Position numbers and translations under genes: made by a program
Shown: piece after piece, positions 1 through 64,000 of the stretch
How positions within the stretch are numbered: position 1 is the stretch's first letter
Layout: each line of letters begins with the position of its first letter
The notes under the pieces: generated by a model
What the model saw: only the letters and a program-made list of their open reading frames with translations
Told to the model about the DNA's origin: nothing
Database searches by the model: none
Virus record (IMG/VR): IMGVR_UViG_3300034104_001590
Coordinates: 129-64,128 of that record
DNA from: a virus
Lineage: Duplodnaviria > Caudoviricetes
Length of the DNA stretch: 64,000 bases
Direction: 5' to 3' (one strand)

Positions 1-769
1 TAGCTAATGTTCCACTATTGATATAAACATTATGAAGCTCATCAAGCTCCCACCCGTTCATTATCTTAACGTAGATTTTCCCGTGAACCGCGTGTGCATA
101 TTCAACGTAACCAATTACTACGATGTGACCCGTTGCGCCTGTTGGTTTAACATTGGTTAATGCGCCTGGTGTTGTAGGCGATAAATATAAAACATCGCCA
201 TCTGTCCACGTTTCAGATTGTAAACTTCCAGTTGTGTTTATGTCTTCTAATTGACCAACCGTTATAATAAACCCCTCTTGATTCGTTGCTATTGTTTCTG
301 TAACAAGTCCGATTGTATCTGCTGAGTTGTTATCGTTGTTAGCTTGTGCATATGCAATGGCTAATTTTTGACCTTGCGCACCCGAAACTCTAACAGCTTG
401 ATATGCGGCTTTTGTTAATGTAGCATTAGGTGTAACTTTGTTTACTACTCTTGCGACTAAGTCAACGCCATTTTTAAGAATAACGCTTCCGCCTTTTAGC
501 GTAGTTTCTGAACTTCCTAATGTATTGTTCCAACGTGTTGTTCCAACCGCAGCTGTTCCCGTTGGCGATGTGTCTAATGTTAATTGACCCGCTTTTAGTT
601 CATATTCACCCAAATCAGCATTTTGTGTTGCTCCAGTATACGGTATGTAACCACTTAAACTTGGAACGTCTGATATTGTGGCAAATACATTAGAAGCAGA
701 TGGATTGTTAGCTCCTATAGCTGCTTCATATTCATCATTTGGTAAATCTCTTTTTATATAATTTCCCAT
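1..769 (-). CDS. Tail fibre protein, N-terminal part (continues across the circular junction into 63993..62971; about 596 aa in total)
   Basis: ATG at 769 (MGNYIKRDLPNDEY...), open to position 1. Contains the fibre-type segment AQANNDNNSADTIGLV...DGDVLYLSPTTPGALT. Not in the ORF track because it is truncated. Confidence 0.75.
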   Translation of the reverse strand, partial: MGNYIKRDLPNDEYEAAIGANNPSASNVFATISDVPSLSGYIPYTGATQNADLGEYELKAGQLTLDTSPTGTAAVGTTRWNNTLGSSETTLKGGSVILKNGVDLVARVVNKVTPNATLTKAAYQAVRVSGAQGQKLAIAYAQANNDNNSADTIGLVTETIATNQEGFIITVGQLEDINTTGSLQSETWTDGDVLYLSPTTPGALTNVKPTGATGHIVVIGYVEYAHAVHGKIYVKIMNGWELDELHNVYINSGTLA

Positions 770-772
770 TTC

Positions 773-1786
773 TTAAGAATTGTATGTTACTATAATTGAT
801 GCTCCTACTGCTATTGTGCTTCCAATAACAAATATATTTGAAGGATAAGTATTTTGAACTCCACCAGCATCCATGGTGATACTTATTCCAGCAGGAATTG
901 ACGCAGTCGTTGTTCCACCATCGATAGATATATTAACTAAAGTAGATCCGTTATTAAAAAATGTTATTGAATAAACTGGAACTGTAATTGTTGTAGCTGG
1001 ATCACCAGAAGAAATTAAAATATTTGGTGTTCTTGAGAGCCCTACTACATTAACATCAAGGGCTGTTATTAATCCAGTACTTGTGCTTGTTATTGCATTA
1101 GTTCCTGCTCCATCGTATGTATTTGATTGAAAAGAACTTGGAAAAGTTACTGATGCTGTTACAGGTAATGGATTTGTAGTATTTACATTAACGGGCCCTA
1201 AACCATCATTAAATTGCAATTCTACTGCTCCATCAACAGTAATTGAATTACCTCCATCATTTACAGCTACAGCACCATTGGCATTAACAGCTATAGGAGA
1301 ATAATCACCATTGGCAGATGTCATAGAAGTATTAGAATCATTTCTAACACCCATTACAAACATACCAGAATTAGTAGAGGAGTGAGCTGAGTCTTCACCA
1401 TATAAACCTTGAACAGCAACTTGACCATTAGCATTTACAAAAACAGGAGTCGGAGTAGATCCGTTATATCCATAAATTCCAATGCTATCATTAGCAGCGT
1501 CTATGTCTACATCAATAACCTCACTCAACCAATCCCTAATGTCCTCTACAGCAGCAATAGCTCCAGCAGTATCATTAGTCCATCCAACAGGAGATGTTAC
1601 TAAATTAAGTGGAATCCTAACAGAATTGTTCTTATCATTAGCAATAAAATTTAAAGCTATATAATGATTACCAGAAGCATCAACAGCTCTGCTTACAGAC
1701 TTAATAGTCTTAACATTATAAACATCTAAAACTCCATTTGTTATGATGTTTAATTGATTGTCTGTATTATTTACTTGAACACTCAT
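773..1786 (-). CDS. Putative virion/tail structural protein (337 aa)
   Basis: Beta-rich N/S/T/G composition; EDSAH...GVRND...GDYSP motif seen in phage tail proteins; tail-gene context. Confidence 0.55.
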   Translation of the reverse strand: MSVQVNNTDNQLNIITNGVLDVYNVKTIKSVSRAVDASGNHYIALNFIANDKNNSVRIPLNLVTSPVGWTNDTAGAIAAVEDIRDWLSEVIDVDIDAANDSIGIYGYNGSTPTPVFVNANGQVAVQGLYGEDSAHSSTNSGMFVMGVRNDSNTSMTSANGDYSPIAVNANGAVAVNDGGNSITVDGAVELQFNDGLGPVNVNTTNPLPVTASVTFPSSFQSNTYDGAGTNAITSTSTGLITALDVNVVGLSRTPNILISSGDPATTITVPVYSITFFNNGSTLVNISIDGGTTTASIPAGISITMDAGGVQNTYPSNIFVIGSTIAVGASIIVTYNS

Positions 1787-1801
1787 TTTAATTTATTTTA
1801 A

Positions 1802-2551
1802 TTATTTGGTTTTTTGAATTGAAAGATAACTTACATCTGTTACACCTGATGTGTAATTGAATCCGCTCTCATTTATTACCTTTAAACATAATTGAGCTCC
1901 AGCGGTTAAATAAACACCATTAATACAACCAGTCATATCAGCATATCTTTGGATTGTAGTAGCAGAAAAAGTAGACCCTACATAAATACTATTCAGATTA
2001 GGATGAACAATTCCAGCTCTTATCATACTACCATCTTCCGCATTGAACCAACCAGTTCCAATATTTCTAGTCATATGAACGTAAAAACTAATATCATATC
2101 TTCCTGTAGTAGGACAAGTCCAAATTCCAGTTGAATCATCATAAGAATTTGAATCATCATAGATTTCATTAAGTATCTGAATAGTTCCATCAGTCCAATC
2201 TGTACTCATACCAGGAACAATAGCTGAAACACTATTTGTAGCACTCTTTGCAAGAATTCCACTTGGACAATTAAGATTACTAATAGCATCAACTATTTGC
2301 TGAAGAGAATAAGTCCCAGCTGGTAAACCAAAACAATTATCCCCAGAAACAACAGCAGATGTCATATCAGACAACTCATTAACCATATTGGTTGTGTAAG
2401 CTTCTAATAATTGAATTACATCACATAATGAAGCATCACAAGGTATTTCAATTACATTTAATGGACAATCAAATACCGTAATATCGGAAGCCTTATTAGG
2501 GCAATTGTCCGAACAAGTACAATTTGATTTATTACAATTAGTACAACTCAT
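1802..2551 (-). CDS. Cys-rich tail protein with C-terminal C1q-like domain
   Basis: N-terminus MSCTNCNKSNCTCSDNCP; YDDSTGIWTCPTTGRYDISFYV resembles the C1q FTxPxxGxYxF motif. Confidence 0.55.
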   Translation of the reverse strand: MSCTNCNKSNCTCSDNCPNKASDITVFDCPLNVIEIPCDASLCDVIQLLEAYTTNMVNELSDMTSAVVSGDNCFGLPAGTYSLQQIVDAISNLNCPSGILAKSATNSVSAIVPGMSTDWTDGTIQILNEIYDDSNSYDDSTGIWTCPTTGRYDISFYVHMTRNIGTGWFNAEDGSMIRAGIVHPNLNSIYVGSTFSATTIQRYADMTGCINGVYLTAGAQLCLKVINESGFNYTSGVTDVSYLSIQKTK

Positions 2552-2554
2552 ATC

Positions 2555-3514
2555 TTAACAATTACAATTTTCATTTAAGTTATTTATCAAACACTGCTCC
2601 TCATCATCACATAAGACACCATAAGGTAAGCACCACAATACATCAAAGATTAAATGCTTCTTGAATAAATAATCCCATTCCGATCCACACTTAATACCAA
2701 ATATCTCTCTATTTTTTATTGAAGATATTTCTTCTACAAATATAGCTTTCTTTTTCTTTAGTAAATTTCTATTCCTTGGCACGTAGTAATCACAGCAATC
2801 AAAACATTCTCCTCTTACCCAGAATCTTTCAAAAGGTTTATTAGGGAAGTAAAATCCATAAGGACACTCAGAAGTAGTAATATAAGCTGTATAAACAGGA
2901 TAAGAAGGATTACCTTCTAAATAAAGAGAATTAGTTAATATCCATCTTGTGTTATCAAACAATAAGTAATAAGTGTAATCTACACCTCCTATGTTTAAAA
3001 CAAAAGAATAATATCTTTTTTGATTTACAATTAATTCAATCCCATACTCATCTACAACTACACCAGCGAATATATTAAATTCCTCTCCATCATTATATGT
3101 AGCATGAGTAATAGTAAGAGTCAATCCATCAGTACAACATTCGCACTCAATTAGTCTTGTCTTAAATGTATAATCAACGGAAGGAACCCAACTACATAAA
3201 GATAAAGGACAGTTACTTGAGCTTGTGAACGATGTAACTAAATATGGTAACGAATCACCATCAACTTGATACCATAATCCCCATGCACCAGAATTGTATT
3301 CAAAATACAAGTTTCCACCAGACTCAGGAGCAACAGGATATACAGTGCTATCTAAAAAGTAAAATCTTAAATTATTTACAGGCTCTAAATAACCTCCGCT
3401 ATCTAATGTCTCTATAAGGTTTCCTTGATCATCGTATATATCCAAATAGATACCACATAAACAACTTATTGTAGTATCAGGACATTGATTAGGTGTAGGG
3501 CAGTTACAGCTCAT
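2555..3514 (-). CDS. Cys-rich putative tail (hub-like) protein
   Basis: Many Cys clusters, ends NENCNC; translationally coupled to neighbours in the tail operon. Confidence 0.45.
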   Translation of the reverse strand: MSCNCPTPNQCPDTTISCLCGIYLDIYDDQGNLIETLDSGGYLEPVNNLRFYFLDSTVYPVAPESGGNLYFEYNSGAWGLWYQVDGDSLPYLVTSFTSSSNCPLSLCSWVPSVDYTFKTRLIECECCTDGLTLTITHATYNDGEEFNIFAGVVVDEYGIELIVNQKRYYSFVLNIGGVDYTYYLLFDNTRWILTNSLYLEGNPSYPVYTAYITTSECPYGFYFPNKPFERFWVRGECFDCCDYYVPRNRNLLKKKKAIFVEEISSIKNREIFGIKCGSEWDYLFKKHLIFDVLWCLPYGVLCDDEEQCLINNLNENCNC

Positions 3515-4302
3515 TAGTTACAACAACAAAGTGATTTTAAAACATCTATATGATCTTGAGCACTTACCCAATCAAATCCACAAGAAGCAAATTCTAATCC
3601 ATCCATTACTACTCTCATTTTCATTGCTTTCATAAAAGCTTTATTCTCACACATATCTTTACAAGGAGCCTTCTGCATTCCACAGAACGCATCTGCTACA
3701 GCCTTACGATAACAATCCATAATAGATATACACAATACAACTATCTTCTGCGTATTACAGTAACGAGTATCACTACAGGCAGAAGTATCAGTATATAGAG
3801 TCCAATAAACACCAGATGTGTCGCTCTCAGGGTTAACATTAGTAGAAGATGTAACAGCTTTATAAAGCTTGCCGTTAAACAATACAATCGGTTGTAGAAA
3901 CGCTTGATAATAAACATCTGAACGCCAGTTTGGATAAGTGCATAATTCAACAGAATAAATACCATCTGAATCAGTCCCTATAAATGAATAAGAAAATGTG
4001 TTGTTGGAAACAGCGTGAGAAGGAATAATAGTATATGTAATGCCTTGCTTATCTAATGGATATGTAACAGGATCATTTACTCTAATATCAGCTGTGATAT
4101 AAGTGAATGTTGTCCCATCTCCTTTGGTGATAGTGATTTTTCTGCTTGTAAAGTCATCACTCTCGTGGCCTGGTAAATCGTTTGTAGTATAGTTAGAAGT
4201 ATCTTTAAACGTAATCTTTTTACAATCACAAGATAATTCTAATGAACTACAGCCATCCGTTAGTAATGAAGCTTTAAATGGGTTATTTATTGGTGTTGCC
4301 AT
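3514..4302 (-). CDS. Cys-rich putative tail protein with an internal CBM5/12-like module
   Basis: WRSDVYY...IVLFNGKLYKAVTSSTNVNPESDTSGVYWTLY resembles the ChtBD3/CBM5-12 pattern; ends LCCCN. Confidence 0.5.
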   Translation of the reverse strand: MATPINNPFKASLLTDGCSSLELSCDCKKITFKDTSNYTTNDLPGHESDDFTSRKITITKGDGTTFTYITADIRVNDPVTYPLDKQGITYTIIPSHAVSNNTFSYSFIGTDSDGIYSVELCTYPNWRSDVYYQAFLQPIVLFNGKLYKAVTSSTNVNPESDTSGVYWTLYTDTSACSDTRYCNTQKIVVLCISIMDCYRKAVADAFCGMQKAPCKDMCENKAFMKAMKMRVVMDGLEFASCGFDWVSAQDHIDVLKSLCCCN

Positions 4303-4316
4303 TTTATTTATAGTTA

Positions 4317-4324
4317 CAAATTTA
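4317..4324 (-). promoter_or_regulatory. Bacteroidota sigma-70 -7 element (TAAATTTG)
   Basis: Matches TAnnTTTG, 15 nt upstream of the ATG at 4302. Confidence 0.65.
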
Positions 4325-4347
4325 AACTTTTATTCAATACTTATTTT

Positions 4348-7300
4348 TTAATCGAACTTAAATTCATCTTCAAATTCTTTTTGGAAATCAAAATCTTCTT
4401 TAAATTCATCTCCAAATTCTTCCATTAATGAAGAATCAGACTCGATTTTTGGTTCCTTAGGAGTAATATTTTGAACTCCAATACCATTTATACTCATTAG
4501 GGTTAAAAATGTAGTCATTCCAGCTCCATGATCTTTAGATAGCTTTTTAATATCTTGCAAGTATAATGGAACAGTCAAATCAATAAACATAGATTTTAAG
4601 TCATCCTCTCCTTCTTTCTCTCCTTCTTCTTTTCTAGCTTCTTTTTCTGGTTCAGATAACCAAAGTGATTTATACCCTATTGATGCTGTAGGCGAAAGTT
4701 TATTTGTAAAGAAAGTAGTAATTACATCGCCTCTTGTTTGACCTCCATATTTTTTCCCTAATTCTTCTAGTTTACCTGTTGCTATATTTTTCTTTTCTCC
4801 TACTACAGCTTGAGCTAATGTTCTATATACTTGTTGAGTTCCAGCTAAAATATCAATTCTAGTATTTCCAATTCTTATTTTTGCAAAATCAGAACTTCTA
4901 GGATCTAGTTCAACCTTTGTATCATCATCATCATCTAAACTAAGTAAAAATGCAGTTATTCCTAATATTGTAGATGCTGCTCCAAAAAATCCTAATGTTC
5001 TTTTAATTGCTTGTTTTCTTGCTGTAGGACTCATTCTAACATACATCGATGGATTAACTCCAGTTATATTGAGTCTCGACCATAAAAACCTTGGAGAAAA
5101 GAATACGGCTGATAAAGCTGGAGCTGAAACTTCAAATGCTGTGCCTACTTTATTTTTACTACCTGTTCCTCGGCCTGTAGCATTATTAACATAATCAGCC
5201 CAGGATTTATATTCATCTATGTTTGTTTTTGGAGATATTCCAGAATCAGCCATTTTTTCAGCAACATCTAAAAATGCTTGAACTCTTAAGTTATTTAAAA
5301 ACCCAGTATAAGCTCTTTCAGCTCTTCCATAAATATCAGCTCCCCATAATTTTTTACCAGATTTAAAAACTTTAGTTTTACCAAATAATGGTATTTTACT
5401 CATAAAGTTAGTCATGAATGCTTCTTCAGCAGCGGTTAATTTAGCGTTTTCTTCAGCTATATAGAGTCCACTAGCTTTCATTAATGGATAATATTCAGAA
5501 GATTTAACTCCGCTAAGCCATTCATTATAGCTTTTTTCACTCCACCAAAATTTAAACTGATTACCTAATTGTGAAAGTGTTTTTTTAGGATTCTGAGTTA
5601 AAACAAATATAGCACCCTGTCTAAATGGAGCAGAAAAGTCTAATGAAGCAATCAATCCTTTTGGAGCAGATATACTTCTAATAAGACCTTCATAAAATTT
5701 TTGTTTCCAGTCTTTATTTCTTTCTTGTGCTTTTTCGTATTCTAAGTCAAACTTGAATTTAATTTCTTCTCTTTTAGCTTTTAATTTAGCCGCCTCAGCA
5801 TCTAATTCCAATAATGGAGATCTTTTTTTCTTATCAAAATCACCAGAACTTATTTTCTTTTCGAAATCTCTAATGCTTTGTTCTGTTCTTTTTTTAAGGT
5901 TAGATAATTTTTCAGCTTGTATATCTGCTATCTCTTCATCAGTTAATGGAATCTTAGATAGTTCTTCTTTTATTTGCTCTTTTAATTCTCTTTCTTTTTC
6001 AGTAAGCGCATCTCTTTTAACCTTATTCTTTGTTTTCTTTATTCCATTTTGAACATCTTCTAATTTAGAAAGGAGTCTTCCGACTCTTTTCATTTCGTTT
6101 ATTTTCTTCTGTATTTCATCTTTAGACTGAGATTGACTTCTGCCATAATTTGTAATAGCATCTCTTATTTGTCTATCTGTTGCGTTGGGAAATTGTTTTT
6201 TAACTAAATCTCTAACAGCATCTACTACTTCATCAATAGTATTTGCACCATTTAATACAGCTTTTTTAATTTCAGATGTAGGTATTTTAATTTTTCCATC
6301 TTTAGATACAGCAGATGTTTTATTGCTGGATTCTTTTGTGTCTTTTATGTTCTTTACTACTTCTTCACTTTCAGCAGCGTTTCTTTTCTTTTCTAGTTCA
6401 CTAAGTTTAGCATTTACCTCTCTTAATTCTTTATCTAATTCATTTAATCGCTTCTCTACATCGGCTGGTATTTTACCACCATATTGAGCTTTAATTTTAG
6501 CTTTTTGTTTAACTAAATCATATTCTGAATTAAGCATCATAGATCGAAGTCTTAAAGACAAACCTTGCTGATAACCAGTAATATTTGCCATAACTTCATA
6601 TTCAGCTATTTTATCTTGCAATCTAGCTATCTCAGCTTTAGCGTCAGCTTCAGATATTGAATCATTTAAACTTAACGCTTTATTTAGCTTTTCATATTCA
6701 GAAGCTAAATCATTATCAAGATTTGCTTTATAATAAACCATAGCAGCCGTTTCAACAGCACTTAATGGTCTACCTTTCACATTTATAATTGAATTTATTA
6801 ATTTATCTGGAACTACTTCCCCGCTTTCTATCGCGTTTTGACCAGCATCTAAAGCTTCTTTAATAGTCATTTTTTCAATCGCTTCAGCAGCTATTTCTTT
6901 TGACTCCTCAGAAGTTAATCCCTTTTTAATTCCAGATACTCTTTCTTGACCTTCAGCAGCTTCTTTTGCTTTTTCTATAAACTCGCCATTATTTGCATAG
7001 TTTACATAATCTTTTATTTCATTTGCTTCTTTGTCAGTTATTTCATTTTTAGCCTTTGCGTTTTTAACAACTTGATCTACAGCTTGCTTAACAGCTACAG
7101 TAACATCAAGTCCTGCAAGAACTAAATTTTTAGCTCCTTCAATTATTGCATTATAAATTCCAGGTGGAATAGGAATAGACAGTGCTTTTCCTTTTGGATC
7201 TATTTTAAGGCTATCAAATGCCTTTTCAATCTTCTCCCTTGTCTTAGCTCTATTCTCTCTTTCTCTAGCATTTCTATCTTCTTTCTGTTGTTCCTTAAAT

Positions 7301-8961
7301 GCTTCTTCAGCTCTTTTAGCTTGGTCTTCTGTTGCTTTAACTCTTTTTCCGTTTACTATTGTTTCCCACGGAATTTCGCCTTCTTTAGCTCTATTATTCT
7401 TAGTAAACTCAACTTCTTGATTAAATCGAGTTATAATAGGCATACCTCTGTCATCTAACTTAGGTTTGCTTGACAGTATTTTAACTGTAGCTCTTTTAGT
7501 TTCAGCTTCTTTTTTAGGAGCTTCTGTCTTAGCTTCTGGAGCTCCTTTAACTTTATCAATGTAAACTCTAGTTTCGCTTGAAGTTTCCACATAGCGATTA
7601 CCATTAGAGTCTGTCCTTATAGGAAGATTAGGTATTTTAGGATTTGTTGCCTCTCCTCCGAATGGTGCTTCAGCAGTAGACTGAACAGTAGCTGTTTTAC
7701 CATCAGATGATACCTCAGCCTTGTAAGTTACCTTAGTTCCACGTTTAGTTTCGGCTTCTACTTCTACTGGCCCTTTACGCTCTACTTTCTCAGTAGTTGG
7801 TTTAGTTTCAGTTTTAGCTTCGGAAGTTTTAGTAATATCAGTTAATTCGCCTATGCCCATTCTTGAGATGCTACCATAAGCAAAATTGTTCATAGACAAT
7901 GTATTATCTCCTGCTTTTAAATTAGCTATTTGAGAATCAGAAAAATATTTCTTGAATACAGGAGTATTTTTAATTCTTTTAACTTCTCCTTCTGTTAGTT
8001 TTAAAGATACTTTTTTTATATTTCTTTTTGCTCCTTCTTCAGTAGTTGGTTTAGTTTCAGTAACAGACTTGGCTTCTGTTTTAGTTTCTGTTTTAGGTTG
8101 TTTAATTTTAGCTAATAAATCAGGAGCTTCTTCAAATTTATTAGTTTCGTTGTTATATCTCCAAACTTTAGTTACATTTGATTTATCAGCGGTAGAACCT
8201 TTTGACATATTCTCTCCGCCTTCTATTTTTATTCCCCCAAACTCAACCATTACAGCTCCTTTCTTACCAAACTTAGCAGCGGATTCTGGAACACCAGCTA
8301 TCCAATTGCCACGTTTAGGAGCGCCGCCTTCATAAGTTTTTTCACCAGAAGCCAAAGAATCAAATTCTTTTTCATCCATCGTTCTCCATCCATATTCTTC
8401 ATTATTTAAAAGTTCTGGAGTGCTAATTAAATTGTCTGATGGATTAAATTTACTAGGCTTTGTTTTAGTTTTATCTACTTTCGGTAATAATTCCTTTTCT
8501 ACAACGTCTATTAATTTATTTTCATTCTCAGTTCTTTCTGATTCTGGTTTTGATTTAGCTGAATTATAAGCAGCCGCAATATTTGTGCTAGGATTACCAT
8601 ATTTTAATTCCTCACTAGGTATCAAATCATAAGCCTTAAAATAAATATCTTGATTTTCTTTATTCTTATTGTCTATATCAATAGAATTTATTTCACGAGC
8701 TAAATCTACTGTTGGTTTAGCTTCAGCAGTTGGTTGTTGAGTTGGTACTTCAGTAGGAGTTACTTCTGCTTGTGGAGCAGTTTCGGTAACAGGAGTTCTA
8801 AATTTCTCAGCAGTAGTAACATCTGGCTTGAAATTTCTTACCGCTATCTTATCATCAATAGCAAACTTATCTAATAAACCATCAGCTAATGATTTCTTAA
8901 ACTCATCTTCAGACATCCACGTGTCTTGCCCTGGTAATCTATAACGACAAGGTTTAGCCAT
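4348..8961 (-). CDS. Large putative ejection/internal virion protein (polyvalent, 1537 aa)
   Basis: Small N-terminal domains between P/T/E/K linkers, central coiled coil, C-terminal region with a hydrophobic segment and DPRSSDFAKIRIGNTRID; last gene of the cargo cluster. Confidence 0.6.
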   Translation of the reverse strand: MAKPCRYRLPGQDTWMSEDEFKKSLADGLLDKFAIDDKIAVRNFKPDVTTAEKFRTPVTETAPQAEVTPTEVPTQQPTAEAKPTVDLAREINSIDIDNKNKENQDIYFKAYDLIPSEELKYGNPSTNIAAAYNSAKSKPESERTENENKLIDVVEKELLPKVDKTKTKPSKFNPSDNLISTPELLNNEEYGWRTMDEKEFDSLASGEKTYEGGAPKRGNWIAGVPESAAKFGKKGAVMVEFGGIKIEGGENMSKGSTADKSNVTKVWRYNNETNKFEEAPDLLAKIKQPKTETKTEAKSVTETKPTTEEGAKRNIKKVSLKLTEGEVKRIKNTPVFKKYFSDSQIANLKAGDNTLSMNNFAYGSISRMGIGELTDITKTSEAKTETKPTTEKVERKGPVEVEAETKRGTKVTYKAEVSSDGKTATVQSTAEAPFGGEATNPKIPNLPIRTDSNGNRYVETSSETRVYIDKVKGAPEAKTEAPKKEAETKRATVKILSSKPKLDDRGMPIITRFNQEVEFTKNNRAKEGEIPWETIVNGKRVKATEDQAKRAEEAFKEQQKEDRNARERENRAKTREKIEKAFDSLKIDPKGKALSIPIPPGIYNAIIEGAKNLVLAGLDVTVAVKQAVDQVVKNAKAKNEITDKEANEIKDYVNYANNGEFIEKAKEAAEGQERVSGIKKGLTSEESKEIAAEAIEKMTIKEALDAGQNAIESGEVVPDKLINSIINVKGRPLSAVETAAMVYYKANLDNDLASEYEKLNKALSLNDSISEADAKAEIARLQDKIAEYEVMANITGYQQGLSLRLRSMMLNSEYDLVKQKAKIKAQYGGKIPADVEKRLNELDKELREVNAKLSELEKKRNAAESEEVVKNIKDTKESSNKTSAVSKDGKIKIPTSEIKKAVLNGANTIDEVVDAVRDLVKKQFPNATDRQIRDAITNYGRSQSQSKDEIQKKINEMKRVGRLLSKLEDVQNGIKKTKNKVKRDALTEKERELKEQIKEELSKIPLTDEEIADIQAEKLSNLKKRTEQSIRDFEKKISSGDFDKKKRSPLLELDAEAAKLKAKREEIKFKFDLEYEKAQERNKDWKQKFYEGLIRSISAPKGLIASLDFSAPFRQGAIFVLTQNPKKTLSQLGNQFKFWWSEKSYNEWLSGVKSSEYYPLMKASGLYIAEENAKLTAAEEAFMTNFMSKIPLFGKTKVFKSGKKLWGADIYGRAERAYTGFLNNLRVQAFLDVAEKMADSGISPKTNIDEYKSWADYVNNATGRGTGSKNKVGTAFEVSAPALSAVFFSPRFLWSRLNITGVNPSMYVRMSPTARKQAIKRTLGFFGAASTILGITAFLLSLDDDDDTKVELDPRSSDFAKIRIGNTRIDILAGTQQVYRTLAQAVVGEKKNIATGKLEELGKKYGGQTRGDVITTFFTNKLSPTASIGYKSLWLSEPEKEARKEEGEKEGEDDLKSMFIDLTVPLYLQDIKKLSKDHGAGMTTFLTLMSINGIGVQNITPKEPKIESDSSLMEEFGDEFKEDFDFQKEFEDEFKFD
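7790..8061. repeat. 23-nt direct repeat TCAGTAGTTGGTTTAGTTTCAGT at 7790-7812 and 8039-8061
   Basis: Exact duplication encoding the linker TETKPTTE and flanking a ~75-codon module. Confidence 0.85.
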
Positions 8962-8962
8962 C

Positions 8963-9430
8963 TTACTTTCCTAATTCTTGATCTATTAAAATAGGCTCAC
9001 TTGTTCTGCTCAAACGAGCAATTAAATCTCCATATTCACCAACGCTTTCTACTTGAAGCTCAATAAAGTGATGTAATAGTGGTTTAAGTTTAGGACTAGA
9101 TTTATCCCAAGCATCTTCATATTGGCCCAATAGATTCATCTCCATTTCTAATGCGTGCTCTAAGGCCTCCATTAAATCATCAATGTCTACATTTACAGCT
9201 TGTATTGTGCGAACTTCTATTTGCTCGTTCATATCATTCATAAATGCTTCAAGCTTATTGAAGTGCTCTTTCTCGCTATTAGATTCATCCATGAAAAACT
9301 TCTCAGCTCCAAAGAATCCAATAGTCTTCATAGTATTTGATAAATGCAAATAAGTATGACTAGCAGTTAATTCCTCAACTCCTAATTTATTTATCATTTC
9401 TACTTCTTCTGGTGTAAGTAATCTTTTCAT
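8963..9430 (-). CDS. Ferritin (non-haem ferritin-like four-helix bundle)
   Basis: EELTASHTY, GFFGAEKFF, SEKEH, LEMEM and LQVE motifs follow the ferritin ferroxidase-centre pattern; 155 aa. Confidence 0.85.
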   Translation of the reverse strand: MKRLLTPEEVEMINKLGVEELTASHTYLHLSNTMKTIGFFGAEKFFMDESNSEKEHFNKLEAFMNDMNEQIEVRTIQAVNVDIDDLMEALEHALEMEMNLLGQYEDAWDKSSPKLKPLLHHFIELQVESVGEYGDLIARLSRTSEPILIDQELGK

Positions 9431-9431
9431 T

Positions 9432-12400
9432 TTAACACTCTTTTTCTATTAAGTTATTATTTTCTAGGTTCTTTACTATAGTAGCAAAGTTAGTATTTAT
9501 GTTTGATACTTTTTTATACGACACTCCATGTTTTTCCTGGAATGCAGTTTCAGCGGCAGTTTTTTCTTGTTTATTTCTTATCTTTTTAATATCAGATGCT
9601 TCACTAAACATTGTAGCTTCGGGAACAGCTACTACTTCTTCTGCTGCTTTTGTTTCAGTAATAGGAATTTCTTCTTGAATAGGAGTTTCTACTTTAGTTT
9701 CCGTAGTGATTGTTTCTTTAGGCTTATTTAATTCTTCTTTTCTTTTTTCTAAATCGGATACTTCTTGAAATTCTTTATCATTTAGAGATTTCATCTCTTC
9801 TAAAGTCTTATCTATTTCTTCTTCTAAAGATTTTATTTCTTTGTTTTTAGTGAAAAATATTGATTTTTCTCTTTGTCTATAAAGAGCATCACGCTTATCC
9901 ATCAATGATTTAACCTTATTTGATAAATCAGTTCTTGCTCTGTCTGACTCAGTTCGAATATTTCTTATTTCATCATCAATTTCTTCTTGACTTACTTTTT
10001 CTTCTTCTTGAACCACTCCACTAGGGCTAACCTCTTCTTGGCCTGGTTCAGCGACAGGTTGGGTTTCGATAGGTTCTTCCCCTTTTCGCTCTTCACCTGG
10101 TATCCCTGCTTGGTCTTCTTTATCATATTCTTCTAGTTTATCAAAATCAATAGGTTCAGTAAATGATGATGGTTCTTCTTTAGATTCAGCAACTACACTA
10201 GGTCTTCCTTCAGAAGCTTCCTTAATGCTTTCGGCATCAAATTCAATTTCACCTAAATCATTTGTTTTAGTTTCTTTTTGAGGTTCTTTTTCAAATAATT
10301 TTTCTTTCTCTATCTCCTCATCCTGTTCTTCAACGTAATTATCAACTTTATCATTTGCTGCATCAATATCTGCTTTTACAGAATTCAATACTTCATCTAC
10401 TTGTTTTTTCTTTTCATCTGATAATGAGTTATAAGCTTCGCTTTTAGTATTTACACTTCCAATACCCATACCAATACCCATCATATAGGTAGATATAACA
10501 AACTCTTGAACAAAATCTAAATCTCCAAACTGTTCTTTAACAGCATCGAAGAATCCTTTGTCTCTTAGTTCATCAGTATATATATTAGATAATTCATTAC
10601 CAAATTCTTCAGCAACCTCCGTAGCTCCCCTTACATTTGCTTCTCCTGCCTTCTTAATTAAATTAACAGCTTGATCCGTTCTTCCACCAAATATTGATTG
10701 AACCATTGAATAAGCTCTATCTGCTGGTAGCTTAGACATAACAGCAGTAAATCCTTCAGATGCTAAACCTCCAGCAAATCCATTCAAAAAATATAATTCA
10801 TCTTGAGTAGATCCAAACATTGTTCCTGCGGCCTCAAATTGTAAACCAGTTTTGATTGGATTGTATATGTATTTACCGTATCGAGTGCTTTTTAATGCGC
10901 CTTCAAATATGTTGTCAGCTCTCTTTATATATGTCGCAAGTTTCTCGGCATTCTTAGTTTTAGTAACTAAATTCTCCATTCTTGACACAGTCCTTAGAGA
11001 AGCAGATCCTACTTTTTTAGTTAGAATTAATGGAATAATAACACCAACTGTTGTTCCAGTCATATTACCCCATTGCTCACGACTCCAAAACTCTACATTT
11101 TGTTTTTCCTTTAAAGCGTTTAAGTAGTTCTCATCTACTACATCATCTTTGTCAAATCCTTCTTCTGCAAGTTTTTCTTGTATAGTTCTAGCAGCATCAG
11201 ATTGAGAAAAGTAATTATCAGCCTTACTTGTTTTAGGAAACAGAAATGAAGACACTCCATTTATAAATGACTCATAGAATCCTCCACTTGATTGTGTGAA
11301 TCCATAATCATTATTAAAATAAAGAGGAGCTAGTTTATTAAGAGTCTCTTTATTCTTTAACCATTCCTTTTCTGCATCAGTTAAAGAAAAATAACCTCCC
11401 CAATCTAATAAGTCTACAGCAGCTCTTTTAAATTGATCGTATAAGCTTTCACCTATTTTATTTTTACTAGCTATCTGATTATTCTTCTCTTGTAATTGAC
11501 TATAAAATAAATCAAACTTTTGCTTAGGAGATATTTCCTTTGGAATAGCATTAAATATATTCTTAGCTGATTCAGTTGTGTTTACACCTACAGCTGCTTT
11601 CTTCGGTTCCGTTAAAAATACAGTTGACTTTAAAGAAGTCTTATCTTTTATTTCCTTCTCTAAAGTTTTATTCTCTTGACTTAATTCATACCATTTAGAA
11701 TACAAATCTTTATAAGCTTCGCTTCCTTTATTAACATCTTTAAGCCTTTCTTTAATTTCAGATATATTATCTAAGTTTTGTCTTAATTGATCTTTAGAGT
11801 CTCTTATCTCGCTATTTAAAGAAGAAAACTTCTCATCTTTAAGCGTATTATATTCTTTCAAGTATTTAGCAAGAGTTCCCTCATAATACTTTCTTTCAGT
11901 TTCAGTTATATTCGTAGAAAACTTATATCCTCCATTTTCTCTGTCATACAACATCTTACCATCTTCAATAGCATCTTGAATGAAATCAGCCATCTTCAAT
12001 GTAGCCTTGAAAGTATCATAAGTATAAGATTGAAAATCAGTCATCTTAGAGTATGTATTCAATGCTCTATCCAACTCTTTTCTCTTATCTTCTAAGGCAA
12101 GTCTATCTAAACTCATATCCTTAGAATAAGCCTCATTTATTCTTTCATTTATTATTTTTGATTGCTCAAAAAACTCTCTTGAATCATTTAATATTTCATT
12201 TACAGCTTTACCTTTTAAATCATCATATTTTCCGTCTCCAATGATTTTCTTTATTTGTTTTTGCTGTTCTAATAAGTTTAATATTTGATCTCCAGATAAA
12301 CTGTTGTTCTTAGCGAACATCATCATTATATCTTTATCTGCGAAATTCTTAGCCTCTTCAAAAGCATTTCCTAATTCAGCTTTCTCAATTAGAGTAGAAA

Positions 12401-13766
12401 TGCCTAAAGGATTAACTACGTTTGACAATAAATCATCAGCACTTTTTATTGTCTGTATTTTAAGAGGTTTAATAGTAGAAGCTACATACTTAGATAAATC
12501 ATCATTTGTTTGTATAGCCTGAGCTTCTAATGCTTTCTCTCTTTTCTCGACATCCCCTTTTGATAATGGAACAAACTTTTTCCCTTTGCCACTTACATCT
12601 TTTAACCAATCTCCGTCTTTCTTTTGATACAAATCTGGACTTCCAGGAAACCTATAATATCCATCTGGTTTTTCTTTTTTAGAAGCATCTATTAAAGTTC
12701 TTTGTTCTTTTGTTGCATTAGCATAATTAGGATCGTATCCAAAGTTTATTTGACCGCTATTAGTATATCTATCAGCTTTAGTAGGCTCATTAGACTTAGT
12801 TAACTCAGAGAAGTTTAATCCACGAGTTATTGCCGCGTCTCCATTAGCAGTTAATAATTGATTTTGATTGAATTGATTTTGATTACCAAATGCGCTTGTT
12901 ATTGCTTTCTCTGCCCCTTTCTGCGTTTTTGTTTTTTGGTCTTTTATCTTTATGGCATCTCTTTCTAATACAGCAATTCTAGCTTTAGCATTTTTAGTTA
13001 TCTTGACAAAATTTCCTGTATTCTTTGCATCAACATACCAATCATTAGGCCCTTTTCTTTTGAATATAGCTCCAGGTCTATCTTTGTAAGTATAAAGTTC
13101 ACCATCTGATTTTGGCTCCTCTACTTTCTTTTCTTTAGGCTTAATAACTACCTTGCCATCATTCTTGACTTGAACACGAGTGTTTTGATATTGTTTATTT
13201 ACATTTTCTACTTTCTGCTTAACCTCAACGTCTTCTCCTTGAGGAACACCATCAATAGTAAATTGAGAGAGATCTATTTTTTCTTCTGGCTCTTCTTCTT
13301 CTGTAACAGATACTTCAAATTCTTCTATTGGCTCTTCTTCTGCTGCCGAAAATTGAGGAGCACCATCAATAGTAAATCCACTTAAATCTAAATCAGAAAT
13401 GCTTGGAGCAACGCTTAAATCTATTCCAGCTTTTTCTGGAGTGAATACAGAATAGTTTTCATCACTTAAAGGAACCTCTGTGCCTACTTCAGCAGTTACA
13501 GATGGTTTCTCTTTATCTCCTTCTTGAACTTCAACATTTGGTAATTCTCCAATATTCTCTTCAACTTTTGTTTCTACCGTTGGCAATGTAGGTTCAATCT
13601 TAGATTCTTCTTCGGTTGGAACTGTCGCTACTTGAGGCGCAGGCTCACTATCAACTATGGGTTTAATTTTTACATCAAATTGATCTGGGGTAGTTTGAAC
13701 TTCTGGCTGAATCTGTATTGTTTCTCCTTCCCCTCCTGTTTGTGTATTCATTAAATCTTGAGCCAT
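9432..13766 (-). CDS. Large putative ejection/internal virion protein (1444 aa)
   Basis: Acidic low-complexity termini, internal repeats, coiled coils and Gly/Ala-rich helices; cargo-cluster position. Confidence 0.55.
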   Translation of the reverse strand: MAQDLMNTQTGGEGETIQIQPEVQTTPDQFDVKIKPIVDSEPAPQVATVPTEEESKIEPTLPTVETKVEENIGELPNVEVQEGDKEKPSVTAEVGTEVPLSDENYSVFTPEKAGIDLSVAPSISDLDLSGFTIDGAPQFSAAEEEPIEEFEVSVTEEEEPEEKIDLSQFTIDGVPQGEDVEVKQKVENVNKQYQNTRVQVKNDGKVVIKPKEKKVEEPKSDGELYTYKDRPGAIFKRKGPNDWYVDAKNTGNFVKITKNAKARIAVLERDAIKIKDQKTKTQKGAEKAITSAFGNQNQFNQNQLLTANGDAAITRGLNFSELTKSNEPTKADRYTNSGQINFGYDPNYANATKEQRTLIDASKKEKPDGYYRFPGSPDLYQKKDGDWLKDVSGKGKKFVPLSKGDVEKREKALEAQAIQTNDDLSKYVASTIKPLKIQTIKSADDLLSNVVNPLGISTLIEKAELGNAFEEAKNFADKDIMMMFAKNNSLSGDQILNLLEQQKQIKKIIGDGKYDDLKGKAVNEILNDSREFFEQSKIINERINEAYSKDMSLDRLALEDKRKELDRALNTYSKMTDFQSYTYDTFKATLKMADFIQDAIEDGKMLYDRENGGYKFSTNITETERKYYEGTLAKYLKEYNTLKDEKFSSLNSEIRDSKDQLRQNLDNISEIKERLKDVNKGSEAYKDLYSKWYELSQENKTLEKEIKDKTSLKSTVFLTEPKKAAVGVNTTESAKNIFNAIPKEISPKQKFDLFYSQLQEKNNQIASKNKIGESLYDQFKRAAVDLLDWGGYFSLTDAEKEWLKNKETLNKLAPLYFNNDYGFTQSSGGFYESFINGVSSFLFPKTSKADNYFSQSDAARTIQEKLAEEGFDKDDVVDENYLNALKEKQNVEFWSREQWGNMTGTTVGVIIPLILTKKVGSASLRTVSRMENLVTKTKNAEKLATYIKRADNIFEGALKSTRYGKYIYNPIKTGLQFEAAGTMFGSTQDELYFLNGFAGGLASEGFTAVMSKLPADRAYSMVQSIFGGRTDQAVNLIKKAGEANVRGATEVAEEFGNELSNIYTDELRDKGFFDAVKEQFGDLDFVQEFVISTYMMGIGMGIGSVNTKSEAYNSLSDEKKKQVDEVLNSVKADIDAANDKVDNYVEEQDEEIEKEKLFEKEPQKETKTNDLGEIEFDAESIKEASEGRPSVVAESKEEPSSFTEPIDFDKLEEYDKEDQAGIPGEERKGEEPIETQPVAEPGQEEVSPSGVVQEEEKVSQEEIDDEIRNIRTESDRARTDLSNKVKSLMDKRDALYRQREKSIFFTKNKEIKSLEEEIDKTLEEMKSLNDKEFQEVSDLEKRKEELNKPKETITTETKVETPIQEEIPITETKAAEEVVAVPEATMFSEASDIKKIRNKQEKTAAETAFQEKHGVSYKKVSNINTNFATIVKNLENNNLIEKEC

Positions 13767-13783
13767 TACTTGTGTATTTTATA

Positions 13784-13791
13784 CAAATATA
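13784..13791 (-). promoter_or_regulatory. -7 promoter element (TATATTTG)
   Basis: TAnnTTTG, 18 nt upstream of the ATG at 13766. Confidence 0.65.
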
Positions 13792-13805
13792 AGGATTGTA
13801 TAGGT

Positions 13806-16154
13806 TTATTCATTTTCTAAGCTAGAACTAGAACTCCAAGACTCATAAGGATCTCCACCCCCTAATCCAAAGCCTTCTTCAGATTTTAATCCTTGGCCCC
13901 AATTTTTATCATTTGAGTTTATTCCAGATTCACTTGAGAATTCACTAGAGAAATAAGCTGTTCCAGGCAATGTTACAGGAGCCGCTTTTCCTTCATCATT
14001 TACTATGTAATAACTAAGTCTACCAACTGACTTTTTGGTAAATACCATTTTGTTAGGATTGAAATAATCTATATTATCACCATTGATATTAGTTATATCA
14101 TTTCTATCTTTTGGATTAGGCATACCATAAGCTATTTCGTATTGATTAGTTTTAAACTTAGATCTATTCAATTCCATTGCTTTTTTGAATTTTGATTGAA
14201 CATCTTTTGTTAAAGGAACTCCATCATCAAAATAATATTTTTTACCAGATAAATCAAGCCCTGGTAAATCTACAGCTCTAACAGTAGTTTGAACAGTTTT
14301 ACCATTTTTATCTTTATATTTTAATTTATATCGAACAGACGCGTTATTAACACTTACTGGATTTTTTTCTTCGTAACTTGAAGCTTTTTCTCTAATAACT
14401 ACTGAATTAGTATAAGGATCTATTGTGGCATTTGTAATACCATTTCTTCTCATTATACTAAGTATTTGATTATTGAACTTATCTCCTTTGATTCCTTTTT
14501 TCTTTAAGTCATCCATTATCTGAGCCATTGACTTGCCTGTTTGCTTATCAATAAAGTTCATCTGCTCATTTCTAGCTTGCCAGTGAGTTTTTCCTTCTTG
14601 AATTTTTCTATTATAATCCAAGTCAAATTGTCTTCTTCTTTCAGCTAATGCTTCTCTATCGAATGCTTTAGTTCCAAGTATCTTAGTGTCAAAGTCAACT
14701 TGCTCTTGTAATTGACCAGCAAAATAATCTAATGCAGCCTCTCTTTGCTCCTCGCTATATTTACCGCTTTCTATTAATCCATCAATTATTTGCTCATAGT
14801 CTCCAGTAAAGTATTTCTTAAATCCAGTTATAAATCCAACATGATCTATATCTCCTACATTTACTTTATTGATGAAATCAGCAGCTTCTTTCTTAAATGA
14901 TTCTTTATCGTATTCTCCACCTGTTTTTAAATTAATAGGTGATTTACCCATTCTTTCAGCGGCTAACACTTGTTTAGTAACTTCATCAATCTGAGGAATT
15001 ATGTTTTGATAAACTTTAGCCTTAGCAAATAAAGGCCCTAAATCAATTTTTCCAGATACTACATCATCAGCATTATTAACTAAAGCGGATTTTATTTGAC
15101 CTGCAACATCAATCATTTCCTTAGTGACATATTTTTTTTCATCAGCAGCGTCCTTAAGTAATGATTCAGACCATCCAGAGTAATGAGTTAATTCTTTAGC
15201 CAATCCTTTTCTTCTTGCATATTCTCTTCTAACTTCTGGATCTTTTAAAAACGCATCAGAATTACCTTTGTGTTTATTATATAAATTATCATTCATCCAG
15301 TCCATTATGCTAACATTGAACTTCTCTTGATATTGAGGCGCAGTCTCTATTAAGTCAAAGTATTTATCAACGGCTGCTTGTTTGTCTTTTGCAGCTTGGG
15401 CTAATGCTCTTTTCCTAGCGTCATACAACCCCATAGGTAATAATGCTCCAGCTCCAGAGTAAATAGTTTGACTACCTATTCTGCTACCTGTAAATGTTCC
15501 TACGGCTATATCTCTTCCAACTTGAGGATAATAATCTTGAACTCCTAACTTTTCAATTACAGCACTAGGAACGTAACCCATTTGATTACTAGCATCATCG
15601 ATTATTTTTTTGTCAATATCATCCTTAGTTCCTTGATCTCCAATATACGAAGGAGATCCTCCTTGTTCATTTCCAATATTATATAGAAGATTTGATTGAG
15701 CATTTATTTTTTCTTTCTCCTCTTCTTCTTTTGCTTTTTTAGCTAAAATTTCAACCTCATCTAACTCCTCAAGACTCTCTGCACTTTTAGTTCCTTTATC
15801 TAATATTTCATTTGAAGCGTCAGTAGCCCTATCATTTAAAATGTTTTGTAGCGCAGGACTATTAGCTACTTGTTCAGCTGTATATGTAGTTGTTTTTTGT
15901 TCAGGTGAACCTTCTGTGTCCTCTTTTCCTGGAGTAGATGACCAAAATGAACTAGGCTCAGCTCCTTCAACAATAGTTAATCCTGGCTGCTGCTTAGACT
16001 CCATCACTCTTTGTCTTTCCGTTTCTTCATTGAATGACGGTATACTAGCTTGTCTTTCAGCAGTTTTCTTCTCTATCTCTGAAGCTCTAGCCTCAGCTCT
16101 TTTCATTATTTCTTCTTCCTCGGAAGTAGCTTTAACCCTTCTATTTTTTGCCAT
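13806..16154 (-). CDS. Putative ejection/internal virion protein (782 aa)
   Basis: Helical, charged protein between a pilot-like gene and larger cargo genes. Confidence 0.5.
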   Translation of the reverse strand: MAKNRRVKATSEEEEIMKRAEARASEIEKKTAERQASIPSFNEETERQRVMESKQQPGLTIVEGAEPSSFWSSTPGKEDTEGSPEQKTTTYTAEQVANSPALQNILNDRATDASNEILDKGTKSAESLEELDEVEILAKKAKEEEEKEKINAQSNLLYNIGNEQGGSPSYIGDQGTKDDIDKKIIDDASNQMGYVPSAVIEKLGVQDYYPQVGRDIAVGTFTGSRIGSQTIYSGAGALLPMGLYDARKRALAQAAKDKQAAVDKYFDLIETAPQYQEKFNVSIMDWMNDNLYNKHKGNSDAFLKDPEVRREYARRKGLAKELTHYSGWSESLLKDAADEKKYVTKEMIDVAGQIKSALVNNADDVVSGKIDLGPLFAKAKVYQNIIPQIDEVTKQVLAAERMGKSPINLKTGGEYDKESFKKEAADFINKVNVGDIDHVGFITGFKKYFTGDYEQIIDGLIESGKYSEEQREAALDYFAGQLQEQVDFDTKILGTKAFDREALAERRRQFDLDYNRKIQEGKTHWQARNEQMNFIDKQTGKSMAQIMDDLKKKGIKGDKFNNQILSIMRRNGITNATIDPYTNSVVIREKASSYEEKNPVSVNNASVRYKLKYKDKNGKTVQTTVRAVDLPGLDLSGKKYYFDDGVPLTKDVQSKFKKAMELNRSKFKTNQYEIAYGMPNPKDRNDITNINGDNIDYFNPNKMVFTKKSVGRLSYYIVNDEGKAAPVTLPGTAYFSSEFSSESGINSNDKNWGQGLKSEEGFGLGGGDPYESWSSSSSLENE

Positions 16155-16156
16155 GA

Positions 16157-16798
16157 TTAACCTTGTTGTCCGTAAAATTTGCCACCACCCAAAGAAGCTA
16201 ATAAGTTTTGCTGGCCAGCTTGCATTTGATTTTCTGCTTGAGCAGATTTTCTAGCAGATCTCAATAAAGCTAAATCTCTTGATACATCAGCCATTTTAGA
16301 AACTTGCTCTTGCTCCATTCCTAATGTCTGACCAACTTGCTGTCCATATTGACTAGATATATTAGCCATTCCTTGATTTAATAATTGAGCTAATATTCCA
16401 GTATTTACTTGCCCTCCTGCTCGAAAAGCTCCTTGACCATATTGTCTAGCCATTTGCTTAATAGCTGATCTAGCAGCAGTAGCATCAGTTCCAGTCTCTC
16501 CAGCTCTTCTTCTTCTACGAATCGTATTCAAAAGTTGACGCTCCATTGGACTTTCCGAAGGAGGCAACATGGCATCTGCTTTTTTTCTATTGATAGCTCC
16601 AGCAACCATCTGACCAACAGCAAATCCTGTTTGTGCAATTTTACCTAAGCCTCCAGCACCTTTAACTAGTCCTCCGATTTTACTTCCGATTCCCCCTCCA
16701 GAACCAGAGCCTCCTTCAGCTCCACTTGAATCTGATCCTTTATTTTTGGATAATGATGACGCTACTTGAGCTGCTTTCATAATAGTTATTGGATCCAT
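16157..16798 (-). CDS. Putative DNA pilot/small ejection protein
   Basis: Gly/Ala/Gln-rich 213 aa directly after the nozzle-like gene, as in podoviruses. Confidence 0.55.
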   Translation of the reverse strand: MDPITIMKAAQVASSLSKNKGSDSSGAEGGSGSGGGIGSKIGGLVKGAGGLGKIAQTGFAVGQMVAGAINRKKADAMLPPSESPMERQLLNTIRRRRRAGETGTDATAARSAIKQMARQYGQGAFRAGGQVNTGILAQLLNQGMANISSQYGQQVGQTLGMEQEQVSKMADVSRDLALLRSARKSAQAENQMQAGQQNLLASLGGGKFYGQQG

Positions 16799-16813
16799 GA
16801 TATATTATTTTTT

Positions 16814-16821
16814 CAAATTTA
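16814..16821 (-). promoter_or_regulatory. -7 promoter element (TAAATTTG)
   Basis: TAnnTTTG, 16 nt upstream of the ATG at 16798. Confidence 0.6.
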
Positions 16822-16825
16822 ACAA

Positions 16826-19800
16826 TTATTTCAATGCCTTGTATTGCACCCCAGTGCTAGTTACTAAAAACTCTTCATCAGCACTACTTACAATCTTAAA
16901 TATCAATACTCTTCCTTGATTTCTATAATGCGGTGCAACTACTGAGCGAGGTATATAACATTCATATCCAAAGTAATTTTTAATGCTTAATGGAACAGCT
17001 AAAGCATCTACTACAGAATCATAAGTATCAGTTTTATAATCATTAAATGATTTGTAGAAATAAATCTGTTCTGGCTTGCTATTAGAGTTAACTCTTATTC
17101 GAATAAACTCTTTATCAGCAATAATCACAGCATCAGATAATCCAGTTAAATAACAAGGAATATCATTTCCATTTATTATATTTCCTATTCCTAATTCAAA
17201 CGTTCCATTATAATCTCCTTGATTCTTCATTCCAAAGAAATGGTTTTTATAATATAAATACTTATCGTAGTTATAAGTGCTTTGACATTGTAATGAGGCT
17301 TGCTGAGTTCCAAATATTAACGTATTAAATTCTGGAAATTCATTTCTTGTGCATACATTCATAACGTATTCTTTAGTAAGCACATTGAATCCACCACTTA
17401 ATTTAGCTTCATATCCTTGACCAATTAAACTATTAAATCTTCTATTTAGTAATTCAAAGAATCCAGTCTTAGATATGTCTGTAAGCTGATTATCACCAAA
17501 TGTATAAGCAGCAATTCCATTACAGAAAAACAATACATTTGAATATTCAGCCCAACTTCTCCACGTTTCATCATGCATACCAATGGTCTTATCTATCCAA
17601 ATCTGATTAAGTATTCCTCCAGCATCAGATCCTACGGTAGCCAATTCATTAGCATTTATCTCTGTAACTACCCGTTTATCAACCATTAGCAAACAAACTC
17701 CGCTATCTGTTAATGCATAAAGATTATTTCCTTTATCGGAAGATAGTCCACTCCAAGCAAACTTAATCTCACCAGTATCATCTGAAATATCAAAATAAGC
17801 ACTAGGTAAAAATGTCTTTACAGATGGAGTATCTTGAGAGTTGATAGGTCTTTTTAATGACCATATAATCCTAGTGCAGAAATCAGTTTCCTCTGTAAAG
17901 CCTACAGCTGGAATACTCGTAAATAATTCAGTAGTTTGACTTTTAGAGTAATCAATATTTACCTGTGGTGTAAATCTAAATCCACCATACACCCATAAGT
18001 TCCACTCATAACCATAATCATCAAAGTATTCAGTTATTAAATTATTATCATTTTCAAAAGTAGTTCTATCGGATGGATTGTCATTATTCCATTTATAAGG
18101 CCTTGGAATATAATTTATAAGAGGAAAGAATTGATCGCTATTAGCTTTATCTGGAGCCTCATTATTAAAAGCAAAAGATAAATTAATTCTTGTTTCAGCA
18201 GTCCACATAGTAATGAGCTGTCTTATTGTAGCTGCATCAAGCCCTAAATTATCACAGAATTGGAATCCATACCCATATTCATAATTCCAAGCATCTGAAT
18301 TTTCCCAAACTGGATAAGTATCTACAAAATCATAACTTTTTAATGGGAATGGAGCATTCATAAAGAATTCATTTGTAGAATCTTTAGGATCTCCATTTTT
18401 ATCATATTCATTATCCAATACAGCCCAAATAGACTCATTGATATATGTATCTCCTCCAAATACCCTTACTGGTATTCTATTGTCATATTTAACATAAACT
18501 TTCGATCCTGGAGCTGGAACAGTAAAATCTGTGTATCCAGGAGTTTCATTGAAATTTAATGTGAATACTTGACATATCCCGTCTACATCACCACTTGACT
18601 GAGTGCTTGTGTAAATTCCATAAATATCAAATCCATCCGTTACAACAGCGTCATTATAAACGCCAAATGTATTTAACGCAGTTAAGATAGTAGTAATAGT
18701 AGGCCCAGATTCAAATGATACATTCATCCATCTTCGTTCTATTTCATCTGTTCCGACTACATAAACAAATCTTTTTAAAGCTCCATAAGTAGATAATCCA
18801 TTTATTTGACTAGTAATTTGAGGAATACAATCTTCCCATCTCTCAGATACAAGTGTAGCAGTCTGTCCATTAGATCCGTTAGACTCTAATACAAGTGATT
18901 TAAACTTGATATAATTTCCAGTGTATTTATATTCAGTAGTTAAACCAGGGTTTATATTTGAATCTTTAATTAGGTTTATAACATACATTGGCTCTCTCCA
19001 CTCTAAAACCCCATCGTTAGTAGCATCATTATGACCTAAAATAGGATTAGAATGTCCATTCATTCCAAGCTCATTGTATATACTCTCTGTTAATTGTATT
19101 CTAAAGTAAGTTTGTCTTGTTGAATTTGTAGTTACATCATTTACCTCCAATATAGTGAATTCGTGATTACCACTTCCATTAGATGGAAACTCTGGAGCAT
19201 CTGGAGTTATAGAATTAGTAAATCTTCCATAAGCTACATATCTATTGACAAGTAATGGATCGTGAACTACATCATCTTGTATTCCAGAATAATTACCTAG
19301 AACTGGATTTATTTGCTCTGTTGCTGTAGTTGTAAATTTATCTTTTATAACTCGCGCATAAGTGATAATATCAGCTCCTTTTCTTTTGTTTTCCAACTCT
19401 GGTTTTCTCGTGTTATAAACTTCAGAGAAATAACCTAAAGGAGAAACACACTGAATCTTATATCCAGCTCCATTATTATTTACTAAATCTTCAGCAATCT
19501 CTGGAGTTAACAATTCTAAATCAGGAAAATAAGCCCAAAATGAATCTACTTCTTTTTGAGTATCAGTTCCAAGGCCAGGATCAGCTTCAATTAAAGAATA
19601 GAATCCTAATCCTTGAGCTACAACTCTATTTGCTGGATCCGTTTGAACAACTGAAAATCCATCAGCCCAATCAGGATAAGTATCAATTCCTTTTAACGCA
19701 AATCCTTGAGCATAATAATTAGGCCCAAAAGCAGGAGGCGTATAATCATCCCAAAGTGGGAAATCAGCAGATTCTGAATTTATTGACACTCTGTTGTTAA

Positions 19801-21412
19801 CAGCTTTATTTAAATCACTTGTCGTATCATTTTGAGAAGTAGGATTCATAGCGTGATAACCGTCACCTCCACCATCTCGGTAATTGTATCTTAATGGATC
19901 ACCTGGTCTCTCCTCATCTTGACCTGTTTTTGAGACAGCATCTTCTAAGTCAAATACTTCATGAGTCCAAGATACTTCACCTTCTGTATTAGCAGCTCTT
20001 ACAACTCCTTTGTATGATGAATCATAAGCCTCACCACCTTCATCCATTAATCCTCTTCTTTCTGGAAATTGAAAGTTTGTAAAGTTAGGGACTTCAACAG
20101 CATAAGAGGCACTACTATTTTTATCGAACAAAACAACTCCAAATCCAGTTTTTTCACCACGCATATTACTTTTATGCATAGCAGCATTATAAACGTGTTT
20201 ATGACCAGGCTTTCCTAAATTCTCTATAGTAGCAAACCCTGCGTCATTCTCATCAACAAAAGTAATCTCATTAGATATGTCTTTTTGATAATACCCTATA
20301 TTCATAAGGTATAACTTCTGATTGAAATATCTTATTGATTTAGCTCTTCTAATTGGGGATAAATCAGTTGATTGTTCTTCTAGTGTCAATATGGTAGCTC
20401 CAATAAAATTAGCTTCAGCTCTATCGAAAACATCAATTACATTCATTCCATTTATTATAGGAATCGTAGCTATAATTTCAGATACAGGCGGATTAGTTAA
20501 TGGATCCCCAGCATACCAAGAGTCTCTTCTTAATTCTATTGATACAAACTCAACATAGTTCTCATATCTCAATCGGATATGATTTCCATAAATAGTGCTA
20601 GATGAAATATCTGGATTACTTGAAAATGTTTGTTGATGTGGGTAAGAATACAATGTAGCACTACTATTTTTTCTTACAACAGGTATTAGTTCAGTAATAG
20701 GAGAAAAATTAGTTCTTTCACCTTGTGCGTCTACCATTCTATAAGAATAAGAGTAACTACCTACACATAATCCAGATGTTCCAACTACATAATCATATCC
20801 AGCATAAGATACATCTTGCTTAATAAATGCTGGCTTATGAAGTGTAGCAGATGGAGTAATGACATAAGCATCAATATTAAATGATTCAAAATACTTTTCA
20901 GTACATTCAAATCCATCTATCATCCCAGAGTTCTCCATTAAATCTTTAATAGAGAATACCATAGGAGTTGTATTGTTGTTAGTTACATATATCTCTCCAC
21001 CTATACAGCTCTCATTTTTATCATATTGTAATGGATGAAAAATATCGATTGGAAAATCTTCGCTATATAACACAATCTGACCATCTATACGCATAAATGG
21101 AAATTCGCCAACAACAGATGAAGCCCATATCTCTACAATATGACCATTTACTTCTTGAGCCATCATGCACTCATATCCAGCGAATGTCATACTTCCATCA
21201 CCAAGACATCTGTTGTCAATTAATGGATATAATGATTCTTCTCCTTTTATTTTTTTCTTAGCGTAATTATCTCCATCCATAGAAATACTACGCATATTCA
21301 ATGCATCTACGTGCTCTCCTTCTTCGGAGTTTCCAAGTATCTCTTTATTGGTATCAGAATTAATTCCTTTCTGATAAGTCTTAATATCTTGTGGATGATG
21401 TTGTTGCTTCAT
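16826..21412 (-). CDS. Tail nozzle/muzzle (stabilisation) protein, 1528 aa
   Basis: N-terminal KGINSD...DALNMR pattern typical of crAss-like muzzle proteins; beta-rich; lies between ring-like and cargo genes. Confidence 0.65.
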   Translation of the reverse strand: MKQQHHPQDIKTYQKGINSDTNKEILGNSEEGEHVDALNMRSISMDGDNYAKKKIKGEESLYPLIDNRCLGDGSMTFAGYECMMAQEVNGHIVEIWASSVVGEFPFMRIDGQIVLYSEDFPIDIFHPLQYDKNESCIGGEIYVTNNNTTPMVFSIKDLMENSGMIDGFECTEKYFESFNIDAYVITPSATLHKPAFIKQDVSYAGYDYVVGTSGLCVGSYSYSYRMVDAQGERTNFSPITELIPVVRKNSSATLYSYPHQQTFSSNPDISSSTIYGNHIRLRYENYVEFVSIELRRDSWYAGDPLTNPPVSEIIATIPIINGMNVIDVFDRAEANFIGATILTLEEQSTDLSPIRRAKSIRYFNQKLYLMNIGYYQKDISNEITFVDENDAGFATIENLGKPGHKHVYNAAMHKSNMRGEKTGFGVVLFDKNSSASYAVEVPNFTNFQFPERRGLMDEGGEAYDSSYKGVVRAANTEGEVSWTHEVFDLEDAVSKTGQDEERPGDPLRYNYRDGGGDGYHAMNPTSQNDTTSDLNKAVNNRVSINSESADFPLWDDYTPPAFGPNYYAQGFALKGIDTYPDWADGFSVVQTDPANRVVAQGLGFYSLIEADPGLGTDTQKEVDSFWAYFPDLELLTPEIAEDLVNNNGAGYKIQCVSPLGYFSEVYNTRKPELENKRKGADIITYARVIKDKFTTTATEQINPVLGNYSGIQDDVVHDPLLVNRYVAYGRFTNSITPDAPEFPSNGSGNHEFTILEVNDVTTNSTRQTYFRIQLTESIYNELGMNGHSNPILGHNDATNDGVLEWREPMYVINLIKDSNINPGLTTEYKYTGNYIKFKSLVLESNGSNGQTATLVSERWEDCIPQITSQINGLSTYGALKRFVYVVGTDEIERRWMNVSFESGPTITTILTALNTFGVYNDAVVTDGFDIYGIYTSTQSSGDVDGICQVFTLNFNETPGYTDFTVPAPGSKVYVKYDNRIPVRVFGGDTYINESIWAVLDNEYDKNGDPKDSTNEFFMNAPFPLKSYDFVDTYPVWENSDAWNYEYGYGFQFCDNLGLDAATIRQLITMWTAETRINLSFAFNNEAPDKANSDQFFPLINYIPRPYKWNNDNPSDRTTFENDNNLITEYFDDYGYEWNLWVYGGFRFTPQVNIDYSKSQTTELFTSIPAVGFTEETDFCTRIIWSLKRPINSQDTPSVKTFLPSAYFDISDDTGEIKFAWSGLSSDKGNNLYALTDSGVCLLMVDKRVVTEINANELATVGSDAGGILNQIWIDKTIGMHDETWRSWAEYSNVLFFCNGIAAYTFGDNQLTDISKTGFFELLNRRFNSLIGQGYEAKLSGGFNVLTKEYVMNVCTRNEFPEFNTLIFGTQQASLQCQSTYNYDKYLYYKNHFFGMKNQGDYNGTFELGIGNIINGNDIPCYLTGLSDAVIIADKEFIRIRVNSNSKPEQIYFYKSFNDYKTDTYDSVVDALAVPLSIKNYFGYECYIPRSVVAPHYRNQGRVLIFKIVSSADEEFLVTSTGVQYKALK

Positions 21413-21585
21413 TACTTTTTCTTAAATGGAAATCTTTTATTCAAAGTGTCTTGTCTTTCAGAACAGCCGCAATCTTCTTTTCCAGCTGCCTTAGCTACAA
21501 ATTTAGCAACTTTATCCATAGTAGTCAATTTAGCTACTTTAGCAATTACATCTCCAAGACCTCTAAGCTCTTGTTTTTGATTCAT
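21412..21585 (-). CDS. Small conserved phage protein (57 aa)
   Basis: MNQKQELRGLGDVIAKVAK...KEDCGCSERQDTLNKRFPF; coupled to both neighbours; below the ORF-track cutoff. Confidence 0.7.
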   Translation of the reverse strand: MNQKQELRGLGDVIAKVAKLTTMDKVAKFVAKAAGKEDCGCSERQDTLNKRFPFKKK

Positions 21586-21857
21586 CACCACTTAACTTTA
21601 TTGGCCCAAAAGGCCGCACTTAATTTACCCTTAGCTATATTCTTAGCGTGACGAGACTTAAATCTTTTTCTTCTATTTGCATAAGCTTCAGATTCTCCTT
21701 CTTTCTTTGGAGATCCTTTAACTCCTTGCTGTCCAAATCGAATTATTTTCTCAGTTCCACCAGAACAAGCCTTAACAATATGAGATTTCTTAGGGTGACT
21801 AGGTGTGCTCTTTGGAGAGTTACACTTCATTGCTTTTTTATTTACTCTTTCAGCCAT
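21585..21857 (-). CDS. Small basic conserved viral protein of unknown function
   Basis: KIIRFGQQG...RRKRFKSRH...SAAFWANKVKW motif. Confidence 0.65.
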   Translation of the reverse strand: MAERVNKKAMKCNSPKSTPSHPKKSHIVKACSGGTEKIIRFGQQGVKGSPKKEGESEAYANRRKRFKSRHAKNIAKGKLSAAFWANKVKW

Positions 21858-21862
21858 TTTAT

Positions 21863-22495
21863 CTATTGGTTTTTGTTTTTAAATTCAGTCATATAAAGAT
21901 AATCAGTTTCGTAATTACTTTTATTTTCAATTGAATAAACAGTCATATCTATTTTATAACCAGGATTAGATTCTATTCTATTAAATGTCCAAGCATTATC
22001 ATTCCATATAATTCTATTGTTAGGATATATAAAGAAGTTGCCATTGTCCATTTTAAATACATGACCGCATTTGTGCTCTGGAGTTTCAGAAAAATTAGTA
22101 TCTAACATATTTCTATTCTCATGCGCCCAATCCAAAGTGAACATATAAGTTCCTCTTCTTTTAACTCCCGATATTGATATTAGATCAGCACTTAAACCAA
22201 ATAATCGCTCTCTAATTTGAACATCTATATAATTTGAAAAACAATCCCAATAGACATATTCTGTCAATGGTAATTTTTCAGCATTCTTCTTCCATACAAA
22301 AGCGTTTATAGGCCTTCTTGTCCAATTTACACCATTCTCTAAAAAAGCTTCAAATAAAGGAACTCTCTTTTGAATTGACGCAACAGAATGAACATCTGCT
22401 AAAGTAAATTCATCATGACCTTTCTCGTGATTGAATAAGAACTCATTTTTTATATAACAAGTTATTGTTGGAATATTTGCATTCAAATAACTCAT
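21863..22495 (-). CDS. Conserved phage hypothetical protein (210 aa)
   Basis: MSYLNANIP...WDCFS...EHKCGH...PNNRI motifs recurrent in aquatic phages. Confidence 0.6.
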   Translation of the reverse strand: MSYLNANIPTITCYIKNEFLFNHEKGHDEFTLADVHSVASIQKRVPLFEAFLENGVNWTRRPINAFVWKKNAEKLPLTEYVYWDCFSNYIDVQIRERLFGLSADLISISGVKRRGTYMFTLDWAHENRNMLDTNFSETPEHKCGHVFKMDNGNFFIYPNNRIIWNDNAWTFNRIESNPGYKIDMTVYSIENKSNYETDYLYMTEFKNKNQ

Positions 22496-22887
22496 TAACT
22501 TCTATATTTAGCAGTTTTTTCTCTTATCTTCTTCGGCTGAGGCACAAATTGTTTACCCATGGCCTTACCAATTCTTTTAGCTCTAGTTGTTGCTGCATAT
22601 TCTTGAGGTGTTAATGCTTCTCTCGCTGCTTTAGGTAAATATCTTTCTCCAGTTTCAGAACTCTTCTTTCCGCTCTTAGTTCCCCATTTCTCTTTAGTCC
22701 ATTTAGCCAAACTATTGCTAGATGACTTTTTACCTACATATCCTCCGCCTTGTTCTTTATATTTAGCTACAGCTAACTGAGCCTTTCTAGCAGACCATTG
22801 TCCAGGATTACCACCCTTGCTTCCAGCTTTAACAGAAGCAACAATTCGGCTCCATAAACCAGGATTCTTTTTCTTAGATACACTCAT
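22495..22887 (-). CDS. Basic conserved phage protein (DUF5872-like); start revised to 22887
   Basis: PGQWSARKAQL...GGGY...WTKEKW...ERYLP. The promoter element at 22902-22909 favours the ATG at 22887. Confidence 0.65.
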   Translation of the reverse strand: MSVSKKKNPGLWSRIVASVKAGSKGGNPGQWSARKAQLAVAKYKEQGGGYVGKKSSSNSLAKWTKEKWGTKSGKKSSETGERYLPKAAREALTPQEYAATTRAKRIGKAMGKQFVPQPKKIREKTAKYRS

Positions 22888-22922
22888 TAGTAAAATAATA
22901 ACAAATATACGATAATTATTAT

Positions 22923-23015
22923 TACATTTGTTTTTGTCGAGTGGTAGCGACATTTAAGAAATTTGAAAAATCCCTATAATGAAGAGACTACCACCTCGGA
23001 TTTATAGGGTTTTTT
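22923..23015 (+). promoter_or_regulatory. Promoter (TACATTTG) plus leader with hairpin and terminator whose loops are complementary
   Basis: TGTCG/CGACA hairpin with loop AGTGGTAG; CCCTATAA/TTATAGGG stem plus T-run with inner loop ACTACCAC. Confidence 0.65.
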
Positions 23016-23018
23016 ATT

Positions 23019-23570
23019 ATGGAAGAAATTTGGAAAGAAGTAATTGGATACGAAGGACTATATGAAGTATCTAATATGGGTAGAGTTAGAAGTGTTGACA
23101 GATATGTTAATTCTGGTGGATTAGGAGATAAAGATAGACTATCTCTCAAAAAAGGAAAGATATTAAATTGTAGCCCAACAAAAAGGGGATATACTAGAGT
23201 TAATCTATCAAGAGAATCAAAAATAAAACAAGAATATATACATAGATTAGTTGCTGTTGCATTTTTAAAGGATATAAAAGGAAAAGAAAATGTTAATCAT
23301 ATAAATGGAATAAAGAAAGATAATAGAGCTTGTAATTTAGAATTTGTAAATCAAAGAGAAAATGTATTACACGCTAAAATATATAATGTAAATAAAAATT
23401 GTCCATTTGTATCATATCTTAAAAAATATAATAGATACGAATCATCTATAATCATAAATGGAAAACCAAAGAAATTAGGTAGATTTAAAACAGAAGAAGA
23501 AGCATTTAATTCTTATGTTAAGGCATTAGAAGAGAATGGACTTGAAAATAAATACATTCTGCATAGATAG
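23019..23570 (+). CDS. NUMOD4-HNH homing endonuclease with AP2-like C-terminus
   Basis: EIWKEVIGYEGLYEVSNMGRVRS (NUMOD4); IHRLVA...VNHINGIKKDNRACNLE (HNH); LGRFKTEEEAF (AP2-like). Confidence 0.9.
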   Translation: MEEIWKEVIGYEGLYEVSNMGRVRSVDRYVNSGGLGDKDRLSLKKGKILNCSPTKRGYTRVNLSRESKIKQEYIHRLVAVAFLKDIKGKENVNHINGIKKDNRACNLEFVNQRENVLHAKIYNVNKNCPFVSYLKKYNRYESSIIINGKPKKLGRFKTEEEAFNSYVKALEENGLENKYILHR

Positions 23571-23572
23571 CA

Positions 23573-24343
23573 TTATTTATGGAACATACTCGAGATATAC
23601 TCGTTCATTGAATCCTTTTGTTTAGAATCCATTGACTTGATACGTTTTCTAGCTTTGTTCCAGCTTCCATTAGTTAAGTCATTTAACTTCTGATAAGCAT
23701 CAGTCCACAATGGTCTATACATTCTAGGATCTCTAGCTTTCATAGCATTATAGAACTTTTCTTCAACATAGTCAACTACAGCTCTTTCAAAAAAACGTGG
23801 GATAATAGGCATATCGCCATTCTCTACTCCCATTCCATTATATACGATTCTTAAATAAGGAAACATTCCTGTTTCTTTACTAAGCATAATAAGTCCATTT
23901 TGAACATTATAATAGAACTTCGGGCCATAATAACCTTGCATATTTCCAGTATATGTTCTTTGATTAGGTTGGTAAATATCAGCTCCATTACTACCATCAT
24001 CTTTCACCTGTGCTGTATATCCATTTCCGTCACTCGTATTATTGAATAATCGTTTCCAATAAATAACTTGACTCCTCATTGGATTACACAAAGTTCCATT
24101 GTAACCATAGATTTCACGAATGTTAAATACATTCTTAGGCATTTGATGCTGATGATTTGTAGGCATTTCAATATCCTCTTGAATTGTCAACCAGAATGTA
24201 TCAAAAGATAATTCTTGCATAGCATCTTGTATACGAGAGATATACCACCCTTTTGGAAATCCTTTCTTATAATCAGTATCATTCACAGTTGCTACAATTT
24301 CAGCAAGTAAATGGTCTATGGATACAAAATCGTTAGCTGTCAT
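23573..24343 (-). CDS. Putative tail ring/adaptor protein
   Basis: 256 aa, helical ends with beta core; one of three similar-sized coupled genes between capsid and nozzle genes. Confidence 0.55.
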   Translation of the reverse strand: MTANDFVSIDHLLAEIVATVNDTDYKKGFPKGWYISRIQDAMQELSFDTFWLTIQEDIEMPTNHQHQMPKNVFNIREIYGYNGTLCNPMRSQVIYWKRLFNNTSDGNGYTAQVKDDGSNGADIYQPNQRTYTGNMQGYYGPKFYYNVQNGLIMLSKETGMFPYLRIVYNGMGVENGDMPIIPRFFERAVVDYVEEKFYNAMKARDPRMYRPLWTDAYQKLNDLTNGSWNKARKRIKSMDSKQKDSMNEYISSMFHK

Positions 24344-25068
24344 TATTGTTGTTGTGTTTGTTGAGTATCAGGTAAATTAACTGCCCTATTAGCATACATA
24401 GAAGTATTTAATTGAGCTTCATCTTCACCTTCATTTGCATTTTCTTTAGGCATAAGCATAATGAATTTACCTAATTGTAATACTTGCATCATTAAATCTT
24501 GAATCATCTCATCTGGCAATGGAATCTCTTCATCTATATTACATAGCTTTTTAGGATCCAAACTAGAACGAACTGCTATCTCTACATCCTTAACAGGAGC
24601 ACATTCAATACCTAATAAGTAAAGTCTGTTTACTCCAGTTCCATTAACTTCGTGTCCTATTCGATAGAAATAAGGATTCTTTGAACTAGGCTTCGTGTAT
24701 TCATCACCATATAGATTTTGAACACTTCCAATGTTTACTGGTTGAAACCATACTTGAGCAAATGAAGGGCCTTCACAACTACAAGTTTCCTCGTTGTATG
24801 TAATGTAAATTACCCCACCATTGTTAGGTAAATCCATTACTTGCGTTGGTAAATCAATATACTTTCTTCCTTTAGCGTCAGCGTGAACTGGAATGCTATC
24901 AAATGTTGAAGTAAATAAATCAGATCCAGTAGCCAATACTTGCTGGATTCTAATTCTATTAGCGACAACCATTACCCAATAAAGAACTTGATTAAATGTG
25001 AAATCAGCATCATCAAATGTTGCATTGAAGTTCTTCTGTAAATCGTAAACTACATATCTATACGTCAT
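24343..25068 (-). CDS. Putative tail ring/adaptor protein
   Basis: 241 aa; C-terminal IPLPDEMI pattern; position. Confidence 0.55.
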   Translation of the reverse strand: MTYRYVVYDLQKNFNATFDDADFTFNQVLYWVMVVANRIRIQQVLATGSDLFTSTFDSIPVHADAKGRKYIDLPTQVMDLPNNGGVIYITYNEETCSCEGPSFAQVWFQPVNIGSVQNLYGDEYTKPSSKNPYFYRIGHEVNGTGVNRLYLLGIECAPVKDVEIAVRSSLDPKKLCNIDEEIPLPDEMIQDLMMQVLQLGKFIMLMPKENANEGEDEAQLNTSMYANRAVNLPDTQQTQQQ

Positions 25069-25069
25069 C

Positions 25070-25828
25070 TTACAATACTGTTAATAGTTGTTGAATGTCT
25101 TGAGCAGAAACACCATATAGATTTGTTTGATCTCCTTGCTTATATGAAATGTAATTCAATGCTTTATCGAATAACAATTGAAATACACTATGAGGGAAAT
25201 TAATCTCATCCGCTAATGATGTAACTTGTGTAGGCTTTTTAGCCCAAAATATCGTAACCTCTTCATTCGGCACAGATGGTCTTATTTCCAATTCCTGCGT
25301 CAAATAAGAAGTTGAAGTTCCTTGATAATTAATAGGAGTCAAATAAGCATATAATTTTAACTCATCACATATTTGATTTCCTTGATAACCAGCTTCAAAT
25401 GGATTGTCATAGTTAACAGCCCATTCTTCTAGGTTAAGTCTCTTACAAGATAATTGAGATGACAAATGAAGTTTATTAGGTAAATAATAACTTCTTGTAT
25501 TGTCTGGAGTAGGAGGAACAGGAACTCCTGTTATCTGCCTTGTTACTGGCTTTGGGTATACAGCCAATATAGACCATACTTCACTTGGAAATACAGTCAG
25601 GGAAACCCTGGAGGTGTCGCTAGCACGAAACACCCCCGAAGTTGAAAGTTCCCTAAAAAATTCTTCGCCAATTTTATCCTGTCCATAAGCAGCGTTAACT
25701 ACGGAAGTAAGCCATTTAACAGAAGCATTAATAGATGGAATAATATCCATATCATCTCTATAATGATCTGAATTCTCAGCATCTAATGCAAATCTTATTT
25801 GATCTCTTAATTCCTGGACAGTAATCAT
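25070..25828 (-). CDS. Putative tail ring/head-tail adaptor protein
   Basis: MITVQELRDQIR start, KKPT...INFPHSVFQLL pattern typical of adaptor proteins. Confidence 0.6.
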   Translation of the reverse strand: MITVQELRDQIRFALDAENSDHYRDDMDIIPSINASVKWLTSVVNAAYGQDKIGEEFFRELSTSGVFRASDTSRVSLTVFPSEVWSILAVYPKPVTRQITGVPVPPTPDNTRSYYLPNKLHLSSQLSCKRLNLEEWAVNYDNPFEAGYQGNQICDELKLYAYLTPINYQGTSTSYLTQELEIRPSVPNEEVTIFWAKKPTQVTSLADEINFPHSVFQLLFDKALNYISYKQGDQTNLYGVSAQDIQQLLTVL

Positions 25829-25830
25829 AA

Positions 25831-26637
25831 TTAAGCAATTGTTTTTTCAATAATAGTTCTATCAGTGCTTTTATCAATAGTGGCTTTTTTCAAGCCTCCG
25901 TAAAGCAAACGTTCATGTTGAGCAATAGCTCTCTTGGCTGTTAACTCAACCAATTCTCTACGCATTCTTTCTGGACTTTGACTAACTGAAATACCTTCTT
26001 GTTTAGCTCTCGCTATAATCTGCATATCAGATAATCTTCCAATAGACTGTTGTGCTTCAACCATTTTCTGAGCCCAAGTAGAATCAATATTCATGGCTGA
26101 CTCCATGTTCTCGTAAAATGCAATCCCATATTGAGAATGATTACGTAAATAATCAACAACCTCTTGAGATTGAACTTTTACAGATGAAACAGAAACAACT
26201 TGTATTTCTTTTCCGCTTTTTCTTTTAGTTCTAATCAGTGGTTGGAATTTAATAGGCCCGTGTGGTGGCTCTGATTCAATTCCTCTTTTCTTGTCACCAT
26301 GAATAGAAAAGTTAAATGAGAAAGCAAAGAATACTACTGGTTGCTCTAACCAATCATCTTCTAAGTCACTCACATACTCTAAATCATCATCAAGCTCTCT
26401 CTTAGCTGTAGCTGTCTTTAATTTGTTGATTTGAGCAGTAAACTTCTCTTCCATCTCTCTCATCATTTTTTCAACGAATGATAATGGAATAGATTCTTCT
26501 TTTACTTCTTGCTTTACTTCTTCTTTCTTCGGTTCCTCAATTTCAAATGAAATACCAGATTCTTCTGCGTTCAATCCTTCAAATACTGATTCTTCAGCTT
26601 GAGGGGTAACGTCTTTATTTTCTTTTTTGATTGCCAT
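25831..26637 (-). CDS. Hypothetical morphogenesis protein (268 aa)
   Basis: Intact ORF directly downstream of the capsid gene. Confidence 0.45.
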   Translation of the reverse strand: MAIKKENKDVTPQAEESVFEGLNAEESGISFEIEEPKKEEVKQEVKEESIPLSFVEKMMREMEEKFTAQINKLKTATAKRELDDDLEYVSDLEDDWLEQPVVFFAFSFNFSIHGDKKRGIESEPPHGPIKFQPLIRTKRKSGKEIQVVSVSSVKVQSQEVVDYLRNHSQYGIAFYENMESAMNIDSTWAQKMVEAQQSIGRLSDMQIIARAKQEGISVSQSPERMRRELVELTAKRAIAQHERLLYGGLKKATIDKSTDRTIIEKTIA

Positions 26638-26654
26638 TTTTATAAATTTAATAA

Positions 26655-26685
26655 TTAAATAAAGGGGGAGATTTTAGCCTCCCCC
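26655..26685 (-). terminator. Intrinsic terminator after the major capsid gene
   Basis: GGGGGAG/CTCCCCC stem followed by a T-rich tract on the minus strand. Confidence 0.7.
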
Positions 26686-26700
26686 AATATGTTGTGGATC

Positions 26701-27936
26701 TTAGTTAATATCCAACCATGCACAAGCAAGTGGGTTATGGAATTTAACACCCATGTTACAGTCAACCCAAATGTCACCGTAACGCTTAGGAACTCCATCC
26801 TCCAATTTAAGAGTATCACCAGAACGCTCACCCCATAATTGTGTTCTCTTGATGTTTTTCATATCAAGGATAACAATACGGTTAGCATAAGCACCAGGGA
26901 AAGATGCTGTATCTTCAAAACGCTTGAATGGTACAAGAACGATTCTAGAAGAACCTAAGTTAACTTCTTGAAGATTCAACAATGCGATCTCATCATTAGG
27001 AGCGTAACGAGTTAATTGCTCTTTGTAAGCCAAAGATAATGCACGGTGAACACGTGGAGTCATGAACGCCATACGAGCTTGACCATAATCACCATATTCA
27101 GAAGATAATACCATATCCTCAAATGCATCAACTAAAGTAGCAGATGTAGCAAGAGCGTTAGGAGAACCAGCTTCCAACATAGATGTAAATACACCACCAG
27201 TTGTTTTAGCAGGAGTACCGTTAGCTGTGATAACCTCACCTTTTTGTCCTGTCCAGAATGCGTTAGAAAGGTCAATTCTGTGTTGGTTGAACATTGCAGT
27301 TCTTTCCATTTCTAAGAAGTTAGAAGTAGTACCCATGTTTTTCAACTTGTGTAATTCAACTTCAGAGTAACGGATAGCTTTGTTGAACAACTGGATGTAG
27401 TTGTTACGCTCGATTGTAGAAGCGCGGAAGTACTGAGCGAAACCGTCAGAACCATCGTGATCTACAGAAGATACGTTAGCTAATACATCATCAGCCAATA
27501 CAGCTGGTAAAGTATCACCATTGTAAGGAGATACAGTGATTTGTAATAACGAAGTATCTACATTAGTAACACTACCTTTTTGTCCGTTAGGATAAGAGAT
27601 AATTGTGTTAGTTGAAATGTTATCAGTAGAAGCTACAGAAATAACTTGTGTAGTTGGGAAAGATACAGCAGCAGAAGCAGCAGTAGCCAAAAGAGGCTCT
27701 CTTTGGTAACCCATCTCCTGATAGAAGAATTCGTCAGAGTTAACTTGCTCAGCAGCAACCATATTCAACAATTTCAAATCCATGAACTGTTGTGGAGCAG
27801 CATCAAAGATAGCTCGGTTAGTTAATTTTTGGACTAACAATGAAATGTCATGTCCATACAACGCAGCATACTCCGAACCTACGGAGTTAAAGTTCTGGTT
27901 TAAAAACTTAGAACTTGGATCATTATATAACGCCAT
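26701..27936 (-). CDS. Major capsid protein
   Basis: 411 aa after the scaffold-like gene; NYIQLFNKAI, FWTGQK, TTGGV motifs of HK97-fold capsid proteins; followed by a terminator. Confidence 0.8.
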   Translation of the reverse strand: MALYNDPSSKFLNQNFNSVGSEYAALYGHDISLLVQKLTNRAIFDAAPQQFMDLKLLNMVAAEQVNSDEFFYQEMGYQREPLLATAASAAVSFPTTQVISVASTDNISTNTIISYPNGQKGSVTNVDTSLLQITVSPYNGDTLPAVLADDVLANVSSVDHDGSDGFAQYFRASTIERNNYIQLFNKAIRYSEVELHKLKNMGTTSNFLEMERTAMFNQHRIDLSNAFWTGQKGEVITANGTPAKTTGGVFTSMLEAGSPNALATSATLVDAFEDMVLSSEYGDYGQARMAFMTPRVHRALSLAYKEQLTRYAPNDEIALLNLQEVNLGSSRIVLVPFKRFEDTASFPGAYANRIVILDMKNIKRTQLWGERSGDTLKLEDGVPKRYGDIWVDCNMGVKFHNPLACAWLDIN

Positions 27937-27973
27937 TTTTTCTTTAATTTAAGCGGTTTGTAAATAAACTATT

Positions 27974-29152
27974 TTATGCGTAAGGATCATTTCTAAACAT
28001 TCCACTCAAGTGACCTACCGCTTCTTTATTTAATCCTCCGCCTGGGCTAGAAGATTTTTGCTTACGAAGCTGCTTAGGACTTGAATCGACTATTTTTTGA
28101 TTCGCCTCACTTTCACCTTGCCTTTTAGCTGCTCCTTTTACGGAATCCAACATTTTCTTGCCATACATAGCGTATGCAACTAATTCAGCTGCATCATCCT
28201 TATATGTTCCATCAGCATTCATAAACAGATTATCTACTTTTCCCTCAACCAAGAGAGTCCTAATTTTAGAAACTTCGGACTTACTGAAGTTAGGGTAAGC
28301 CTTACCTAGATTTTCTACGGAAAGGAGTGCTGTCTTCTTCATATTCTGAAATTCAGACTTCTGTCGTTCCAAGAACTCCTCACGCTCTTTCTCTAGTGCT
28401 TGTTTGTCTTCACTAAATAATCGTTTTGTTGAACTAGCTAAAAGCTTTATCCTATTATCAAACTCGCTTTCTGATATGTCACCATCCTCTAATTCGGACA
28501 CTAACTCATCATATTGCTCGCCAAAATAATGCTGAACAAGGCTCTCAGTATTTTGATTTTTAAAATCTGCTGAGAAGTCCAGTCTTTCTGAAGCGTTAAA
28601 AGCTTTTGTATAATCCTCTCCGTTGGCCCACATCTGAACCATCATACGAATATCTTGAGGCATAGCCTGTAAATCATTCGTTAGAGCATCATACTCTTTC
28701 TTTATCTCACTTCCTTCTTGTGCTTGCGATCTCCAAGTATCTACAGATGAAAAGAATTTAGAAGCATCGTTAACCCCAAACTTTGATGATATTAAATCAA
28801 TCATTTCTTTTGGTGGCTCAAAATTCAACTTAAATTCTTTTGCCTTCTTAGGAGCTGACATAATCCCAAAGATGTCCTCAATCTGATTGTCATCTTCTTC
28901 ACTATCATCATCTTCCTCCTCTTCGTAATCCTCATCCTCATCATCTTCCGATGCTTGGCTGCTTGACTTTACCAAGCTATTAACCAAGTCTTGATACTCC
29001 TTAGAGTTCGCAAAGCTAGGATCCATACTAGCCAACGATTCAATTTGTCTTAGCTGCTCCTGCATCTCTGGCTCTAAGTTCTCAACCACTGGCTGATTCA
29101 TTAAATCCTGTGATGCAGACTCAAACTCTTTTTCAAAGTTGTTATCACTCAT
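27974..29152 (-). CDS. Putative capsid scaffolding protein
   Basis: Acidic, helical 392 aa between portal and capsid genes. Confidence 0.65.
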   Translation of the reverse strand: MSDNNFEKEFESASQDLMNQPVVENLEPEMQEQLRQIESLASMDPSFANSKEYQDLVNSLVKSSSQASEDDEDEDYEEEEDDDSEEDDNQIEDIFGIMSAPKKAKEFKLNFEPPKEMIDLISSKFGVNDASKFFSSVDTWRSQAQEGSEIKKEYDALTNDLQAMPQDIRMMVQMWANGEDYTKAFNASERLDFSADFKNQNTESLVQHYFGEQYDELVSELEDGDISESEFDNRIKLLASSTKRLFSEDKQALEKEREEFLERQKSEFQNMKKTALLSVENLGKAYPNFSKSEVSKIRTLLVEGKVDNLFMNADGTYKDDAAELVAYAMYGKKMLDSVKGAAKRQGESEANQKIVDSSPKQLRKQKSSSPGGGLNKEAVGHLSGMFRNDPYA

Positions 29153-29169
29153 AACTATTTATTTAGGTT

Positions 29170-29177
29170 CAAATTTA
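29170..29177 (-). promoter_or_regulatory. -7 promoter element (TAAATTTG)
   Basis: TAnnTTTG upstream of the scaffold/capsid operon. Confidence 0.6.
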
Positions 29178-29182
29178 ACAAA

Positions 29183-31393
29183 TTATTGAATACCTTGATT
29201 TTTAATAATATCTCTCTCAGTTTTAGCTCCTTCTTTAAGTGCTATTTTCTCCATGTCTTGCTGATGTTGTAAATCCATCATTCCAACTTCTTGAGCTTGC
29301 TGATCTTGTTGAACTTGCTGAAGTTGTTGAATCATATCTGCTTGTTGAACTCTTCCTTGTGCCATTCCTTCATTAGCAGCTTTATCAGCCATTTGTTGAG
29401 CCATCATCTTGTCTCTACTGAACTTGCGTAATGCATCAGCAACTAAATCTGGACTAGCTCTATTGAATAGATTAGCAAAGATTGTTTGATCTATCAATCC
29501 AGCTTGTAACAACGTAAACAACAATTGGTTTGCAGAAGCTACCCCTTGCTCTGGAGTTTCAGAACGCTTAATGAATATTCTATAGTCTTGTAATAAATGA
29601 TCTTTAGTAATTTCTATCCTTGACATTCCTTCATCACCAACCATCATAGCTAACTTTCTTGGATTGTCGTGGTAGATAGCTTTACCAACCGTTGCCATGT
29701 GTTCGTATGCTTGCTTCAATATAGAAGTTAAGGCCCAATAGAATGGTTCTTGAACTAATGAACCTCTTTGAATCTGAGCTTCAATTACACCTACAAGAAC
29801 ATCACTACCTCCCTGGGTTCCAGTCATTGCTTCATTTACACCAGTAACATCTTGAATAGATTGCTGAACAGCTTGGATAACCTGGAACATCTGTAGAGTT
29901 CCGCCTCCAATGTTAGTTCCATAAGTTCCAATAGCATTCTGAACGGAACCTACTCTGTCTGTATCTACAAATATTGGCTTAGAAGAGTTTATGTTTCTAG
30001 TAATATCGGCTTCACCATCTCTGTCATCTACAGCAGATTTAGAAATAACTGTTCCTGTTCCACGCATATTAGCCATATGAGATTCAACAACAGATAATGT
30101 TCTGTTTAAGAAACGCTGTGGATCAATTACATCATCTAGTGGAGTTAATACTTCCCCTCTATCGTAGATATACGTGTAACACTTGTAAGGAAACTTAACA
30201 TTTGCAGGATCATAAAGATTCTTTTCTTGGTAAGGTAAAATACCATACTCTAGAATTATATCTCCAGAACCATGACCTATCTCCTCTTGTGGAATTATGA
30301 TACAATAACGAATTACATCAACATAAATGGTATGCTTCTTCTTATCGCCTAATTCTTCTTTATGTTTTTCAGTTACTGGCTCAATTAAATCTTTGTCTGT
30401 ATATGGTGAATCAGGATTATTTACCATAGTATAGTATGGATAACCATATTCATCTACAACCCAACCATATTCTCTTTTCTCAATATCTTTCCAATAAACT
30501 TCGTAAACAGGAACTTTTCCACCAGGAATTGTGTATATCCCATTTACAATTTTATGCATTGAGTTTTGAGTATTAGAATTTGAATAGTTTTCAATCAATT
30601 CTCTTTCCTCTGGAGTTATCTTTTGATACTTCTCAAAGATACTTGGAGAATCCATATAATACCAATCATGCATAAATTCAGCATCGGATAAGTCAGGCTT
30701 CTTAGCAGACATATCCCAACCAAAGAACAATGGGTTCACTGACTCGGCAACATAATTATCTCCAGCCTCATAACCTTTATAGATTCCTAAACCGCAAATA
30801 GCTAAGTTTCTAGTAATCTGAACTTTTAACTCATCCATATTGACTTCATTAGATATGAATTCAATCAGGTTGTTTATGTCTTTTTCGTATGTTTCAACGA
30901 ATGTATTGTAGAATAGCTCTTCTGTTTCTAATTCTGTATCTTCGATTGGAGCAAAGTTCTTAATAATATCCTTAAAGAAAGGCATAGCCTCAGCAACTTT
31001 TTGAAGAGCCTTCAATTTAGCTAGTTCTTCTTCTCTTTTATTGATTACGAAATCAGAAATACATTTAGCTTTAGCGTCATAAGAAAGTCGAATAGCATTA
31101 CCAACATACTGCTGAACCATTGGCTTGATAACGTTCTTTGTCCATTTTAATCGGTTACGAACATCTCCAGATTCATCTAAGAAGAATGCTTCAATATCCT
31201 CATCAAATATCCACTGCCCGTCTTGACCTTTATAGAATGACCAGTTGATTAAGCATCTGTTTATAAATCTTCTGTAAATGTAATTACTCATAGAAGACAA
31301 ACAGAATTTAGCATATTCTCTGTGGTAGTGCTTATCCTTCTTTGAAGTTAACTTGTTAGGTCTTATTCGACCTGTGCTAAACATAAAACTCAT
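29183..31393 (-). CDS. Portal protein
   Basis: 736 aa; FYKGQDGQW, NVIKPMV, DPQRFLN and DVTGVNEAMTG motifs plus Gln-rich C-terminal barrel, as in podovirus portals. Confidence 0.85.
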   Translation of the reverse strand: MSFMFSTGRIRPNKLTSKKDKHYHREYAKFCLSSMSNYIYRRFINRCLINWSFYKGQDGQWIFDEDIEAFFLDESGDVRNRLKWTKNVIKPMVQQYVGNAIRLSYDAKAKCISDFVINKREEELAKLKALQKVAEAMPFFKDIIKNFAPIEDTELETEELFYNTFVETYEKDINNLIEFISNEVNMDELKVQITRNLAICGLGIYKGYEAGDNYVAESVNPLFFGWDMSAKKPDLSDAEFMHDWYYMDSPSIFEKYQKITPEERELIENYSNSNTQNSMHKIVNGIYTIPGGKVPVYEVYWKDIEKREYGWVVDEYGYPYYTMVNNPDSPYTDKDLIEPVTEKHKEELGDKKKHTIYVDVIRYCIIIPQEEIGHGSGDIILEYGILPYQEKNLYDPANVKFPYKCYTYIYDRGEVLTPLDDVIDPQRFLNRTLSVVESHMANMRGTGTVISKSAVDDRDGEADITRNINSSKPIFVDTDRVGSVQNAIGTYGTNIGGGTLQMFQVIQAVQQSIQDVTGVNEAMTGTQGGSDVLVGVIEAQIQRGSLVQEPFYWALTSILKQAYEHMATVGKAIYHDNPRKLAMMVGDEGMSRIEITKDHLLQDYRIFIKRSETPEQGVASANQLLFTLLQAGLIDQTIFANLFNRASPDLVADALRKFSRDKMMAQQMADKAANEGMAQGRVQQADMIQQLQQVQQDQQAQEVGMMDLQHQQDMEKIALKEGAKTERDIIKNQGIQ

Positions 31394-31394
31394 A

Positions 31395-31961
31395 TCACCT
31401 TAGTATGTCATTAATTCCTATTAAAACCTTCTTCTTTGTTTTTCTCTCTACAGCTTTTACTCCGTAAGAAGACTCTAAAGTTTTTACCATATCTGGAAGC
31501 TCCGAATAAACCTTCACAACCAAATCTGTATATTTTTTCTTTTCATCAATATCCATCGTAGCAAGAGTCTGTGAATCTAACATAATCATATCATTTAAAA
31601 TCTCAAACATATACTGACTCATCAACTTTGCTCTAAGCCTGTATTCTGGATTAAATGATTCCATCTTTTTGATTCCAGCTACAATTTCATCTGGCACGTT
31701 TCCTTCAATCATCTCAACCAAATCTTTCCTTTGATCGTAACTCTTTCCATAAACAAGCTCCAATGCTTTGTGCAGCCTTTCTCTCTTGTTGCTCAGTTTG
31801 TAGATAGGACTTGTTCTATTTCCTAACAACCAACAGAGTCTTAATTGTTTTGGCTGAAGAGATTTAAACTCATCTATTTCAGCTAACTCTGGATACTCAA
31901 TCCTTAAATCACCATCTCCCTCTAACCCAAAAATAGTAATCTCTACTTCTTTTTTCTCCAT
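31395..31961 (-). CDS. Hypothetical protein upstream of portal (start revised to 31961)
   Basis: The longer start overlaps a terminator hairpin; MEKKEVEITIFG is more plausible. Confidence 0.5.
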   Translation of the reverse strand: MEKKEVEITIFGLEGDGDLRIEYPELAEIDEFKSLQPKQLRLCWLLGNRTSPIYKLSNKRERLHKALELVYGKSYDQRKDLVEMIEGNVPDEIVAGIKKMESFNPEYRLRAKLMSQYMFEILNDMIMLDSQTLATMDIDEKKKYTDLVVKVYSELPDMVKTLESSYGVKAVERKTKKKVLIGINDILR

Positions 31962-31969
31962 AAAATTAT

Positions 31970-32012
31970 AAAAAAATAGGGTAGGCAATTTTATACCTAC
32001 CCTACAAAGATA
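31970..32012 (-). terminator. Terminator hairpin abutting a TATCTTTG promoter element
   Basis: AGGGTAGG/CCTACCCT stem plus T-run; TAnnTTTG at 32005-32012. Confidence 0.65.
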
Positions 32013-32024
32013 ATCAAATTTTAA

Positions 32025-32828
32025 TTAGACAGCAGGACATCCTAAGTAGTTAGCTACAGTAGCCCAAGATCCATCAAGGATAGAAGTCAACTTAGTAACT
32101 GTTGCAGCAGTTCCAGCATCACCAGAGTTCAAATAAACAATAGCTTGTACTGGACGAACAACTTGAAGACCATTTACGATATTGTTACGAAGAAATCTTC
32201 TGTAAGTAATGATGTATCGGTTGTAAGTTCCTGTAACCAATGCAGCATTAGGAATATACTGAAGAACCTCATTAGTTGTTCCTACAGGAGAAGCCCAAGC
32301 AGTAAAATCAGCAACAGTTGCACCAGCAGGAGCATTAACTGTCAATGGACCAAATCCAGCAGCATCAGCTGTAATACGAACAACGTCACCAGCTTGAGAT
32401 GTAGCGGTAAAATAAGCATTAACATCAGCGTTGATACGAGCGATAAATGCAGCTTGTAATTCAGCAACTGTAGCAGTAGCATCCAAAGAAACTGTGTAAG
32501 TTCTTGTTTGGAAAATAGCACCAGACTCTTGACCTCCTCCGAAGAAGCTTTGTACGTATGGAGCATAAACAGTTAACACATAAATTCCGTTGTTAAGGAT
32601 TGTAACACCAGTTAAATCTACATCAACTACGTTAGCTGTACCAGCAGAATAAGCATTGTAGTCAAAGTTGATTAAGTCAGAAGCTTTAAGCACAAGAGCA
32701 GCAGCACCTGATTCATCTTTAACAGTTAATACTCCGTTAGCCAATACTACATCTGTAGCAGCTACAGGCGTGTTTAGCAATAATGCTGAATCAGCATTGA
32801 TTGTTGGTAATTGAAAAGTAATTGCCAT
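32025..32828 (-). CDS. Putative abundant virion protein (auxiliary capsid/decoration)
   Basis: Ala/Thr/Val-rich 267 aa with its own promoter (32908-32915) and terminator; codon style resembles the capsid gene. Confidence 0.55.
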   Translation of the reverse strand: MAITFQLPTINADSALLLNTPVAATDVVLANGVLTVKDESGAAALVLKASDLINFDYNAYSAGTANVVDVDLTGVTILNNGIYVLTVYAPYVQSFFGGGQESGAIFQTRTYTVSLDATATVAELQAAFIARINADVNAYFTATSQAGDVVRITADAAGFGPLTVNAPAGATVADFTAWASPVGTTNEVLQYIPNAALVTGTYNRYIITYRRFLRNNIVNGLQVVRPVQAIVYLNSGDAGTAATVTKLTSILDGSWATVANYLGCPAV

Positions 32829-32939
32829 AATAAATTGTTTTAATACACTGAACTAAGTTCTGTGTGGTAGTTAATAAAAATAACATCACCTCACTGTGAA
32901 TATTTGGCAAATATAGTAAAAAAATTAAACGAAAATTTT

Positions 32940-33110
32940 TGGGTTTGGGTTGTTTCTTTTTTTTTCTTTTCTTTTTGAGTAGTGTATATGAGATATATAT
33001 ATTTATATATATCGAAATATATACTACGTTTTTCTTTCTTTCTTTTGGTTCTTTTCTTTCTTTCTTTGCTTTTTCTTTTCTTTTTTTTTCTTTATTAAAT
33101 TTTTTATCAA
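32940..33110. repeat. Low-complexity T/C and TA tract between divergent promoters; candidate replication origin
   Basis: TTTC/CTTT runs, TATA stretch, TTCTTTTGGTTCTTTTCTTT. Confidence 0.4.
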
Positions 33111-33137
33111 AAATGTTTGGAATTTAAAAAACATTTC

Positions 33138-33233
33138 TAACTTTGTAGAGCGATGGAAATGACACAAAAAAAATTTATTGGTTAACAAAAATTAGCACCC
33201 CATCTTTTTTCATCGCACCAGGGGTGCTTTTTT
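33138..33233 (+). promoter_or_regulatory. Promoter (TAACTTTG) plus leader with pseudoknotted terminator
   Basis: AGCACCCC/GGGGTGCT stem plus T-run; loop TTTTCATCGC can pair with upstream GCGATGGAAA. Confidence 0.6.
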
Positions 33234-33245
33234 ATTTTGAGTAAT

Positions 33246-33527
33246 ATGGAACAGTTTAGAGTTGTTTGCGTAAACGACAAAGCTAAACCAACTGGATATG
33301 TTGGAGAGTGGCTTGAACAAGGTGAAGTCTACACGGTGATAGATGCTAAGTATCTTATGCGTCAAAGAATGACCATTGGATACAAGCTAGCTGAGATAGA
33401 TATGGATCCTAATTCTGAATATCAATACTTTTTAAGTAACCGATTCAGACCTTATACAGATGAAGACGCTATGATGGAAGTGGCTCTTGAAGAATTACTT
33501 GAAGAAACTTATGCTGAAACGCTGTGA
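33246..33527 (+). CDS. Hypothetical protein (likely ATG start at 33246)
   Basis: VVCVNDK...GEVYTV...RFRP pattern common in small phage proteins. Confidence 0.6.
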   Translation: MEQFRVVCVNDKAKPTGYVGEWLEQGEVYTVIDAKYLMRQRMTIGYKLAEIDMDPNSEYQYFLSNRFRPYTDEDAMMEVALEELLEETYAETL

Positions 33528-34273
33528 TTGAAGTATTTGAAGAATTAGATAAGTTTAGCGGTATTGTCTTCAACGAAGATGCACACACCTATCATTACGA
33601 TGGGACATTATGCACTTCTGTAACTACAGTTATCGGAAGATACAAAGAGCCTTTTGATACTCAAAAGATAGCTACAGCATACGCAGTGAAACGTGGGTTA
33701 AGTGTTTTTGATGTAATTGAAGAGTGGGAAAAGAAAAAGAATGATGCGGCAACTAAAGGAACTCACGCACACAAATATGCTGAATTAAAGTTTGCTTCTA
33801 AACAATATGGTGTAACAGAAGGATTAACAGAATTGTCAGAAATATTACACAGATTGTTTAATATGATTGACACATTTCATCGCGACTGCAAGGGCAGATT
33901 GATTCCTATAAAGTCTGAAATGATTGTTGGAGACAAGAATAGGCGTATATGTGGAATGATAGATCAATTATTTTATAATGTCAGGGCCAAAGAGTTTCAG
34001 ATATGGGATTATAAGACTAATAAAGCTATAAATAAATCCAACAATTACAAGAAGAAGATGACTAATGGTTTATGGCATCTAGATGAGTGTGAGTTCAATA
34101 CATATTCATTACAGCTCGGCTTGTATAAGAAAATAATTGAAGAGAACACAAATATTAAAATCGGAAATTCATATATTTGTTGGATTAATGAGAATAATCA
34201 TACATATAAGCCGATGAAAGTAGCTGATATGCATACGGAAGTTAATCATATTTGGAGTTCTTTAGCCGCGTGA
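33524..34273 (+). CDS. PD-(D/E)XK exonuclease (Cas4/RecB-like)
   Basis: SVTT, GTHAH, ICGMIDQL, IWDYKT and YSLQLGLY motifs. Confidence 0.85.
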   Translation: MIEVFEELDKFSGIVFNEDAHTYHYDGTLCTSVTTVIGRYKEPFDTQKIATAYAVKRGLSVFDVIEEWEKKKNDAATKGTHAHKYAELKFASKQYGVTEGLTELSEILHRLFNMIDTFHRDCKGRLIPIKSEMIVGDKNRRICGMIDQLFYNVRAKEFQIWDYKTNKAINKSNNYKKKMTNGLWHLDECEFNTYSLQLGLYKKIIEENTNIKIGNSYICWINENNHTYKPMKVADMHTEVNHIWSSLAA

Positions 34274-34620
34274 GCACATCGTCTAAATACTCAAGCAATA
34301 AGTTAAAGCAGGTTATAGAAAATAACACTCAGCATTTCATTATTAGATCTTATGTTTCAGCTGCCTTTGAGTATGATCGAAAAGTATATGAATACCATCT
34401 TTATTGGTATAATGCAAACAAAGGAAAATTTGAAGATATGCATTGCTACCAATGTATGTCATTTAAACAACTAAATAGAAAAGAAATCAAATACTTCAAA
34501 TCCATATTAGACGAATACAATAAAGTAGTTGACAATAAATATGGCTGTATATGGGAAAATAAAAAACTAGGATTTAATAAAACCCTAGTTCATATTAATC
34601 AATTAAAATTTGACTTTTAA
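34270..34620 (+). CDS. Hypothetical protein
   Basis: GTGA overlap with the exonuclease stop; intact ORF. Confidence 0.5.
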   Translation: MSTSSKYSSNKLKQVIENNTQHFIIRSYVSAAFEYDRKVYEYHLYWYNANKGKFEDMHCYQCMSFKQLNRKEIKYFKSILDEYNKVVDNKYGCIWENKKLGFNKTLVHINQLKFDF

Positions 34621-35577
34621 TTATTTAGCTTCTAAAGCTTCAACTTTAGCAGAAAGATCTTGGATAGCTTTAACAAGAATAGGAATTAATTTACCATAGC
34701 TTGCCTCAAGTTTCTCTGGATTCTCTTCATAAACAAGTTTAAGAACTTCTGCTTTTTCAGCATCTTCTTGTGCTTTCTTTAAATCTTGTGCTATGAATCC
34801 GAAATCAGCTATATCATGTCTACCATTTTCATCTCTATCGTTCCATACAAATTCAACTGGTCTAAGCGCTTCCACAAACTCTAAACCTGTACTTAAATCT
34901 TTGATGTCTTTTTTATCGCGCTCATCAGAAAGAGATGTTATAGTTGTTACAGCAGCACGAATTACAGTATGCGATGAATTACCTAGTGTGATAGCATTAC
35001 TTGCGGAAGATGTAGCTGGCCTAGAATTAGCACCTATTAAAACGTTATTATTACCAGATGTTTGAAATGTAAAAGGAGCAATAAAAGAAGCCCCAGCTCC
35101 TGCACCGATAAATACATTATCATCCCCACTTGCTAATGATCTTCCAGCTCTAGATCCAAAATAAACATTTCTATTTCCAGAAGTTGTTAAACTTCCTGCG
35201 CTATCTCCAACAGAAGAATTATCATCTCCTGTTGCTAATTGATCGTTAGCAGCAACACCTACTGCTACATTATGCTCTCCATCTGTTAAATAATACAAAG
35301 AGCCTATTCCTACAGCAACATTTGACTGAACACTAGAATTAACCGCTTCATGAAGAGATTCTTGACCAATAGCAACATTATAGCTAGTATCTTCTGCTTT
35401 ATTCATGGCTTCAAATCCTAAAACAGTATTTTGTTGACCTGAAGTTATAGCTTGACCAGCACTTTCTCCTATAATAGTGTCTTTTATATTTGGAGAACTA
35501 ATATCAACTCCATTCACTTTTACGGCTGTTAAAGATTGAGGATATATATTATCCACATAAAAATCTGATGTTGGCAT
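34621..35577 (-). CDS. Tail fibre/spike protein with C-terminal S74 intramolecular chaperone (paralogue 3)
   Basis: NVAIG/NVAVG beta-roll repeats; SDERDKKDI...GFIAQD...YGKLIPILVKAIQ. Confidence 0.85.
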   Translation of the reverse strand: MPTSDFYVDNIYPQSLTAVKVNGVDISSPNIKDTIIGESAGQAITSGQQNTVLGFEAMNKAEDTSYNVAIGQESLHEAVNSSVQSNVAVGIGSLYYLTDGEHNVAVGVAANDQLATGDDNSSVGDSAGSLTTSGNRNVYFGSRAGRSLASGDDNVFIGAGAGASFIAPFTFQTSGNNNVLIGANSRPATSSASNAITLGNSSHTVIRAAVTTITSLSDERDKKDIKDLSTGLEFVEALRPVEFVWNDRDENGRHDIADFGFIAQDLKKAQEDAEKAEVLKLVYEENPEKLEASYGKLIPILVKAIQDLSAKVEALEAK

Positions 35578-35578
35578 T

Positions 35579-36616
35579 TTATTTTGATTTTAAAGTTTGT
35601 AATTCTTCTGATAACTCTTGAATTGCTTTTACAAGAATAGGGATTAGTTTTCCGTAGCTTGCCTCTAACTTCTCTGGATTCTCTTCGTAAACTAACTTCA
35701 ATGTTTCAGCTAATCCTGCATCTTCTTGACACTTCTTTAAATCTTGAGCAATGAAACCAAAGTCTTTAATGTCACGTCTACCATTGTCATCACGTTCATT
35801 CCACACAAATTTAACTGGTTTCAATTTTTTCACAAAATCAAGGCCTATAGGTAGTTCTTCAACTTCTTTTTTATCCCTAATATCAGATAATGATGTAATA
35901 CTTGTTACAGCACATCTAAGAATATTATGTGAAGAATTACCTAATGTAATTGAGTCACTTGCTGTAAGTGACGCTTTTAAAGCATCTGTTCCTATTTGAA
36001 TATTATTATTTCCTGTTATTTGGCCAGCATAAGATATAGAAAATTTACCTAATATTACATTATTATTACCACCTGAAAAAGCCCAACCCGCATCTTTACC
36101 AACAAATGTATTATCATTTCCGCTACCTCCTGAAAATGCATATCCAGTACTATTACCAACAATTACATTACCATCTCCCGTACTTGTAAATTGACTTCCA
36201 GCTCCAAGCCCTACAAATGTATTTCTTGTACCACTTAGTAAATTTCCTCCTGCATTTGCTCCAAGAGCCGTATTAAAATTACCAGTTGTTATTTGTAATA
36301 AAGAGTAAGCTCCAAATGCATCATTTAGAATACAGTTTGTTGCATCTTTTAAAGCCCAAGAACCTACAGCTGTATTTGCACTACCTGCATTAAGTTCTAA
36401 AGCTTGATGTCCTACAGCAACATTATCTGTTTCAGTTGTAACTGTTTTTAAACTTAAATTTCCCAATGAAACATTACGAATTGCAGTTGTAATTGCTTGA
36501 CCTGAATCTTCTCCTAAATTAACATTATTTGTTCCATTAGTTGAAATTTCAATATCATTTACTTTTACTATATTTCCAGTTATAGGATATATATTATTTA
36601 TATAAAAATCACTCAT
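35579..36616 (-). CDS. Tail fibre/spike protein with S74 chaperone (paralogue 2)
   Basis: NTAVG/NTFVG repeats; SDIRDKKEV...GFIAQD. Confidence 0.85.
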   Translation of the reverse strand: MSDFYINNIYPITGNIVKVNDIEISTNGTNNVNLGEDSGQAITTAIRNVSLGNLSLKTVTTETDNVAVGHQALELNAGSANTAVGSWALKDATNCILNDAFGAYSLLQITTGNFNTALGANAGGNLLSGTRNTFVGLGAGSQFTSTGDGNVIVGNSTGYAFSGGSGNDNTFVGKDAGWAFSGGNNNVILGKFSISYAGQITGNNNIQIGTDALKASLTASDSITLGNSSHNILRCAVTSITSLSDIRDKKEVEELPIGLDFVKKLKPVKFVWNERDDNGRRDIKDFGFIAQDLKKCQEDAGLAETLKLVYEENPEKLEASYGKLIPILVKAIQELSEELQTLKSK

Positions 36617-36636
36617 TTTATTTTATTTTTAATTAT

Positions 36637-36927
36637 TTATACTACTGTTAAAGTTGTACCTACAGGCACTGTTATACTAGCTCCTACACATATTGATAAA
36701 GGGCCCGTATATTCAATATTTGCGTTTTCTGGAAGAACAATATCTTCACCAATACAACCAACGATTCTGAATCCGTTAGCCCATATAGATGTTCCTAATA
36801 CTTGCTGATTACCACCAGCATTTGATTCATTTACTAAGTAAGTAATATCCTCAATGATATTAGTCTCCATTGAATTATCCTTATTACCAAACTTTTTGAA
36901 ATAGGATTTTTGAATGTAATTTGACAT
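36637..36927 (-). CDS. Small putative fibre-associated structural protein
   Basis: Ends GPLSICVGASITVPVGTTLTVV, a pattern seen in short phage tail accessory proteins. Confidence 0.5.
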   Translation of the reverse strand: MSNYIQKSYFKKFGNKDNSMETNIIEDITYLVNESNAGGNQQVLGTSIWANGFRIVGCIGEDIVLPENANIEYTGPLSICVGASITVPVGTTLTVV

Positions 36928-36928
36928 T

Positions 36929-37831
36929 TTATTTTGATTTTAAAAGTTTTACTTCTTCTGATAACTCTTGAATTGCTTTAACCAATACAGGAATTAATCT
37001 ACCATAACTAGCTTCTAATTTTTCAGGATTCTCATCATATACTAATCCTAAATAATCATCATCTACTTCTTTTAAGTCTTGTGCTATAAAACCTAAATCT
37101 TTAATATCTTTCTTAGCACCATCTCTAGTTTCCCACTCAAATGTAACAGGTTTAAGAGATTCAACTAAATCAAGACCATATTTAGATTCTTCAATATTTT
37201 TTTTATCTCTAGCATCAGAAAGAGAAGTGATTGTAGTAACAGCAGCACGAAGAACAGATATACTAGAGTTACCCAAAGTAATAGAATTAGATGCTGTTGC
37301 ACTAGCTTTAGTAGCCATAGATCCTATTACAATATTATTATCTCCAGAAGTGGATGAAAAAGCCGAACTTACTCCAATAGATATATTATCATTACCTGAT
37401 GAAGATCCACCAGATGTAGCCCCAATACCTACATTTGAATCCCCTGATGAATTACCTAAAGAATTATATCCAATAGCAGTATTGTTAACTCCTGATATAT
37501 TAGTAAGTAAAGAAGCGACACCTATAGCTGTATTATACTCTCCTGTTGTGTTATCTCTTAACGCATTAGTTCCAAAAGCTGAATTAGCTGTTCCCGTAGC
37601 ATTATTCAATGCGTTAACACCTACAGAAGTTGAAAAACTACCAATAGAAGTACTTAATCCGCTTCCTTCATGAATTTTTATTGTGCTTGCAATAGGTGAA
37701 TCAATAGAAACACCCGAAACGATAACGCTTGTTCCAAGGTTAGGATTTATAACATCTGACTTAATTTGATTTAAGAACTTAACATTGCCTGTTGACTGTG
37801 TTCCAATTTCATCAACGAAAAATTGACTCAT
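36929..37831 (-). CDS. Tail fibre/spike protein with S74 chaperone (paralogue 1)
   Basis: NTAIG repeats; SDARDKKNI...GFIAQD; promoter element at 37853-37860. Confidence 0.85.
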   Translation of the reverse strand: MSQFFVDEIGTQSTGNVKFLNQIKSDVINPNLGTSVIVSGVSIDSPIASTIKIHEGSGLSTSIGSFSTSVGVNALNNATGTANSAFGTNALRDNTTGEYNTAIGVASLLTNISGVNNTAIGYNSLGNSSGDSNVGIGATSGGSSSGNDNISIGVSSAFSSTSGDNNIVIGSMATKASATASNSITLGNSSISVLRAAVTTITSLSDARDKKNIEESKYGLDLVESLKPVTFEWETRDGAKKDIKDLGFIAQDLKEVDDDYLGLVYDENPEKLEASYGRLIPVLVKAIQELSEEVKLLKSK

Positions 37832-37869
37832 AATTATTTATTTAATTTTTTACAAATATACATTAAATA

Positions 37870-39933
37870 TTAATCCATAATTTTAAGGATCTTCCCTGTA
37901 TTCTTATCTACTCTAGCCAACTTCATTCTATAATTCGTTTCCTTCGATTGAACATATCGCATAACTACTTGCTTCTCTCCTTCATTACCTCTTATATTCT
38001 CTGGTTCATATCTAGCGTGAGCCTGTGCGTTGATATACGCAAAAGTTATAGCGAATATAGCATCATCATAGTCATATCTGGTATCTGCTGCCTGGTATCT
38101 TGTCTGCCTATGGCTAGTAGAACTCTTCAGATCTTTCTCTACAAAGGTTTTTAGCTGTTCCCATATCCAAGGAACATCAATATTATTTGCATAAGAGTCA
38201 ATCATCTCTTCCGCTTTAGCAATAATACGTGGAGCAGTGTTAGCTTTGTTAGAAATTCCAAACCATTTACCTCCATACGTCTGAAAATACTCTGGCAATT
38301 GGGTATTTGCAGTGAATTTCATCTTAAATCCATGTATCTCCTGGAAATCTACGTGCATATCACCGATATTATTCTCTACAAGCTCCTTAACCCCTCCTCT
38401 TCTCTGCTGATCGTAATATAAACTCTGTAATAACACCTGTAAATAGGTGTATTTAAACTTTTTATCCCTATGGAATACTACTGAAGATACAGAATTTGTA
38501 AGCGCATCCCATATTGCACTACACATCATAGAGTGTCCAGTCTCAGAGTTGATGGGATCGGTTCCTTGATACCACCTATTCTTCCAAACTTCGTTATCTG
38601 GTGGATGATGTATGACAACAGCCGTAGTAGAAATGTCTTCCCTTCCCGTTGTGGGAACCCATCTAGCTCCAATTATACGATATTCCGTTATTAAATCAGG
38701 AGTTGGTTGTGAATGATCCATTATAGGTTCAAAATATCCATACTCAATAGGAACATCTTTACTGTATATGTCGTTTAATCGTTGGTTACAGGTATGTATC
38801 GGCACAAGAGTTCTTGCTTTCCGTAGGAACATATCATCAATTGTGATTGGATAATGTTGGTGAAACTGCACTTTAGCAATTTCTCCTTTTTTGGTTCCCT
38901 CAAGTGCCAAATAGGCTTTACGCTCGTTGTTGATGTGCTCATCATTAACTCCTCTTCGTGCGTATGCGTTGAAAAATAACGGTATGATTCCATATTCATA
39001 GTTCTTTTCTTTCCATTGTGATAGACACATTTTAAATTCTGCCTCAAATACAGATCCTCCCTTATCCATTTCCCCTCCAGTTCCCCAAGCGATAAACTGC
39101 TGTTGCATCGTCATCTTCTTAGTTTCTGGGTTATACTTAAATAAAGCAGGTCTACCTTCCCTCATCATCTCGCCAAATATGTCAAATAGACCAATCTCAT
39201 CGATAAATACTGCTGATGGAGATCCACCATTGATAGCATCTACCTGTGGGCTATCTACCTGGAAGCGCGAAGCACCCCCATCATCTCTACCTTTTTTATC
39301 TCCTTTCTTATCAAAGGACATTACTTGATCTGTCCAGTTCTTTACTTCTTGAGCTAGGTAATCTGGAATCTTTGTATATGTCCACTTTACCTTATCTCTA
39401 AAGATTTCTATCCCCTTATCTTTTGAGTGAGTAACGAATTTAATGAAGTATGATTTGTTGAGGTTTACTCGCTTCATTCCTGCAAGACACATTGTCGTAG
39501 TAAAACCAATCTGTCGGGCCTTACCTATCATCATAGAATATCCGCAATCAAACAAATATAACAGAACTCTTTGAGCTTCCCAGGCTTGATACCTAAGCAT
39601 ACCGTGATCTGCCTTATCTTCCTTTATCCATCCGTATTTATTACAGAAGTAAAGTGTGTTATCGTTGCATCTGGTAATTTCACGAGATAGGAAATCATAC
39701 TGATCCTCTTCATTGTCGAAGTCAGTAATGAGTGTATCATCTTCTAGCCATTGTCTGGCTTGTTCGCAATAAAGCTCAAAGCTCCTGTATTTAATCTTGT
39801 TCTGCCAACCAGAGTTTATAGAGTCAATCCAATCTACAAATTCCTTTGGATAATCAAACTCAGCGTGATTAGGCTTCCATTGAGATGTCTTTACGAGCTT
39901 TGTAACTCTATCGTCTTTTTCTTTAAGACGCAT
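37870..39933 (-). CDS. terL: Terminase large subunit
   Basis: KARQIGFTT (Walker A variant), AVFIDEIG (Walker B), GTDP and DDAIFA nuclease motifs. Confidence 0.9.
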   Translation of the reverse strand: MRLKEKDDRVTKLVKTSQWKPNHAEFDYPKEFVDWIDSINSGWQNKIKYRSFELYCEQARQWLEDDTLITDFDNEEDQYDFLSREITRCNDNTLYFCNKYGWIKEDKADHGMLRYQAWEAQRVLLYLFDCGYSMMIGKARQIGFTTTMCLAGMKRVNLNKSYFIKFVTHSKDKGIEIFRDKVKWTYTKIPDYLAQEVKNWTDQVMSFDKKGDKKGRDDGGASRFQVDSPQVDAINGGSPSAVFIDEIGLFDIFGEMMREGRPALFKYNPETKKMTMQQQFIAWGTGGEMDKGGSVFEAEFKMCLSQWKEKNYEYGIIPLFFNAYARRGVNDEHINNERKAYLALEGTKKGEIAKVQFHQHYPITIDDMFLRKARTLVPIHTCNQRLNDIYSKDVPIEYGYFEPIMDHSQPTPDLITEYRIIGARWVPTTGREDISTTAVVIHHPPDNEVWKNRWYQGTDPINSETGHSMMCSAIWDALTNSVSSVVFHRDKKFKYTYLQVLLQSLYYDQQRRGGVKELVENNIGDMHVDFQEIHGFKMKFTANTQLPEYFQTYGGKWFGISNKANTAPRIIAKAEEMIDSYANNIDVPWIWEQLKTFVEKDLKSSTSHRQTRYQAADTRYDYDDAIFAITFAYINAQAHARYEPENIRGNEGEKQVVMRYVQSKETNYRMKLARVDKNTGKILKIMD

Positions 39934-39943
39934 AAGTCAGACC

Positions 39944-40075
39944 TTAATACTTTTTCATTGATTTAGTCTGCTTAACTTTCAATGATTTTCCTTTTGGCAT
40001 TTTTTCCATTTTCTTTTCTGCCATCATCATTTCTTTTTTCTTCATGGCCGCAGCCAACTTTTCTTTTAGATTCAT
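39944..40075 (-). CDS. Small Lys/Met-rich protein (43 aa)
   Basis: MNLKEKLAAAMKKKEMMMAEKK...; ATGA coupling to the upstream ORF. Confidence 0.55.
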   Translation of the reverse strand: MNLKEKLAAAMKKKEMMMAEKKMEKMPKGKSLKVKQTKSMKKY

Positions 40076-40239
40076 GATTTCTTCTTTTTAAATTTAGACA
40101 TAAACTTTTCTTTGGCTTCCATCTTTTTAGATTCGCCTTTCTCGTGTTTCATTTTATCTTTCTTAGAAGAGTATTTCTCTTCTGCTTCCGAGCCACCATA
40201 TTCCATGATAGCTTTTTTAAGTGCCATTCCTCTTTTCAT
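40072..40239 (-). CDS. Small Lys-rich protein (55 aa)
   Basis: MKRGMALKKAIMEYGGSEAEEKYSSKKDKMKHEKGESKK...; coupled on both sides. Confidence 0.6.
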   Translation of the reverse strand: MKRGMALKKAIMEYGGSEAEEKYSSKKDKMKHEKGESKKMEAKEKFMSKFKKKKS

Positions 40240-40415
40240 TAGTCGCAGTATTTTTTATCTTTAGTATTCTTATACATCAACTTAAAAGGAACCTTAGAAG
40301 TTGGTGCTTCATCTTTAAGGTCAGCAGCAGCAGGTGGTCGACCTTCTACCCTTCCCTTGTCTACATAGCTTCCATTCTTTTTAGGATTAGAAGCGTAATA
40401 CTTATCAGTTTTCAT
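40239..40415 (-). CDS. Small basic protein (58 aa)
   Basis: MKTDKYYASNPKKNGSYVDKGRVEGRPP...; promoter element at 40428-40435. Confidence 0.6.
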   Translation of the reverse strand: MKTDKYYASNPKKNGSYVDKGRVEGRPPAAADLKDEAPTSKVPFKLMYKNTKDKKYCD

Positions 40416-40464
40416 AATCTTTTTTTACAAATATAAGTAATTTTAATTACCAATTATTATAAAC

Positions 40465-40522
40465 ACAAAACCCTGGGCTTTCAACTCCAGGGCCTTATGC
40501 ATAAACCTTTAAATATGAACGA
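40465..40522 (-). ncRNA. Candidate sRNA unit 3 (~55 nt)
   Basis: TATATTTG at 40525-40532; CCCTGG/CCAGGG terminator plus T4; no ORF. Confidence 0.55.
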
Positions 40523-40534
40523 TACAAATATAAT

Positions 40535-40779
40535 AAAAAACCCTAACAGTCTGCGGTAGCTAATCGCACTTATTAGGGGTTGTTACTAGTTATATGGTTG
40601 TTTATGAAGGCAACGTCTTGCACCCATAAAGCAAGTCCACTTTCCCAGTAACCAAAAAGTCCAGTGTAGTGAGCAGATCTTACGGTATGCTGTCTGGAAC
40701 TTGGCCTATGTCTATCTCAACACAGGGGGGAATAAGTTATTCTGAGCGCGCAGTTCTAATGAGATGCGGAATAACAATA
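40535..40779 (-). ncRNA. Candidate structured ncRNA unit 2 (~245 nt)
   Basis: TATATTTG at 40782-40789; at least five stem-loops; terminal CCCTAATA/TGTTAGGG stem plus T6; GC-richer than flanks. Confidence 0.6.
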
Positions 40780-40791
40780 AGCAAATATAAT

Positions 40792-40875
40792 AAAAAAAGG
40801 TAGCTATTAACTACCTTCCGACCAGGGTTACCCCAATCCATTTGTTTGAATCAAACGATTCTTTGTTAGTGAGAA
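40792..40875 (-). ncRNA. Candidate sRNA unit 1 (~85 nt)
   Basis: TATATTTG at 40878-40885; two hairpins, then AAGGTAG/CTACCTT terminator plus T-run. Confidence 0.55.
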
Positions 40876-40886
40876 TACAAATATAA

Positions 40887-41438
40887 TTAAATTTCTATAT
40901 TATCATAATATTCTTCCAAATCTATATTCCTCCTAGGCATTCGATCAAATTCCTTTACGCAATAGAACATCTTTTTTATCGTGCCCTTATAGAAGTATAT
41001 AGGGTTAATCATATAAGTCCTCCTATTCTTATCCATAGTAAACCGAATGACATCGTGCGCACACAGCTCAGATACACTCTTCATTACATAACGCATACTC
41101 ATATCCGTCAACTGCTGAATATCCCTTAAGCTATAATTCTTTAAAGCATTCCCATAGTTCATTTGTTTAACAAAGAACCGAAGCATTTTATTTGTCGCTG
41201 GCTTTAGCTTATCCATAATATCCAGAGACTCAGAGAAGGCCACCATATACCTCATCTTCTTTCTTCTAAATAAGTTTTCTATCAGGACATCTACTTCTGA
41301 ATTATACGCCTCGGCCAACTGATTGAACTGCCCTTTCTCATCTTTGTAGTATAAGTCAAAGTGTTTAATCTTCTTGGCTAATACCCTATCAGCTTCTAGT
41401 AACAGTAAATCAAATACAATGTTATTCTTCTCCTTCAT
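40887..41438 (-). CDS. RepL-like winged-helix DNA-binding protein
   Basis: HTH-like SLRDIQQLTDMSMRYVMKSVSEL followed by YMINPIYFYKG. Confidence 0.6.
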   Translation of the reverse strand: MKEKNNIVFDLLLLEADRVLAKKIKHFDLYYKDEKGQFNQLAEAYNSEVDVLIENLFRRKKMRYMVAFSESLDIMDKLKPATNKMLRFFVKQMNYGNALKNYSLRDIQQLTDMSMRYVMKSVSELCAHDVIRFTMDKNRRTYMINPIYFYKGTIKKMFYCVKEFDRMPRRNIDLEEYYDNIEI

Positions 41439-41631
41439 TATTTTCTTTTAATGTGTCATTGTAAATCAATCCTAATTCGTGTTGACAATCACATAAGTAA
41501 TATGCGTGAGATTCGCTCATAACAATTAATCCGTTTTTAAATACATCAACGCATATTCCACATTCACAAATATTGTTTTCGCGATAAATCTTTTTACCTA
41601 CCCTATCAATAAACCATTGTAAATCTTTCAT
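41422..41631 (-). CDS. Hypothetical protein (CECGIC motif)
   Basis: Coupled ORF in a small operon. Confidence 0.5.
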   Translation of the reverse strand: MKDLQWFIDRVGKKIYRENNICECGICVDVFKNGLIVMSESHAYYLCDCQHELGLIYNDTLKENNEGEE

Positions 41632-41840
41632 TCTTCTGATTTTAAATTTATAAATCCTTCGAAGTCTAATAAAGGAAGGTTATTCCTATCACAATGGACA
41701 CAGAACTCAGCATACTCCTGGGCCTGTTTAATCTCCATTTTTTGAGCACTCTCAATATCATTCAATAGCAGAACTCCACATTGATTAATGTGTTTCTCGA
41801 CTAGCCAATCAATAGCTGTTTGATTATTTTTTTCTTTCAT
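41628..41840 (-). CDS. Hypothetical protein
   Basis: QTAIDWL...AQKME pattern common in Bacteroidota phages. Confidence 0.55.
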   Translation of the reverse strand: MKEKNNQTAIDWLVEKHINQCGVLLLNDIESAQKMEIKQAQEYAEFCVHCDRNNLPLLDFEGFINLKSEE

Positions 41841-42126
41841 CGATAATCTTCTCTACGTTTAACTTTATTTTTTTTAAATTAGAGAGATTCATCTTATGCC
41901 TGCTGTGCTCATAGAAGATCATACCATTCAACGCCCTGCTAAACTCTACCACATTCATACTCCCCTTCAACTTATTACAATCCCCGCAACATGGTACCTT
42001 ATTAGCATTACTCAATACCCCACCACGACTCTTAGGATACAAATGATCCACAGTCCTACTATAATCATCTAACTGCGTCTTACAATACGCACAGACAGAT
42101 AAATCAACCCCTCCCTTACTAATCAT
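41824..42126 (-). CDS. HNH endonuclease (Zn-binding)
   Basis: CAYC...TVDHLYPKSRGG...NKVPCCGDCNKLKG; promoter element at 42133-42140 favours the ATG at 42126. Confidence 0.85.
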   Translation of the reverse strand: MISKGGVDLSVCAYCKTQLDDYSRTVDHLYPKSRGGVLSNANKVPCCGDCNKLKGSMNVVEFSRALNGMIFYEHSRHKMNLSNLKKIKLNVEKIIDERKK

Positions 42127-42158
42127 ATCCAACAAAGATAATAAATAATCCTAATACT

Positions 42159-42351
42159 TTGTTACCACCTCTATGCGTAAACAACTTGTTACCACCTATA
42201 ACCAACTAAAATCCCTATCCCCATTGACTTCTAACAAAATCCTCTATATACTGTTTATCCCTAAAGATATAAGCAAGAAAATCAATGATTAGTTTATAAT
42301 ACTAAGTTATGTCGGTTATGTAATAAACGATATTACTTATTATGCGTAAAC
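42159..42351. repeat. Short direct repeats TTGTTACCACCT (42159, 42186) and TATGCGTAAAC (42172, 42341)
   Basis: Exact repeats in the long intergenic region. Confidence 0.7.
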
Positions 42352-42919
42352 GTAGCTCACCATCCCATAGTACTATTACCCCTCCCATATCCTAATTCCC
42401 CTACACCAGATATAAGTATTTCATCTATTATCCCTCCTGGTTTTTTAATTATCCACTGGTCGTATCAAAAATAAATCTGTATTCTTCAAGGACTTATACG
42501 TAGTAACCTATCCCCTCCCTATTCTCAAAGGAAAGTCAATCTCAACAATCACTTGCATTGACTTAACTTAACTATCTTTGTTTCAGTTAGTTACATTCAC
42601 TTTGTTAGTGCTTGGATCCCCTTTATTTTTGCTCTTATTTATTGCTAACTTATTAATTTTCAGTGCGTTATATATTCTTGATGATATGCTGAGAATAATA
42701 ATTGCACACTTTTATTCATTAATTATGAACATACCCACCTAAAATATGGTTTAATCTTGCATAAAAATATGGTAACAATACGTCATTTAATATCTACTAT
42801 TTCACTGCAAAAGTCACGTTTTTTGTGCTGAAATCAATAATTTTTAGTGTTATTTAAATCATTGATTATCAGTTAGTTAGCTAATTTATATCTAATTATT
42901 TTTAATTATTTTTAAATTT

Positions 42920-42953
42920 TTTGTTATCAATTCAAAATTTATATATATGTTTG
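42920..42953 (+). promoter_or_regulatory. Putative main early promoter (TTTG...TATGTTTG)
   Basis: -33 TTTG at 42920-42923 and -7 element at 42946-42953 with AT-rich upstream DNA. Confidence 0.65.
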
Positions 42954-42955
42954 TA

Positions 42956-43420
42956 TCGTCATCATTGGTTAACGAACTACTAAAATGAATGACACACACG
43001 AAAAGACTAGTTAACATATATTCTTGTTAATCTCGAAGTTTACTAGTTGTTTAGGTTAATCCTAATTAGTTCCTATCTTATAGGCGTGTGAAGTTCTTTG
43101 TTTATTGATAAGATAGCGTGTAAAAAATTAAATTTTAACGGGTAGACGCTGCACCTAGTCCATGCAAGTTAACACTAGTAGAACGTTGTGAAACGTGGCT
43201 ATAAACTAACATAGGGATATGTTATGGTCTATTGCTTTGAAAGAAAGTATGCATCTAATCGCGTATATGTATGGGGGTAAACTATGTTTACTCAGAACGC
43301 TATTAATATAAATTAATAAACGAAGATAGGTTAACACCTTGAAATAGAATAGAAAAAAAATTCGCCTTGTTTACTATGAGTAATTAACTTCGAGCGAAAC
43401 GAAGCGAGGCACTAACCAAT
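42956..43420 (+). ncRNA. Candidate long structured leader/ncRNA with boxA-like site and tRNA-like 3' element
   Basis: No ORF of 60 aa or more; more than ten hand-paired stems; GTTCTTTG at 43093-43100. Confidence 0.55.
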
Positions 43421-43434
43421 TAATAAACACAAAA

Positions 43435-43815
43435 ATGAAAAACAAAACAATGGGTGCATCTACACAAGTAAAGAAAGTTGTTAGAGTAACGGCAACAAAG
43501 AAAGCTATTCAAGTGACTAGCAAAAAAGAAAAAGTAACCTACTTATCTGAAGGGGTAACGGGCAAACAAATGATGACTGCTATTTATGACGCAAATAATC
43601 GCCATAAAAAAGACTTAGGGTCATTGAGTCAATGTTTGAAGAGAGCTATTGAATTCGGCAAAGATGATTTTACCAAAACAATAAAAGGTTTTAATGTAAA
43701 AGACTGCACCCCGAAAAACTTAGTGCCGTTGCGAAGTGCAAAGAATGCTTCTAAAGAAACGTTTAGCGTTTACGAAGTGTTAATGTTAATCAAGAAATAC
43801 TACCAAACAAAATAA
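43435..43815 (+). CDS. First early gene, basic hypothetical protein
   Basis: 126 aa, A-rich leader, followed by a terminator. Confidence 0.7.
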   Translation: MKNKTMGASTQVKKVVRVTATKKAIQVTSKKEKVTYLSEGVTGKQMMTAIYDANNRHKKDLGSLSQCLKRAIEFGKDDFTKTIKGFNVKDCTPKNLVPLRSAKNASKETFSVYEVLMLIKKYYQTK

Positions 43816-43835
43816 TTAATTACTAACTTTTATCA

Positions 43836-43864
43836 AGCCTGTAGGGATTCCTATGGGCTTTTTT
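43836..43864 (+). terminator. Intrinsic terminator
   Basis: AAGCCTGTAGG/CCTATGGGCTT stem plus T-run. Confidence 0.7.
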
Positions 43865-43885
43865 GTTTTACCTAAATTAATAAAA

Positions 43886-44131
43886 ATGAAAGCAAAATTT
43901 CACAAAAACTTTAGCTTGTCTGGATTTCAAGCTAACAAAACTTATATCATTAAACAATCGGGCAAAATAGAATTTAACAAGTTCGTGCCTTTGAGTTTAC
44001 TAACTAAACTATTCGATGACATCGAACAAATATTATATTCAAACGATACGATAACTATCGAGGGGGAAAATGACGAGCTATTCGTGGGTTCATACGTGAA
44101 TATAGGAACGACAAAAAAACTAGGAGCGTAA
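43886..44131 (+). CDS. Hypothetical early protein (start revised to 43886)
   Basis: The upstream ATG lies inside the terminator; TAAAAATG context at 43886. Confidence 0.55.
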   Translation: MKAKFHKNFSLSGFQANKTYIIKQSGKIEFNKFVPLSLLTKLFDDIEQILYSNDTITIEGENDELFVGSYVNIGTTKKLGA

Positions 44132-44298
44132 TGGATAGGAGCGTATTTTGTGTAGTGGTTAACGCGAGAGGAACGGAACACGTATGCGAAGTGTATGCGT
44201 GTTCTATCTTCCACGCAATCGAAATACTATACAATGAGAAAAATTACAGGGATATTCAGCCCGATCGAACAAAGTATAAACAATTTAAAAGAAAATAA
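44131..44298 (+). CDS. Hypothetical early protein (55 aa)
   Basis: TAATG coupling; MDRSVFCVVVNARG... Confidence 0.5.
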   Translation: MDRSVFCVVVNARGTEHVCEVYACSIFHAIEILYNEKNYRDIQPDRTKYKQFKRK

Positions 44299-44379
44299 AA
44301 TGGGAACTTTTGTATACCTACTAGTGCTCTATTCAGTAGTAGCAACATTGAAAATTATTTACCTAAAAAAATAAGAGAG

Positions 44380-44706
44380 ATGAAATACGTAAGAATGAAA
44401 ATCGAAAATGAATTTATGAGTAACGCTAATTATGAGGCATGGATTCATTATTCAGATAACGGAAAAGCGCAAAAGATATTTGCTAGAATAAATGGTATAG
44501 ATGAGAATGGATACTTTCAAGACCTATTAGGTAGAAATCAAGAGAGTATTATTCAAAAAGAATTTGAAACGATTACGGAAGCTTTTGATTGGCTAGAAGA
44601 TAAATGTAAAGAATTAGTTATCGAAGAGCTTACACACGTATCACGTAGAGGTAAATGGGCACAAGAAAAAATAGACTGCATAAATGATATGGGATTTCAA
44701 TTATAA
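44380..44706 (+). CDS. Hypothetical early protein
   Basis: Intact ORF in a dense co-oriented array. Confidence 0.6.
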   Translation: MKYVRMKIENEFMSNANYEAWIHYSDNGKAQKIFARINGIDENGYFQDLLGRNQESIIQKEFETITEAFDWLEDKCKELVIEELTHVSRRGKWAQEKIDCINDMGFQL

Positions 44707-44712
44707 AATAAA

Positions 44713-44895
44713 ATGGATATAGTTCACGTCAAAGTTACATTTGAAGATACATTCTCAGGTGCAACAACTACTAAGGTAGTAACACGAAGCAAAGAAACAT
44801 TTGAAAAGATGAAGAAAGGAATCGGATCCATAGTATCTGTATTCGAAAACAATATTCATTGGGATTGGAAAGTAATTAAAGTTGAACAAGCATAA
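44713..44895 (+). CDS. Hypothetical early protein
   Basis: Intact ORF, A-rich leader. Confidence 0.55.
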   Translation: MDIVHVKVTFEDTFSGATTTKVVTRSKETFEKMKKGIGSIVSVFENNIHWDWKVIKVEQA

Positions 44896-44905
44896 ATAAA
44901 GTAAG

Positions 44906-45262
44906 ATGGAAATAGATATAACACCACTAAAAATGTTTAGGTGGAAAGCAAATGACTTCGGAAACAATGATGATTACTGCTCTTATTATGCAAGGGATTG
45001 CATATATTGCATAGATAAGGGAGCTTCATCTTCAATAACCGAACAGCAATTAACGGAAAGATTTATTCAAGAAAGTATGCGTGTACTTAAGTGGAAAGAA
45101 GAATCCAACGGTGAAAAATTAACTTGGAAATTAATTAAACATAAAGATGGAGAGTACTCAATTGAATATTGTTGTGTTGACTACATAGATGATTGGGAGC
45201 GAAACGCTTCAACTTTAACAACACTAGAGTTTACAAATGAAAATGTTTTTCACATAATATAA
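44906..45262 (+). CDS. Hypothetical early protein
   Basis: Intact ORF. Confidence 0.55.
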   Translation: MEIDITPLKMFRWKANDFGNNDDYCSYYARDCIYCIDKGASSSITEQQLTERFIQESMRVLKWKEESNGEKLTWKLIKHKDGEYSIEYCCVDYIDDWERNASTLTTLEFTNENVFHII

Positions 45263-45272
45263 AAAAAGCAAG

Positions 45273-45476
45273 ATGACATTTATAATCTATTTAATAGTAA
45301 CGGCAACAATTGTTTTTGTTCCGTACTACATAGGGAAATTAGCTAACAAAGTATTTCCATTAACAAACGATTGGTATGGGCACTGGTATATAGGCTTAAT
45401 GTATTGTTTTATGGTATCGGGCGTAGTAACATTTATAATCATAACATCTAACGGAGTAATCAACTTAATTAAATAA
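45273..45476 (+). CDS. Small membrane protein (two hydrophobic segments)
   Basis: Two ~20-aa hydrophobic stretches. Confidence 0.55.
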   Translation: MTFIIYLIVTATIVFVPYYIGKLANKVFPLTNDWYGHWYIGLMYCFMVSGVVTFIIITSNGVINLIK

Positions 45477-45482
45477 AGTAAT

Positions 45483-45608
45483 ATGTATAAACTAATCTGG
45501 AAAGGCGAAGAAATTGACACCGCAGACACAATGAAAGAAGCTATCTCTCTACAAAGAGAATATCAGATGGCTTATGGTGGAATAGTAACTATTAAAAAGT
45601 CAAGATGA
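45483..45608 (+). CDS. Small hypothetical protein (41 aa)
   Basis: MYKLIWKGEEIDTADTMKEAISLQREYQMAYGG..., a recurrent small phage protein pattern. Confidence 0.55.
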   Translation: MYKLIWKGEEIDTADTMKEAISLQREYQMAYGGIVTIKKSR

Positions 45609-45639
45609 CAACAAGTCAAAAAATCATCACTATCATTTT

Positions 45640-45669
45640 GCCCGTAGCTATTGGAGTTACGGGTTTTTT
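45640..45669 (+). terminator. Intrinsic terminator upstream of the amidoligase gene
   Basis: GCCCGTAGCT/AGTTACGGGT stem plus T-run. Confidence 0.6.
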
Positions 45670-45698
45670 ATTAACCAATATACTAAAATAAACTAATT

Positions 45699-47219
45699 AT
45701 GAACACGATTGCAAAAGAACTAAGAGACTTACTGCCTCAATCATTCGTTATCAAGGCAGAACTTGACCATCCACAATGGAAAATGTATATTAACTTTATT
45801 AATTCCGTTGGAGGTAGCTACAACGGAGACTCAGCAGAACTATACTATGGTTTGAAATATGTGCCTGATCTATCAGCAACATACACAGTATCATACAATG
45901 AATGCGAATCATTTGATAGCACTATAATAACAATGAGCGAGCTATTAAAAATAGTGGGTATAGAAGAAATACTACCAGAAATGGTGACTACCTACGATGG
46001 CGAAGAACATCCAAAACATAAATGTGTTCAGATACACGAAGATAGCCCACGTCACGCAGAAGAATGGGCATTAATAGAAGAATGCACATACGCAAATATA
46101 AATGGTGGATACGCATTACACGATCACGTTATTCATGTTCGCGGTGGAGATGTAGTAATAGAAGGAACTGAAGATATAAATTGTATTGTATGGAGTGGAT
46201 TCGAAGAAGAATATTTAGATCAGGATAGTTCTGATGTATTATTCGGTTATGTAACGGATAGAAGAGGAACTACATACGAAGACTATTTCATTCGCATATA
46301 CGATACTTGTGAGATGGATGGGGATTATTATAGATGTAATGATTCACTCAGAAATCAAGGCTATATGTATTCAGAAAGACAAGATGAATGGGTGCATGAG
46401 AATTATTGGGATTCAGATATTCACGAGTATCAAGATGAAGATGACGAGGCTAACAATGCTGGATATCATTCGCTACCTAGACAAACTAGATTCGATTCAT
46501 CTGCAAAGTTCACTGTTGGATTCGAGATTGAGAAAGAAGATTCAGATATGGCAGACCTTGACTATGATAGACTATATAGAAACACAGGTTGGATAAAAGA
46601 AAAAGATGCCTCACTAGATGATAGCACTGGATACGAGCTTGTATCTCCTGCATTCAATCTATTCGATGACAAAATGGAAATCGAGATAGGCAAGAGTCAG
46701 GAGTTACGTGACCTTATCAATGCAGAACATTCATCTGATTGCGGTGGGCATATCAATCTAGGTTCAACAATATACACTACCGAACAACTATTCGAAGGTA
46801 TATCTGGATTCTTTCCATTGTTCTATTCAATGTATGAACATAGAATTGATAAGGACTATTCTAAAGCTAAGAAGAAACACGAATACTATAACAGAGACAA
46901 GTATTCATCTATCTATATCAAGCCAAATGTGGTAGAGATTAGAATTCCTTCAGCTGTTAGAAGCGTTAACAATCTACTATGGCGAAGAGACTTAATGAGA
47001 ATCATTGTCGACAACTTCAACAAGTCTGAAATGCAAGTGCTTAGAATGTTAGCTAATACAAAGTCTAAGCTACACATTCACCTTAGACAAGTATATTCTT
47101 TGGATCAAATGATTCAGAAGATAGAAAAGTTTATCAAGTATTCAGACCAATTCAATAACAAGAAATTACCTAATGTAAATACAGCTAAGCTAGTAGATAA
47201 GAAATCATTAGCAGCTTAA
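45699..47219 (+). CDS. Putative amidoligase (COOH-NH2 ligase) with acidic N-terminal extension
   Basis: VGFEIEKE, KDASL, GYELVSP, CGGHIN and VEIR motifs. Confidence 0.8.
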   Translation: MNTIAKELRDLLPQSFVIKAELDHPQWKMYINFINSVGGSYNGDSAELYYGLKYVPDLSATYTVSYNECESFDSTIITMSELLKIVGIEEILPEMVTTYDGEEHPKHKCVQIHEDSPRHAEEWALIEECTYANINGGYALHDHVIHVRGGDVVIEGTEDINCIVWSGFEEEYLDQDSSDVLFGYVTDRRGTTYEDYFIRIYDTCEMDGDYYRCNDSLRNQGYMYSERQDEWVHENYWDSDIHEYQDEDDEANNAGYHSLPRQTRFDSSAKFTVGFEIEKEDSDMADLDYDRLYRNTGWIKEKDASLDDSTGYELVSPAFNLFDDKMEIEIGKSQELRDLINAEHSSDCGGHINLGSTIYTTEQLFEGISGFFPLFYSMYEHRIDKDYSKAKKKHEYYNRDKYSSIYIKPNVVEIRIPSAVRSVNNLLWRRDLMRIIVDNFNKSEMQVLRMLANTKSKLHIHLRQVYSLDQMIQKIEKFIKYSDQFNNKKLPNVNTAKLVDKKSLAA

Positions 47220-47245
47220 TTATTAACTAAATAAAACTAAATAAA

Positions 47246-48121
47246 ATGTGTATAGCAATTCTTAATACAAAACAAACTACTCTTAAAAAACAATTACTTA
47301 AAAATTGTTGGGAGAACAATGGCGATGGTGCAGGTATGTTGTATATCGACAACGACAATCAACTTAAAGTATTCAAAGAAATGAAGAGCTTTAATACGTT
47401 CTATAACAACTACATAGACATCAAGCAAAAGTATGGTAAGCGTAACATTGTATTGCACTTCCGTATCTCTACTCACGGCAAGATTAACAAAACAAATTGT
47501 CACCCATTCCTTGTTGATGACAACTTAGGATTCGTTCATAATGGTATGATATACAATGCACCTACGAGCACTGAGTATTCAGATACATATATGTTCAATG
47601 AAACAATACTCAAGAAGTTCAAGCCTGGATTCGAATACGATGATGACATACTAGACTTATTAGCTGAGTATATCGGCAATGGTAGTAAGTTAGTATTCCT
47701 CAATTCAAATGATGAGTGGGCTATTGTTAATGAGGCAGCAGGACATTGGAATATGGGCTGTTGGTTTTCTAACTCTTCATACAAGCAAGTCAATGATTGG
47801 TATGACTTCGGAGGTATCAAGAAGCAAAAGTCTACTGCTAAGAAAACTACTCCTACATTCGATAGAACATTCCATTGGACAAGTAATGAGAACTATATCA
47901 GTGCTCACCAATCACAATACTGCACAGGCTGCGATATGATGCTTAGTGGCTTGAAAGAAATAGAAGATGGTATGTGTGCTTGGTGCAAGGAAGAAGAATC
48001 AATTAGAGAGCTAGAAGATATGACATTGGATTGTGAACTATGTGATGGCACTAATGGTAAATACAATCACTATTACAATGCTTTCACTTGCGAGGAATGC
48101 GATAAGTATCTAGGAGCATAA
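47246..48121 (+). CDS. Class II (Ntn) glutamine amidotransferase with C-terminal Zn-ribbon
   Basis: N-terminal MC, NGDGAG, HFRISTHG, HPF, HNG and SDT motifs; four CxxC pairs at the C-terminus. Confidence 0.88.
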   Translation: MCIAILNTKQTTLKKQLLKNCWENNGDGAGMLYIDNDNQLKVFKEMKSFNTFYNNYIDIKQKYGKRNIVLHFRISTHGKINKTNCHPFLVDDNLGFVHNGMIYNAPTSTEYSDTYMFNETILKKFKPGFEYDDDILDLLAEYIGNGSKLVFLNSNDEWAIVNEAAGHWNMGCWFSNSSYKQVNDWYDFGGIKKQKSTAKKTTPTFDRTFHWTSNENYISAHQSQYCTGCDMMLSGLKEIEDGMCAWCKEEESIRELEDMTLDCELCDGTNGKYNHYYNAFTCEECDKYLGA

Positions 48122-48149
48122 ATCACTATCCACAAATAAATAAATAATT

Positions 48150-48704
48150 ATGGCAAACAACTGTTGGAATTACGCAGTCTTATCGGGTGATAAGGCTGCA
48201 TTAGATGAGATTCAAGAACGATTCTCTAAGTATGATGACACAAATTACTTCACTGAGTTTGGAGATATTGTGCTTAAAAAAGAAATGAAAGAAGACTATT
48301 CATCATTAAGCTTCGATGAATACTACCAATACGGAACAAAGTGGTGGGATTTCAACATAGATGAAAGAACAGACAATACGTTAATCATATCAGGAGATAG
48401 TGCTTGGAGTCCACCTCTAGAATTACTACGTCAAATATCAGAAGTGTATAACGTAACAATAGAGGGCGAATACAATGAATGTGGAATGGGCTTCGGAGGA
48501 TTCTTTGTGTGTGAAGATGGTATCTTATCAGATAATGAAATGACTTACTTTGAATATCAATTAGAATCAGATAGAGAATGGGCTATCGATGAAGTTATCA
48601 ATAACTTACAAGATTGGGATGAAGAGTTTGATGAAGATGCTTACCCTCAGCTTACTCAACAAGAGAAAGAATATATTAAAGAACAATTAAAGAAAGAAGT
48701 ATGA
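48150..48704 (+). CDS. DUF1281/YubB ferredoxin-like fold protein
   Basis: MANNCWN start, YGTKW, SAWSPP and YNECGMGFGG motifs. Confidence 0.75.
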   Translation: MANNCWNYAVLSGDKAALDEIQERFSKYDDTNYFTEFGDIVLKKEMKEDYSSLSFDEYYQYGTKWWDFNIDERTDNTLIISGDSAWSPPLELLRQISEVYNVTIEGEYNECGMGFGGFFVCEDGILSDNEMTYFEYQLESDREWAIDEVINNLQDWDEEFDEDAYPQLTQQEKEYIKEQLKKEV

Positions 48705-48919
48705 AAACATATTATGTAGTTCAGTATAACGATTGCTACGGCAACGGAGATACTCAATTAGAGGTAATTGTAGAAAGCCACGAAGATTTTATTAAGTGGT
48801 TAGAAATTCATAACAAAGAAAGAGCAGACTTACAAGACATAGATGTTGATGATGATGACTTTTGTTATGAGGGTGAAGATGAATTCGATTTAATACCATT
48901 AACATTATATAAAGCATGA
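48701..48919 (+). CDS. Small very acidic protein
   Basis: D/E-rich 72 aa, ATGA-coupled. Confidence 0.55.
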   Translation: MKTYYVVQYNDCYGNGDTQLEVIVESHEDFIKWLEIHNKERADLQDIDVDDDDFCYEGEDEFDLIPLTLYKA

Positions 48920-49092
48920 AAGACTTATTTGAGACACCAGAACTAATACCTAATAATGTAATGAGTATCCTAGAAACATTCGAAGATAATACATACGATG
49001 AATGCGATAGAATACAAAATGAATTAGAGCATATAGGATATACATTCGACTACTACCTAGATGCTGAACCTTTTAATCTTAGAAAGTTATGA
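48916..49092 (+). CDS. Small hypothetical protein (58 aa)
   Basis: MKDLFETPELIP...GYTFDYYLDAEPFNLRKL; ATGA-coupled. Confidence 0.6.
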   Translation: MKDLFETPELIPNNVMSILETFEDNTYDECDRIQNELEHIGYTFDYYLDAEPFNLRKL

Positions 49093-49237
49093 CAAATGAA
49101 ATGAGATTAGATGCTATCGAATTAGCATTGAAAGTTAAAAGAATTGAATTAGATAGACACCTACTGCAAGCAGTAGTTCAAATCGTAGACTTAGTAAATG
49201 AAAAAGGATACAAATTAACTATTAAAGATTTAAAGCC

Positions 49238-49453
49238 ATGACAGAACAAGAAGCTAAAGAAGTATTACGCAAGGCAGGATACTTTGTGGATAATCTATGG
49301 CATATAGATGACGTAGACTTAGATGGGGCAAGCAATGAAGATAAAATGCAGATACTAGATGATGTATTTTCTAGTAGACATCTTATCTCAATGATATTCG
49401 AATCTATTGCAGATGCTAAAGACTATTATAAATTCAAAAAACAAAACAAATGA
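49238..49453 (+). CDS. Hypothetical protein
   Basis: AKEVLRKAGYFVDNLWHIDDV; coupled ORF. Confidence 0.55.
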   Translation: MTEQEAKEVLRKAGYFVDNLWHIDDVDLDGASNEDKMQILDDVFSSRHLISMIFESIADAKDYYKFKKQNK

Positions 49454-49920
49454 GACAACAATTAATTTATATCATTGAAACTTATTCAAATGATGATTTA
49501 ACAATTAATGATTGGGTTGAGATTGCTATGGAATCAGAAACACAATTAATATCTAGAGTTCACAAAATATTAGAATATTACTTTAACGAAAATCAAACAA
49601 TATGAAAACATACCACATTTGCTATCTAATCGGAAATGAATTATGCTCAGGGATAAATATCTTAGCAGAGAATTACATTCACGCAATCGTAGAGTTCCAG
49701 GATAGATTTAAAAATAAGAAAATCATTTATGTAACAGAACTATTAGGCGCATGATACGATACATACAATCAATATTATCATTGATACTAATATGGATAAC
49801 GTTGAACACAAACGTAAATGCATTCGTCAAGGTAATGATAACAATCGTATGCTTAACTTATGTAGTAACATTATTAATTTCATTATTAGTCAAAGGAAAA
49901 AACAATTAACTTAGTATAAA

Positions 49921-50316
49921 ATGACAGAAATGACAGTATTAGAATTATTACTCGACTATCTACCTTCAGATTATGTAGACTGTATTGTAAATAATTTAGA
50001 AGATAGAAAAGTATTAGAAGATGATGCATACTCAATAGAAGGAGAGATGATGTCGCTATTTGATTGGGCCGACTCAAAGGAAGGCTATGACTTCTGGAAT
50101 CAAGTATTCCATTACGTATTAGGTAACTCAGAACTTCCTCCACTACCAATTGTAATAGACTATAAACCATCTTCCGTTATCTATGCAGATGATGTTATCT
50201 ACGTTATGAATGTAGGCAGCACAAACATTAACATAAAGATGAATGTTGATCTTAAAGAACTGAATAAAGCCACTAATCAGAAATCAAAAGCTGAGGTTTA
50301 TTCCTGGTTAAATTAA
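49921..50316 (+). CDS. Hypothetical protein
   Basis: FDWADSKEGYDFW motif recurrent in Bacteroidota phages. Confidence 0.6.
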   Translation: MTEMTVLELLLDYLPSDYVDCIVNNLEDRKVLEDDAYSIEGEMMSLFDWADSKEGYDFWNQVFHYVLGNSELPPLPIVIDYKPSSVIYADDVIYVMNVGSTNINIKMNVDLKELNKATNQKSKAEVYSWLN

Positions 50317-50368
50317 ATCACTATCATCATTTTTTTTTACAAAAAACTTTTTTATTAAAAATCTTTTA

Positions 50369-50478
50369 TATATTTGCTGTGTCGAACCTCAACTTCGATT
50401 ACATTTAAAGTTGTTTATATACTCTTATCATATATATAAACTACCCTAGTCAAGTTGAGGAAGTGGCTAGGGTTTTTT
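50369..50478 (+). promoter_or_regulatory. Promoter (TATATTTG) plus leader with hairpin and terminator whose loops are complementary
   Basis: GTCGAA/TTCGAT hairpin with loop CCTCAAC; ACCCTAGTCA/TGGCTAGGGT stem plus T-run with loop containing GTTGAGG. Confidence 0.65.
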
Positions 50479-50746
50479 ATTCCCTTTAAAAACAACGGAA
50501 GTCGATACGTTAAAACGGAACTGAATCAAGGTGTGTTTATTTTATCTTAAATGATGTAGATGGGTTTTCTTAACTTGTTACCCGACATCAGCCTAAAACG
50601 AAATTGAGAACTCAACGGAAGTAAGTATGGTGATGAATAAGTTATCTTTCCTATACTTGAGGGGGAGGGGGAGATAACTTGTTTGTTATCACCTTAACTC
50701 TATATCGAATCTAACAAAAGTAAGTTATTAATTAATCATTGATTAT

Positions 50747-51082
50747 ATGAAACACAAGTTTAGTATTAAAGAACTAGAGCTATTAGTATTGTATGGTGGA
50801 CTTATATATCCAGAAGATAAGAATGATCCTGATTACACAAAGAAACTTCAGCAAGAACAAGATGAATATTTAAAATCAGTTGGAGCCACCGATGAAGATT
50901 TAGATTTCAATCCTTTAGTTCACGAAGAATTTTGGTTCTATGCATCTGACTTAGTTATACAACTAGCCGAAGAGTTATTAGAAGAAAGACAAAGAAAATA
51001 TGATTCTCTATTAGAACCAATAGAATACTTAGAAACAGAATTAAAAAATCTAAAAAGAAAAATAAAATCAAACTTTAAATAA
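50747..51082 (+). CDS. Hypothetical protein
   Basis: Intact ORF with C-terminal coiled coil. Confidence 0.55.
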   Translation: MKHKFSIKELELLVLYGGLIYPEDKNDPDYTKKLQQEQDEYLKSVGATDEDLDFNPLVHEEFWFYASDLVIQLAEELLEERQRKYDSLLEPIEYLETELKNLKRKIKSNFK

Positions 51083-51112
51083 ATAATAAATAACAAATCA
51101 AAATCAATTAAC

Positions 51113-51532
51113 ATGAAAAAAGTAATTTTAAGCGTAGCATCTTTTATGATGCTTTCAATTAGTTATTCACAAATCGTTGTTAAAGAAACAACAAAGGATA
51201 GCACAGTATGGTATAGCAAACTTACAGGCTTACCAAAGTTAACTCACTTTTATAGTAGTGAAAATAATTTTTATGCTTTATACTACAAAAATCTTGAGTA
51301 TCAATATATTACTGATATTGATTATATACATTTAGGATCTAAAGAAAGCACATTAGAGTTTTTTAATATCTTGAAGCAATCTTTAGTAGATAAGAAAGAG
51401 TTAACTTTTGATTTAGATGGAAAAACTTGGTTTTTAAAGACAGGATCCAATATGGCTATTATGTCTAGCTCAGGAACTAGTTTCTATCTTACCAATAAGA
51501 ATTTAGATAAAATACTTGAATCTCTTAAATAA
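51113..51532 (+). CDS. Putative exported protein with Sec signal peptide
   Basis: MKKVILSVASFMMLSISYS|Q: basic n-region, hydrophobic h-region, Gln at +1. Confidence 0.65.
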   Translation: MKKVILSVASFMMLSISYSQIVVKETTKDSTVWYSKLTGLPKLTHFYSSENNFYALYYKNLEYQYITDIDYIHLGSKESTLEFFNILKQSLVDKKELTFDLDGKTWFLKTGSNMAIMSSSGTSFYLTNKNLDKILESLK

Positions 51533-51537
51533 TAAAT

Positions 51538-51789
51538 ATGAAAATTAAATTTGAATTAGTAGACAATGATGGAGAACCATTAATGATTATGGATGGACAT
51601 AATTACAATCCAAATATAGGTGAGGATGTTATGTTTTGTGATGTAAAAAATAATATTCATATAGATGAATTATCCAAGGTTATAGAAAAATTTTACCGCA
51701 TTGATGAAGACACATTAACTATTGAGTGCGAGATTTATAATCAGCCAAATGATTATGGATTTTCACAATTTCAAAAGTATAACCAATAA
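51538..51789 (+). CDS. Hypothetical protein
   Basis: Intact ORF. Confidence 0.5.
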   Translation: MKIKFELVDNDGEPLMIMDGHNYNPNIGEDVMFCDVKNNIHIDELSKVIEKFYRIDEDTLTIECEIYNQPNDYGFSQFQKYNQ

Positions 51790-51958
51790 ATAAGAATAGA
51801 ATGAAAAACTACGAGAGAATGATGCTTATGTTCGCTGGCATAGGATTATGGGAATTAATAAAATACTTAATCGAAACCTATGTATGAAATAATAATAACA
51901 CTTACTATATCAACAATAGTAGCATTAATAATAATCTATAAAATGGACAAAGAATAAT

Positions 51959-52147
51959 ATGGGAATCAGTAGAAAACAAAGAGAAGAATTATTCGAACAA
52001 GAATCATTCAATCCAGTTACAGATATGGATGAGATTAGAAGCATAGTGAACTACCTAGTTCCTACTCAAAAAAAATCGCCAATCTCAGATAGACTAATTG
52101 AAAAAGTAAATAAATATTTTGAAGAAGAAGAAAAAAATAAAAAATAA
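51959..52147 (+). CDS. Hypothetical protein
   Basis: Intact ORF. Confidence 0.5.
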   Translation: MGISRKQREELFEQESFNPVTDMDEIRSIVNYLVPTQKKSPISDRLIEKVNKYFEEEEKNKK

Positions 52148-52181
52148 TTTGTTATTTGTATTAATAAAATACATATATTTG
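52148..52181 (+). promoter_or_regulatory. Promoter of the replication operon (TTTG...TATATTTG)
   Basis: -7 element at 52174-52181 with TTTG motifs upstream. Confidence 0.65.
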
Positions 52182-52199
52182 TAATGAGATACTTTAATT

Positions 52200-52469
52200 A
52201 TGAACAATCAAAAAGGAATTATCGATTTAATGGAGGCTAAAAGATATAGGCCTAAGCATATAGCTGATGAATTAATCAAGCACAACGTTCCAGGTAAATG
52301 GAATATATATCAAAACATTTACAACCTTATCAATGGTAAGGTAATACCCAAAGATGCATATATATACATCTTATTTGCTGATCTACTTGATGTAGATTTA
52401 AGAACAATTCTTTACAGATACTCTGAGACTAGGACTACAAGTCTTATGAAAGAGGATCTTGAATGGTAA
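52200..52469 (+). CDS. Putative HTH (Cro/XRE-like) regulator
   Basis: PKHIADEL...YQNIYNLINGKVIP...FADLLDVDLRTIL resembles an XRE fold; first gene of the operon. Confidence 0.5.
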   Translation: MNNQKGIIDLMEAKRYRPKHIADELIKHNVPGKWNIYQNIYNLINGKVIPKDAYIYILFADLLDVDLRTILYRYSETRTTSLMKEDLEW

Positions 52470-52491
52470 GTAACCAATTAAATTTTAATAT

Positions 52492-52731
52492 ATGTCAGAA
52501 GAAAAAAATCTGTTTTCAATAACAGATACTGGAGAAGGTATCCAAATTAGATGCGAGGCCGAACCATTTGAATTAATTAGAGCATTCTCATCTTTATACA
52601 GGTCATCTTATGTGTTTAGAGGTGTTATAAAAACATCTATAGAGATTGCTGAAGAAGAAGGAGAAACTGGCCTTGAAGAAGTTAAACACAGTGAGTATGT
52701 AATGCCAATTAAAACTAAAGGAAATGCGTAA
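52492..52731 (+). CDS. Hypothetical protein
   Basis: Intact ORF. Confidence 0.5.
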   Translation: MSEEKNLFSITDTGEGIQIRCEAEPFELIRAFSSLYRSSYVFRGVIKTSIEIAEEEGETGLEEVKHSEYVMPIKTKGNA

Positions 52732-52803
52732 AGAAACAATTAACAAAATAGTAGAAGCACTAGGCTTCATAACAGGATTTATTTCAATTTTATATTTATC
52801 ATT

Positions 52804-53865
52804 ATGAATTTTTCAGAATTATCAAGACCACTAGATATTAGCGACATAGACTTCAGAGTTCAGTCAATTAATAATGGTGGCTATGCTACAATACTAGCAT
52901 ATAAGTCAGCCCGAGTAGATATGGCAAGATTAGATGCAGCAGTTGGCCCACTTCATTGGCAACGTAAGCACGAACTAATTAGTGGTAATCTTTATTGTCA
53001 CGTAGGAATATTCAATCCAGTAATCGCAGAATGGGTATGGAAATCAGATGTAGGTACTGAGTCAATGACTGAGGCTACCAAAGGTCAATCTTCTGATTCA
53101 TTCAAGCGTGCTTGTTTCAATTGGGGTATAGGTCGTGAGCTTTATGACTATCCTTTCATATCTGTTAAGCTTAACGAGAATGAATGGGATAATAAGTCTG
53201 GTAAACCTAGACAAACATACAATCTGAAGATTAAGGATTGGAGATGGTATTCAGAGTTCACTGATGGTAGACTATCTTTCTTAGCCGCTAAAGATGAGAA
53301 TGGTAAGCTTCGATTCAAGTGGGGAGAAATGAAGCCTAAAGAAGTTGAGCCTGAGTATAAGCAAGCAGCGAATGTTCAAGAAGTTGAACCAACTACAGAA
53401 CCAATTGTAGAAACACCAATCAAAGAAGAAGGAGACGTTAAAGGTTTCTTAAAGAAAGAAGCTACGCCTTTAGATGAGATAGATGGTTCTAATGAAGAAA
53501 GAGAAAGAGCTGTTAATGAATACAAAGCTGTGTTTGGTAAGGCTCCTCACGGTAGAATGTCGACTGACAACATCTTGAACTCAGTACAAGAAGAGTTAAT
53601 GAAATTAAATAAGGAAGAAGAAACTGAAGAAGAAGTTGCTGATGTTCCAGAGATAGACTTAACTACCGAAGTAGAAGAAGAACAATTAGCATCTATCAAG
53701 GATATGTATTCTTCAATCGAGATGTTTAAGGATCCAAAAGATTTTGTTCCTTGGGCCAAAGATATTGTAGCTGCATTCCAAGAAACAGAATCAGCAGAGA
53801 ACATCAAAGAGTTCCAGGAATTATGTAACGCACATTACGCACGAATTAAATCTAATAACAAATGA
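52804..53865 (+). CDS. Sak/Rad52-like single-strand annealing protein
   Basis: IDFRVQ, LAYKSAR, KSDVG, KGQSSDSFKRACFNWGIGRELY. Confidence 0.85.
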   Translation: MNFSELSRPLDISDIDFRVQSINNGGYATILAYKSARVDMARLDAAVGPLHWQRKHELISGNLYCHVGIFNPVIAEWVWKSDVGTESMTEATKGQSSDSFKRACFNWGIGRELYDYPFISVKLNENEWDNKSGKPRQTYNLKIKDWRWYSEFTDGRLSFLAAKDENGKLRFKWGEMKPKEVEPEYKQAANVQEVEPTTEPIVETPIKEEGDVKGFLKKEATPLDEIDGSNEERERAVNEYKAVFGKAPHGRMSTDNILNSVQEELMKLNKEEETEEEVADVPEIDLTTEVEEEQLASIKDMYSSIEMFKDPKDFVPWAKDIVAAFQETESAENIKEFQELCNAHYARIKSNNK

Positions 53866-54341
53866 TAGATATATTCAAAGAAGAAACGAATGGAATGGTA
53901 TTATCCTTAGATAATTTGTCTAAGGAATACCTCCAATCGGTAGCTAGCGACATAGCTAAGTCAGTATATGATGGTAATGAATATGCATTGCCTACATACA
54001 TAAAAGCTAAAGGCTTGGAGGAAATTGCTAAGTCAATTCAAGAATCAATCAAAGAAGCAGCTATTGATGAAGCTCAAGACTATCGTAAAGATGAGAAAGT
54101 ATTAGGATGTGAGTTTATAATTAAGTCTACTCCAACAACGTATGACTTCTCAAACAATGATGAATGGGTTAATCTTAATAATGAAATCAATAGGCTCAAA
54201 GCATTACAGAAAGATATTGAAAAGCAAATGATACTAGCTACCACTGTATCTCAACTAGTTACTAACGATGGAGTTGTTATTCAACCTGCTCAGATAAAGA
54301 AGCCAGGTGGAGAAACAATCCAGATAAACATTCCGAAATAA
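53862..54341 (+). CDS. Conserved hypothetical protein adjacent to Sak
   Basis: Coupled ORF, TTYDFS motif and coiled coil. Confidence 0.55.
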   Translation: MIDIFKEETNGMVLSLDNLSKEYLQSVASDIAKSVYDGNEYALPTYIKAKGLEEIAKSIQESIKEAAIDEAQDYRKDEKVLGCEFIIKSTPTTYDFSNNDEWVNLNNEINRLKALQKDIEKQMILATTVSQLVTNDGVVIQPAQIKKPGGETIQINIPK

Positions 54342-54526
54342 TGTCAGACGAAAAGAAATTTGCAATTGAATTAGTAGATAAGTTCTACATAGGCCTTGAG
54401 ATTAAAGACTACAAGAAAGCTAGAAGCTGTGCTATCTTTACGGCACATCAACGCATACAAGAAACTATGGATGTTGAGCGTATTAAATTCTTGAAGCAAG
54501 TCATAAATGAAATTGAGAAGCTATGA
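54341..54526 (+). CDS. Hypothetical protein
   Basis: ELVDKF...VINEIEKL pattern; coupled. Confidence 0.55.
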   Translation: MSDEKKFAIELVDKFYIGLEIKDYKKARSCAIFTAHQRIQETMDVERIKFLKQVINEIEKL

Positions 54527-55050
54527 AAGATAAAGAAGTAAAAGAAGTTAACTTAGACACCGTTCACTTACTTCGTAGTGTAATGAAAATATCTTCAGCC
54601 CTCAACGATCTAGACGCAATAGTAGATCAAAAGAAATACCATAAGTTTAGATTCAAGCAGCAAGCAGATAGATGGGCTAAGTTTATGGAGCTACACACAG
54701 CACAGCTTATGAGTTCATTAGTGGAAGAAGATTCTACTTTACTTATGGAGATATACAATTCAATTGAAGAGTCTACTGACAAAGTTCAAATGGATACGCC
54801 AGAGAAAACATCTCTTATCATTTTCTATTGTAAATTGTCTAGCGCATTATACGATATTGATAAGATGGTTGATAATAGAAGAACATTCTACCCTATGTTT
54901 ATAGAACATCACACCAAGAATGTATTGAAAGAATTACAGAAGCAATACAAATCAATATTAGATGTAATCGATTCGGAAGGAAGACCAGTGTCTCACATTG
55001 TCGATTTTTTTAATAACTTTGGTGAAAGAATAATGAGATACGATAATTAA
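54523..55050 (+). CDS. Hypothetical protein
   Basis: Intact, coupled ORF. Confidence 0.55.
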   Translation: MKDKEVKEVNLDTVHLLRSVMKISSALNDLDAIVDQKKYHKFRFKQQADRWAKFMELHTAQLMSSLVEEDSTLLMEIYNSIEESTDKVQMDTPEKTSLIIFYCKLSSALYDIDKMVDNRRTFYPMFIEHHTKNVLKELQKQYKSILDVIDSEGRPVSHIVDFFNNFGERIMRYDN

Positions 55051-55226
55051 TGGAATTTACAGATATGCTTCACATAGTAATATGTTTAATAATGGTGATT
55101 GTCTGCGGAGCCTTTTCGGTAAACCTAACTGGTTACTATGAATTGGATATGCAAACAAAACTTATTAGAAGTGTATTTTTCATTATAGCAGTTATCTGTT
55201 CTATAATTATCGGAACAATCATCTAA
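55050..55226 (+). CDS. Small membrane protein (58 aa)
   Basis: TAATG coupling; two hydrophobic segments. Confidence 0.5.
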   Translation: MEFTDMLHIVICLIMVIVCGAFSVNLTGYYELDMQTKLIRSVFFIIAVICSIIIGTII

Positions 55227-55253
55227 CATTAGGTTCACCTAAAAACAAACAAA

Positions 55254-55589
55254 ATGAATTTAGAGGATAAAACTCCTTGGGAAGCTTGGATACTATTGTC
55301 TGGTAACGCATTAACAAATGGCCCTCTAGATAAAATTGCTGAACTAGCTGTCTCAAGTTACAACCTTAAAACAAAGGACAGATTCGAAGAATGTATGGAT
55401 AGAAAACACTGTTTTATAATGTGGTGGGATAAAAACAGAAGTAGATTCATTAAGTATTCTACAGTAACAAGCTTAGCTAAATTACTTGATATGAATCACT
55501 CGACTATAATCCATCACATGAGAAGAAGAAAGAAATCATTTCGATTCAATGATAATGTCAAGTGTTTAGTAGACTTTCTAACAAGTTAA
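55254..55589 (+). CDS. HTH protein resembling the DnaA C-terminal domain
   Basis: TVTSLAKLLDMNHSTIIH resembles the DHSTVIH motif. Confidence 0.5.
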   Translation: MNLEDKTPWEAWILLSGNALTNGPLDKIAELAVSSYNLKTKDRFEECMDRKHCFIMWWDKNRSRFIKYSTVTSLAKLLDMNHSTIIHHMRRRKKSFRFNDNVKCLVDFLTS

Positions 55590-55593
55590 CACT

Positions 55594-56010
55594 ATGAAAT
55601 ATAAACATTTAGAAGCGGAGCTAGATAAGATATTCGGCCCGTTTGCAGAAGAACGTACCTTAATTTTAAATGCAATAAAGAAAGATGAAGAGCTAGCAAA
55701 CAGCATAACATCTGGAGATGATGCATCTAAAATAATTAATATCTTCAACGAAATATTCCAAAAGAAATCTCGTGTAATGACTAAGAAAGTCCTTAATAGA
55801 TACAAGGAGATACTTAAATACTTTACCCTAGAGGATATTAAATCAGCAATGGAATCAGCTAAAGATGATGACTTCCATACAGAAAACTCATATAAATACT
55901 GCACCGTTGAATACTTTTCTAGAATGGAGCAGATAGATAAATGGTTGAATGTTACCAAAGAAGAGAAGAAATCAGATTTTATAATGCCAACATTTAATGT
56001 AAGAAGATAA
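55594..56010 (+). CDS. Putative replication initiator/helicase loader
   Basis: IINIFNEIFQK...FTLEDIKSAM...VEYFSR...IDKWLN, immediately upstream of DnaB. Confidence 0.6.
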   Translation: MKYKHLEAELDKIFGPFAEERTLILNAIKKDEELANSITSGDDASKIINIFNEIFQKKSRVMTKKVLNRYKEILKYFTLEDIKSAMESAKDDDFHTENSYKYCTVEYFSRMEQIDKWLNVTKEEKKSDFIMPTFNVRR

Positions 56011-56011
56011 G

Positions 56012-57409
56012 ATGGATAAGATACAATTACGTTCAGAACAATTAGTAATAAACTCCATCCTTACAGAACCTACTTGTATCCATAAAGTTATGGCTAGAGT
56101 CAACATTGATATGTTTGAGCTACCTATGCACAAGCTCATATTCGAAAACATAACCAATTTATACCTCGACCAAAAGCCAATAAACTTAATTAGCGTCTAT
56201 AAAAGCATTCAGCAAGATAAGTCAATGTATTCTAAGACAGCTGTAGCTGAGTTATCAGGACTACACGCTATGTTTCATTCACAAGAAAGAAACGAACTAG
56301 AAAGCGCAATACTTGTGCTAACAGCAGAAAGCATTAGACACGAACACATTGAACTAGGAAATAAGATTATACAACTATCCAATTCACAATCCTACGATCC
56401 ACAAAAAGCATTAGAGATAATACAATCTCATATCTCAGACAATAAATTCAAGACTCTTCTAAACAAAAAAGAATTTACTAATGAAGACCTATTGACTGAG
56501 CTTGATAAGCGTATGGCTGATGCCGCTACACACCAAGGTATTAGTGGGATAGAAACTGGATACAAAAGATTCGACCTAGTTACATCGGGTATGCATCCAA
56601 CAAACTTTATTATTATAGCTGCTCGGCCTGCGATGGGTAAGACACAATATGCCCTAGGTATGATGAGACACGCTTCTATAAAGAACAATAAGATTGGATT
56701 GTTTATCTCGTGCGAAATGGATGAAGTTCAAGTTATGAAGAGAATCATTGCTGTTGATAGTGGAATCCCTGGATACCACATAAAGCGTGGTAATCTAAAA
56801 ACAGATGAAGTTATGCGATACGAGAAGTCACGCAAACGTATCATAGACTCAAATCTACGCATTGTAGCAGGTTCTTTTACTATCTCTGATGTGTTATCAT
56901 TGATTTACAAAATGAAGCACTCTGAGGGCCTAGATTACGTTGTTGTGGATTACATTCAGAAGATTAGTTCTCCTGGTGCTCAAAATAGAACGAATGAAGT
57001 AGGTGATGTATCTCGCAGACTAAAGGACTTAGCAAATGAATTAAAGATTCCAATCGTTGCATTGGCTCAGTTGTCTAGAGCTGTTGAACATAGAAATGAT
57101 AAAAAGCCTATGCTATCTGACTTGAGAGAATCTGGTGATATAGAACAAGACGCTGATATTGTTATGTTCTTATATAGAGCAGGATACTATATGGATGTCA
57201 ATGAAAGGGAAACCAATCCAATGGCAGATGATGGATACGCAATTATTGCAAAGCATAGAGATGGTGAGTTAGAGGATATTCAATTGAAGTTTGATTCTAA
57301 CATTCCTGCTTGGAAGAATCCCGATGACAGAGATGACCACATAGAAGTATATCAACAAACTCAATTAAAACCAAATTATGATTTTGATTGGGATAAACCT
57401 TTTGGATAA
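56012..57409 (+). CDS. dnaB: Replicative DnaB-family helicase
   Basis: AARPAMGKT, VVDYIQ, LAQLSRAVE and DLRESGDIEQDAD motifs. Confidence 0.95.
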   Translation: MDKIQLRSEQLVINSILTEPTCIHKVMARVNIDMFELPMHKLIFENITNLYLDQKPINLISVYKSIQQDKSMYSKTAVAELSGLHAMFHSQERNELESAILVLTAESIRHEHIELGNKIIQLSNSQSYDPQKALEIIQSHISDNKFKTLLNKKEFTNEDLLTELDKRMADAATHQGISGIETGYKRFDLVTSGMHPTNFIIIAARPAMGKTQYALGMMRHASIKNNKIGLFISCEMDEVQVMKRIIAVDSGIPGYHIKRGNLKTDEVMRYEKSRKRIIDSNLRIVAGSFTISDVLSLIYKMKHSEGLDYVVVDYIQKISSPGAQNRTNEVGDVSRRLKDLANELKIPIVALAQLSRAVEHRNDKKPMLSDLRESGDIEQDADIVMFLYRAGYYMDVNERETNPMADDGYAIIAKHRDGELEDIQLKFDSNIPAWKNPDDRDDHIEVYQQTQLKPNYDFDWDKPFG

Positions 57410-57429
57410 TAATTTTAAACAAATAAACT

Positions 57430-57882
57430 ATGACAAGAGAAGAAAGATGTCAATTAGCTATTAAAAGAGGATTTAGCTACGATGCTCAAACTGGAGACAT
57501 ATTTAATAGATACGGCAAAAAATCAAAGCCAAACAAATCAAATGGATACCATGAAATTTGTATCACTGTAAATAAAAAATCATTTAAAATTCAAGGCCAT
57601 CAATTTGCTTGGTATTATGAATATAGAGATTGTGTAGCTGAATTAGATCATATTAATGGTTTAAGACACGACAACAGAATTTGCAATCTAAGACCTGTAA
57701 CTCACCAGCAAAATAGTTGGAATAGAGTAAATGCTAAAGGATACTATATGATTAAAGGTAGAGATAGATATAGGGCTGAAATAAAATTAAATAATAAAAA
57801 GATTTATTTAGGCTTTTATAAAACAGAACAAGAGGCAAGGAAAGCATATCTACAAGCAAAAGAAATTTATCATAAAATATAA
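57430..57882 (+). CDS. HNH homing endonuclease with AP2-like domain
   Basis: LDHINGLRHDNRICNLR; YLGFYKTEQEARKAY. Confidence 0.88.
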   Translation: MTREERCQLAIKRGFSYDAQTGDIFNRYGKKSKPNKSNGYHEICITVNKKSFKIQGHQFAWYYEYRDCVAELDHINGLRHDNRICNLRPVTHQQNSWNRVNAKGYYMIKGRDRYRAEIKLNNKKIYLGFYKTEQEARKAYLQAKEIYHKI

Positions 57883-57910
57883 TTAAAAAATAATAAGAAA
57901 AATAGAAGAA

Positions 57911-58132
57911 ATGAAAATAACAATTGAATTTAAAGATGAAAATGCCGCAGAAGATGCAAAATTAGCATTAGATGGATGGCAATATAGAGCTGCAATCTGG
58001 GAGTTAGATCAACACTTGAGGGGTGAAATTAAGTATAATGAAAAACTTTCTGGTGAAGTGATGAAAGCTTATGAAGGTTTAAGAGATAAAATTCGAGAGA
58101 TTTTATCTGATAATAACCTAACAATGGAATAG
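57911..58132 (+). CDS. Hypothetical protein
   Basis: WELDQHLR...KY pattern common in phages. Confidence 0.6.
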   Translation: MKITIEFKDENAAEDAKLALDGWQYRAAIWELDQHLRGEIKYNEKLSGEVMKAYEGLRDKIREILSDNNLTME

Positions 58133-58133
58133 G

Positions 58134-58313
58134 ATGAAGAAAAAAATAAGTTCTTATCAGAAGATGAAAGATAAGTATCAAGCACAAATAAATGAAATTA
58201 CTAACGATATAATTACATTAGTAGAAGAAAAAGATTTTGTTAAAACACATCAAGTAAAAATGAAATGGCAAACAATGATTAATATTGATAAATCTATGTG
58301 GGCTGGAAAATAA
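58134..58313 (+). CDS. Hypothetical protein (59 aa)
   Basis: Open frame 1 nt after the upstream stop. Confidence 0.45.
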   Translation: MKKKISSYQKMKDKYQAQINEITNDIITLVEEKDFVKTHQVKMKWQTMINIDKSMWAGK

Positions 58314-58441
58314 AATTAAAATGAAGAATAGAAAGAAACCAAATGGATTTCAAACAGTCCACGATAAATACTACCATCGTAACACATTAAAGTTCGTTAG
58401 AAGGATAATGAAACACTTTAAATCATATAGAAACGAAGAAG

Positions 58442-58747
58442 ATGGAAACTGAAAAGCCACAGCCTAAAGTTTATATTGCAGATGTAGTAGTAGAAGCTAA
58501 GATACCTGGAAGAAGCACTAAAAACAAAACATACGATATAAGAACGTTTAGATTGAATCAACATCCATTTACTATGGTTGACGGAGATATTGCGACAGAG
58601 AGGCAGAAAAAGCGGTTATATAAAGCTATATACGATAGATTCATACATAAAGGAGATTATAACGAGGTTATATTTAAGTTAAAAGAGATAAGTAACATAA
58701 AATTTATGTCAACATTATCGTATAGGTTTGACTATGAAAAAGATTAA
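58442..58747 (+). CDS. Hypothetical protein
   Basis: Intact ORF. Confidence 0.55.
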   Translation: METEKPQPKVYIADVVVEAKIPGRSTKNKTYDIRTFRLNQHPFTMVDGDIATERQKKRLYKAIYDRFIHKGDYNEVIFKLKEISNIKFMSTLSYRFDYEKD

Positions 58748-58750
58748 TTT

Positions 58751-58758
58751 TATATTTG
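58751..58758 (+). promoter_or_regulatory. -7 promoter element (TATATTTG)
   Basis: TAnnTTTG 14 nt before the ATG at 58772. Confidence 0.6.
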
Positions 58759-58771
58759 TAAAAAGGATTCA

Positions 58772-59383
58772 ATGGAAAAACAAATTTTAAGTGTAGTAAA
58801 GTTTCAAGAAGCATTCGGAATTAAAACTCCGACACAGCCAAAGATGCTTTCAAAGAAAAGAACATTGCTTAGACAAAGACTCTTAGAAGAAGAAGTTAAA
58901 GAACTGAGGGATGCCAAAAACATTTTAGAAGTAGCTGATGCCCTATGTGACATTATGTATATTACAATAGGAACAGCTCACGAATACGGATTATCAGATA
59001 GATTCGTTATGCTATTCGATGAAGTTCACTCTTCTAATATGACTAAGTTCCAGGATGGGAAAGCTATCTTTAGAGAAGATGGTAAAGTAATGAAGCCAGA
59101 AACTTATAGAGAGCCCAACCTTCGACCAATCATTGAAAGAGATTTCAGTATGTATAAAAACAGCGACCTAGCTAAAGAGATAGCCGAGATAGAAGCTAAG
59201 AAGACATCTGAGCTCATAAAGACAAAGATTAAATCAAAGCTTAACATATTTGATAAGTTCATTTTCTGGTTATATAATAAGTTGGAATTGAACCTAAGCA
59301 AGAAAGTTGAAGTAATATATCCTCAGAGAGTTCACGATGATATTACAATCAGGATATACGATCAAGATCATTGCATAAGGTAA
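58772..59383 (+). CDS. MazG-like nucleoside triphosphate pyrophosphohydrolase
   Basis: LLEEEVKEL, VADALCDIMY, EVHSSNMTK and DGKVMKP motifs. Confidence 0.85.
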   Translation: MEKQILSVVKFQEAFGIKTPTQPKMLSKKRTLLRQRLLEEEVKELRDAKNILEVADALCDIMYITIGTAHEYGLSDRFVMLFDEVHSSNMTKFQDGKAIFREDGKVMKPETYREPNLRPIIERDFSMYKNSDLAKEIAEIEAKKTSELIKTKIKSKLNIFDKFIFWLYNKLELNLSKKVEVIYPQRVHDDITIRIYDQDHCIR

Positions 59384-59751
59384 ATAAATATGGTAATAAA
59401 AAGATTGAGTCAAATAATTTAAAGTTTGATTCAAAGTTGGAGTTCTTCTGTTACGGACTTCTAACTGCGGCAGAAATTAAATTCGACTTTCAAGAAAAAA
59501 TAACACTTATAGATAAGTTCACCTATAATGATGAGAAAATAAGGGCAACAACAATAGTAGTAGATTTCGTGTTACATTTAAAAGGAAGAACAGTCTACTT
59601 AGATACAAAGGGTTTACCTACGCCTGTGTCGATACTTAAATATAAGATGCTTAAACATCACTTGAAAGATGAATTATTTACTGATGTAGTTTGGGTTAGG
59701 ACTCAGAAAGAAACTCGTGAATATGTAAATAGTTTAATTAAAGAAAAGTAA
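59371..59751 (+). CDS. DUF1064-like PD-(D/E)XK endonuclease
   Basis: NKYGNKK...KFDSKLE, VVDF and DTKG motifs. Confidence 0.8.
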   Translation: MHKVNKYGNKKIESNNLKFDSKLEFFCYGLLTAAEIKFDFQEKITLIDKFTYNDEKIRATTIVVDFVLHLKGRTVYLDTKGLPTPVSILKYKMLKHHLKDELFTDVVWVRTQKETREYVNSLIKEK

Positions 59752-59752
59752 A

Positions 59753-60166
59753 ATGAACATTAACAAAGTAATTTTGGCTGGGCGAGTAGGCACAGTAGAA
59801 GTAAAAGAATTTGCAACTGGAAAAATAATAGTCCAGATTAGTTTAGCTACAACAGATGGCTATAAGAAAAATGATGAATGGGTTAACACAACTGAATGGC
59901 ATAGACTTATCTTTGCTATGCCTAATTTAGCAGAGAAAGCTAAATCAATTGGTAAAGGTGATGTAATTTATGTTGAAGGATCTATTAACACAAACGAATG
60001 GACAACTAAGGAAGGAGAAAAGAAACAAATCAAAGAAATTTCTTGCACTTCCTTTAAAACATTCGCTAAAGCAAAAGGAGAACCTAAGGAATTTAATCAA
60101 CCTAAGACAACAGTAAGTCAATCAATATCTAAACCAGCTGTTGAGGATGATAACATTCCATTTTGA
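59753..60166 (+). CDS. ssb: Single-stranded DNA-binding protein
   Basis: INKVILAGRVG, TEWHR, GDVIYVEG; acidic tail DDNIPF. Confidence 0.95.
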   Translation: MNINKVILAGRVGTVEVKEFATGKIIVQISLATTDGYKKNDEWVNTTEWHRLIFAMPNLAEKAKSIGKGDVIYVEGSINTNEWTTKEGEKKQIKEISCTSFKTFAKAKGEPKEFNQPKTTVSQSISKPAVEDDNIPF

Positions 60167-60182
60167 TAACTAATTAATTAAC

Positions 60183-60205
60183 AGGGAGTTAATAGCTCCC
60201 TTTTT
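60183..60205 (+). terminator. Intrinsic terminator after ssb
   Basis: AGGGAG/CTCCCT stem plus T-run. Confidence 0.7.
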
Positions 60206-60213
60206 ATTTTATT

Positions 60214-60405
60214 ATGAAAGACTTTTTATCATATATGCTATCTTGGATTAGTCAGAACTTGGCTATTCCATTCTGGACAATAGGACACATACACTTAGGT
60301 CTTAACATCTACGAAGATGTATATGAGATAATTGCTTCAGCAGGAATGAACATACTCGTTGGTATTGGATTCATAAACGATTACATAAAACAAAAAAATG
60401 GATAA
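60214..60405 (+). CDS. Small putative membrane protein
   Basis: Hydrophobic 63 aa. Confidence 0.5.
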   Translation: MKDFLSYMLSWISQNLAIPFWTIGHIHLGLNIYEDVYEIIASAGMNILVGIGFINDYIKQKNG

Positions 60406-60631
60406 GTATACATTAGATATTACACCACAAGATATTGGTGAAATGATTGAGATGATTAGAGTTCAGTATCTTAGAATACACGCTGAACCTTTTGCTCAAA
60501 AAATAAAAGTAAAAGAGAAATTACTTCTCACTACCGAAGAAGGTAGAGGGCCTCACGGAATCCTCCTACTTAAAAAAGTAAATGATACGTTTAAAAACGT
60601 TAGAGTGAAACTATTGGTAGAGATTGATTAA
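60398..60631 (+). CDS. Putative XRE-like HTH protein
   Basis: IGEMIEMIR...FAQKIKV...TEEGR pattern. Confidence 0.45.
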   Translation: MDKYTLDITPQDIGEMIEMIRVQYLRIHAEPFAQKIKVKEKLLLTTEEGRGPHGILLLKKVNDTFKNVRVKLLVEID

Positions 60632-60765
60632 CGGCCTTGACCGATATTTCTCTTCTTATAAAGCTTAGAAGTTTTAATCTTGCTAGTTTTTTTCTTAGCG
60701 TGAACACCTGGTCTTTTTTTCTTAGGTGTTTCTAATTTACCAATTGTAGATACTTGTTTTGCCAT
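60628..60765 (-). CDS. Small basic protein (45 aa)
   Basis: MAKQVS...KKRPGVHAKKKTSKIKTSKLYKKRNIGQGR; coupled. Confidence 0.6.
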   Translation of the reverse strand: MAKQVSTIGKLETPKKKRPGVHAKKKTSKIKTSKLYKKRNIGQGR

Positions 60766-61046
60766 TAGTTAAAGAATTGTCTTTTCTTATCTGCTCGATT
60801 CTTTGATTGAGATTGTTTCTTAGTTTTAGTCTTTGAAACATGGGCTTCATCCATACCATCTCCATTACCGTGCGTTCCCTTGTCTCTATTCAAAGCCTGT
60901 AATGCAGCTCTGTATTTCTTACGAGAAGGAGTAGAATGATACTCAGTATTATAAGCATCTTTCTTCTTCTTTGCATCTGGATTATCTTGGTAGTATTTAG
61001 CACTCTTAGATTTACCAGTCTTAGTACCAGCTAATCTATTTCTCAT
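60765..61046 (-). CDS. Basic hypothetical protein (possibly degenerate HNH-like)
   Basis: GNGDGMDEAH...SKNRA motif. Confidence 0.5.
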   Translation of the reverse strand: MRNRLAGTKTGKSKSAKYYQDNPDAKKKKDAYNTEYHSTPSRKKYRAALQALNRDKGTHGNGDGMDEAHVSKTKTKKQSQSKNRADKKRQFFN

Positions 61047-61357
61047 TTTCTTCTTCTAAAGTTTCTAGAAAAGATTTTAACAACCTTGTTGCCAATAGCT
61101 CTCAATACATTATTCTCAGCTTGAACTTCAGCTTTGATCTCCCCATTCTCCTCAGTTACTACAACATCAAGTTTGTCAGTATCTAAAGTAAATTCTTTCT
61201 TAGTCTCATCTTTCTTTACAGATGCTCTAACTTTCTTAGTCTTAACCTCTGAATCTACATTCTTCCCTTCTTTCTTTACTTTAACGCTAGCTTTCTTAGT
61301 TTTAACTTCTACTTCGAAGTCTTCAACTTTCTTTTTTCTACCCATTTTATTGTTCAT
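61043..61357 (-). CDS. Lys/Val/Glu-rich hypothetical protein
   Basis: Internal repeat EVKTKK; follows the endolysin. Confidence 0.5.
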   Translation of the reverse strand: MNNKMGRKKKVEDFEVEVKTKKASVKVKKEGKNVDSEVKTKKVRASVKKDETKKEFTLDTDKLDVVVTEENGEIKAEVQAENNVLRAIGNKVVKIFSRNFRRRK

Positions 61358-61865
61358 TAGTTGTTACTACTCCTTTAGGTTCTAATTTAACCTTTCTTAC
61401 ATTTGCAGGTTGTGCCACCTTCCAAGCTGTTCTACGTGCCTGGTTTAATCTTGACTTAGCAATACGTGAAACACTTACAGAATTGTTTTGGTTTCCACCT
61501 AATACATGATAATGTGTATTGTCTTCACCTACGTAAATTCCTACGTGACCTCCACCATTTCTTTTAAAAGTCAATATATCACCTAGCATTGGCTCATCTA
61601 CCTTATTGCCATACTTATTCCAGTTCAATGCCCATAGCGGTCTTTCAACTACTTGTAGACCTTGAGCGTGACAGCAATAAGCTACAAACAATCCACACCA
61701 AGGAATCTCATCATTGGTATAAACATTCTTCAATCCTGTAGCTTCAGCCCATCCAAGAATAACAGGGTTATGTGTAGGCCCTACAAACTCCTTAACGCCT
61801 AAATGCTTTACAGCTTCCACTAATAACTTAGGAGCTTTCTCTTCCTTTAACCAAGCGTAACTCAT
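61347..61865 (-). CDS. Putative endolysin, TIGR02594/CHAP-NlpC/P60-like
   Basis: DEIPWCGLFV, GGGHVGIY and VLGGNQ motifs; next to holin-like genes. Confidence 0.85.
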   Translation of the reverse strand: MSYAWLKEEKAPKLLVEAVKHLGVKEFVGPTHNPVILGWAEATGLKNVYTNDEIPWCGLFVAYCCHAQGLQVVERPLWALNWNKYGNKVDEPMLGDILTFKRNGGGHVGIYVGEDNTHYHVLGGNQNNSVSVSRIAKSRLNQARRTAWKVAQPANVRKVKLEPKGVVTTNEQ

Positions 61866-62089
61866 TTGTCTTCTGATTTAGAATCATCAACTGTTAATTG
61901 AGATACTGTAGCTATTGTAGCACTAACTGTTGCAACGTAAGTAGCTGTAGTAATCAATGCGGCTGGCAGTGCCACTGGTGCTGCTATAATTGCTCCTGCT
62001 ACTGCTCCAGCAATGATAGCCCATCTTTGTGCTCTCTTCCAAAATTTAGGAGTCTTAGCATTCCATCTTTCTTTAAGTGTTTTTTCCAT
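61862..62089 (-). CDS. Putative holin-like membrane protein (start revised to 62089)
   Basis: ERWNAKTPKFWK followed by two hydrophobic segments. Confidence 0.55.
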   Translation of the reverse strand: MEKTLKERWNAKTPKFWKRAQRWAIIAGAVAGAIIAAPVALPAALITTATYVATVSATIATVSQLTVDDSKSEDK

Positions 62090-62618
62090 TTTTATTTGGT
62101 GTTTTAGGTTCATCCTTTACAAACTTAGCTAAATAATTTAAAACTGGTATATATTCTGACCAACCTAATCTCTTGAAATTCTCTAAGTTAGATGCAAATA
62201 AATTAAGAATAACATAGTTGTAGAACAATCCATGCATCCATTCATATACATTAAAGTTATATCCTAATACACTTACCCCTTTTAAATTTAGGGCTAATGC
62301 GTGAGATACTCCGATCATTATCATATAAACAAATAACTTCAACCATCCCTTGCCAAATAACTCAGAATCAAATTTCTTGCCTTCTTTTCTAGAAGCAGTA
62401 AGACCAGTATAGAATTCAAGTATAAACAAAACAAGAATGCATATACCTACTACAGCTTCTATTCCAAAAATCAGATTGAAATAATAACCAATACTTGCTA
62501 AACAACCACTAAATCCTAGACCAGCTAGAGCAATTTTAGGGTGAAATGTACTATTCATAAAATGGGGTAAATCTTCATACCCTGCTGTCATTACAAATCT
62601 AGTAAGTATTGATTTCAT
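62073..62618 (-). CDS. Putative holin
   Basis: Several TM segments; EFYTGL and SNLENF pattern of the phage holin 4 type. Confidence 0.65.
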   Translation of the reverse strand: MKSILTRFVMTAGYEDLPHFMNSTFHPKIALAGLGFSGCLASIGYYFNLIFGIEAVVGICILVLFILEFYTGLTASRKEGKKFDSELFGKGWLKLFVYMIMIGVSHALALNLKGVSVLGYNFNVYEWMHGLFYNYVILNLFASNLENFKRLGWSEYIPVLNYLAKFVKDEPKTPNKNGKNT

Positions 62619-62623
62619 TTTTA

Positions 62624-62938
62624 TTATAATGTAAGATCTATAATAACTTCATATCCTTGTTGCTCATAAGCTATTTTAGCATACTTATGGGCGGTTTCTA
62701 ATGATTGTACTTCACCCTCTTCAAGATTAGCTTGATAATTTCCAATAGGAACATCAGTATAAAGTATTTTACCTTCTGCAAATGTTTCTGAATTAGCAAA
62801 TGTTGCTACTTCACCTTGAATTGTAGTACCAGAATAATCTCCTAGAAATCTAATTCTACCATAAATCTCTGCTAACTCAATATCTGTTCCTGAGATTGTA
62901 ATCTTTTTTTCTGCTGTTGCTTTAATTAAAATTGCCAT
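62624..62938 (-). CDS. Putative tail-fibre assembly/accessory protein
   Basis: 104 aa directly downstream of the tail fibre gene. Confidence 0.4.
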   Translation of the reverse strand: MAILIKATAEKKITISGTDIELAEIYGRIRFLGDYSGTTIQGEVATFANSETFAEGKILYTDVPIGNYQANLEEGEVQSLETAHKYAKIAYEQQGYEVIIDLTL

Positions 62939-62970
62939 AATATATATTTTTTTGTGTAAAGATAATAATT

Positions 62971-63993
62971 TTATGCTGGTGCAATAGTTGTAATCGTACC
63001 TGAACCTCCTCTAAATTTCAATGCTCCACCTTCAACATATAATTGACCAGCATTTGCTATTGTTGTTGCTGGTATAGTTCCATTATGAAGAGTTATTGTA
63101 TTAGTGGCATTTGCATCAAAATGAGTTCCTGATGTTAGTGTATTATTTGTTCTAAATACTAAATTACTATTTTGATTTACAAAAAATGATCTAGTTGTTC
63201 TATTTATATATACACTAAATGAATCACCAATATCTAAAGTTGCGCCAGTTGTTGTTGCATTTCCTATTGCATAAGCGTGATTAATAAAATTACCTCCTGT
63301 AAAATTGAATCCTAAAGCTATGCTATATCTTCCCGTATATCCACCAAAACTAATATCTGAACCTATTGCTATTGTTCTATCTGTTTGACCAGTTGTAGTT
63401 GATTGACCAATAACTATACATTTAGACACAGTATTAGTAGTAGTTGCAGAAGTACCAATTGCAATATTATGATTAACTGTAGCTGATGAAACACCACCAA
63501 CGCTTGCTCCATTACCAATAGCAATACCACTACCATTAGAAGCTGAACTTTTTCCAATTGCAATTGGATAACCAGAAAAACCACTATTAACAGCAGCGCT
63601 TTCACCGATAGATACAACAGTACCATTACCGCCAGAACCTGTTGTTACAGATGATCCTGATCCTAAAACGATATCACCAACACCATTTATATATCCTAAA
63701 TCTAAACTATTAGCACTATTTCTAATTCTAAAAGCTAAATCTGTTGTTAATGCACCTTGGGCTCTTACGTCAAGTCTAACATTTGAAGCTGGCGTTGCAC
63801 CTACTCCAAGCGTTGCATTAGCATTATCCCAAAATAAAGATGCTGATTGTTGTAATACATCTCCCGTTCCTTGAAAAAATACCCGACCAATAGTTCCTGA
63901 TGTTACTGCTGTTGTTCCTACTGTAATTCCAGTAGATATAGCTTTATTTTTCCAAAGTTGAGTAGCACTTTCATAAACTAAAGCATCATTGTT
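62971..63993 (-). CDS. Tail fibre protein, C-terminal part (continuation of 769..1)
   Basis: Frame checked open from 63993 to the TAA at 62971; IAIG beta-roll repeats; ends GQLYVEGGALKFRGGSGTITTIAPA. Confidence 0.75.
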   Translation of the reverse strand, partial: NNDALVYESATQLWKNKAISTGITVGTTAVTSGTIGRVFFQGTGDVLQQSASLFWDNANATLGVGATPASNVRLDVRAQGALTTDLAFRIRNSANSLDLGYINGVGDIVLGSGSSVTTGSGGNGTVVSIGESAAVNSGFSGYPIAIGKSSASNGSGIAIGNGASVGGVSSATVNHNIAIGTSATTTNTVSKCIVIGQSTTTGQTDRTIAIGSDISFGGYTGRYSIALGFNFTGGNFINHAYAIGNATTTGATLDIGDSFSVYINRTTRSFFVNQNSNLVFRTNNTLTSGTHFDANATNTITLHNGTIPATTIANAGQLYVEGGALKFRGGSGTITTIAPA

Positions 63994-64000
63994 AGCTAAT
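63993..64000. repeat. Terminal overlap TAGCTAAT identical to positions 1-8
   Basis: Exact match that restores the reading frame ...NSGTLA-NNDALVYES... Confidence 0.8.

What the first reader, a model, noticed from the sequence alone, without database searches (positions are those of the whole stretch)
22923..50478. Family of three leaders with one kissing-loop/pseudoknot terminator architecture but different loop sequences
Seen: each element follows a TAnnTTTG promoter and ends in an intrinsic terminator whose loop is complementary to the 5' end of the transcript. A: hairpin loop GTGGTAG (22941-22947) vs CTACCAC (22988-22994). B: hairpin loop CCTCAAC (50387-50393) vs GTTGAGG (50454-50460). C: GCGATGGAAA (33150-33159) vs TTTTCATCGC (33207-33216, one G-U; no clear first hairpin). 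A and B also share TGTCGA at the start and ACATTTAA after hairpin 1. Complementarity kept while the sequence differs argues for selection on structure. A and C control nuclease-containing units. Inference: an RNA attenuator or antiterminator system with orthogonal loop codes, loosely analogous to the P4 CI and P1 C4 antisense targets. I cannot assign it to a named family.
Basis: partly seen in the sequence, partly recalled or inferred. Interest (0 to 1): 0.8.

Follow-up and report, generated by a model that had tools for sequence, protein, structure and literature searches.

The report
Phage leader RNAs with coded kissing terminators
An uncultured freshwater phage and its relatives place, between some promoters and what they control, a short leader RNA whose first hairpin loop base-pairs with the enlarged loop of its own terminator, and this loop "code" differs from phage to phage while staying complementary, which points to a previously undescribed RNA control element.

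Summary
A (22923-23015), B (50369-50478) and C (33138-33233) each consist of a TAnnTTTG promoter, a 5' segment (a hairpin loop in A and B) and a GC-rich hairpin plus T-run. The terminator's oversized loop is complementary to the 5' segment.

Relatives from viral and lake metagenome contigs carry the same architecture at the same positions, with more than 30 different loop sequences (my tally from the printed lists). In 8 aligned B-type leaders, all 6 pairs of the first hairpin stem are invariant. All 7 loop-loop pairs changed on both sides, and 92% of cells stay paired. At the C position, 31 of 36 automatically parsed leaders have a perfect complement of at least 6 nt.

No Rfam family matches. 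The A leader travels with a mobile HNH gene. B precedes a roughly 270-nt structured non-coding RNA, not a protein gene.

My best reading is a promoter-proximal intrinsic attenuator clamped by an intramolecular kissing loop. No transcript data exist, so termination, read-through and any trans action are inferred. The P4/P1 analogy remains a minority possibility.

The parts
22923..22930 (+). A: promoter -7 box TACATTTG (TAnnTTTG type)
   Evidence: The same motif sits 12-21 nt before the ATG of many ordinary genes of this phage.
22935..22952 (+). A: 5'-terminal hairpin H1 (TGTCG / loop AGTGGTAG / CGACA). The loop carries L1 GTGGTAG (22941-22947).
   Evidence: The stem shows compensatory changes in L033 and L056.
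22972..23015 (+). A: terminator (CCCTATAA / 22-nt loop with L2 CTACCAC 22988-22994 / TTATAGGG / T6)
   Evidence: The stem shows compensatory changes in L033 and L056.
23019..23570 (+). HNH/NUMOD4 homing-endonuclease-like gene served by leader A. Promoter, leader and gene form a mobile cassette.
   Evidence: The cassette is absent from most relatives and sits at another insertion site in L033 and L056.
33138..33145 (+). C: promoter -7 box TAACTTTG
33150..33159 (+). C: 5' segment L1 GCGATGGAAA. There is no flanking stem in this genome. It holds the ATG of a 10-codon mini-ORF (33153-33185).
   Evidence: direct reading
33195..33233 (+). C: terminator (GCACCCC / 19-nt loop with L2 TTTTCATCGC 33207-33216 / GGGGTGC / T6)
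   Evidence: A shorter alternative hairpin at 33215-33227 is called by the standard scan.
33246..34620 (+). Unit served by C: a 93-aa gene, a PD-(D/E)XK exonuclease (33524-34273) and a 122-aa gene
50369..50376 (+). B: promoter -7 box TATATTTG
50381..50399 (+). B: 5'-terminal hairpin H1 (GTCGAA / loop CCTCAAC = L1 / TTCGAT)
   Evidence: 6 of 6 stem pairs invariant in 8 sequences
50444..50478 (+). B: terminator (CCCTAGTCA / 11-nt loop with L2 GTTGAGG 50454-50460 / TGGCTAGGG / T6)
50479..50746 (+). Conserved structured non-coding RNA ('fam2') reached only by read-through of B. It has no promoter motif of its own.

Best explanation
A, B and C are members of one architectural class of promoter-proximal leader RNA.

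Proposed mechanism:
1. Transcription starts a few bases after a Bacteroidota-type TAnnTTTG box.
2. The first 20-30 nt usually form a 5'-terminal hairpin (H1).
3. About 20-50 nt later comes a strong GC-rich hairpin followed by a U-tract (T).
4. The loop of T is enlarged to 7-26 nt so that it can carry a 6-11-nt stretch (L2) complementary to the H1 loop (L1).
5. L1 and L2 form an intramolecular kissing helix that coexists with both stems.

I propose that this helix clamps the oversized terminator loop. Termination would then be the default outcome, giving a compact 85-105-nt RNA closed at both ends. Whatever lies downstream is made only from the read-through fraction: the HNH gene, the exonuclease unit, or a roughly 270-nt structured RNA.

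What is shown and what is inferred:
- Shown: the anatomy, the pairing (by covariation), and the dependence of downstream genes on read-through (no intervening promoter motif).
- Inferred: that the hairpin terminates, that the kissing helix raises termination or stability, and whatever modulates it.
For: (1) Anatomy at the stated coordinates.

(2) C position in relatives. Of 47 unique intergenic regions, 36 were parsed automatically and 31 of those 36 have a perfect complement of at least 6 nt between the leader 5' end and the terminator loop, with at least 13 different sequences. Six more have at least 7 nt under a tolerant scan.

(3) B type. Of 16 unique evaluable leaders, 15 have 8-9 nt complementarity, with 11 different L1 codes. 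On alignment A1 the H1 stem is invariant (6 of 6 pairs). All 7 kissing pairs changed on both sides, with 92.3% of cells paired. None of 500 shuffles reaches the covariation score, and slid controls give 26-40% paired.

(4) A type. The loops are conserved and the stems compensated in L033 and L056. L124 carries another code, CCTTCGAC/GTCGAAGG, before a 41%-identical HNH gene.

(5) 35 of 39 unique units have a stem of at least 3 bp around L1.

(6) Ordinary promoters of this phage sit 12-21 nt before the ATG. Three relatives have exactly that arrangement at the C position, so the leader is an inserted module.

(7) Ordinary terminators here have 3-8-nt loops. Only the leader terminators have large loops.

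(8) Free-duplex energies computed for L1 with the terminator loop have a median of -11.7 kcal/mol, similar to the terminator hairpins at -14.0.

(9) Published precedent that a kissing loop can stabilise a hairpin of an expression platform: corrinoid riboswitches (passages read in PMC10327014).
Against: - There are no RNA data of any kind.
- The terminator stems are strong enough on paper to form without help, so the kissing helix may serve something other than termination.
- 5 of 36 parsed C-position leaders have a terminator but no detectable complement (L027, L038, L040, L042, L054). Three of 47 have no leader.
- One B-type leader (L076) has an L1 that no longer matches its L2.
- The G-U versus A-C test at the helix flanks gave no strand signal (11 vs 16).
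- The standard terminator scan (loops 3-8) does not call A or B.
- The model does not explain why the loop code turns over faster than the stems.
Confidence: 0.5

Rival explanations
1. The short terminated RNA is itself the product: a stable small RNA gene placed in front of other genes. The loop-loop pairing gives it a closed, nuclease-resistant fold. Read-through is incidental.
For: - H1 starts 1-4 nt after the promoter box, so both ends are closed by hairpins.
- B is followed by another RNA gene rather than a protein gene.
- The same phage has three further promoter-terminator mini-units in tandem at 40885-40471 on the minus strand.
- phi29 pRNA loop covariation is recalled, not checked here.
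Against: - In A and C types the start codon lies 4-25 nt after the T-run with no promoter motif in between, so the genes depend on read-through.
- The 20-50-nt linker makes the intramolecular helix sterically easy, which disfavours multimers.
- I found no other target for the loops in the genome.
Confidence: 0.2
2. This is the first reader's model: a trans-acting, code-specific RNA control like P4 CI, P1 C4 or Gifsy-1 IsrK. The short RNA, or a processed half of it, pairs through its loop with nascent or read-through transcripts of the same unit and sets termination or translation. The variable code keeps units, and co-infecting relatives, from cross-talking.
For: - Loop codes change as blocks on constant stems. 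There are 11 codes on an invariant H1 stem.
- L071 and L076 are 99.75% identical over 7318 nt with 15 mismatches. Comparing the two L1 loops printed by eye, 5 of the 7 loop positions differ, so those differences are clustered.
- The three units of the window carry three different codes.
- Precedents: short IsrK acts in trans on its own read-through isoform, and P4 CI RNA pairs with seqA and seqC (passages read in PMC4825925).
Against: - Both partners sit in one RNA, so released RNAs should be self-closed and inert unless processed. No processing site is known.
- Only one complementary pair is present, not the two target sites of P4.
- No integrase or repressor was found among the 40 proteins scanned.
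- No extra target stands out in the window. The best extra matches are single 9-mers, each expected about 0.5 times by my arithmetic.
- Different codes within a genome are expected by chance.
- L076 could be an assembly chimera.
Confidence: 0.15
3. The element is mainly a translational or mRNA-level device of the read-through transcript. The terminator loop can pair with the start-codon region of the downstream gene, and L1 is a decoy copy of that region. Which partner L2 takes decides translation.
For: - In 3 of 16 units with an adjacent ORF (L085, L001, L008), the terminator loop has a complement of at least 7 nt to the -12..+9 start region. This compares with 6 of 240 non-cognate pairs.
- In L085 and L008, L1 repeats the start region. 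In window C, L1 shares ATGGAA with the real start.
Against: - 13 of 16 units show nothing of the kind.
- B-type units have no adjacent ORF.
- A has none.
- The resemblance may be a relic of origin by duplication of the gene start.
Confidence: 0.1
4. The pairing is not an RNA feature. Either it is a chance inverted repeat, or the repeats are DNA sites for a protein or recombinase.
For: The G-U/A-C asymmetry test gave no RNA-strand signal.
Against: - More than 30 different sequences (my tally) keep complementarity at three genome positions. A protein site would be conserved, not hypervariable.
- The repeats sit in hairpin loops between a promoter and a T-run on one strand.
- 15 of 15 pattern hits outside this phage group have at most a 5-nt complement.
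Confidence: 0.03

Closest known systems
Intrinsic (Rho-independent) terminator used as a 5' leader attenuator
   Same: A promoter-proximal GC-rich hairpin plus U-tract sits directly before the regulated gene, and downstream expression requires read-through.
   Different: - No alternative antiterminator pairing, leader-peptide logic (except a mini-ORF in window C), ligand aptamer or protein site is evident.
- The terminator loop is enlarged and tied to the transcript's 5' hairpin.
Corrinoid (cobalamin) riboswitch L5-L13 kissing loop
   Same: A loop-loop helix between an upstream hairpin and a hairpin of the expression platform stabilises that hairpin and decides expression (PMC10327014, passages read).
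   Different: - There the upstream loop belongs to a large ligand-binding aptamer with a conserved consensus, and P13 is separate from the terminator.
- Here there is no aptamer, the loops are hypervariable, and the partner is the terminator's own loop.
- Rfam found no riboswitch.
P4 CI RNA / P1-P7 C4 RNA immunity and Gifsy-1 IsrK
   Same: - A leader transcript carries mutually complementary segments.
- Short and long isoforms arise from one promoter.
- Specificity is set by a few paired bases.
(P4 and IsrK: passages in PMC4825925. P1/P7: recalled.)
   Different: - Those act in trans after processing, in temperate elements, with two target sites or Rho-dependent effects.
- Here there is one pair, placed in two hairpin loops of one short RNA, in a phage with no lysogeny genes found.
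- No Rfam match to C4, IsrK or related models at any threshold used.
phi29 packaging RNA (pRNA) loop-loop pairing
   Same: Two loops of one phage RNA are complementary and covary among relatives (recalled).
   Different: - pRNA loops pair between molecules to build a ring on the portal.
- Here there are several units per genome, placed before genes, each ending in a terminator.
- No Rfam match.
hok mRNA 5'-3' end pairing (tac/fbi)
   Same: Covarying long-range pairing between the 5' end and the 3' end of a transcript locks it in a closed form (recalled).
   Different: hok pairs linear end segments of a full mRNA to block translation and antisense binding. It does not pair hairpin loops of a 90-nt leader.

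Membership tests
Any Rfam 15 family | Covariance-model score at or above the family's gathering threshold | tested here: not met
   There were 0 hits at gathering thresholds on the whole window. At E<=10 around A the best hits are 21 bits or less against thresholds of 45-100. Around B only chance-level hits appeared (best 26.9 bits vs 76). Around a fam1 locus there were 0 hits.
Intrinsic terminator / attenuator | GC-rich stem immediately followed by a U-tract, downstream of a promoter and upstream of the regulated gene | tested here: met
   Stems are 7-9 bp with at least 3 GC pairs, followed by T6 in A, B and C. A TAnnTTTG lies 57-75 nt upstream of the terminator's 5' arm (start-to-start coordinates). 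The ATG lies 4 nt (A) and 13 nt (C) after the T-run.
Intrinsic terminator / attenuator | Short loop (typically 3-8 nt) | tested here: not met
   Loops are 22, 11-17 and 19 nt. The standard scan with loops of 3-8 nt does not report A or B.
Intrinsic terminator / attenuator | Transcripts actually end at the U-tract | not testable with these tools
   No RNA run is listed.
P4 CI / P1 C4-type immunity RNA | An antisense segment complementary to two target sites flanking it in the same transcript | tested here: not met
   There is one complementary pair per unit. No further site of at least 8 nt stands out in the leader or nearby.
P4 CI / P1 C4-type immunity RNA | Processing of the leader into a stable trans-acting RNA | not testable with these tools
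   This needs RNA data.
P4 CI / P1 C4-type immunity RNA | Temperate element (integrase or repressor context) | tested here: inconclusive
   No integrase or repressor family was found among the 40 proteins scanned. Many ORFs were not scanned. The portal has no match in 185,579 prokaryote genomes.
Cobalamin riboswitch | Conserved aptamer with the L5 consensus | tested here: not met
   There is no Rfam hit. The leader is only about 90 nt and its loops are hypervariable.
phi29-type pRNA | Intermolecular loop-loop pairing; a single gene linked to packaging | tested here: inconclusive
   There is no Rfam hit, and the genome has three units before unrelated genes. Whether the pairing is inter- or intramolecular cannot be told from sequence.

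The most novel reading that the evidence does not exclude
The loop pair is an RNA address label. Each unit's short terminated RNA, or a processed half of it, recognises only transcripts that carry the same code. It sets their termination or translation without any protein. This would give a lytic phage RNA-only timers or self/non-self discrimination among co-infecting relatives. The fast block-wise turnover of codes on constant stems would then reflect diversifying selection, as with plasmid incompatibility or P1/P7 heteroimmunity.
Probability: 0.15. Interest if true: 0.9.

Novelty: new variant of a known kind. Interest (0 to 1): 0.72.

Why it matters
- It adds a well-supported RNA motif class from an uncultured freshwater phage clade. 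That clade has no cultured relative: the portal has no tblastn match among 50,697 phage records.
- A terminator that is wired to the 5' end of its own transcript through a freely re-codable 7-9-bp loop helix is a natural set of orthogonal parts. It could be copied for synthetic transcription control.
- It gives a direct handle on how tertiary contacts affect intrinsic termination.
- If the code also works in trans, it would be an RNA-only specificity system in a lytic phage.
- It flags two further unnamed structured RNAs under its control.

Tried and rejected
- Rfam at gathering and permissive thresholds found nothing.
- Nucleotide search of the A and B regions against 50,697 phage records found only HNH-gene or neighbouring-gene fragments for A and nothing for B.
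- Protein-guided locus search with the ORF after B found none. The search with the 506-aa protein found one near-identical contig that ends before B.
- A first pattern scan was mistyped by me (8 N instead of 7). It gave 5 hits that I did not inspect and assume to be chance. It was corrected.
- blastn-short of A, B and C against the portal loci found only the terminator/HNH start of A in 2 loci. The leaders are too diverged for sequence search, so I used synteny and structure.
- A covariance model of the B type does not find A or C. The three share architecture, not detectable sequence homology.
- The G-U vs A-C asymmetry test was uninformative.
- The search for extra targets of the six loop strings in the window found nothing above chance.
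- The linker motif (TTTAG in 10 of 26 representatives vs 2.5 expected; TTTTA in 15 vs 5.8) is enriched, but too degenerate to assign.
- Sequencing runs: no RNA holder is listed.
- Portal search in prokaryote genomes found no relative, so the host is inferred only from the promoter motif. The assignment of TAnnTTTG to Bacteroidota is recalled.
- Literature: 5 full-text searches found no description of a hairpin-loop to terminator-loop leader in phages.
- PMC10690425 lists 8495 unnamed candidate RNAs from IMG/VR, 1241 with predicted terminators. Its main text does not contain the word 'kissing'.
Full report
**What the window is.** The window is almost the whole of a 64,128-bp single-contig genome with 33.5% GC. 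It encodes:
- a portal and a large terminase;
- a DnaB-type helicase, a Rad52-like protein, SSB, a holin and a CHAP peptidase.

It has no tRNA. Its portal has no tblastn match among 50,697 deposited phage records and none in 185,579 prokaryote genomes. It does have 64 relatives in IMG/VR contigs. The DNA is held by lake and other freshwater metagenome runs. So this is an uncultured freshwater phage clade.

The motif TAnnTTTG lies 12-21 nt before the ATG of many of its genes, for example at 4324, 13791, 16821, 29177, 37860 and 40435 on the minus strand and at 52174 and 58751 on the plus strand. I read it as the promoter -7 box of Bacteroidota; that assignment is recalled, not tested. Overall the motif is not enriched (99 found vs 87 expected from shuffles). 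Its position before starts is the evidence.

| Unit | Promoter | First hairpin or L1 | Terminator | What follows |
|---|---|---|---|---|
| A | 22923-22930 | TGTCG / AGTGGTAG / CGACA, 22935-22952 | CCCTATAA / 22-nt loop / TTATAGGG + T6, 22972-23015 | ATG of an HNH/NUMOD4 gene at 23019 |
| B | 50369-50376 | GTCGAA / CCTCAAC / TTCGAT, 50381-50399 | CCCTAGTCA / 11-nt loop / TGGCTAGGG + T6, 50444-50478 | about 270 nt of non-coding RNA |
| C | 33138-33145 | GCGATGGAAA, 33150-33159 (no flanking stem) | GCACCCC / 19-nt loop / GGGGTGC + T6, 33195-33233 | ATG at 33246 |

In each unit a stretch of the terminator loop is the reverse complement of the 5' segment: 7 nt in A, 9 nt in B, and 10 nt with one G-U in C. 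RNAfold predicts the two hairpins with the loops open in A and B. A mechanical scan of both strands found that A, B and C are the only terminator hairpins of the window that combine an upstream TAnnTTTG within 160 nt with a complement of at least 6 nt. The phage's ordinary terminators have loops of 3-8 nt. The standard scan therefore misses A and B, and for C calls only a short alternative hairpin at 33215-33227.

**Relatives at the C position.** Synteny around the portal is conserved, so I cut out the intergenic region between the homologues of the 267-aa gene (32025-32828, minus strand) and the 93-aa gene (33246-33527) in every locus. There are 47 unique regions.

- A strict parser found promoter plus terminator in 36. 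In 31 of those 36 the first 35 nt after the promoter contain a perfect complement of 6-11 nt to the terminator loop.
- The sequences differ between phages: GTTAGGA, TGTGAGTT, AGACTAGCA, AGATTAGCA, GGATATGA, TAGCAATTAGA, ATACGG, TGGTTGG, GTGCAG, AATGCAG, GATGCAG, GTGCGG and the window's GCGATG.
- L003 and L007 differ by one compensated pair (AGACTAGC/GCTAGTCT versus AGATTAGC/GCTAATCT).
- Of the 11 regions the strict parser rejected, 6 show complements of 7-8 nt with a tolerant scan. Three have no leader at all, with the promoter 17 nt before the ATG like an ordinary gene. Two (L057, L061) show complements only by eye.
- Five parsed leaders have a terminator but no complement (L027, L038, L040, L042, L054).

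Controls on 19 representatives:
- cognate pairs have a median of 7, and 16 of 19 reach at least 6;
- shuffled loops reach 6 or more in 336 of 3800 trials;
- leader against the same-sense loop has a maximum of 5;
- the rest of the leader against the loop has a maximum of 5.

**Relatives of B.** Loci found through the helicase, by two pattern scans and by a covariance model give 16 unique evaluable B-type leaders. Fifteen have an 8-9-nt loop-loop complement. They carry 11 different L1 sequences: CCTCAAC, CTCACTC, CTCCACT, CTCGCAC, CTCGTAC, CTCGTCC, CTGCAAC, CTGCTCC, CTGGATC, TCCACAC and TTCGTCC. The 15 pattern hits that lie outside this phage group have at most a 5-nt complement and no promoter or terminator context, which serves as a built-in negative control.

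On the MAFFT alignment of 8 leaders (A1) I counted pairs for H1, the terminator and the kissing helix written as a pseudoknot:

| Helix | Result |
|---|---|
| H1 stem | 6 of 6 pairs never vary |
| Terminator stem | 5 invariant, 3 one-sided, 1 two-sided |
| Kissing helix | 7 of 7 pairs changed on both sides; 92.3% of cells paired |

The 4 unpaired cells I attribute to L076, from reading the alignment rows. None of 500 shuffles reaches the covariation score. Sliding the partner by 1-3 columns drops pairing to 26-40%. Six further units at the same genome position have other stems and other codes (L075, L079, L080, L085, L088, L092). A phage with only 38% portal identity (L062) also has a unit.

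**Relatives of A.** Most relatives lack the HNH gene, and its two neighbours abut.
- L033 and L056 have a 45%-identical HNH gene preceded by the same leader with the same loops. Their H1 and terminator stems show compensatory changes.
- In those two phages the cassette lies between other genes than in the window. So promoter, leader and HNH move as one unit, always antisense to the surrounding late genes.
- L124, from another contig type, has a 41%-identical HNH gene behind a leader of the same build with another code, CCTTCGAC/GTCGAAGG.

**What the units control.** A serves the HNH gene. C serves a 3-gene unit with a PD-(D/E)XK exonuclease. B is followed by about 270 nt without an ORF or promoter motif. 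This stretch is conserved at 76-84% in relatives whose helicase is only 56-83% identical. It comes in two unrelated forms:
- fam2 (the window and 5 other loci);
- fam1 (13 loci, some of them duplicates of one contig).

Both fold into multi-helix consensus structures with compensatory changes: fam1 has 57 pairs, 13 compensated, and fam2 has 42 pairs, 7 compensated. Neither matches Rfam. The ORFs after them differ between phages, so they look like RNA genes in their own right, reachable only by read-through of the B terminator.

**How it most likely works.**

Shown:
- the anatomy;
- that the L1-L2 pairing is selected;
- that it lies in loops and never extends into the terminator stem, so it coexists with the terminator rather than competing with it;
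- that H1 begins 1-4 nt after the promoter box, i.e. at the very 5' end;
- that downstream genes have no promoter motif of their own.

Inferred: the hairpin plus U-tract terminates host RNA polymerase. The kissing helix has computed duplex energies similar to those of the terminator hairpins (median -11.7 vs -14.0 kcal/mol). I propose that it closes the oversized loop and stacks H1 on the terminator. This makes termination the default and leaves a compact RNA protected at both ends, with expression downstream set by the read-through fraction.

The nearest experimentally studied parallel is the L5-L13 kissing loop of corrinoid riboswitches, which stabilises a hairpin of the expression platform (PMC10327014, passages read). 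Here there is no aptamer and the loops are not conserved, so no small ligand is likely to be read at that site. I give this reading 0.5.

**What it does not explain, and the rivals.** The code turns over much faster than its surroundings. There are eleven codes on an invariant stem. L071 and L076 are 99.75% identical over 7318 nt with 15 mismatches. By my reading of the two loops printed, 5 of the 7 L1 positions differ, which leaves L076 with an L1 that no longer fits its L2. That may be a real block swap or an assembly chimera.

Such behaviour is what one expects if the identity of the code matters, as in antisense incompatibility or P1/P7 and P4 immunity. A short terminated RNA that acts on its own read-through isoform also has a precedent in Gifsy-1 IsrK (PMC4825925, abstract and passages). 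Against a trans role:
- both partners are in one molecule;
- there is no second target;
- no lysogeny genes were seen.

I give this model 0.15.

A stand-alone small-RNA reading (0.2) fits the closed ends and the presence of other promoter-terminator mini-units in this phage. It does not fit the start codons placed right after the T-runs.

A translational reading (0.1) rests on 3 of 16 units (L085, L001, L008) whose terminator loop also complements the start-codon region, against 6 of 240 non-cognate pairs. In two of them L1 is a copy of that region. This may instead be a trace of origin by duplication of the gene start.

Chance or a DNA-level site is very unlikely (0.03).

**Comparison and novelty.** The element works like an intrinsic attenuator with a tertiary clamp. 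It is not a member of any Rfam family. It fails the defining features I could test for P4/P1-type immunity RNAs, cobalamin riboswitches and pRNA (see the membership table).

Five full-text searches found no description of it. A 2023 catalogue of 8495 unnamed candidate RNAs from IMG/VR (PMC10690425, passages read) may contain it, and its supplements could not be opened. I rate the element a new variant of a known kind, with high comparative support and an open mechanism.

Noticed in passing
window 50479-50746 (+); L086 2621-2890; L071 150-450; L093; L079: 'fam2': a conserved non-coding RNA of about 270 nt downstream of the B terminator. It has a long hairpin (GGTGATGAATAAGTTATC...GATAACTTGTTTGTTATCACC) and a second stem. 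The consensus fold has 42 pairs, 7 with compensatory changes. No Rfam match.
   Followed up: partly
L072 3140-3425; L073, L074, L102, L066, L088, L075, L092, L080: 'fam1': an unrelated structured RNA of about 285 nt at the same place in other relatives. It is closed by a 10-bp long-range stem. The consensus fold has 57 pairs, 13 with compensatory changes. No Rfam match. The ORFs after it differ between phages.
   Followed up: partly
window 40885-40471 (-): Three promoter-to-terminator units lie in tandem, each terminator T-run running straight into the next TATATTTG box. They are about 85 nt, about 246 nt ('D', terminator CCCTAATA...TGTTAGGG with a 22-nt loop) and about 60 nt long. None has the loop-loop complement. 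The loop of D contains CTACCGC, which could pair with the L1 of A through one G-U.
   Followed up: partly
window 39950-43435: A large stretch with few ORFs lies between the terminase and the replication module. It has divergent promoters (42140 minus strand, 42946 plus strand), a leader of about 490 nt before the gene at 43435, C-rich short repeats at 42100-42560, and a direct repeat TTGTTACCACCT at 42160 and 42187. That repeat shares TACCACCT(C) with the L2 region of A.
   Followed up: no
window 32930-33110: The intergenic region upstream of the C promoter holds TTTGGGTTTGGGTT, an AT-rich palindromic block and a roughly 80-nt polypyrimidine (CTTTT/CTTTC) tract. By eye, in the sequences printed, these look better conserved among relatives than the leaders next to them. 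This may be an origin or packaging site.
   Followed up: no
window 33153-33185 (+): The C leader contains a 10-codon mini-ORF (MEMTQKKFIG). Its ATG lies inside L1, and it begins like the real gene (ATGGAA). L008 and the AATGCAG group also have an ATG in L1. This is not general.
   Followed up: partly
L076 942-1044 versus L071 48-150: The two contigs are 99.75% identical over 7318 nt. They differ at 5 of the 7 L1 loop positions (by eye), leaving L076 with non-matching loops. This is either a natural one-sided code swap or an assembly chimera.
   Followed up: partly
window 22972-23009 (-): The A terminator is a perfect palindrome-like hairpin also on the minus strand, followed by ATTTTTC. The late-gene transcript must cross the inserted HNH cassette in antisense.
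   Followed up: no
window 41824-42135 (-), 57430-57882 (+): Two further HNH-family genes lie in the genome (HNH_5/HNH and HNH_3). Neither is preceded by a kissing-loop leader.
   Followed up: no
linkers of 26 representative units (e.g. window 22953-22971, 33160-33194, 50400-50443): A degenerate U-rich motif (ATTTTAG / TTTAAG ... GGTT) recurs between H1 and the terminator. TTTAG occurs in 10 of 26 representatives against 2.5 expected, and TTTTA in 15 against 5.8.
   Followed up: partly

What the first reader, a model, noticed from the sequence alone, without database searches (positions are those of the whole stretch)
40428..40885. Tandem array of promoter-small RNA-terminator units
Seen: four identical TATATTTG elements on the minus strand within 460 nt (40878, 40782, 40525, 40428). 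The first three are each followed by non-coding sequence ending in a terminator hairpin and T-run (about 85, 245 and 55 nt). For units 1 and 2 the next promoter starts within 3 nt of the T-run. TAGCTACC recurs in the terminators of units 1 and 2, allowing alternative pairing. Inference: a dedicated phage sRNA cassette that regulates phage genes or silences or decoys host functions. It lacks repeats, so CRISPR tools would miss it.
Basis: partly seen in the sequence, partly recalled or inferred. Interest (0 to 1): 0.8.

Follow-up and report, generated by a model that had tools for sequence, protein, structure and literature searches.

The report
Phage non-coding RNA cassette array

Summary
Four TTATATTTG boxes lie on the minus strand at the stated places. 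They match the Bacteroidota sigma-A -7 box and are far commoner here than chance allows. The first three are each followed by ORF-free sequence ending in a hairpin plus T-run (about 82, 243 and 55-60 nt).

The middle unit (40777->40535) is the substance of the finding. It belongs to a structured-RNA family with no Rfam match. I found it in 53 viral and 100 metagenome stretches and in none of 185,579 prokaryotic species genomes. A 52-pair structure has strong covariation support (94-95% of cells paired, against 79-80% in shuffles and 34-45% in slid controls).

Members are either stand-alone promoter-terminator cassettes or sit inside phage tRNA arrays. Their apical loops are nearly always a 6-nt palindrome or a GACG tetraloop, which suggests self-association. 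That is inferred, not shown.

Units 1 and 3 occur only in close kin and have little evidence of function. Relatives carry other units (X, Y) in the same place, swapped as whole cassettes.

Transcription of this phage's units is untested. A base-pairing "sRNA regulator" role is not supported, and the function is unknown.

The parts
40887..41438 (-). Upstream gene p183, a weak RepL-like winged-helix protein. Its stop codon is 1 nt from promoter box 1.
   Evidence: ORF list. Pfam RepL 21.2 bits against a cut-off of 20.3. Homologues in 45 of 80 TerL-related loci, 40-76% identical apart from the 100%-identical L003.
40878..40885 (-). Promoter box 1 (TATATTTG; Bacteroidota sigma-A -7 box type).
   Evidence: Motif definition from PMC9723704 passages.
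40792..40873 (-). Unit 1 RNA (predicted, about 82 nt): a variable 5' part, hairpin A (40820-40838, GAUUGGGG-UAA-CCCUGGUC), then a terminator hairpin (40795-40819) and T-run (40792-40798).
   Evidence: Fold z -4.24. Terminator scanner hit. The 3' half is kept in L004 and L007 directly after the p183 stop, with a compensatory stem change GGTAG/CTACC to GGGAG/CTCCC. The hairpin A motif is found only in 4 close-kin viral contigs.
40782..40789 (-). Promoter box 2.
   Evidence: The same box lies about 99-107 nt upstream of the family anchor in many stand-alone members.
40535..40777 (-). Unit 2 RNA (predicted, about 243 nt), a member of the new structured-RNA family. The variable 5' domain is 40737-40777 and the conserved body is 40536-40736.
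   Evidence: Model R1 gives 212.3 bits, E 1e-68, and is the only hit in the window. Covariation counts.
40705..40726 (-). P2 hairpin (8 bp, loop GAGAUA).
   Evidence: Helix 1: 98.7% of cells paired with 4 of 8 pairs changed on both sides; 7 of 8 on alignment A3.
40659..40700 (-). P3 helix enclosing the GCAUACCGUAAGAUCUGCUCACU module. The search anchor is 40670-40690.
   Evidence: P3 pairs covary (AU/UA/GC at one pair, GC/UA at another). The module's invariance is partly by construction because it was the search pattern. It also occurs in a different RNA in L214, L224, L245 and L230, and the L224 copy lies beside tRNA genes.
40582..40652 (-). P4 helix (GUUACUGG / CUAGUAAC) with a long arm capped by a GACG tetraloop (40614-40617).
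   Evidence: Helices 4-7. The arm is long, short or minimal in different members.
40541..40578 (-). P5 terminator hairpin with a conserved internal loop (UAAG/ACUG) and the 9-nt apical loop AUUAGCUAC (40556-40564) holding the palindrome UAGCUA. The T-run is 40535-40540.
   Evidence: Helix 8: 8 of 12 pairs changed on both sides and 9 of 12 on A3. Loop census.
40525..40532 (-). Promoter box 3.
40461..40520 (-). Unit 3 RNA (predicted, about 55-60 nt): a 5' single strand, then hairpin 40463-40500 and an interrupted T-run.
   Evidence: Fold z -4.04. Found only in near-identical kin: L003/L207, L268 and L342.
40437..40450 (-). Inverted repeat GTAATT-AA-AATTAC just upstream of promoter box 4. It may be an operator; this is untested.
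   Evidence: Sequence.
40428..40435 (-). Promoter box 4, which drives the p58 gene and the genes after it. The ATG is at 40415, giving a leader of about 8 nt.
40239..40415 (-). p58, a small ORF downstream of the array. It is 98% identical in relatives whose p183 is only 69-76% identical.
   Evidence: No Pfam or PHROG match.
37870..39933 (-). Probable large terminase subunit, used here as the landmark gene.
   Evidence: PHROG 5989, E 8.7e-9. tblastn gives 22-24% identity to T4-like gp17. 167 relatives in viral contigs.

Best explanation
Window 40885-40428 (minus strand) is a tandem array of three self-contained non-coding transcription units. Each unit is a Bacteroidota-type sigma-A -7 box (TTATATTTG), an RNA, then a hairpin plus U-run. 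A fourth copy of the box drives p58 and the genes leading to terL. The array sits at a variable insertion hot spot between p183 and p58.

The units behave as movable cassettes. They are joined at identical 'T-run + TTATATTTG' seams, and close relatives carry other combinations: U1-U2-Y-U3, X-Y-U2, X'-U1-U2 and X alone.

Unit 2 (about 243 nt) is the functional core. It belongs to a new family of folded phage RNAs made of an optional 5' domain, P2, P3 with a near-invariant 23-nt module, a P4 arm and a P5 terminator hairpin. The family occurs as stand-alone cassettes or inside phage tRNA arrays. I think it acts in trans as a folded particle rather than as an antisense regulator.

I also think it self-associates through self-complementary apical loops (here UAGCUA on P5 and GACG on P4). 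It probably binds or sequesters a host or phage factor connected with tRNA or translation during infection.

Unit 1's 3' half doubles as the 3'-end element and terminator of the upstream operon. Unit 3 is a short RNA, or only an insulating promoter-terminator pair.

Shown here: the motif statistics, the lack of coding potential, the conservation, the covariation and the genomic contexts. Inferred: transcription in this phage, oligomerisation and the trans-acting role.
For: Promoters
- The box is enriched.
- The same TAnnTTTG box sits 12-25 nt upstream of many start codons in the window.
- Only 3 of 58 ORFs have a Shine-Dalgarno-like word, and the upstream regions are 49% A. This fits a Bacteroidota host (PMC9723704 passages; PMC6847099 abstract).

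Family
- The anchor pattern is found in 53 viral loci and 100 metagenome stretches, and in 0 of 185,579 species genomes.
- There is no Rfam gathering-level hit in the window. The only hits in 15 family loci are tRNAs.

Structure
- Alignment A2 (30 sequences, 52 pairs): 93.9% of cells paired against 80.3% in shuffles (0 of 500 as high). 29 pairs and 194 cells change on both sides, against 63 cells in shuffles. Slid controls give 35-44%.
- Alignment A3 (65 distinct metagenome sequences): 95.3% against 79.0%, with 38 of 52 pairs and 478 cells against 144.
- The model finds 0 hits in 846 kb of unrelated viral contigs.
- 83 of 94 members have no ATG ORF of 30 codons or more.

A discrete RNA
- In some members the promoter box sits 53-57 nt before the anchor, so the RNA would start at P2. 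In others a tRNA 3' end abuts P2 or P3.
- 18 of 53 loci lie within 1 kb of same-strand tRNA genes.

Loops
- Of 94 unique members, the P5 apex is UGAUCA in 66, GACG in 13 (plus 1 GACGUC), UAGCUA in 7, UGGCCA in 1 and something else in 6.
- The P4 apex is GACG in 35, ACGCG in 18 and GGUACC in 12.
- The three palindromes differ by paired changes that keep self-complementarity.
- On a tree of the cores, the starred branches force at least 7 changes of the GACG label at the P5 apex, which otherwise mostly holds UGAUCA.
- GACG loops and 6-nt palindromic loops are both documented homodimer kissing motifs (PMC7357161 and PMC516450 passages).

Cassette shuffling.

Sharing of the core
- The unit 2 core is 97% identical in L005 and L007, where p183 is 72-76% identical.
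- In lake DNA runs the summed contig depth over the core is about 5-25 times that of the flanks, so many genomes share it.
Against: - There is no transcript evidence for this phage. The one RNA-library hit (run X20) is a 198-nt assembled contig of a relative that covers only 40640-40704. Contigs cannot show transcript ends or strand, and DNA carry-over is possible.
- Unit 2's fold is only modestly better than shuffles (z -2.25).
- The simple terminator scan missed the hairpins of units 2 and 3.
- No -33 element was looked for, and terminator stems occupy that space.
- The near-invariance of the P3 module is partly an artefact of using it as the search pattern.
- The structure was derived from the same sequences on which it was first counted, and A3 was aligned to the model, so both counts lean towards the structure.
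- Kissing is unproven. Only two or three palindrome switches exist, and UGGCCA is a single sequence.
- 6 of 94 P5 apices and roughly 28 of 94 P4 apices are of other or undetermined type.
- GACG could equally be a tertiary or protein contact.
- Recombination of modules could mimic repeated switching on the tree, which rests on 124 columns with many unresolved forks.
- This phage has no tRNA genes, so a tRNA-linked role is not obvious here.
- No conserved protein partner was found among neighbouring genes.
- Units 1 and 3 have no conservation beyond close kin.
Confidence: 0.6

Rival explanations
1. Unit 2 is a cis-acting leader (a riboswitch or attenuator). A ligand- or protein-sensing fold (P2-P4) controls the P5 terminator and so controls read-through into p58 and terL.
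For: P5 is a terminator-like hairpin placed upstream of genes on the same strand. The body has aptamer-like features: a multi-helix junction with conserved unpaired nucleotides.
Against: A fresh promoter box starts 2 nt after the T-run here and directly after it in several other members, so downstream genes do not depend on read-through. 18 of 53 members sit inside tRNA arrays with tRNA genes nearby rather than an ORF to control. P5's internal and apical loops are conserved in sequence or kind, which is unusual for an expression platform. I did not search for an alternative antiterminator pairing.
Confidence: 0.1
2. The family is a ribozyme or RNA-processing element tied to phage tRNA maturation, as the HDV-like theta ribozymes are. 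The copy in this tRNA-less phage would be a relic or would act on host RNAs.
For: Members lie in tRNA arrays, and in three groups a tRNA 3' end abuts the RNA (L219/L238, L211/L228, L227/L237/L246). The P3 loop is highly conserved and recurs in a second RNA type beside tRNA genes. Theta ribozymes show that phage tRNA-adjacent catalytic RNAs exist, mostly with Bacteroidota hosts (PMC10879173 abstract and passages).
Against: No match to any ribozyme family in Rfam at E up to 10 over the locus. Many members are stand-alone cassettes with their own promoter and terminator and no tRNA within 1 kb (35 of 53). The window holds no tRNA. Cleavage cannot be tested here.
Confidence: 0.1
3. Only transcriptional punctuation: the units are stacked terminators and promoters that insulate the late packaging operon. 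The RNAs are by-products without function, and unit 2's conservation reflects a DNA-level site such as a protein-binding palindrome or packaging signal near terL.
For: The array lies at an operon boundary upstream of terL. Units 1 and 3 are poorly conserved. Palindromes such as TAGCTA, TGATCA and GGTACC could be protein or restriction-type sites.
Against: Compensatory changes keep RNA helices intact across 65-94 diverged sequences, which a DNA site does not explain. Most family members are nowhere near terL: the model found the family in only 3 of 80 TerL-linked loci. The palindromes change sequence while staying self-complementary.
Confidence: 0.07
4. One reading: the units are classical base-pairing sRNAs that silence phage or host mRNAs through short seed regions.
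For: They have the general shape of bacterial sRNAs, with a promoter, a short RNA and an intrinsic terminator. Units 1, 3, X and Y have single-stranded 5' parts. Bacteroidota do use such sRNAs (PMC9723704 passages).
Against: A crude duplex scan of the 5' parts of units 1 and 3 against 85 phage start regions was no better than shuffles. Unit 2 is almost fully paired, and what is conserved is structure. The host is unknown, so host targets could not be scanned.
Confidence: 0.13

Closest known systems
ROOL and GOLLD RNAs (large phage/prophage RNAs that form RNA-only cages)
   Same: They are encoded by phages, often near tRNA islands, and their function is unknown. GOLLD has a conserved 3' part and a variable 5' part. 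Their quaternary structure is held by kissing loops (PMC12286853 passages; PMC5737381 passages). The family here also occurs in phage tRNA arrays (18 of 53), has an optional or variable 5' domain and carries self-complementary loops.
   Different: There is no sequence or model match. It is about 165-260 nt long, not 500-800 nt. It was found only in uncultivated phage contigs, with 0 hits in prokaryote genomes and hence no prophage evidence. Oligomerisation is only inferred.
RAGATH-14 RNA (Rfam RF03145)
   Same: It is the best Rfam hit, although far below threshold. Its central hairpin has the same 9-nt loop AUUAGCUAC and a similar internal loop as P5 of unit 2 (alignment).
   Different: The score is 21.2 bits against a gathering score of 149.1, with E = 0.28. 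The alignment spans the end of unit 2, the promoter and unit 3, so it does not describe one RNA. No RAGATH-14 hit at E up to 5 appeared in 9 other family loci, although that larger search would have hidden a 21-bit hit. What RAGATH stands for, and its typical context, I know only from recall; the name is not in the main text of PMC5737381 and no held paper mentions RAGATH-14.
Retroviral dimer-linkage hairpins (HIV-1 DIS palindromic loop; MoMuLV/MoMuSV GACG tetraloops)
   Same: The loop types match: a 6-nt palindrome in a 7-9-nt loop, and GACG tetraloops. Both are documented to mediate homodimer kissing (PMC7357161 and PMC516450 passages).
   Different: The biology is unrelated (genome dimerisation in RNA viruses). 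This is a resemblance of motif, not of family. No binding test was possible.
phi29 prohead RNA (pRNA)
   Same: It is a phage-encoded structured RNA of about 170 nt that multimerises by loop-loop pairing and serves DNA packaging (PMC7357161 passages). The unit here lies just upstream of terL.
   Different: There is no Rfam pRNA hit. pRNA uses two complementary, non-palindromic loops. Most members of the family here are not near packaging genes (3 of 80 TerL loci). This phage has a T4-like terminase rather than a phi29-type motor.
HDV-like theta ribozymes next to phage tRNAs
   Same: They are small structured RNAs in phages, mostly of Bacteroidota, that abut tRNA 3' ends (PMC10879173). Three groups of the family here abut a tRNA 3' end.
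   Different: There is no HDV-like model hit. The RNA here is much larger, has its own promoter and terminator in many members, and catalysis is untested.
Stable RNAs of the phage T4 tRNA gene cluster (species 1 and 2; recalled, not checked in any call)
   Same: They are small stable RNAs of unknown function co-encoded with phage tRNA genes.
   Different: No sequence was compared. This is a recollection and only a lead.

Membership tests
RAGATH-14 (RF03145) | Covariance-model score at or above the curated gathering score (149.1 bits). | tested here: not met
   21.2 bits, E 0.28. Nothing at gathering level in the window.
RAGATH-14 (RF03145) | Central hairpin with the loop AUUAGCUAC. | tested here: met
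   Identical loop in the cmscan alignment. Within the new family, however, this loop is confined to 7 of 94 members.
ROOL / GOLLD | Match to the Rfam models. | tested here: not met
   No hit in the window at gathering level or at E up to 10 over the locus. Only tRNAs were found in 15 family loci.
ROOL / GOLLD | Phage-encoded and often near tRNA islands. | tested here: met
   Met for the family: 18 of 53 loci lie within 1 kb of same-strand tRNAs. Not met for this window, which has 0 tRNAs.
ROOL / GOLLD | Homo-oligomeric RNA-only assembly. | not testable with these tools
   There are only loop-sequence patterns. No RNA structure or binding tool was available.
Bacteroidota sigma-A transcription unit | -7 box TAnnTTTG at -12 to -5. 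| tested here: met
   Definition from PMC9723704 passages.
Bacteroidota sigma-A transcription unit | Upstream (-33) element. The motif is recalled and was not taken from any call. | not tested
   Terminator stems of the preceding unit occupy that space. No scan was run.
Bacteroidota sigma-A transcription unit | Mapped transcription start and 3' end. | not testable with these tools
   Only assembled contigs were available, and they cannot show ends.
Trans-acting base-pairing sRNA | Target complementarity better than chance. | tested here: not met
   5' parts of units 1 and 3 against 85 phage start regions: 158 of 200 and 112 of 200 shuffles were as good. Host targets are untestable because the host is unknown.
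phi29-type pRNA | Rfam pRNA model match, and two mutually complementary non-palindromic loops. | tested here: not met
   No hit. The loops are self-complementary.
HDV-like / theta ribozyme | HDV-like nested double-pseudoknot model match. | tested here: not met
   No HDV-family hit at E up to 10.
Riboswitch or attenuator leader | The terminator gates the only route of transcription into the downstream gene. | tested here: not met
   A promoter box follows the T-run by 2 nt. 18 of 53 members lie in tRNA arrays.

The most novel reading that the evidence does not exclude
The unit 2 family is a compact (about 200 nt) phage RNA that builds RNA-only homo-oligomers through two orthogonal self-complementary loops. 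P4 carries GACG, ACGCG or GGUACC, and P5 carries UGAUCA, UAGCUA or GACG. It would be a small-format counterpart of the ROOL and GOLLD cages. Its near-invariant P3 module would be the site that captures a host translation or tRNA-metabolism factor during infection. It spreads between unrelated lake phages as a self-contained promoter-RNA-terminator cassette.
Probability: 0.3. Interest if true: 0.85.

Novelty: new variant of a known kind. Interest (0 to 1): 0.64.

Why it matters
Phage-encoded structured RNAs of unknown function, such as ROOL and GOLLD, have recently been shown to form RNA-only assemblies, yet what they do remains open.

A much smaller family with a simple five-helix fold would be an easier experimental system. 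It has clear covariation, two candidate dimerisation loops that nature has swapped repeatedly, and more than 90 natural variants. It could be studied by in-vitro transcription, native gels, cryo-EM and loop-swap genetics.

Such a system could address why phages pair such RNAs with tRNA gene sets. The locus also shows that non-coding RNA genes can move between phages as complete promoter-to-terminator cassettes at recombination-prone seams. Gene-centred annotation misses this kind of 'moron'.

Tried and rejected
- blastn of 40200-41500 against 50,697 phage records gave no match. TerL is only 22-24% identical to T4-like phages, so no cultured relative or named host emerged.
BLAST of the units against those fetched matched only L109 plus one weak 45-nt hit in L132. 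Model R1 later found nothing in 100 of them.
- RAGATH-14 membership was rejected. A tRNA or tmRNA identity was rejected.
- A unit 1 motif scan found only 4 close-kin contigs, so unit 1 is not a wide family.
- A neighbour-gene census of 53 family loci (L202-L253 and L109) found a syntenic block (DUF3310 kinase-like, MazG-like, tail fibre, GroES-like and others). It found no RNA-related partner.
- Weak R1 hits in L073 and L076-L079 are only a P2-like hairpin plus a terminator upstream of terL. The rest of that alignment is spurious.
- Sequencing runs: 20 rows hold the stretch or a part of it. The one RNA run (X20) holds 0.04 of the sampled words. Laid out, it gave one 198-nt contig of a relative over 40640-40704 and no cover elsewhere. 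This is not evidence for or against transcription of this phage.
- A link between loop types was noted: P5-GACG members mostly have ACGCG on P4 (9 against 2), while palindrome-P5 members have 8 against 32 (Fisher P 3e-4). The rows are related, so I do not lean on it.
- A recalled likeness of the P3 module to part of 23S rRNA's L11-binding region was considered. I dropped it because I could not test it with sequence obtained from a tool.
- Supplements of the papers were closed. The RAGATH motif descriptions are not in the main text of PMC5737381 and may be in its supplement, which I could not see.
Full report
**Setting**

The window is almost all of a 64,128-bp linear IMG/VR virus record, estimated 94% complete. 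Minus-strand structural genes run from about 42126 down to 773, and plus-strand replication genes run from 43435 upward. The finding lies in the minus-strand module. It sits between a 183-aa ORF (p183, weakly RepL-like) and a run of small ORFs that leads to a probable large terminase.

No cultured phage is close. blastn of the locus found nothing in 50,697 phage records, and TerL is only 22-24% identical to T4-like gp17. Sequencing runs that hold the stretch are mostly labelled lake-water or freshwater metagenomes.

**Checking the observation**

The word occurs 21 times in the window against 8.4 expected, and no shuffle reaches 21. The longer TTATATTTG occurs 10 times against 2.6, four of them here. 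Four on one strand within 458 nt has P of about 3e-8 to 3e-6.

The word is the sigma-A -7 box of Bacteroidota (TAnnTTTG, at -12 to -5; passages of PMC9723704). In this window the same box sits 12-25 nt upstream of many start codons, among them 4324, 13791, 16821, 22909, 29177, 37860, 40435, 42140, 52174 and 58751. Only 3 of 58 ORFs have a Shine-Dalgarno-like word, and the upstream regions are 49% A. That is the Bacteroidota pattern (abstract of PMC6847099 in the listing). I therefore read the boxes as real promoters for a Bacteroidota host. The host assignment is an inference.

No minus-strand ORF of 30 aa or more lies within any one unit; the single 34-aa ORF listed there (40737-40841) runs across the unit 1/unit 2 joint. 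Each of the first three boxes is followed by a hairpin and a T-run (folds). A simple terminator scanner flagged only the first. With the start 5 nt after the box, the units are about 82, 243 and 55-60 nt. The next box follows the T-run by 2 nt for units 1 and 2. TAGCTACC is indeed in both terminators.

**Relatives and the architecture**

TerL fetched 80 related loci out of 167 confirmed. BLAST of the units found them only in the closest kin: L003, L005, L007, and part of unit 1 in L004.

Among the 45 loci that hold both flanking genes, the p183-p58 spacer ranges from 23 nt to 1.8 kb. In two loci I inspected, L016 and L077, a 292-aa ORF lies between the two genes, and about two dozen more have a spacer of about 1.0-1.2 kb, so this is an insertion hot spot.

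The kin that have non-coding units have different sets:
- L004: the 3' half of unit 1 directly after the p183 stop, then a unit X.
- L005: X', a spacer, U1, U2.
- L007: unit 1's 3' half, X, Y, U2.
- L342, a metagenome contig: five boxes in a row and four units, U1-U2-Y-U3.

The seams are always the same 'T-run + TTATATTTG'.

**Unit 2 is a member of a wide RNA family**

Its roughly 200-nt body is 97% identical in L005 and L007, while the first 55 nt differ. Exact-pattern scans with pieces of the body found other, unrelated viral contigs. A 21-mer anchor with one free position found 53 viral loci (45 unique among the 54 stretches compared). It found 100 metagenome stretches and none in one genome each of 185,579 prokaryotic species.

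Rfam has nothing for it. There were 0 gathering-level hits in the window, only tRNAs in 15 family loci, and only weak hits at E up to 10 over the locus.

The best of those weak hits, RAGATH-14, scores 21.2 bits against a gathering score of 149.1. It rests on one hairpin with the identical loop AUUAGCUAC, plus unit 3's terminator. It is a lead to a possibly shared hairpin module, not membership.

**Structure**

An alignment of 30 diverse members from P2 to the T-run (A2) supports five elements:
- P2, with loop GAGAUA.
- P3, which encloses a short helix and the module GCAUACCGUWAGAUCUGCUCACU.
- P4 (GUUAYUGG ... CYAGUAAC), flanked by GGAAR and UAUAAC, with an arm of variable length.
- P5, the terminator hairpin with a conserved internal loop.

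On my 52-pair structure, 93.9% of cells pair against 80.3% in shuffles and 35-44% when partners are slid. 29 pairs and 194 cells change on both sides, against 63 cells in shuffles. RNAalifold had independently found P2, P4 and P5, with 20 of 33 pairs compensated.

A covariance model built from A2 (R1) gave the following:
- One copy in the window, 40536-40736, at 212 bits.
- 38 of 43 viral family loci at 68 bits or more.
- 73 matches in 80 metagenome loci.
- Nothing in 846 kb of unrelated viral contigs.

On the 65 distinct metagenome sequences, 95.3% of cells pair and 38 of 52 pairs are compensated.

Some caveats apply. The structure came from these sequences, A3 was fitted to the model, and the P3 module's invariance is partly due to its use as the search anchor. 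The RNA is not coding: 83 of 94 unique members lack any ATG ORF of 30 codons, and lengths vary from 163 to 258 nt by indels in helix arms.

**Contexts**

Of 53 viral loci, 29 have a TAnnTTTG box within 150 nt upstream of the anchor. It usually lies about 100-107 nt away, giving an RNA with a 5' domain, or 53-57 nt away, so that the RNA would start right at P2. 18 of 53 lie within 1 kb of same-strand tRNA genes. In three groups a tRNA's 3' end abuts P2 or P3.

Two independent devices, promoter placement and a tRNA 3' end, thus define the same 5' boundary. This argues for a discrete RNA whose 5' domain is optional. Neighbouring protein genes gave no RNA-related partner.

In lake DNA runs the summed contig depth over the unit 2 core is 5-25 times that of the flanks, and many contigs diverge at its edges. 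The core is therefore shared by many genomes in those communities.

One aquatic metatranscriptome assembly holds a 198-nt contig of a relative, with a covarying P2 visible in the overhang. This shows only that a family member was present in an RNA library.

**The loops**

Across 94 unique full-length members (124 of 154 anchor hits were not cut and had a T-run), the loop types are as follows:

| Position | Loop type (number of members) |
|---|---|
| P5 apex | UGAUCA (66), GACG (13, plus 1 GACGUC), UAGCUA (7, including this window), UGGCCA (1), other (6) |
| P4 apex | GACG (35, including this window), ACGCG (18), GGUACC (12), other, none or undetermined (about 28) |

The three P5 palindromes differ by paired substitutions that keep self-complementarity. 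Six self-complementary bases inside a 7-9-nt loop cannot pair within the loop.

On a tree of the cores with the loops left out, the starred branches force at least 7 changes of the GACG label at the P5 apex, which otherwise mostly holds UGAUCA. UAGCUA arose once or twice. The tree is short and poorly resolved, and recombination could contribute.

Six-nucleotide palindromic loops and GACG tetraloops are both established homodimer kissing motifs in retroviral RNAs (passages of PMC7357161 and PMC516450). Kissing loops also hold together the phage RNAs ROOL and GOLLD, which are likewise often near tRNA islands (passages of PMC12286853).

From this I infer that the RNA self-associates. With two such loops per molecule, it could form a closed dimer or higher assemblies. 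This is the boldest part of the reading and is unproven.

**Units 1 and 3**

Unit 1's 3' half (hairpin A plus the terminator) is conserved in kin. In L004 and L007 it follows the p183 stop directly, with a compensatory change in the terminator stem. It is therefore first of all the 3'-end element of the upstream operon. In this window, and in L003, L005 and L342, an extra box and about 45 nt precede it. Its motif occurs only in 4 close-kin viral contigs.

Unit 3 occurs only in near-identical kin. Neither unit's 5' part pairs with this phage's start regions better than shuffles do. These units may be short RNAs or mere punctuation, and I cannot tell which.

**What it is most likely doing**

I take the array to be stacked, independently transcribed non-coding cassettes. 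Unit 2 is a trans-acting folded RNA particle whose function lies in its conserved P3 module and junctions, and whose loops mediate self-association. A link with phage tRNA sets suggests translation or tRNA metabolism, or defence against tRNA-targeting immunity, but this phage has no tRNA genes.

The rivals are given in their own section: a cis leader or riboswitch, a ribozyme or tRNA-processing element, pure punctuation or a DNA site, and classical seed-pairing sRNAs. Each is weakened by a specific observation, but none is excluded.

**Novelty**

My searches found no description of such a family. The terms and results were:
- 'RAGATH-14': 0 papers.
- Phage, tRNA genes, structured RNA, ROOL, GOLLD.
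- Phage, adjacent to tRNA, RNA motif, covariation, metagenome.
- Phage-encoded, structured noncoding RNA, kissing loop, homodimer, Bacteroidota.

Text search cannot find a motif known only by a picture or in a supplement, and supplements were closed. I rate the family as a new variant of a known kind (phage-encoded structured RNAs of unknown function). It is of real but not extraordinary interest unless the oligomer reading proves true.

Noticed in passing
window 50369-50477 (+): A further TATATTTG box is followed by about 97 nt without an ORF and a hairpin CCCTAG...CTAGGG plus T6, making a fourth promoter-RNA-terminator unit in the replication module. It is 89% alike in L342:11614-11713. About 270 nt more of ORF-free sequence follows, up to 50746.
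   Followed up: partly
window 42127-43434: A 1.3-kb ORF-poor region lies between the divergent structural and replication modules. It holds repeated words (TTGTTACCACC twice within 40 nt; several CCCTCCC). It may be an origin or control region.
   Followed up: no
window 32012 (-) to 31961: A TATCTTTG box is followed at once by a hairpin (TAGGGTAGG...CCTACCCTA) and T4, just before the ORF start at 31961. This looks like a promoter-proximal terminator-like hairpin, possibly an attenuator.
   Followed up: no
window 40437-40450 (-): An inverted repeat GTAATT-AA-AATTAC lies directly upstream of the p58 promoter box. It is absent at the equivalent place in L004, L005 and L007, and may be an operator.
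   Followed up: no
L342:600-1170 (-); L007:1525-2050; L005:510-1010; L004:1125-1265: Close relatives carry different sets of RNA cassettes (U1, U2, U3, X, Y) at the same hot spot, joined at identical 'T-run + TTATATTTG' seams. Unit Y is 95-100% alike in L007, L260, L307 and L342, and its terminator recurs after the family RNA in L210.
   Followed up: partly
It behaves as a portable functional module.
   Followed up: partly
L230:1234-1293 (-): A sub-threshold type III hammerhead ribozyme match (36.1 bits against a gathering score of 48.5, E 2e-4) in a contig that also holds the P3 module.
   Followed up: no
L073, L076, L077, L078, L079 (about 120 nt upstream of terL): A P2-like hairpin with the GAGAUA loop is followed by a terminator right upstream of terL in more distant relatives. 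It may be a remnant or a minimal version of the cassette.
   Followed up: partly
window 40239-40415 (-) against 40887-41438 (-): The 58-aa ORF downstream of the array is 98% identical in relatives whose p183 is only 69-76% identical. This is unusually strong conservation for a tiny protein with no known family.
   Followed up: no
window 41824-42135 (-): A small HNH endonuclease gene lies a few genes upstream of the terminase, an arrangement common in phage packaging modules.
   Followed up: no

Follow-up and report, generated by a model that had tools for sequence, protein, structure and literature searches.

BoxA-dependent antitermination and phage hammerhead ribozymes are both known kinds of element. 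Ribosomal RNA (rrn) operons carry boxA in the leader and again in the spacer, which is a known hallmark of rrn boxA, and the E. coli rrn complex counters mainly Rho and, to a lesser degree, hairpin terminators. In phage lambda, the pL-nutL-N-tL1 region consists of a promoter, a leader with boxA and hairpins, a small basic ORF and a terminator. HK022 put and Bacillus EAR are structured RNAs that promote processive antitermination; put consists of two hairpins just past the promoter and works on RNA polymerase with no protein involved. To our knowledge, antitermination in phages of Bacteroidota is almost unexplored. Earlier ribozyme classes have been found via elements that occupy the niche of a self-cleaving ribozyme.

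Passages of published work describe the recognition of an 8-nt boxA by NusB-NusE (PMC3177189) and an rrn complex that withstands Rho and helps rRNA to fold (PMC6614801). Parts of a review also cover Rho resistance, the aid to rRNA folding and the NusB-NusE/boxA interaction, and add that boxA can promote termination in some contexts (PMC12360218). In work on hammerheads, Perreault et al. 2011 (PMC3088659) describe tandem copies on either side of genes of prophage transcripts, and they place the 5' end of a halovirus early transcript at a hammerhead site.

Here we analysed a 64,000-nt stretch of viral DNA (the window), in which a preliminary description had pointed to a structured leader with a boxA-like site at positions 42956-43420. 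On balance, we favour the reading that this early leader resembles that of an rRNA operon, depends on Nus and boxA and carries a new structured RNA. The phage would then probably borrow host rrn-type machinery to express its early genes.

Setting and layout of the early leader

The window is nearly the whole of a 64,128-nt IMG/VR virus record, estimated to be 94% complete. Minus-strand genes reach up to 42135, and those on the plus strand occupy 43435 to about 60 kb. The two gene blocks are separated by 1.3 kb without a substantial ORF, and the cumulative GC-skew minimum falls in this ORF-poor gap. The minus-strand block includes an HNH endonuclease (41824-42135) and a weak match to the terminase large subunit (TerL) at 37870-39933. 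Blastn against cultured phages gave no DNA match to the window, and its TerL is at most 24% identical to theirs. No tRNA or tmRNA was detected by ARAGORN. The sequencing runs that contain the window's DNA are mostly lake-water metagenomes; one RNA run is among them, with 0.07 of the words. The host phylum of this lake phage is probably Bacteroidota, because the genome uses TAnnTTTG boxes and has no purine-rich ribosome-binding sites before its start codons.

Positions 42956-43420 are ORF-free and lie between a TAnnTTTG box and the first early ORF. We infer that in this uncultured lake phage the early operon is transcribed with an untranslated leader that spans 42956-43434. This leader is built of a 5' hairpin, a variable domain, boxA, a core of about 190 nt, a linker and a pre-ORF hairpin. 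The features of the leader and of the first genes are as follows.

42946..42953, plus strand: TAnnTTTG-type promoter box TATGTTTG; predicted transcript start at about 42958-42962
42958..42993, plus strand: three-tier 5' hairpin (GTCAT/ATGAC, CATT/AATG, GTT/AAC); the apical loop is AACG, and the 3' strand has a 6-nt bulge
42995..43090, plus strand: variable branched domain with closing helix CACACG/CGTGTG
43093-43100, plus strand: boxA core GTTCTTTG, directly after the closing helix of the branched domain
43105-43111, plus strand: TTGATAA, invariant in 6/6 members of the core family
43292..43363, plus strand: conserved linker with TCAGAACGCTATTAA, AATAAACG and TTGAAATAGAATAG
43328-43339, plus strand: small hairpin AGGT/ACCT in the linker
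43364-43410, plus strand: pre-ORF hairpin with P1 GCCTTG/CGAGGC, an 18-nt internal loop, P2 CTTCG/CGAAG and loop AGCGAAA
43411-43420, plus strand: tail ACTAACCAAT of the pre-ORF hairpin, with the start codon 15 nt further
43435..43815, plus strand: first early ORF (126 aa); N-terminal tail basic and disordered, C-terminal domain conserved and made of four helices
43835-43860, plus strand: T1, an intrinsic-terminator-like hairpin of 11 pairs, then a T run
45640-45664, plus strand: T2, an intrinsic-terminator-like hairpin, then TTAACCAAT and a 506-aa ORF

The promoter box is kept in the related loci L002, L003, L105, L022 and L015. Similarity to L015, whose TerL is 100% identical to that of the window, stops at 42959 and resumes at 44150; leader and first genes therefore form an exchangeable cassette, which would start at the predicted transcript start.

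Every hairpin named in the preliminary description was found in the sequence at its given position. Its GTCAT/ATGAC pairing (42958-62 / 42989-93) turned out to be the base of a conserved three-tier hairpin that covaries in five sequences: in a MAFFT alignment, 91.5% of the cells were paired, a value reached by 0/500 shuffles, and seven of the 12 pairs had changed on both sides. The CACACG/CGTGTG closure is present and kept in the window, L105 and L002, and is unchanged there, so it shows no covariation. The helices TTAACA/TGTTAA, TTAGG/CCTAA and CCTAT/ATAGG sit in a stretch that diverges strongly even in the closest relative, L105; the interior of the branched domain is not conserved.

Beyond the leader, the terminators proposed at 43836 and 45640 correspond to T1 and T2, and the remark that no TAnnTTTG follows right after them also held, since beyond 42946 the plus strand has such boxes at 44736 and 50369 only. 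Because two hairpins lie in line and boxes occur only at these two positions, the genes beyond T1 and T2 appear to depend on read-through. Hairpins equivalent to T1 follow the first ORF in L023, L031 and L039. L105 and L022 share the leader and have no terminator after the ORF, which opposes a strict coupling of leader and terminator. The N-terminus of the first ORF is disordered and rich in Lys and Thr (mean pLDDT of the structure model 65), and its product had no match in PHROG, Pfam, Atlas or PDB folds.

A conserved core RNA on the plus strand

Relatives were collected by several routes. Two related contigs were recovered via the protein of the first ORF, a terminase search yielded 167 relatives, of which 80 loci were kept, and further relatives came from DNA pattern scans and one metagenome scan. 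The first pattern scan returned 11 stretches with three real relatives and the second 14 with five; both stretches from the metagenome pattern scan were real and one of them was new (L105), while the last pattern scan gave 15 stretches with two real relatives. A further pattern scan returned at least 118 stretches, and among the matches listed only L009 was real; about 45 of the contexts were inspected and were coding. Neither of the two stretches from a bacterial-genome pattern scan was a real relative.

The resulting core family consists of six distinct sequences: the window, L105, L002, L022, L003 and L023. L002 and L009 are the same contig, as are L003 and L011, and L023, L094 and L104; L007, on the L045 contig, is nearly identical to L003 and was left out of the count of six. 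The family is thus small, and all its members come from similar samples. Nothing like the core turned up in the 185,579 species-representative genomes of the bacterial scan, whose two matches were due to chance, and it was absent from 249 further phage loci (130 from pattern scans and 119 with hammerheads).

The core, numbered from the invariant TTGATAA at 43105 to 43291, comprises these elements.

43115-19 / 43146-50, plus strand: helix H2, AGCGT/ACGCT, with 3/5 pairs changed on both sides
43140-43 / 43153-56, plus strand: pseudoknot of GGGT in the H2 loop with ACCT, the next four bases past H2 in the pairing scheme
43160..43274, plus strand: junction closed by H3 and containing hairpins H4, H5 and H6
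43160-66 / 43268-74, plus strand: helix H3, CCATGCA/TGTATGG, long-range and invariant
43179-43201, plus strand: two-part hairpin H4, loop GTGA, covarying
43207-43224, plus strand: hairpin H5, loop GGGA, covarying
43247-43266, plus strand: hairpin H6, covarying
43277..43291, plus strand: hairpin H7, GTAAAC/GTTTAC, with 5/6 pairs changed on both sides

A covariance model (R1) was built from the structure written on the window and L105. Run on 37 loci, it recovered exactly the six members, with scores of 253.8 bits for the window, 250.8 for L105, 160.9 for L002, 125.9 for L022, 69 for L023 and 53.1 for L003; the next best match had 11.3 bits. The features by which the core is recognised, namely TTGATAA, H2 with the pseudoknot, the H3-closed junction, the two GNRA hairpins and the third hairpin, were all found. 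In the alignment of the six sequences fitted to the model, the core of about 190 nt has 39 pairs in seven helices and one pseudoknot; 97.7% of the cells are paired and 22/39 pairs have changed on both sides. Neither the pairing nor the covariation value was reached in any of 500 shuffles, and sliding the partners lowered pairing to 17-53%. A sequence-only MAFFT alignment folded with RNAalifold had compensatory changes at 13 of its 37 pairs, and this is the more conservative figure because fitting to a covariance model favours structure.

Four sequences have GGGT/ACCT at the pseudoknot, L003 has GGGC/GCCT and L023 has GAGC/GCTT, so that two positions are compensated. H7 is missing from the short form in L003. 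The loops of H4 and H5 are GNRA in 12/12 cases and all six sequences share two unchanging G-U pairs, and for these two reasons we place the core RNA on the plus strand. The covariation among relatives that the preliminary description had proposed as a check is therefore present on that strand, and together with the GNRA loops and the invariant G-U pairs it upholds the idea of a structured RNA. Single-sequence folding of the leader is within chance (-104 kcal/mol, z -1.79, with 6/100 shuffles equally good on the plus strand, and a similar z of -2.04 on the minus strand).

The domain boundaries drawn earlier were partly wrong. The pairings CGTT/AACG, TAACATA/TATGTTA and GTAAAC/GTTTAC are real and equal helices H4, H5 and H7, whereas the proposed closing helix ATAGCGT/ACGCTAT is not a conserved pairing: AGCGT pairs with the nearer ACGCT to form H2. 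This near partner is evident from TTGACG/CGTCAA, ATGACG/CGTCAT and AGCGC/GCGCT in relatives. In L105 the last base of AGCGT is altered and the compensation is found in the near partner, and relatives with TTGACG/CGTCAA at H2 retain the distal ACGCTAT without a partner. Both ATAGCGT/ACGCTAT and a GTTCT/AGAAC pairing were dropped, as they were unsupported in L002, L022, L023 and L003. Two candidate pairings, TTGATAA/TTATTAA and GTTTATTGA/TTAATAAAC, have both strands invariant.

boxA, hammerheads and the pre-ORF hairpin

The boxA-like site noted earlier at 43093 is in place. The window holds six exact copies of GTTCTTTG, so that the motif alone is not significant there and takes its meaning from conservation. 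It occurs exactly, about 135 nt past the predicted start, in 6/10 distinct related leaders (the window, L105, L003, L007, L023 and L039), and L002 matches 7/8 bases. It is missing in three of the ten (L022, L031/L033 and L015), and L022 lacks boxA yet has the core structured RNA. In L039, boxA is kept in place though the next ~330 nt are unrelated to the window's core. Other phages carry boxA followed by different RNAs, some of them with a hairpin resembling the tRNA T-arm.

The idea of a boxA was strengthened by comparison with rrn operons, since rrn leaders and spacers of Bacteroidota conserve this very 8-mer, which is also kept in most of the related phage leaders. We sampled 41 Bacteroidota genomes, which gave 20 16S loci. 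Their 16S leaders contained 13 copies of GTTCTTTG in 7,201 nt, in 13/20 loci (14 with a relaxed pattern), against 23 copies in 161,093 nt on both strands elsewhere in the rrn loci. Most of the latter were spacer copies: the motif was found in the 16S-23S spacer of 18/20 loci, never inside 16S, and three times on antisense strands. The phage motif thus equals the rrn boxA of Bacteroidota, the phylum of the probable host, and it occupies a conserved position on the sense strand of a promoter-proximal leader whose transcript start is predicted.

Copies in rrn spacers mostly read GTTCTTTGACATATTGG, and the identical 17-mer occurs in the phage leaders L374 and L338; the boxA region of L003 is GTTCTTTGACATGTTGATAA. 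Past the 8-mer, the window continues with GTTTAT, unlike the rrn consensus (GACAT or GAAAA). Because L374 and L338 share the spacer 17-mer and L003 is similar, boxA plus TTGATAA looks like the extended boxA region of rrn spacers, with TTGATAA as its putative tail. Upstream of the first hammerhead in 119 hammerhead loci, boxA occurred in 3/119, which is the background rate and no enrichment. Neither spacing nor conservation suited an internal promoter at boxA, and this reading was rejected.

Type I hammerheads before the first ORF of relatives had been absent from the preliminary description, as had the separate conserved hairpin at this place in the window. When whole leaders were aligned, L003 and L023 proved to have canonical type I hammerheads immediately ahead of their first ORF, in the order stem I GGTTAA/TTAACC, CUGAUGA, stem II, GAAA, stem III and GUA or GUC. 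With a strict descriptor, complete hammerheads were recovered from L003, L007, L015, L023, L030, L037 and L046; they precede the first ORF in L003, L007, L015 and L023, and L003 has two, one on each side of that ORF. By inspection, L031 and L039 carry a hammerhead-like element with one deviation each in core or stem. Stems II and III covary among the relatives' hammerheads, and Rfam scores these weakly (Hammerhead_3 17.4 bits, RAGATH-1-hammerhead 25.4 bits).

A scan of the collection for stem I plus core returned at least 120 stretches, and 119 new loci were analysed. Complete hammerheads were present in 106 of these, 147 in total and up to six per locus. TTAACC forms the 3' strand of stem I in 130/147, and an ORF of at least 40 aa starts 10-69 nt after the cleavage site in 126/147.

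Where the relatives have a hammerhead, the window has the pre-ORF hairpin, followed by nearly the same tail. The hairpin ends 25 nt before the start codon and has nine members (the window, L105, L002, L022, L290, L301, L321, L338 and L374). In a sequence-only alignment of these, all 95 cells were paired and 8/11 pairs had changed on both sides; none of 500 shuffles was equally good. The loop AGCGA(A/T)A is invariant in 9/9 members. A model of the hairpin (R2), run over 1.9 Mb, found a single copy at each locus and no other matches. The first ORFs that follow are unrelated among members (e.g. L374 and L321) and true hammerheads lie further downstream in five of the nine phages; the hairpin is therefore tied to the junction of leader and first ORF and not to a gene.

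We also considered whether the window's hairpin is itself a hammerhead and rejected this, because CUGAnGA, stem III and a GUH site are missing, features required in all hammerhead permutations (PMC10085705). At 43374-43380 the window has CTATGAG in place of CUGAnGA; no CTGAnGA occurs near 43300-43440, and the strict descriptor found no hammerhead in the window. Its GAAA lies in the AGCGAAA loop, closed by the covarying CTTCG/CGAAG.

Proposed mechanism, alternatives and known systems

In the mechanism we propose, nascent boxA would recruit host NusB-S10 and other Nus factors to RNA polymerase in the style of an rRNA operon. The modified polymerase would be protected from Rho across about 475 nt of untranslated RNA, would help the structured domain to fold, and would continue through the terminators at 43835, after the first ORF, and 45640. 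Since Rho is the main target of the rrn complex, T1 and T2 may need another factor. Also counting against this reading are the lack of boxA in L022 in spite of its core, the background rate of boxA upstream of hammerheads at large and the six copies of the 8-mer in the window. Among relatives, cleavage by a type I hammerhead some 20 nt ahead of the start codon would cut the structured RNA off the mRNA; here the pre-ORF hairpin takes the hammerhead's place and might separate RNA from mRNA, although the window has no hammerhead, which counts against RNA release here. Judging from the loci compared, the core is more in keeping with a cargo RNA than with a signal for antitermination, because it is exchanged among relatives that keep boxA and other phages carry different RNAs after boxA. 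A bolder version, which we regard as unlikely, is that the leader mimics an rRNA operon throughout: boxA would load an antitermination and chaperone complex to make, fold and release a cargo RNA acting on the host, and the pre-ORF hairpin would be a new self-cleaving or self-processing class.

The same cargo-like behaviour could also mean that the structured RNA is the product itself. BoxA would then merely shield the leader from Rho and aid folding, with no role in read-through; T1 and T2 would be true ends or attenuators, other promoters would serve the genes beyond, and the RNA would act in trans, for instance as a decoy or in takeover. The hammerhead between RNA and first ORF in relatives, the swapping of the RNA after boxA like accessory cargo (L039, L031, L374, L338, L267 and L287) and the retention of the leader without T1 in L105 and L022 all speak for this. 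Yet the window lacks a ribozyme of its own that could release the RNA, and the promoter scan covered one motif, TAnnTTTG; we hold this reading to be somewhat unlikely. A quite unlikely explanation is antitermination by RNA only, or by RNA with an N-like phage protein (put, EAR or boxB-N style), for which the first ORF would be the candidate partner. The layout of the leader does resemble lambda pL-nutL-N-tL1, the N-terminus of the first ORF is disordered and Lys/Thr-rich, and the hairpin loop is invariant in all nine members. However, unrelated sequence replaces the core in L039 and L031, which keep the same ORF (and, in L039, boxA as well), the pre-ORF hairpin precedes unrelated first ORFs (L374 and L321), no Rfam family matches, EAR included, and the first ORF has neither a family nor a fold match.

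A complex conserved fold in a 5' leader, ending in a conserved hairpin 25 nt before a start codon, would also suit a cis-acting sensor, such as a riboswitch or translational operator, that controls the first ORF. We think this very unlikely: in relatives, a self-cleaving ribozyme lies between domain and ORF, 43300-43435 contains no terminator and no helix sequestering the start codon that covaries with the domain, and no riboswitch family in Rfam matches. It is extremely improbable that the region is a DNA-level element (a replication origin or operators) or a set of chance hairpins with no functional RNA. The divergence of the transcription blocks at a cumulative GC-skew minimum, the weak single-sequence z, similar on both strands, and repeats just upstream would fit such an element. 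Against these stand the compensatory changes in 22/39 core pairs, the invariant G-U pairs, which would be A-C on the opposite strand, and the GNRA loops in 12/12 cases; the repeats, moreover, lie upstream of the promoter and outside the leader.

If the favoured reading of a Nus/boxA-dependent leader holds, a host-type boxA in an early leader makes the hijacking of Nus factors directly testable beyond lambdoid phages. The combination of boxA and hammerhead in this phage lineage, the core RNA family and the pre-ORF hairpin family appear to be new. The latter two are RNA families with strong covariation, a pseudoknotted domain of about 190 nt and a 47-nt hairpin in a ribozyme niche. The layout of boxA, exchangeable RNA, ribozyme or hairpin and ORF recurs in several lake phages and suggests a common way of delivering early RNA.

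Rfam 15 produced no match at the gathering score in the whole 64 kb; at E<=10, 42950-43440 gave only a minus-strand snoRNA model at 19.1 bits versus a gathering score of 65, which is noise, and the relatives, scanned likewise, yielded no relevant family. A large survey of viruses and phages lists over ten thousand candidates for structured RNAs (PMC10690425); neither of our RNA families was described in the literature we consulted on phage hammerheads, boxA and structured RNAs, a comparison that leaves aside the supplementary motif lists of that survey. The preliminary description had raised ROOL and GOLLD as possibilities. Like these, the leader is phage-borne and holds a conserved multi-helix RNA, but it is much smaller (core about 190 nt, whole leader about 475 nt), and both are excluded because Rfam gave no match to either in the window or the leader. 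The unpaired 5' flank of DUF2693 RNA (RF02956) resembles boxA plus UUGAUAA of L003 (13.7 bits, E 2.6), but just 36/165 model positions align in L003 and the window gives no match; RF02956 was found in 0/151 sampled Bacteroidota genomes and 0/14 controls. DUF2693-FD, a motif treated in the literature, is a different one.

With put and EAR the locus shares a cis-acting structured RNA in a terminator-containing operon. EAR differs in giving no Rfam match to the leader, and put in being two hairpins where the 5' hairpin at 42958-42993 is single and three-tiered; moreover, the phage leader has a protein-dependent boxA and a structured domain that is exchangeable among relatives. The RNA-only, put-like mechanism put forward earlier is not supported. 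The relatives' elements, with CUGAnGA, GAAA and GUC/GUA before early ORFs, resemble the type I hammerheads of phages and prophages as far as these are described in PMC3088659, whereas CUGAnGA and a stem III with a cleavage site are both missing from the element in the window. The closest likeness in motif is to boxA of rrn leaders and spacers and of lambda nut: the phage has the 8-nt motif of Bacteroidota rrn, which here is promoter-proximal and on the sense strand, directly after a helix-closed domain, and precedes a long untranslated structured RNA and in-line terminators. The bases after the window's 8-mer depart from the rrn consensus, and the phage motif differs from its rrn counterpart in apparently serving an early operon, where a non-ribosomal structured RNA and protein genes follow.

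Leader exchange and early genes

A contig of a related phage (L015), whose terminase is 100% identical, agrees with the window as far as 42959, and the match resumes at 44150. Between these matching stretches (window 42959-44150), L015 carries a short ORF together with a hammerhead, and its first gene differs from that of the window. As judged from this sequence comparison, the leader and first genes are an exchangeable cassette.

In the protein encoded by the first early ORF (43435-43815, +), the N-terminus is disordered, rich in Lys and Thr and variable between relatives, and the C-terminal domain is conserved and predicted to fold into four helices (pLDDT about 80-86). Comparison of this ORF with Pfam, PHROG, Atlas and PDB folds gave no match. 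Family matches were obtained for two other early genes:

47246-48121, class-II glutamine amidotransferase-like N-terminal domain
48150-48704, DUF1281_C (Api92-like ferredoxin-like) domain

The region 5' of the early promoter (42100-42945) contains three repeats and a second promoter-type box:

42107, 42378 and 42511, repeat ACCCCTCCC, three copies
42159 and 42186, repeat TTGTTACCACCT, two copies
42583 and 42869, repeat TCAGTTAGTTA, two copies
42573, +, second TAnnTTTG box

Several motifs of this region are kept in relatives, and the upstream motifs may be operators, an origin or additional promoters.

Tail motifs and the hammerhead family

The window retains the hammerhead-type tail motif at two sites without any ribozyme:

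43411-43420, tail motif ACTAACCAAT, 5' of the first early ORF
45671-45679, tail motif TTAACCAAT, 3' of T2, the terminator-like hairpin at 45640-45664

Type I hammerheads with an almost invariant stem I, GGTTAA/TTAACC, form a very large family in IMG/VR (L258-L376). Among the matches listed, 147 complete type I hammerheads were counted at 119 loci, and an ORF starts 10-69 nt 3' of the cut in 126 of these copies. UUAACC would be the expected 5' start of the hammerhead-processed mRNAs. At four related phage loci (L030, L037, L046 and L003 4363-4425), stem III of the hammerhead includes a hairpin rich in G+C, with a T run 3' of it. By its sequence this arrangement looks like a terminator, and such a stem III could mean that the ribozyme is completed only when polymerase reads through.

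BoxA and leader hairpins in known and related systems

At the sampled Bacteroidota rRNA loci (L108-L127), boxA is of the GTTCTTTGA(A/T)(A/G)A type in the operon leader and of the GTTCTTTGACAT(A/G)TTGG type in the 16S-23S spacer. In the related phage segment L003 3671-3716, boxA plus UUGAUAA is similar (13.7 bits) to the 5' flank that the Rfam DUF2693 model leaves unpaired, and the Bacteroidota DUF2693 motif may, too, begin with a boxA.

In the boxA-led leaders of four other phage loci (L374, L338, L290 and L287) there is a hairpin whose stem is 5-6 bp long and whose 7-nt loop reads TTCGATT. ARAGORN called no tRNA or tmRNA in these leaders and they matched no Rfam family; the hairpin itself is like the T arm of a tRNA.
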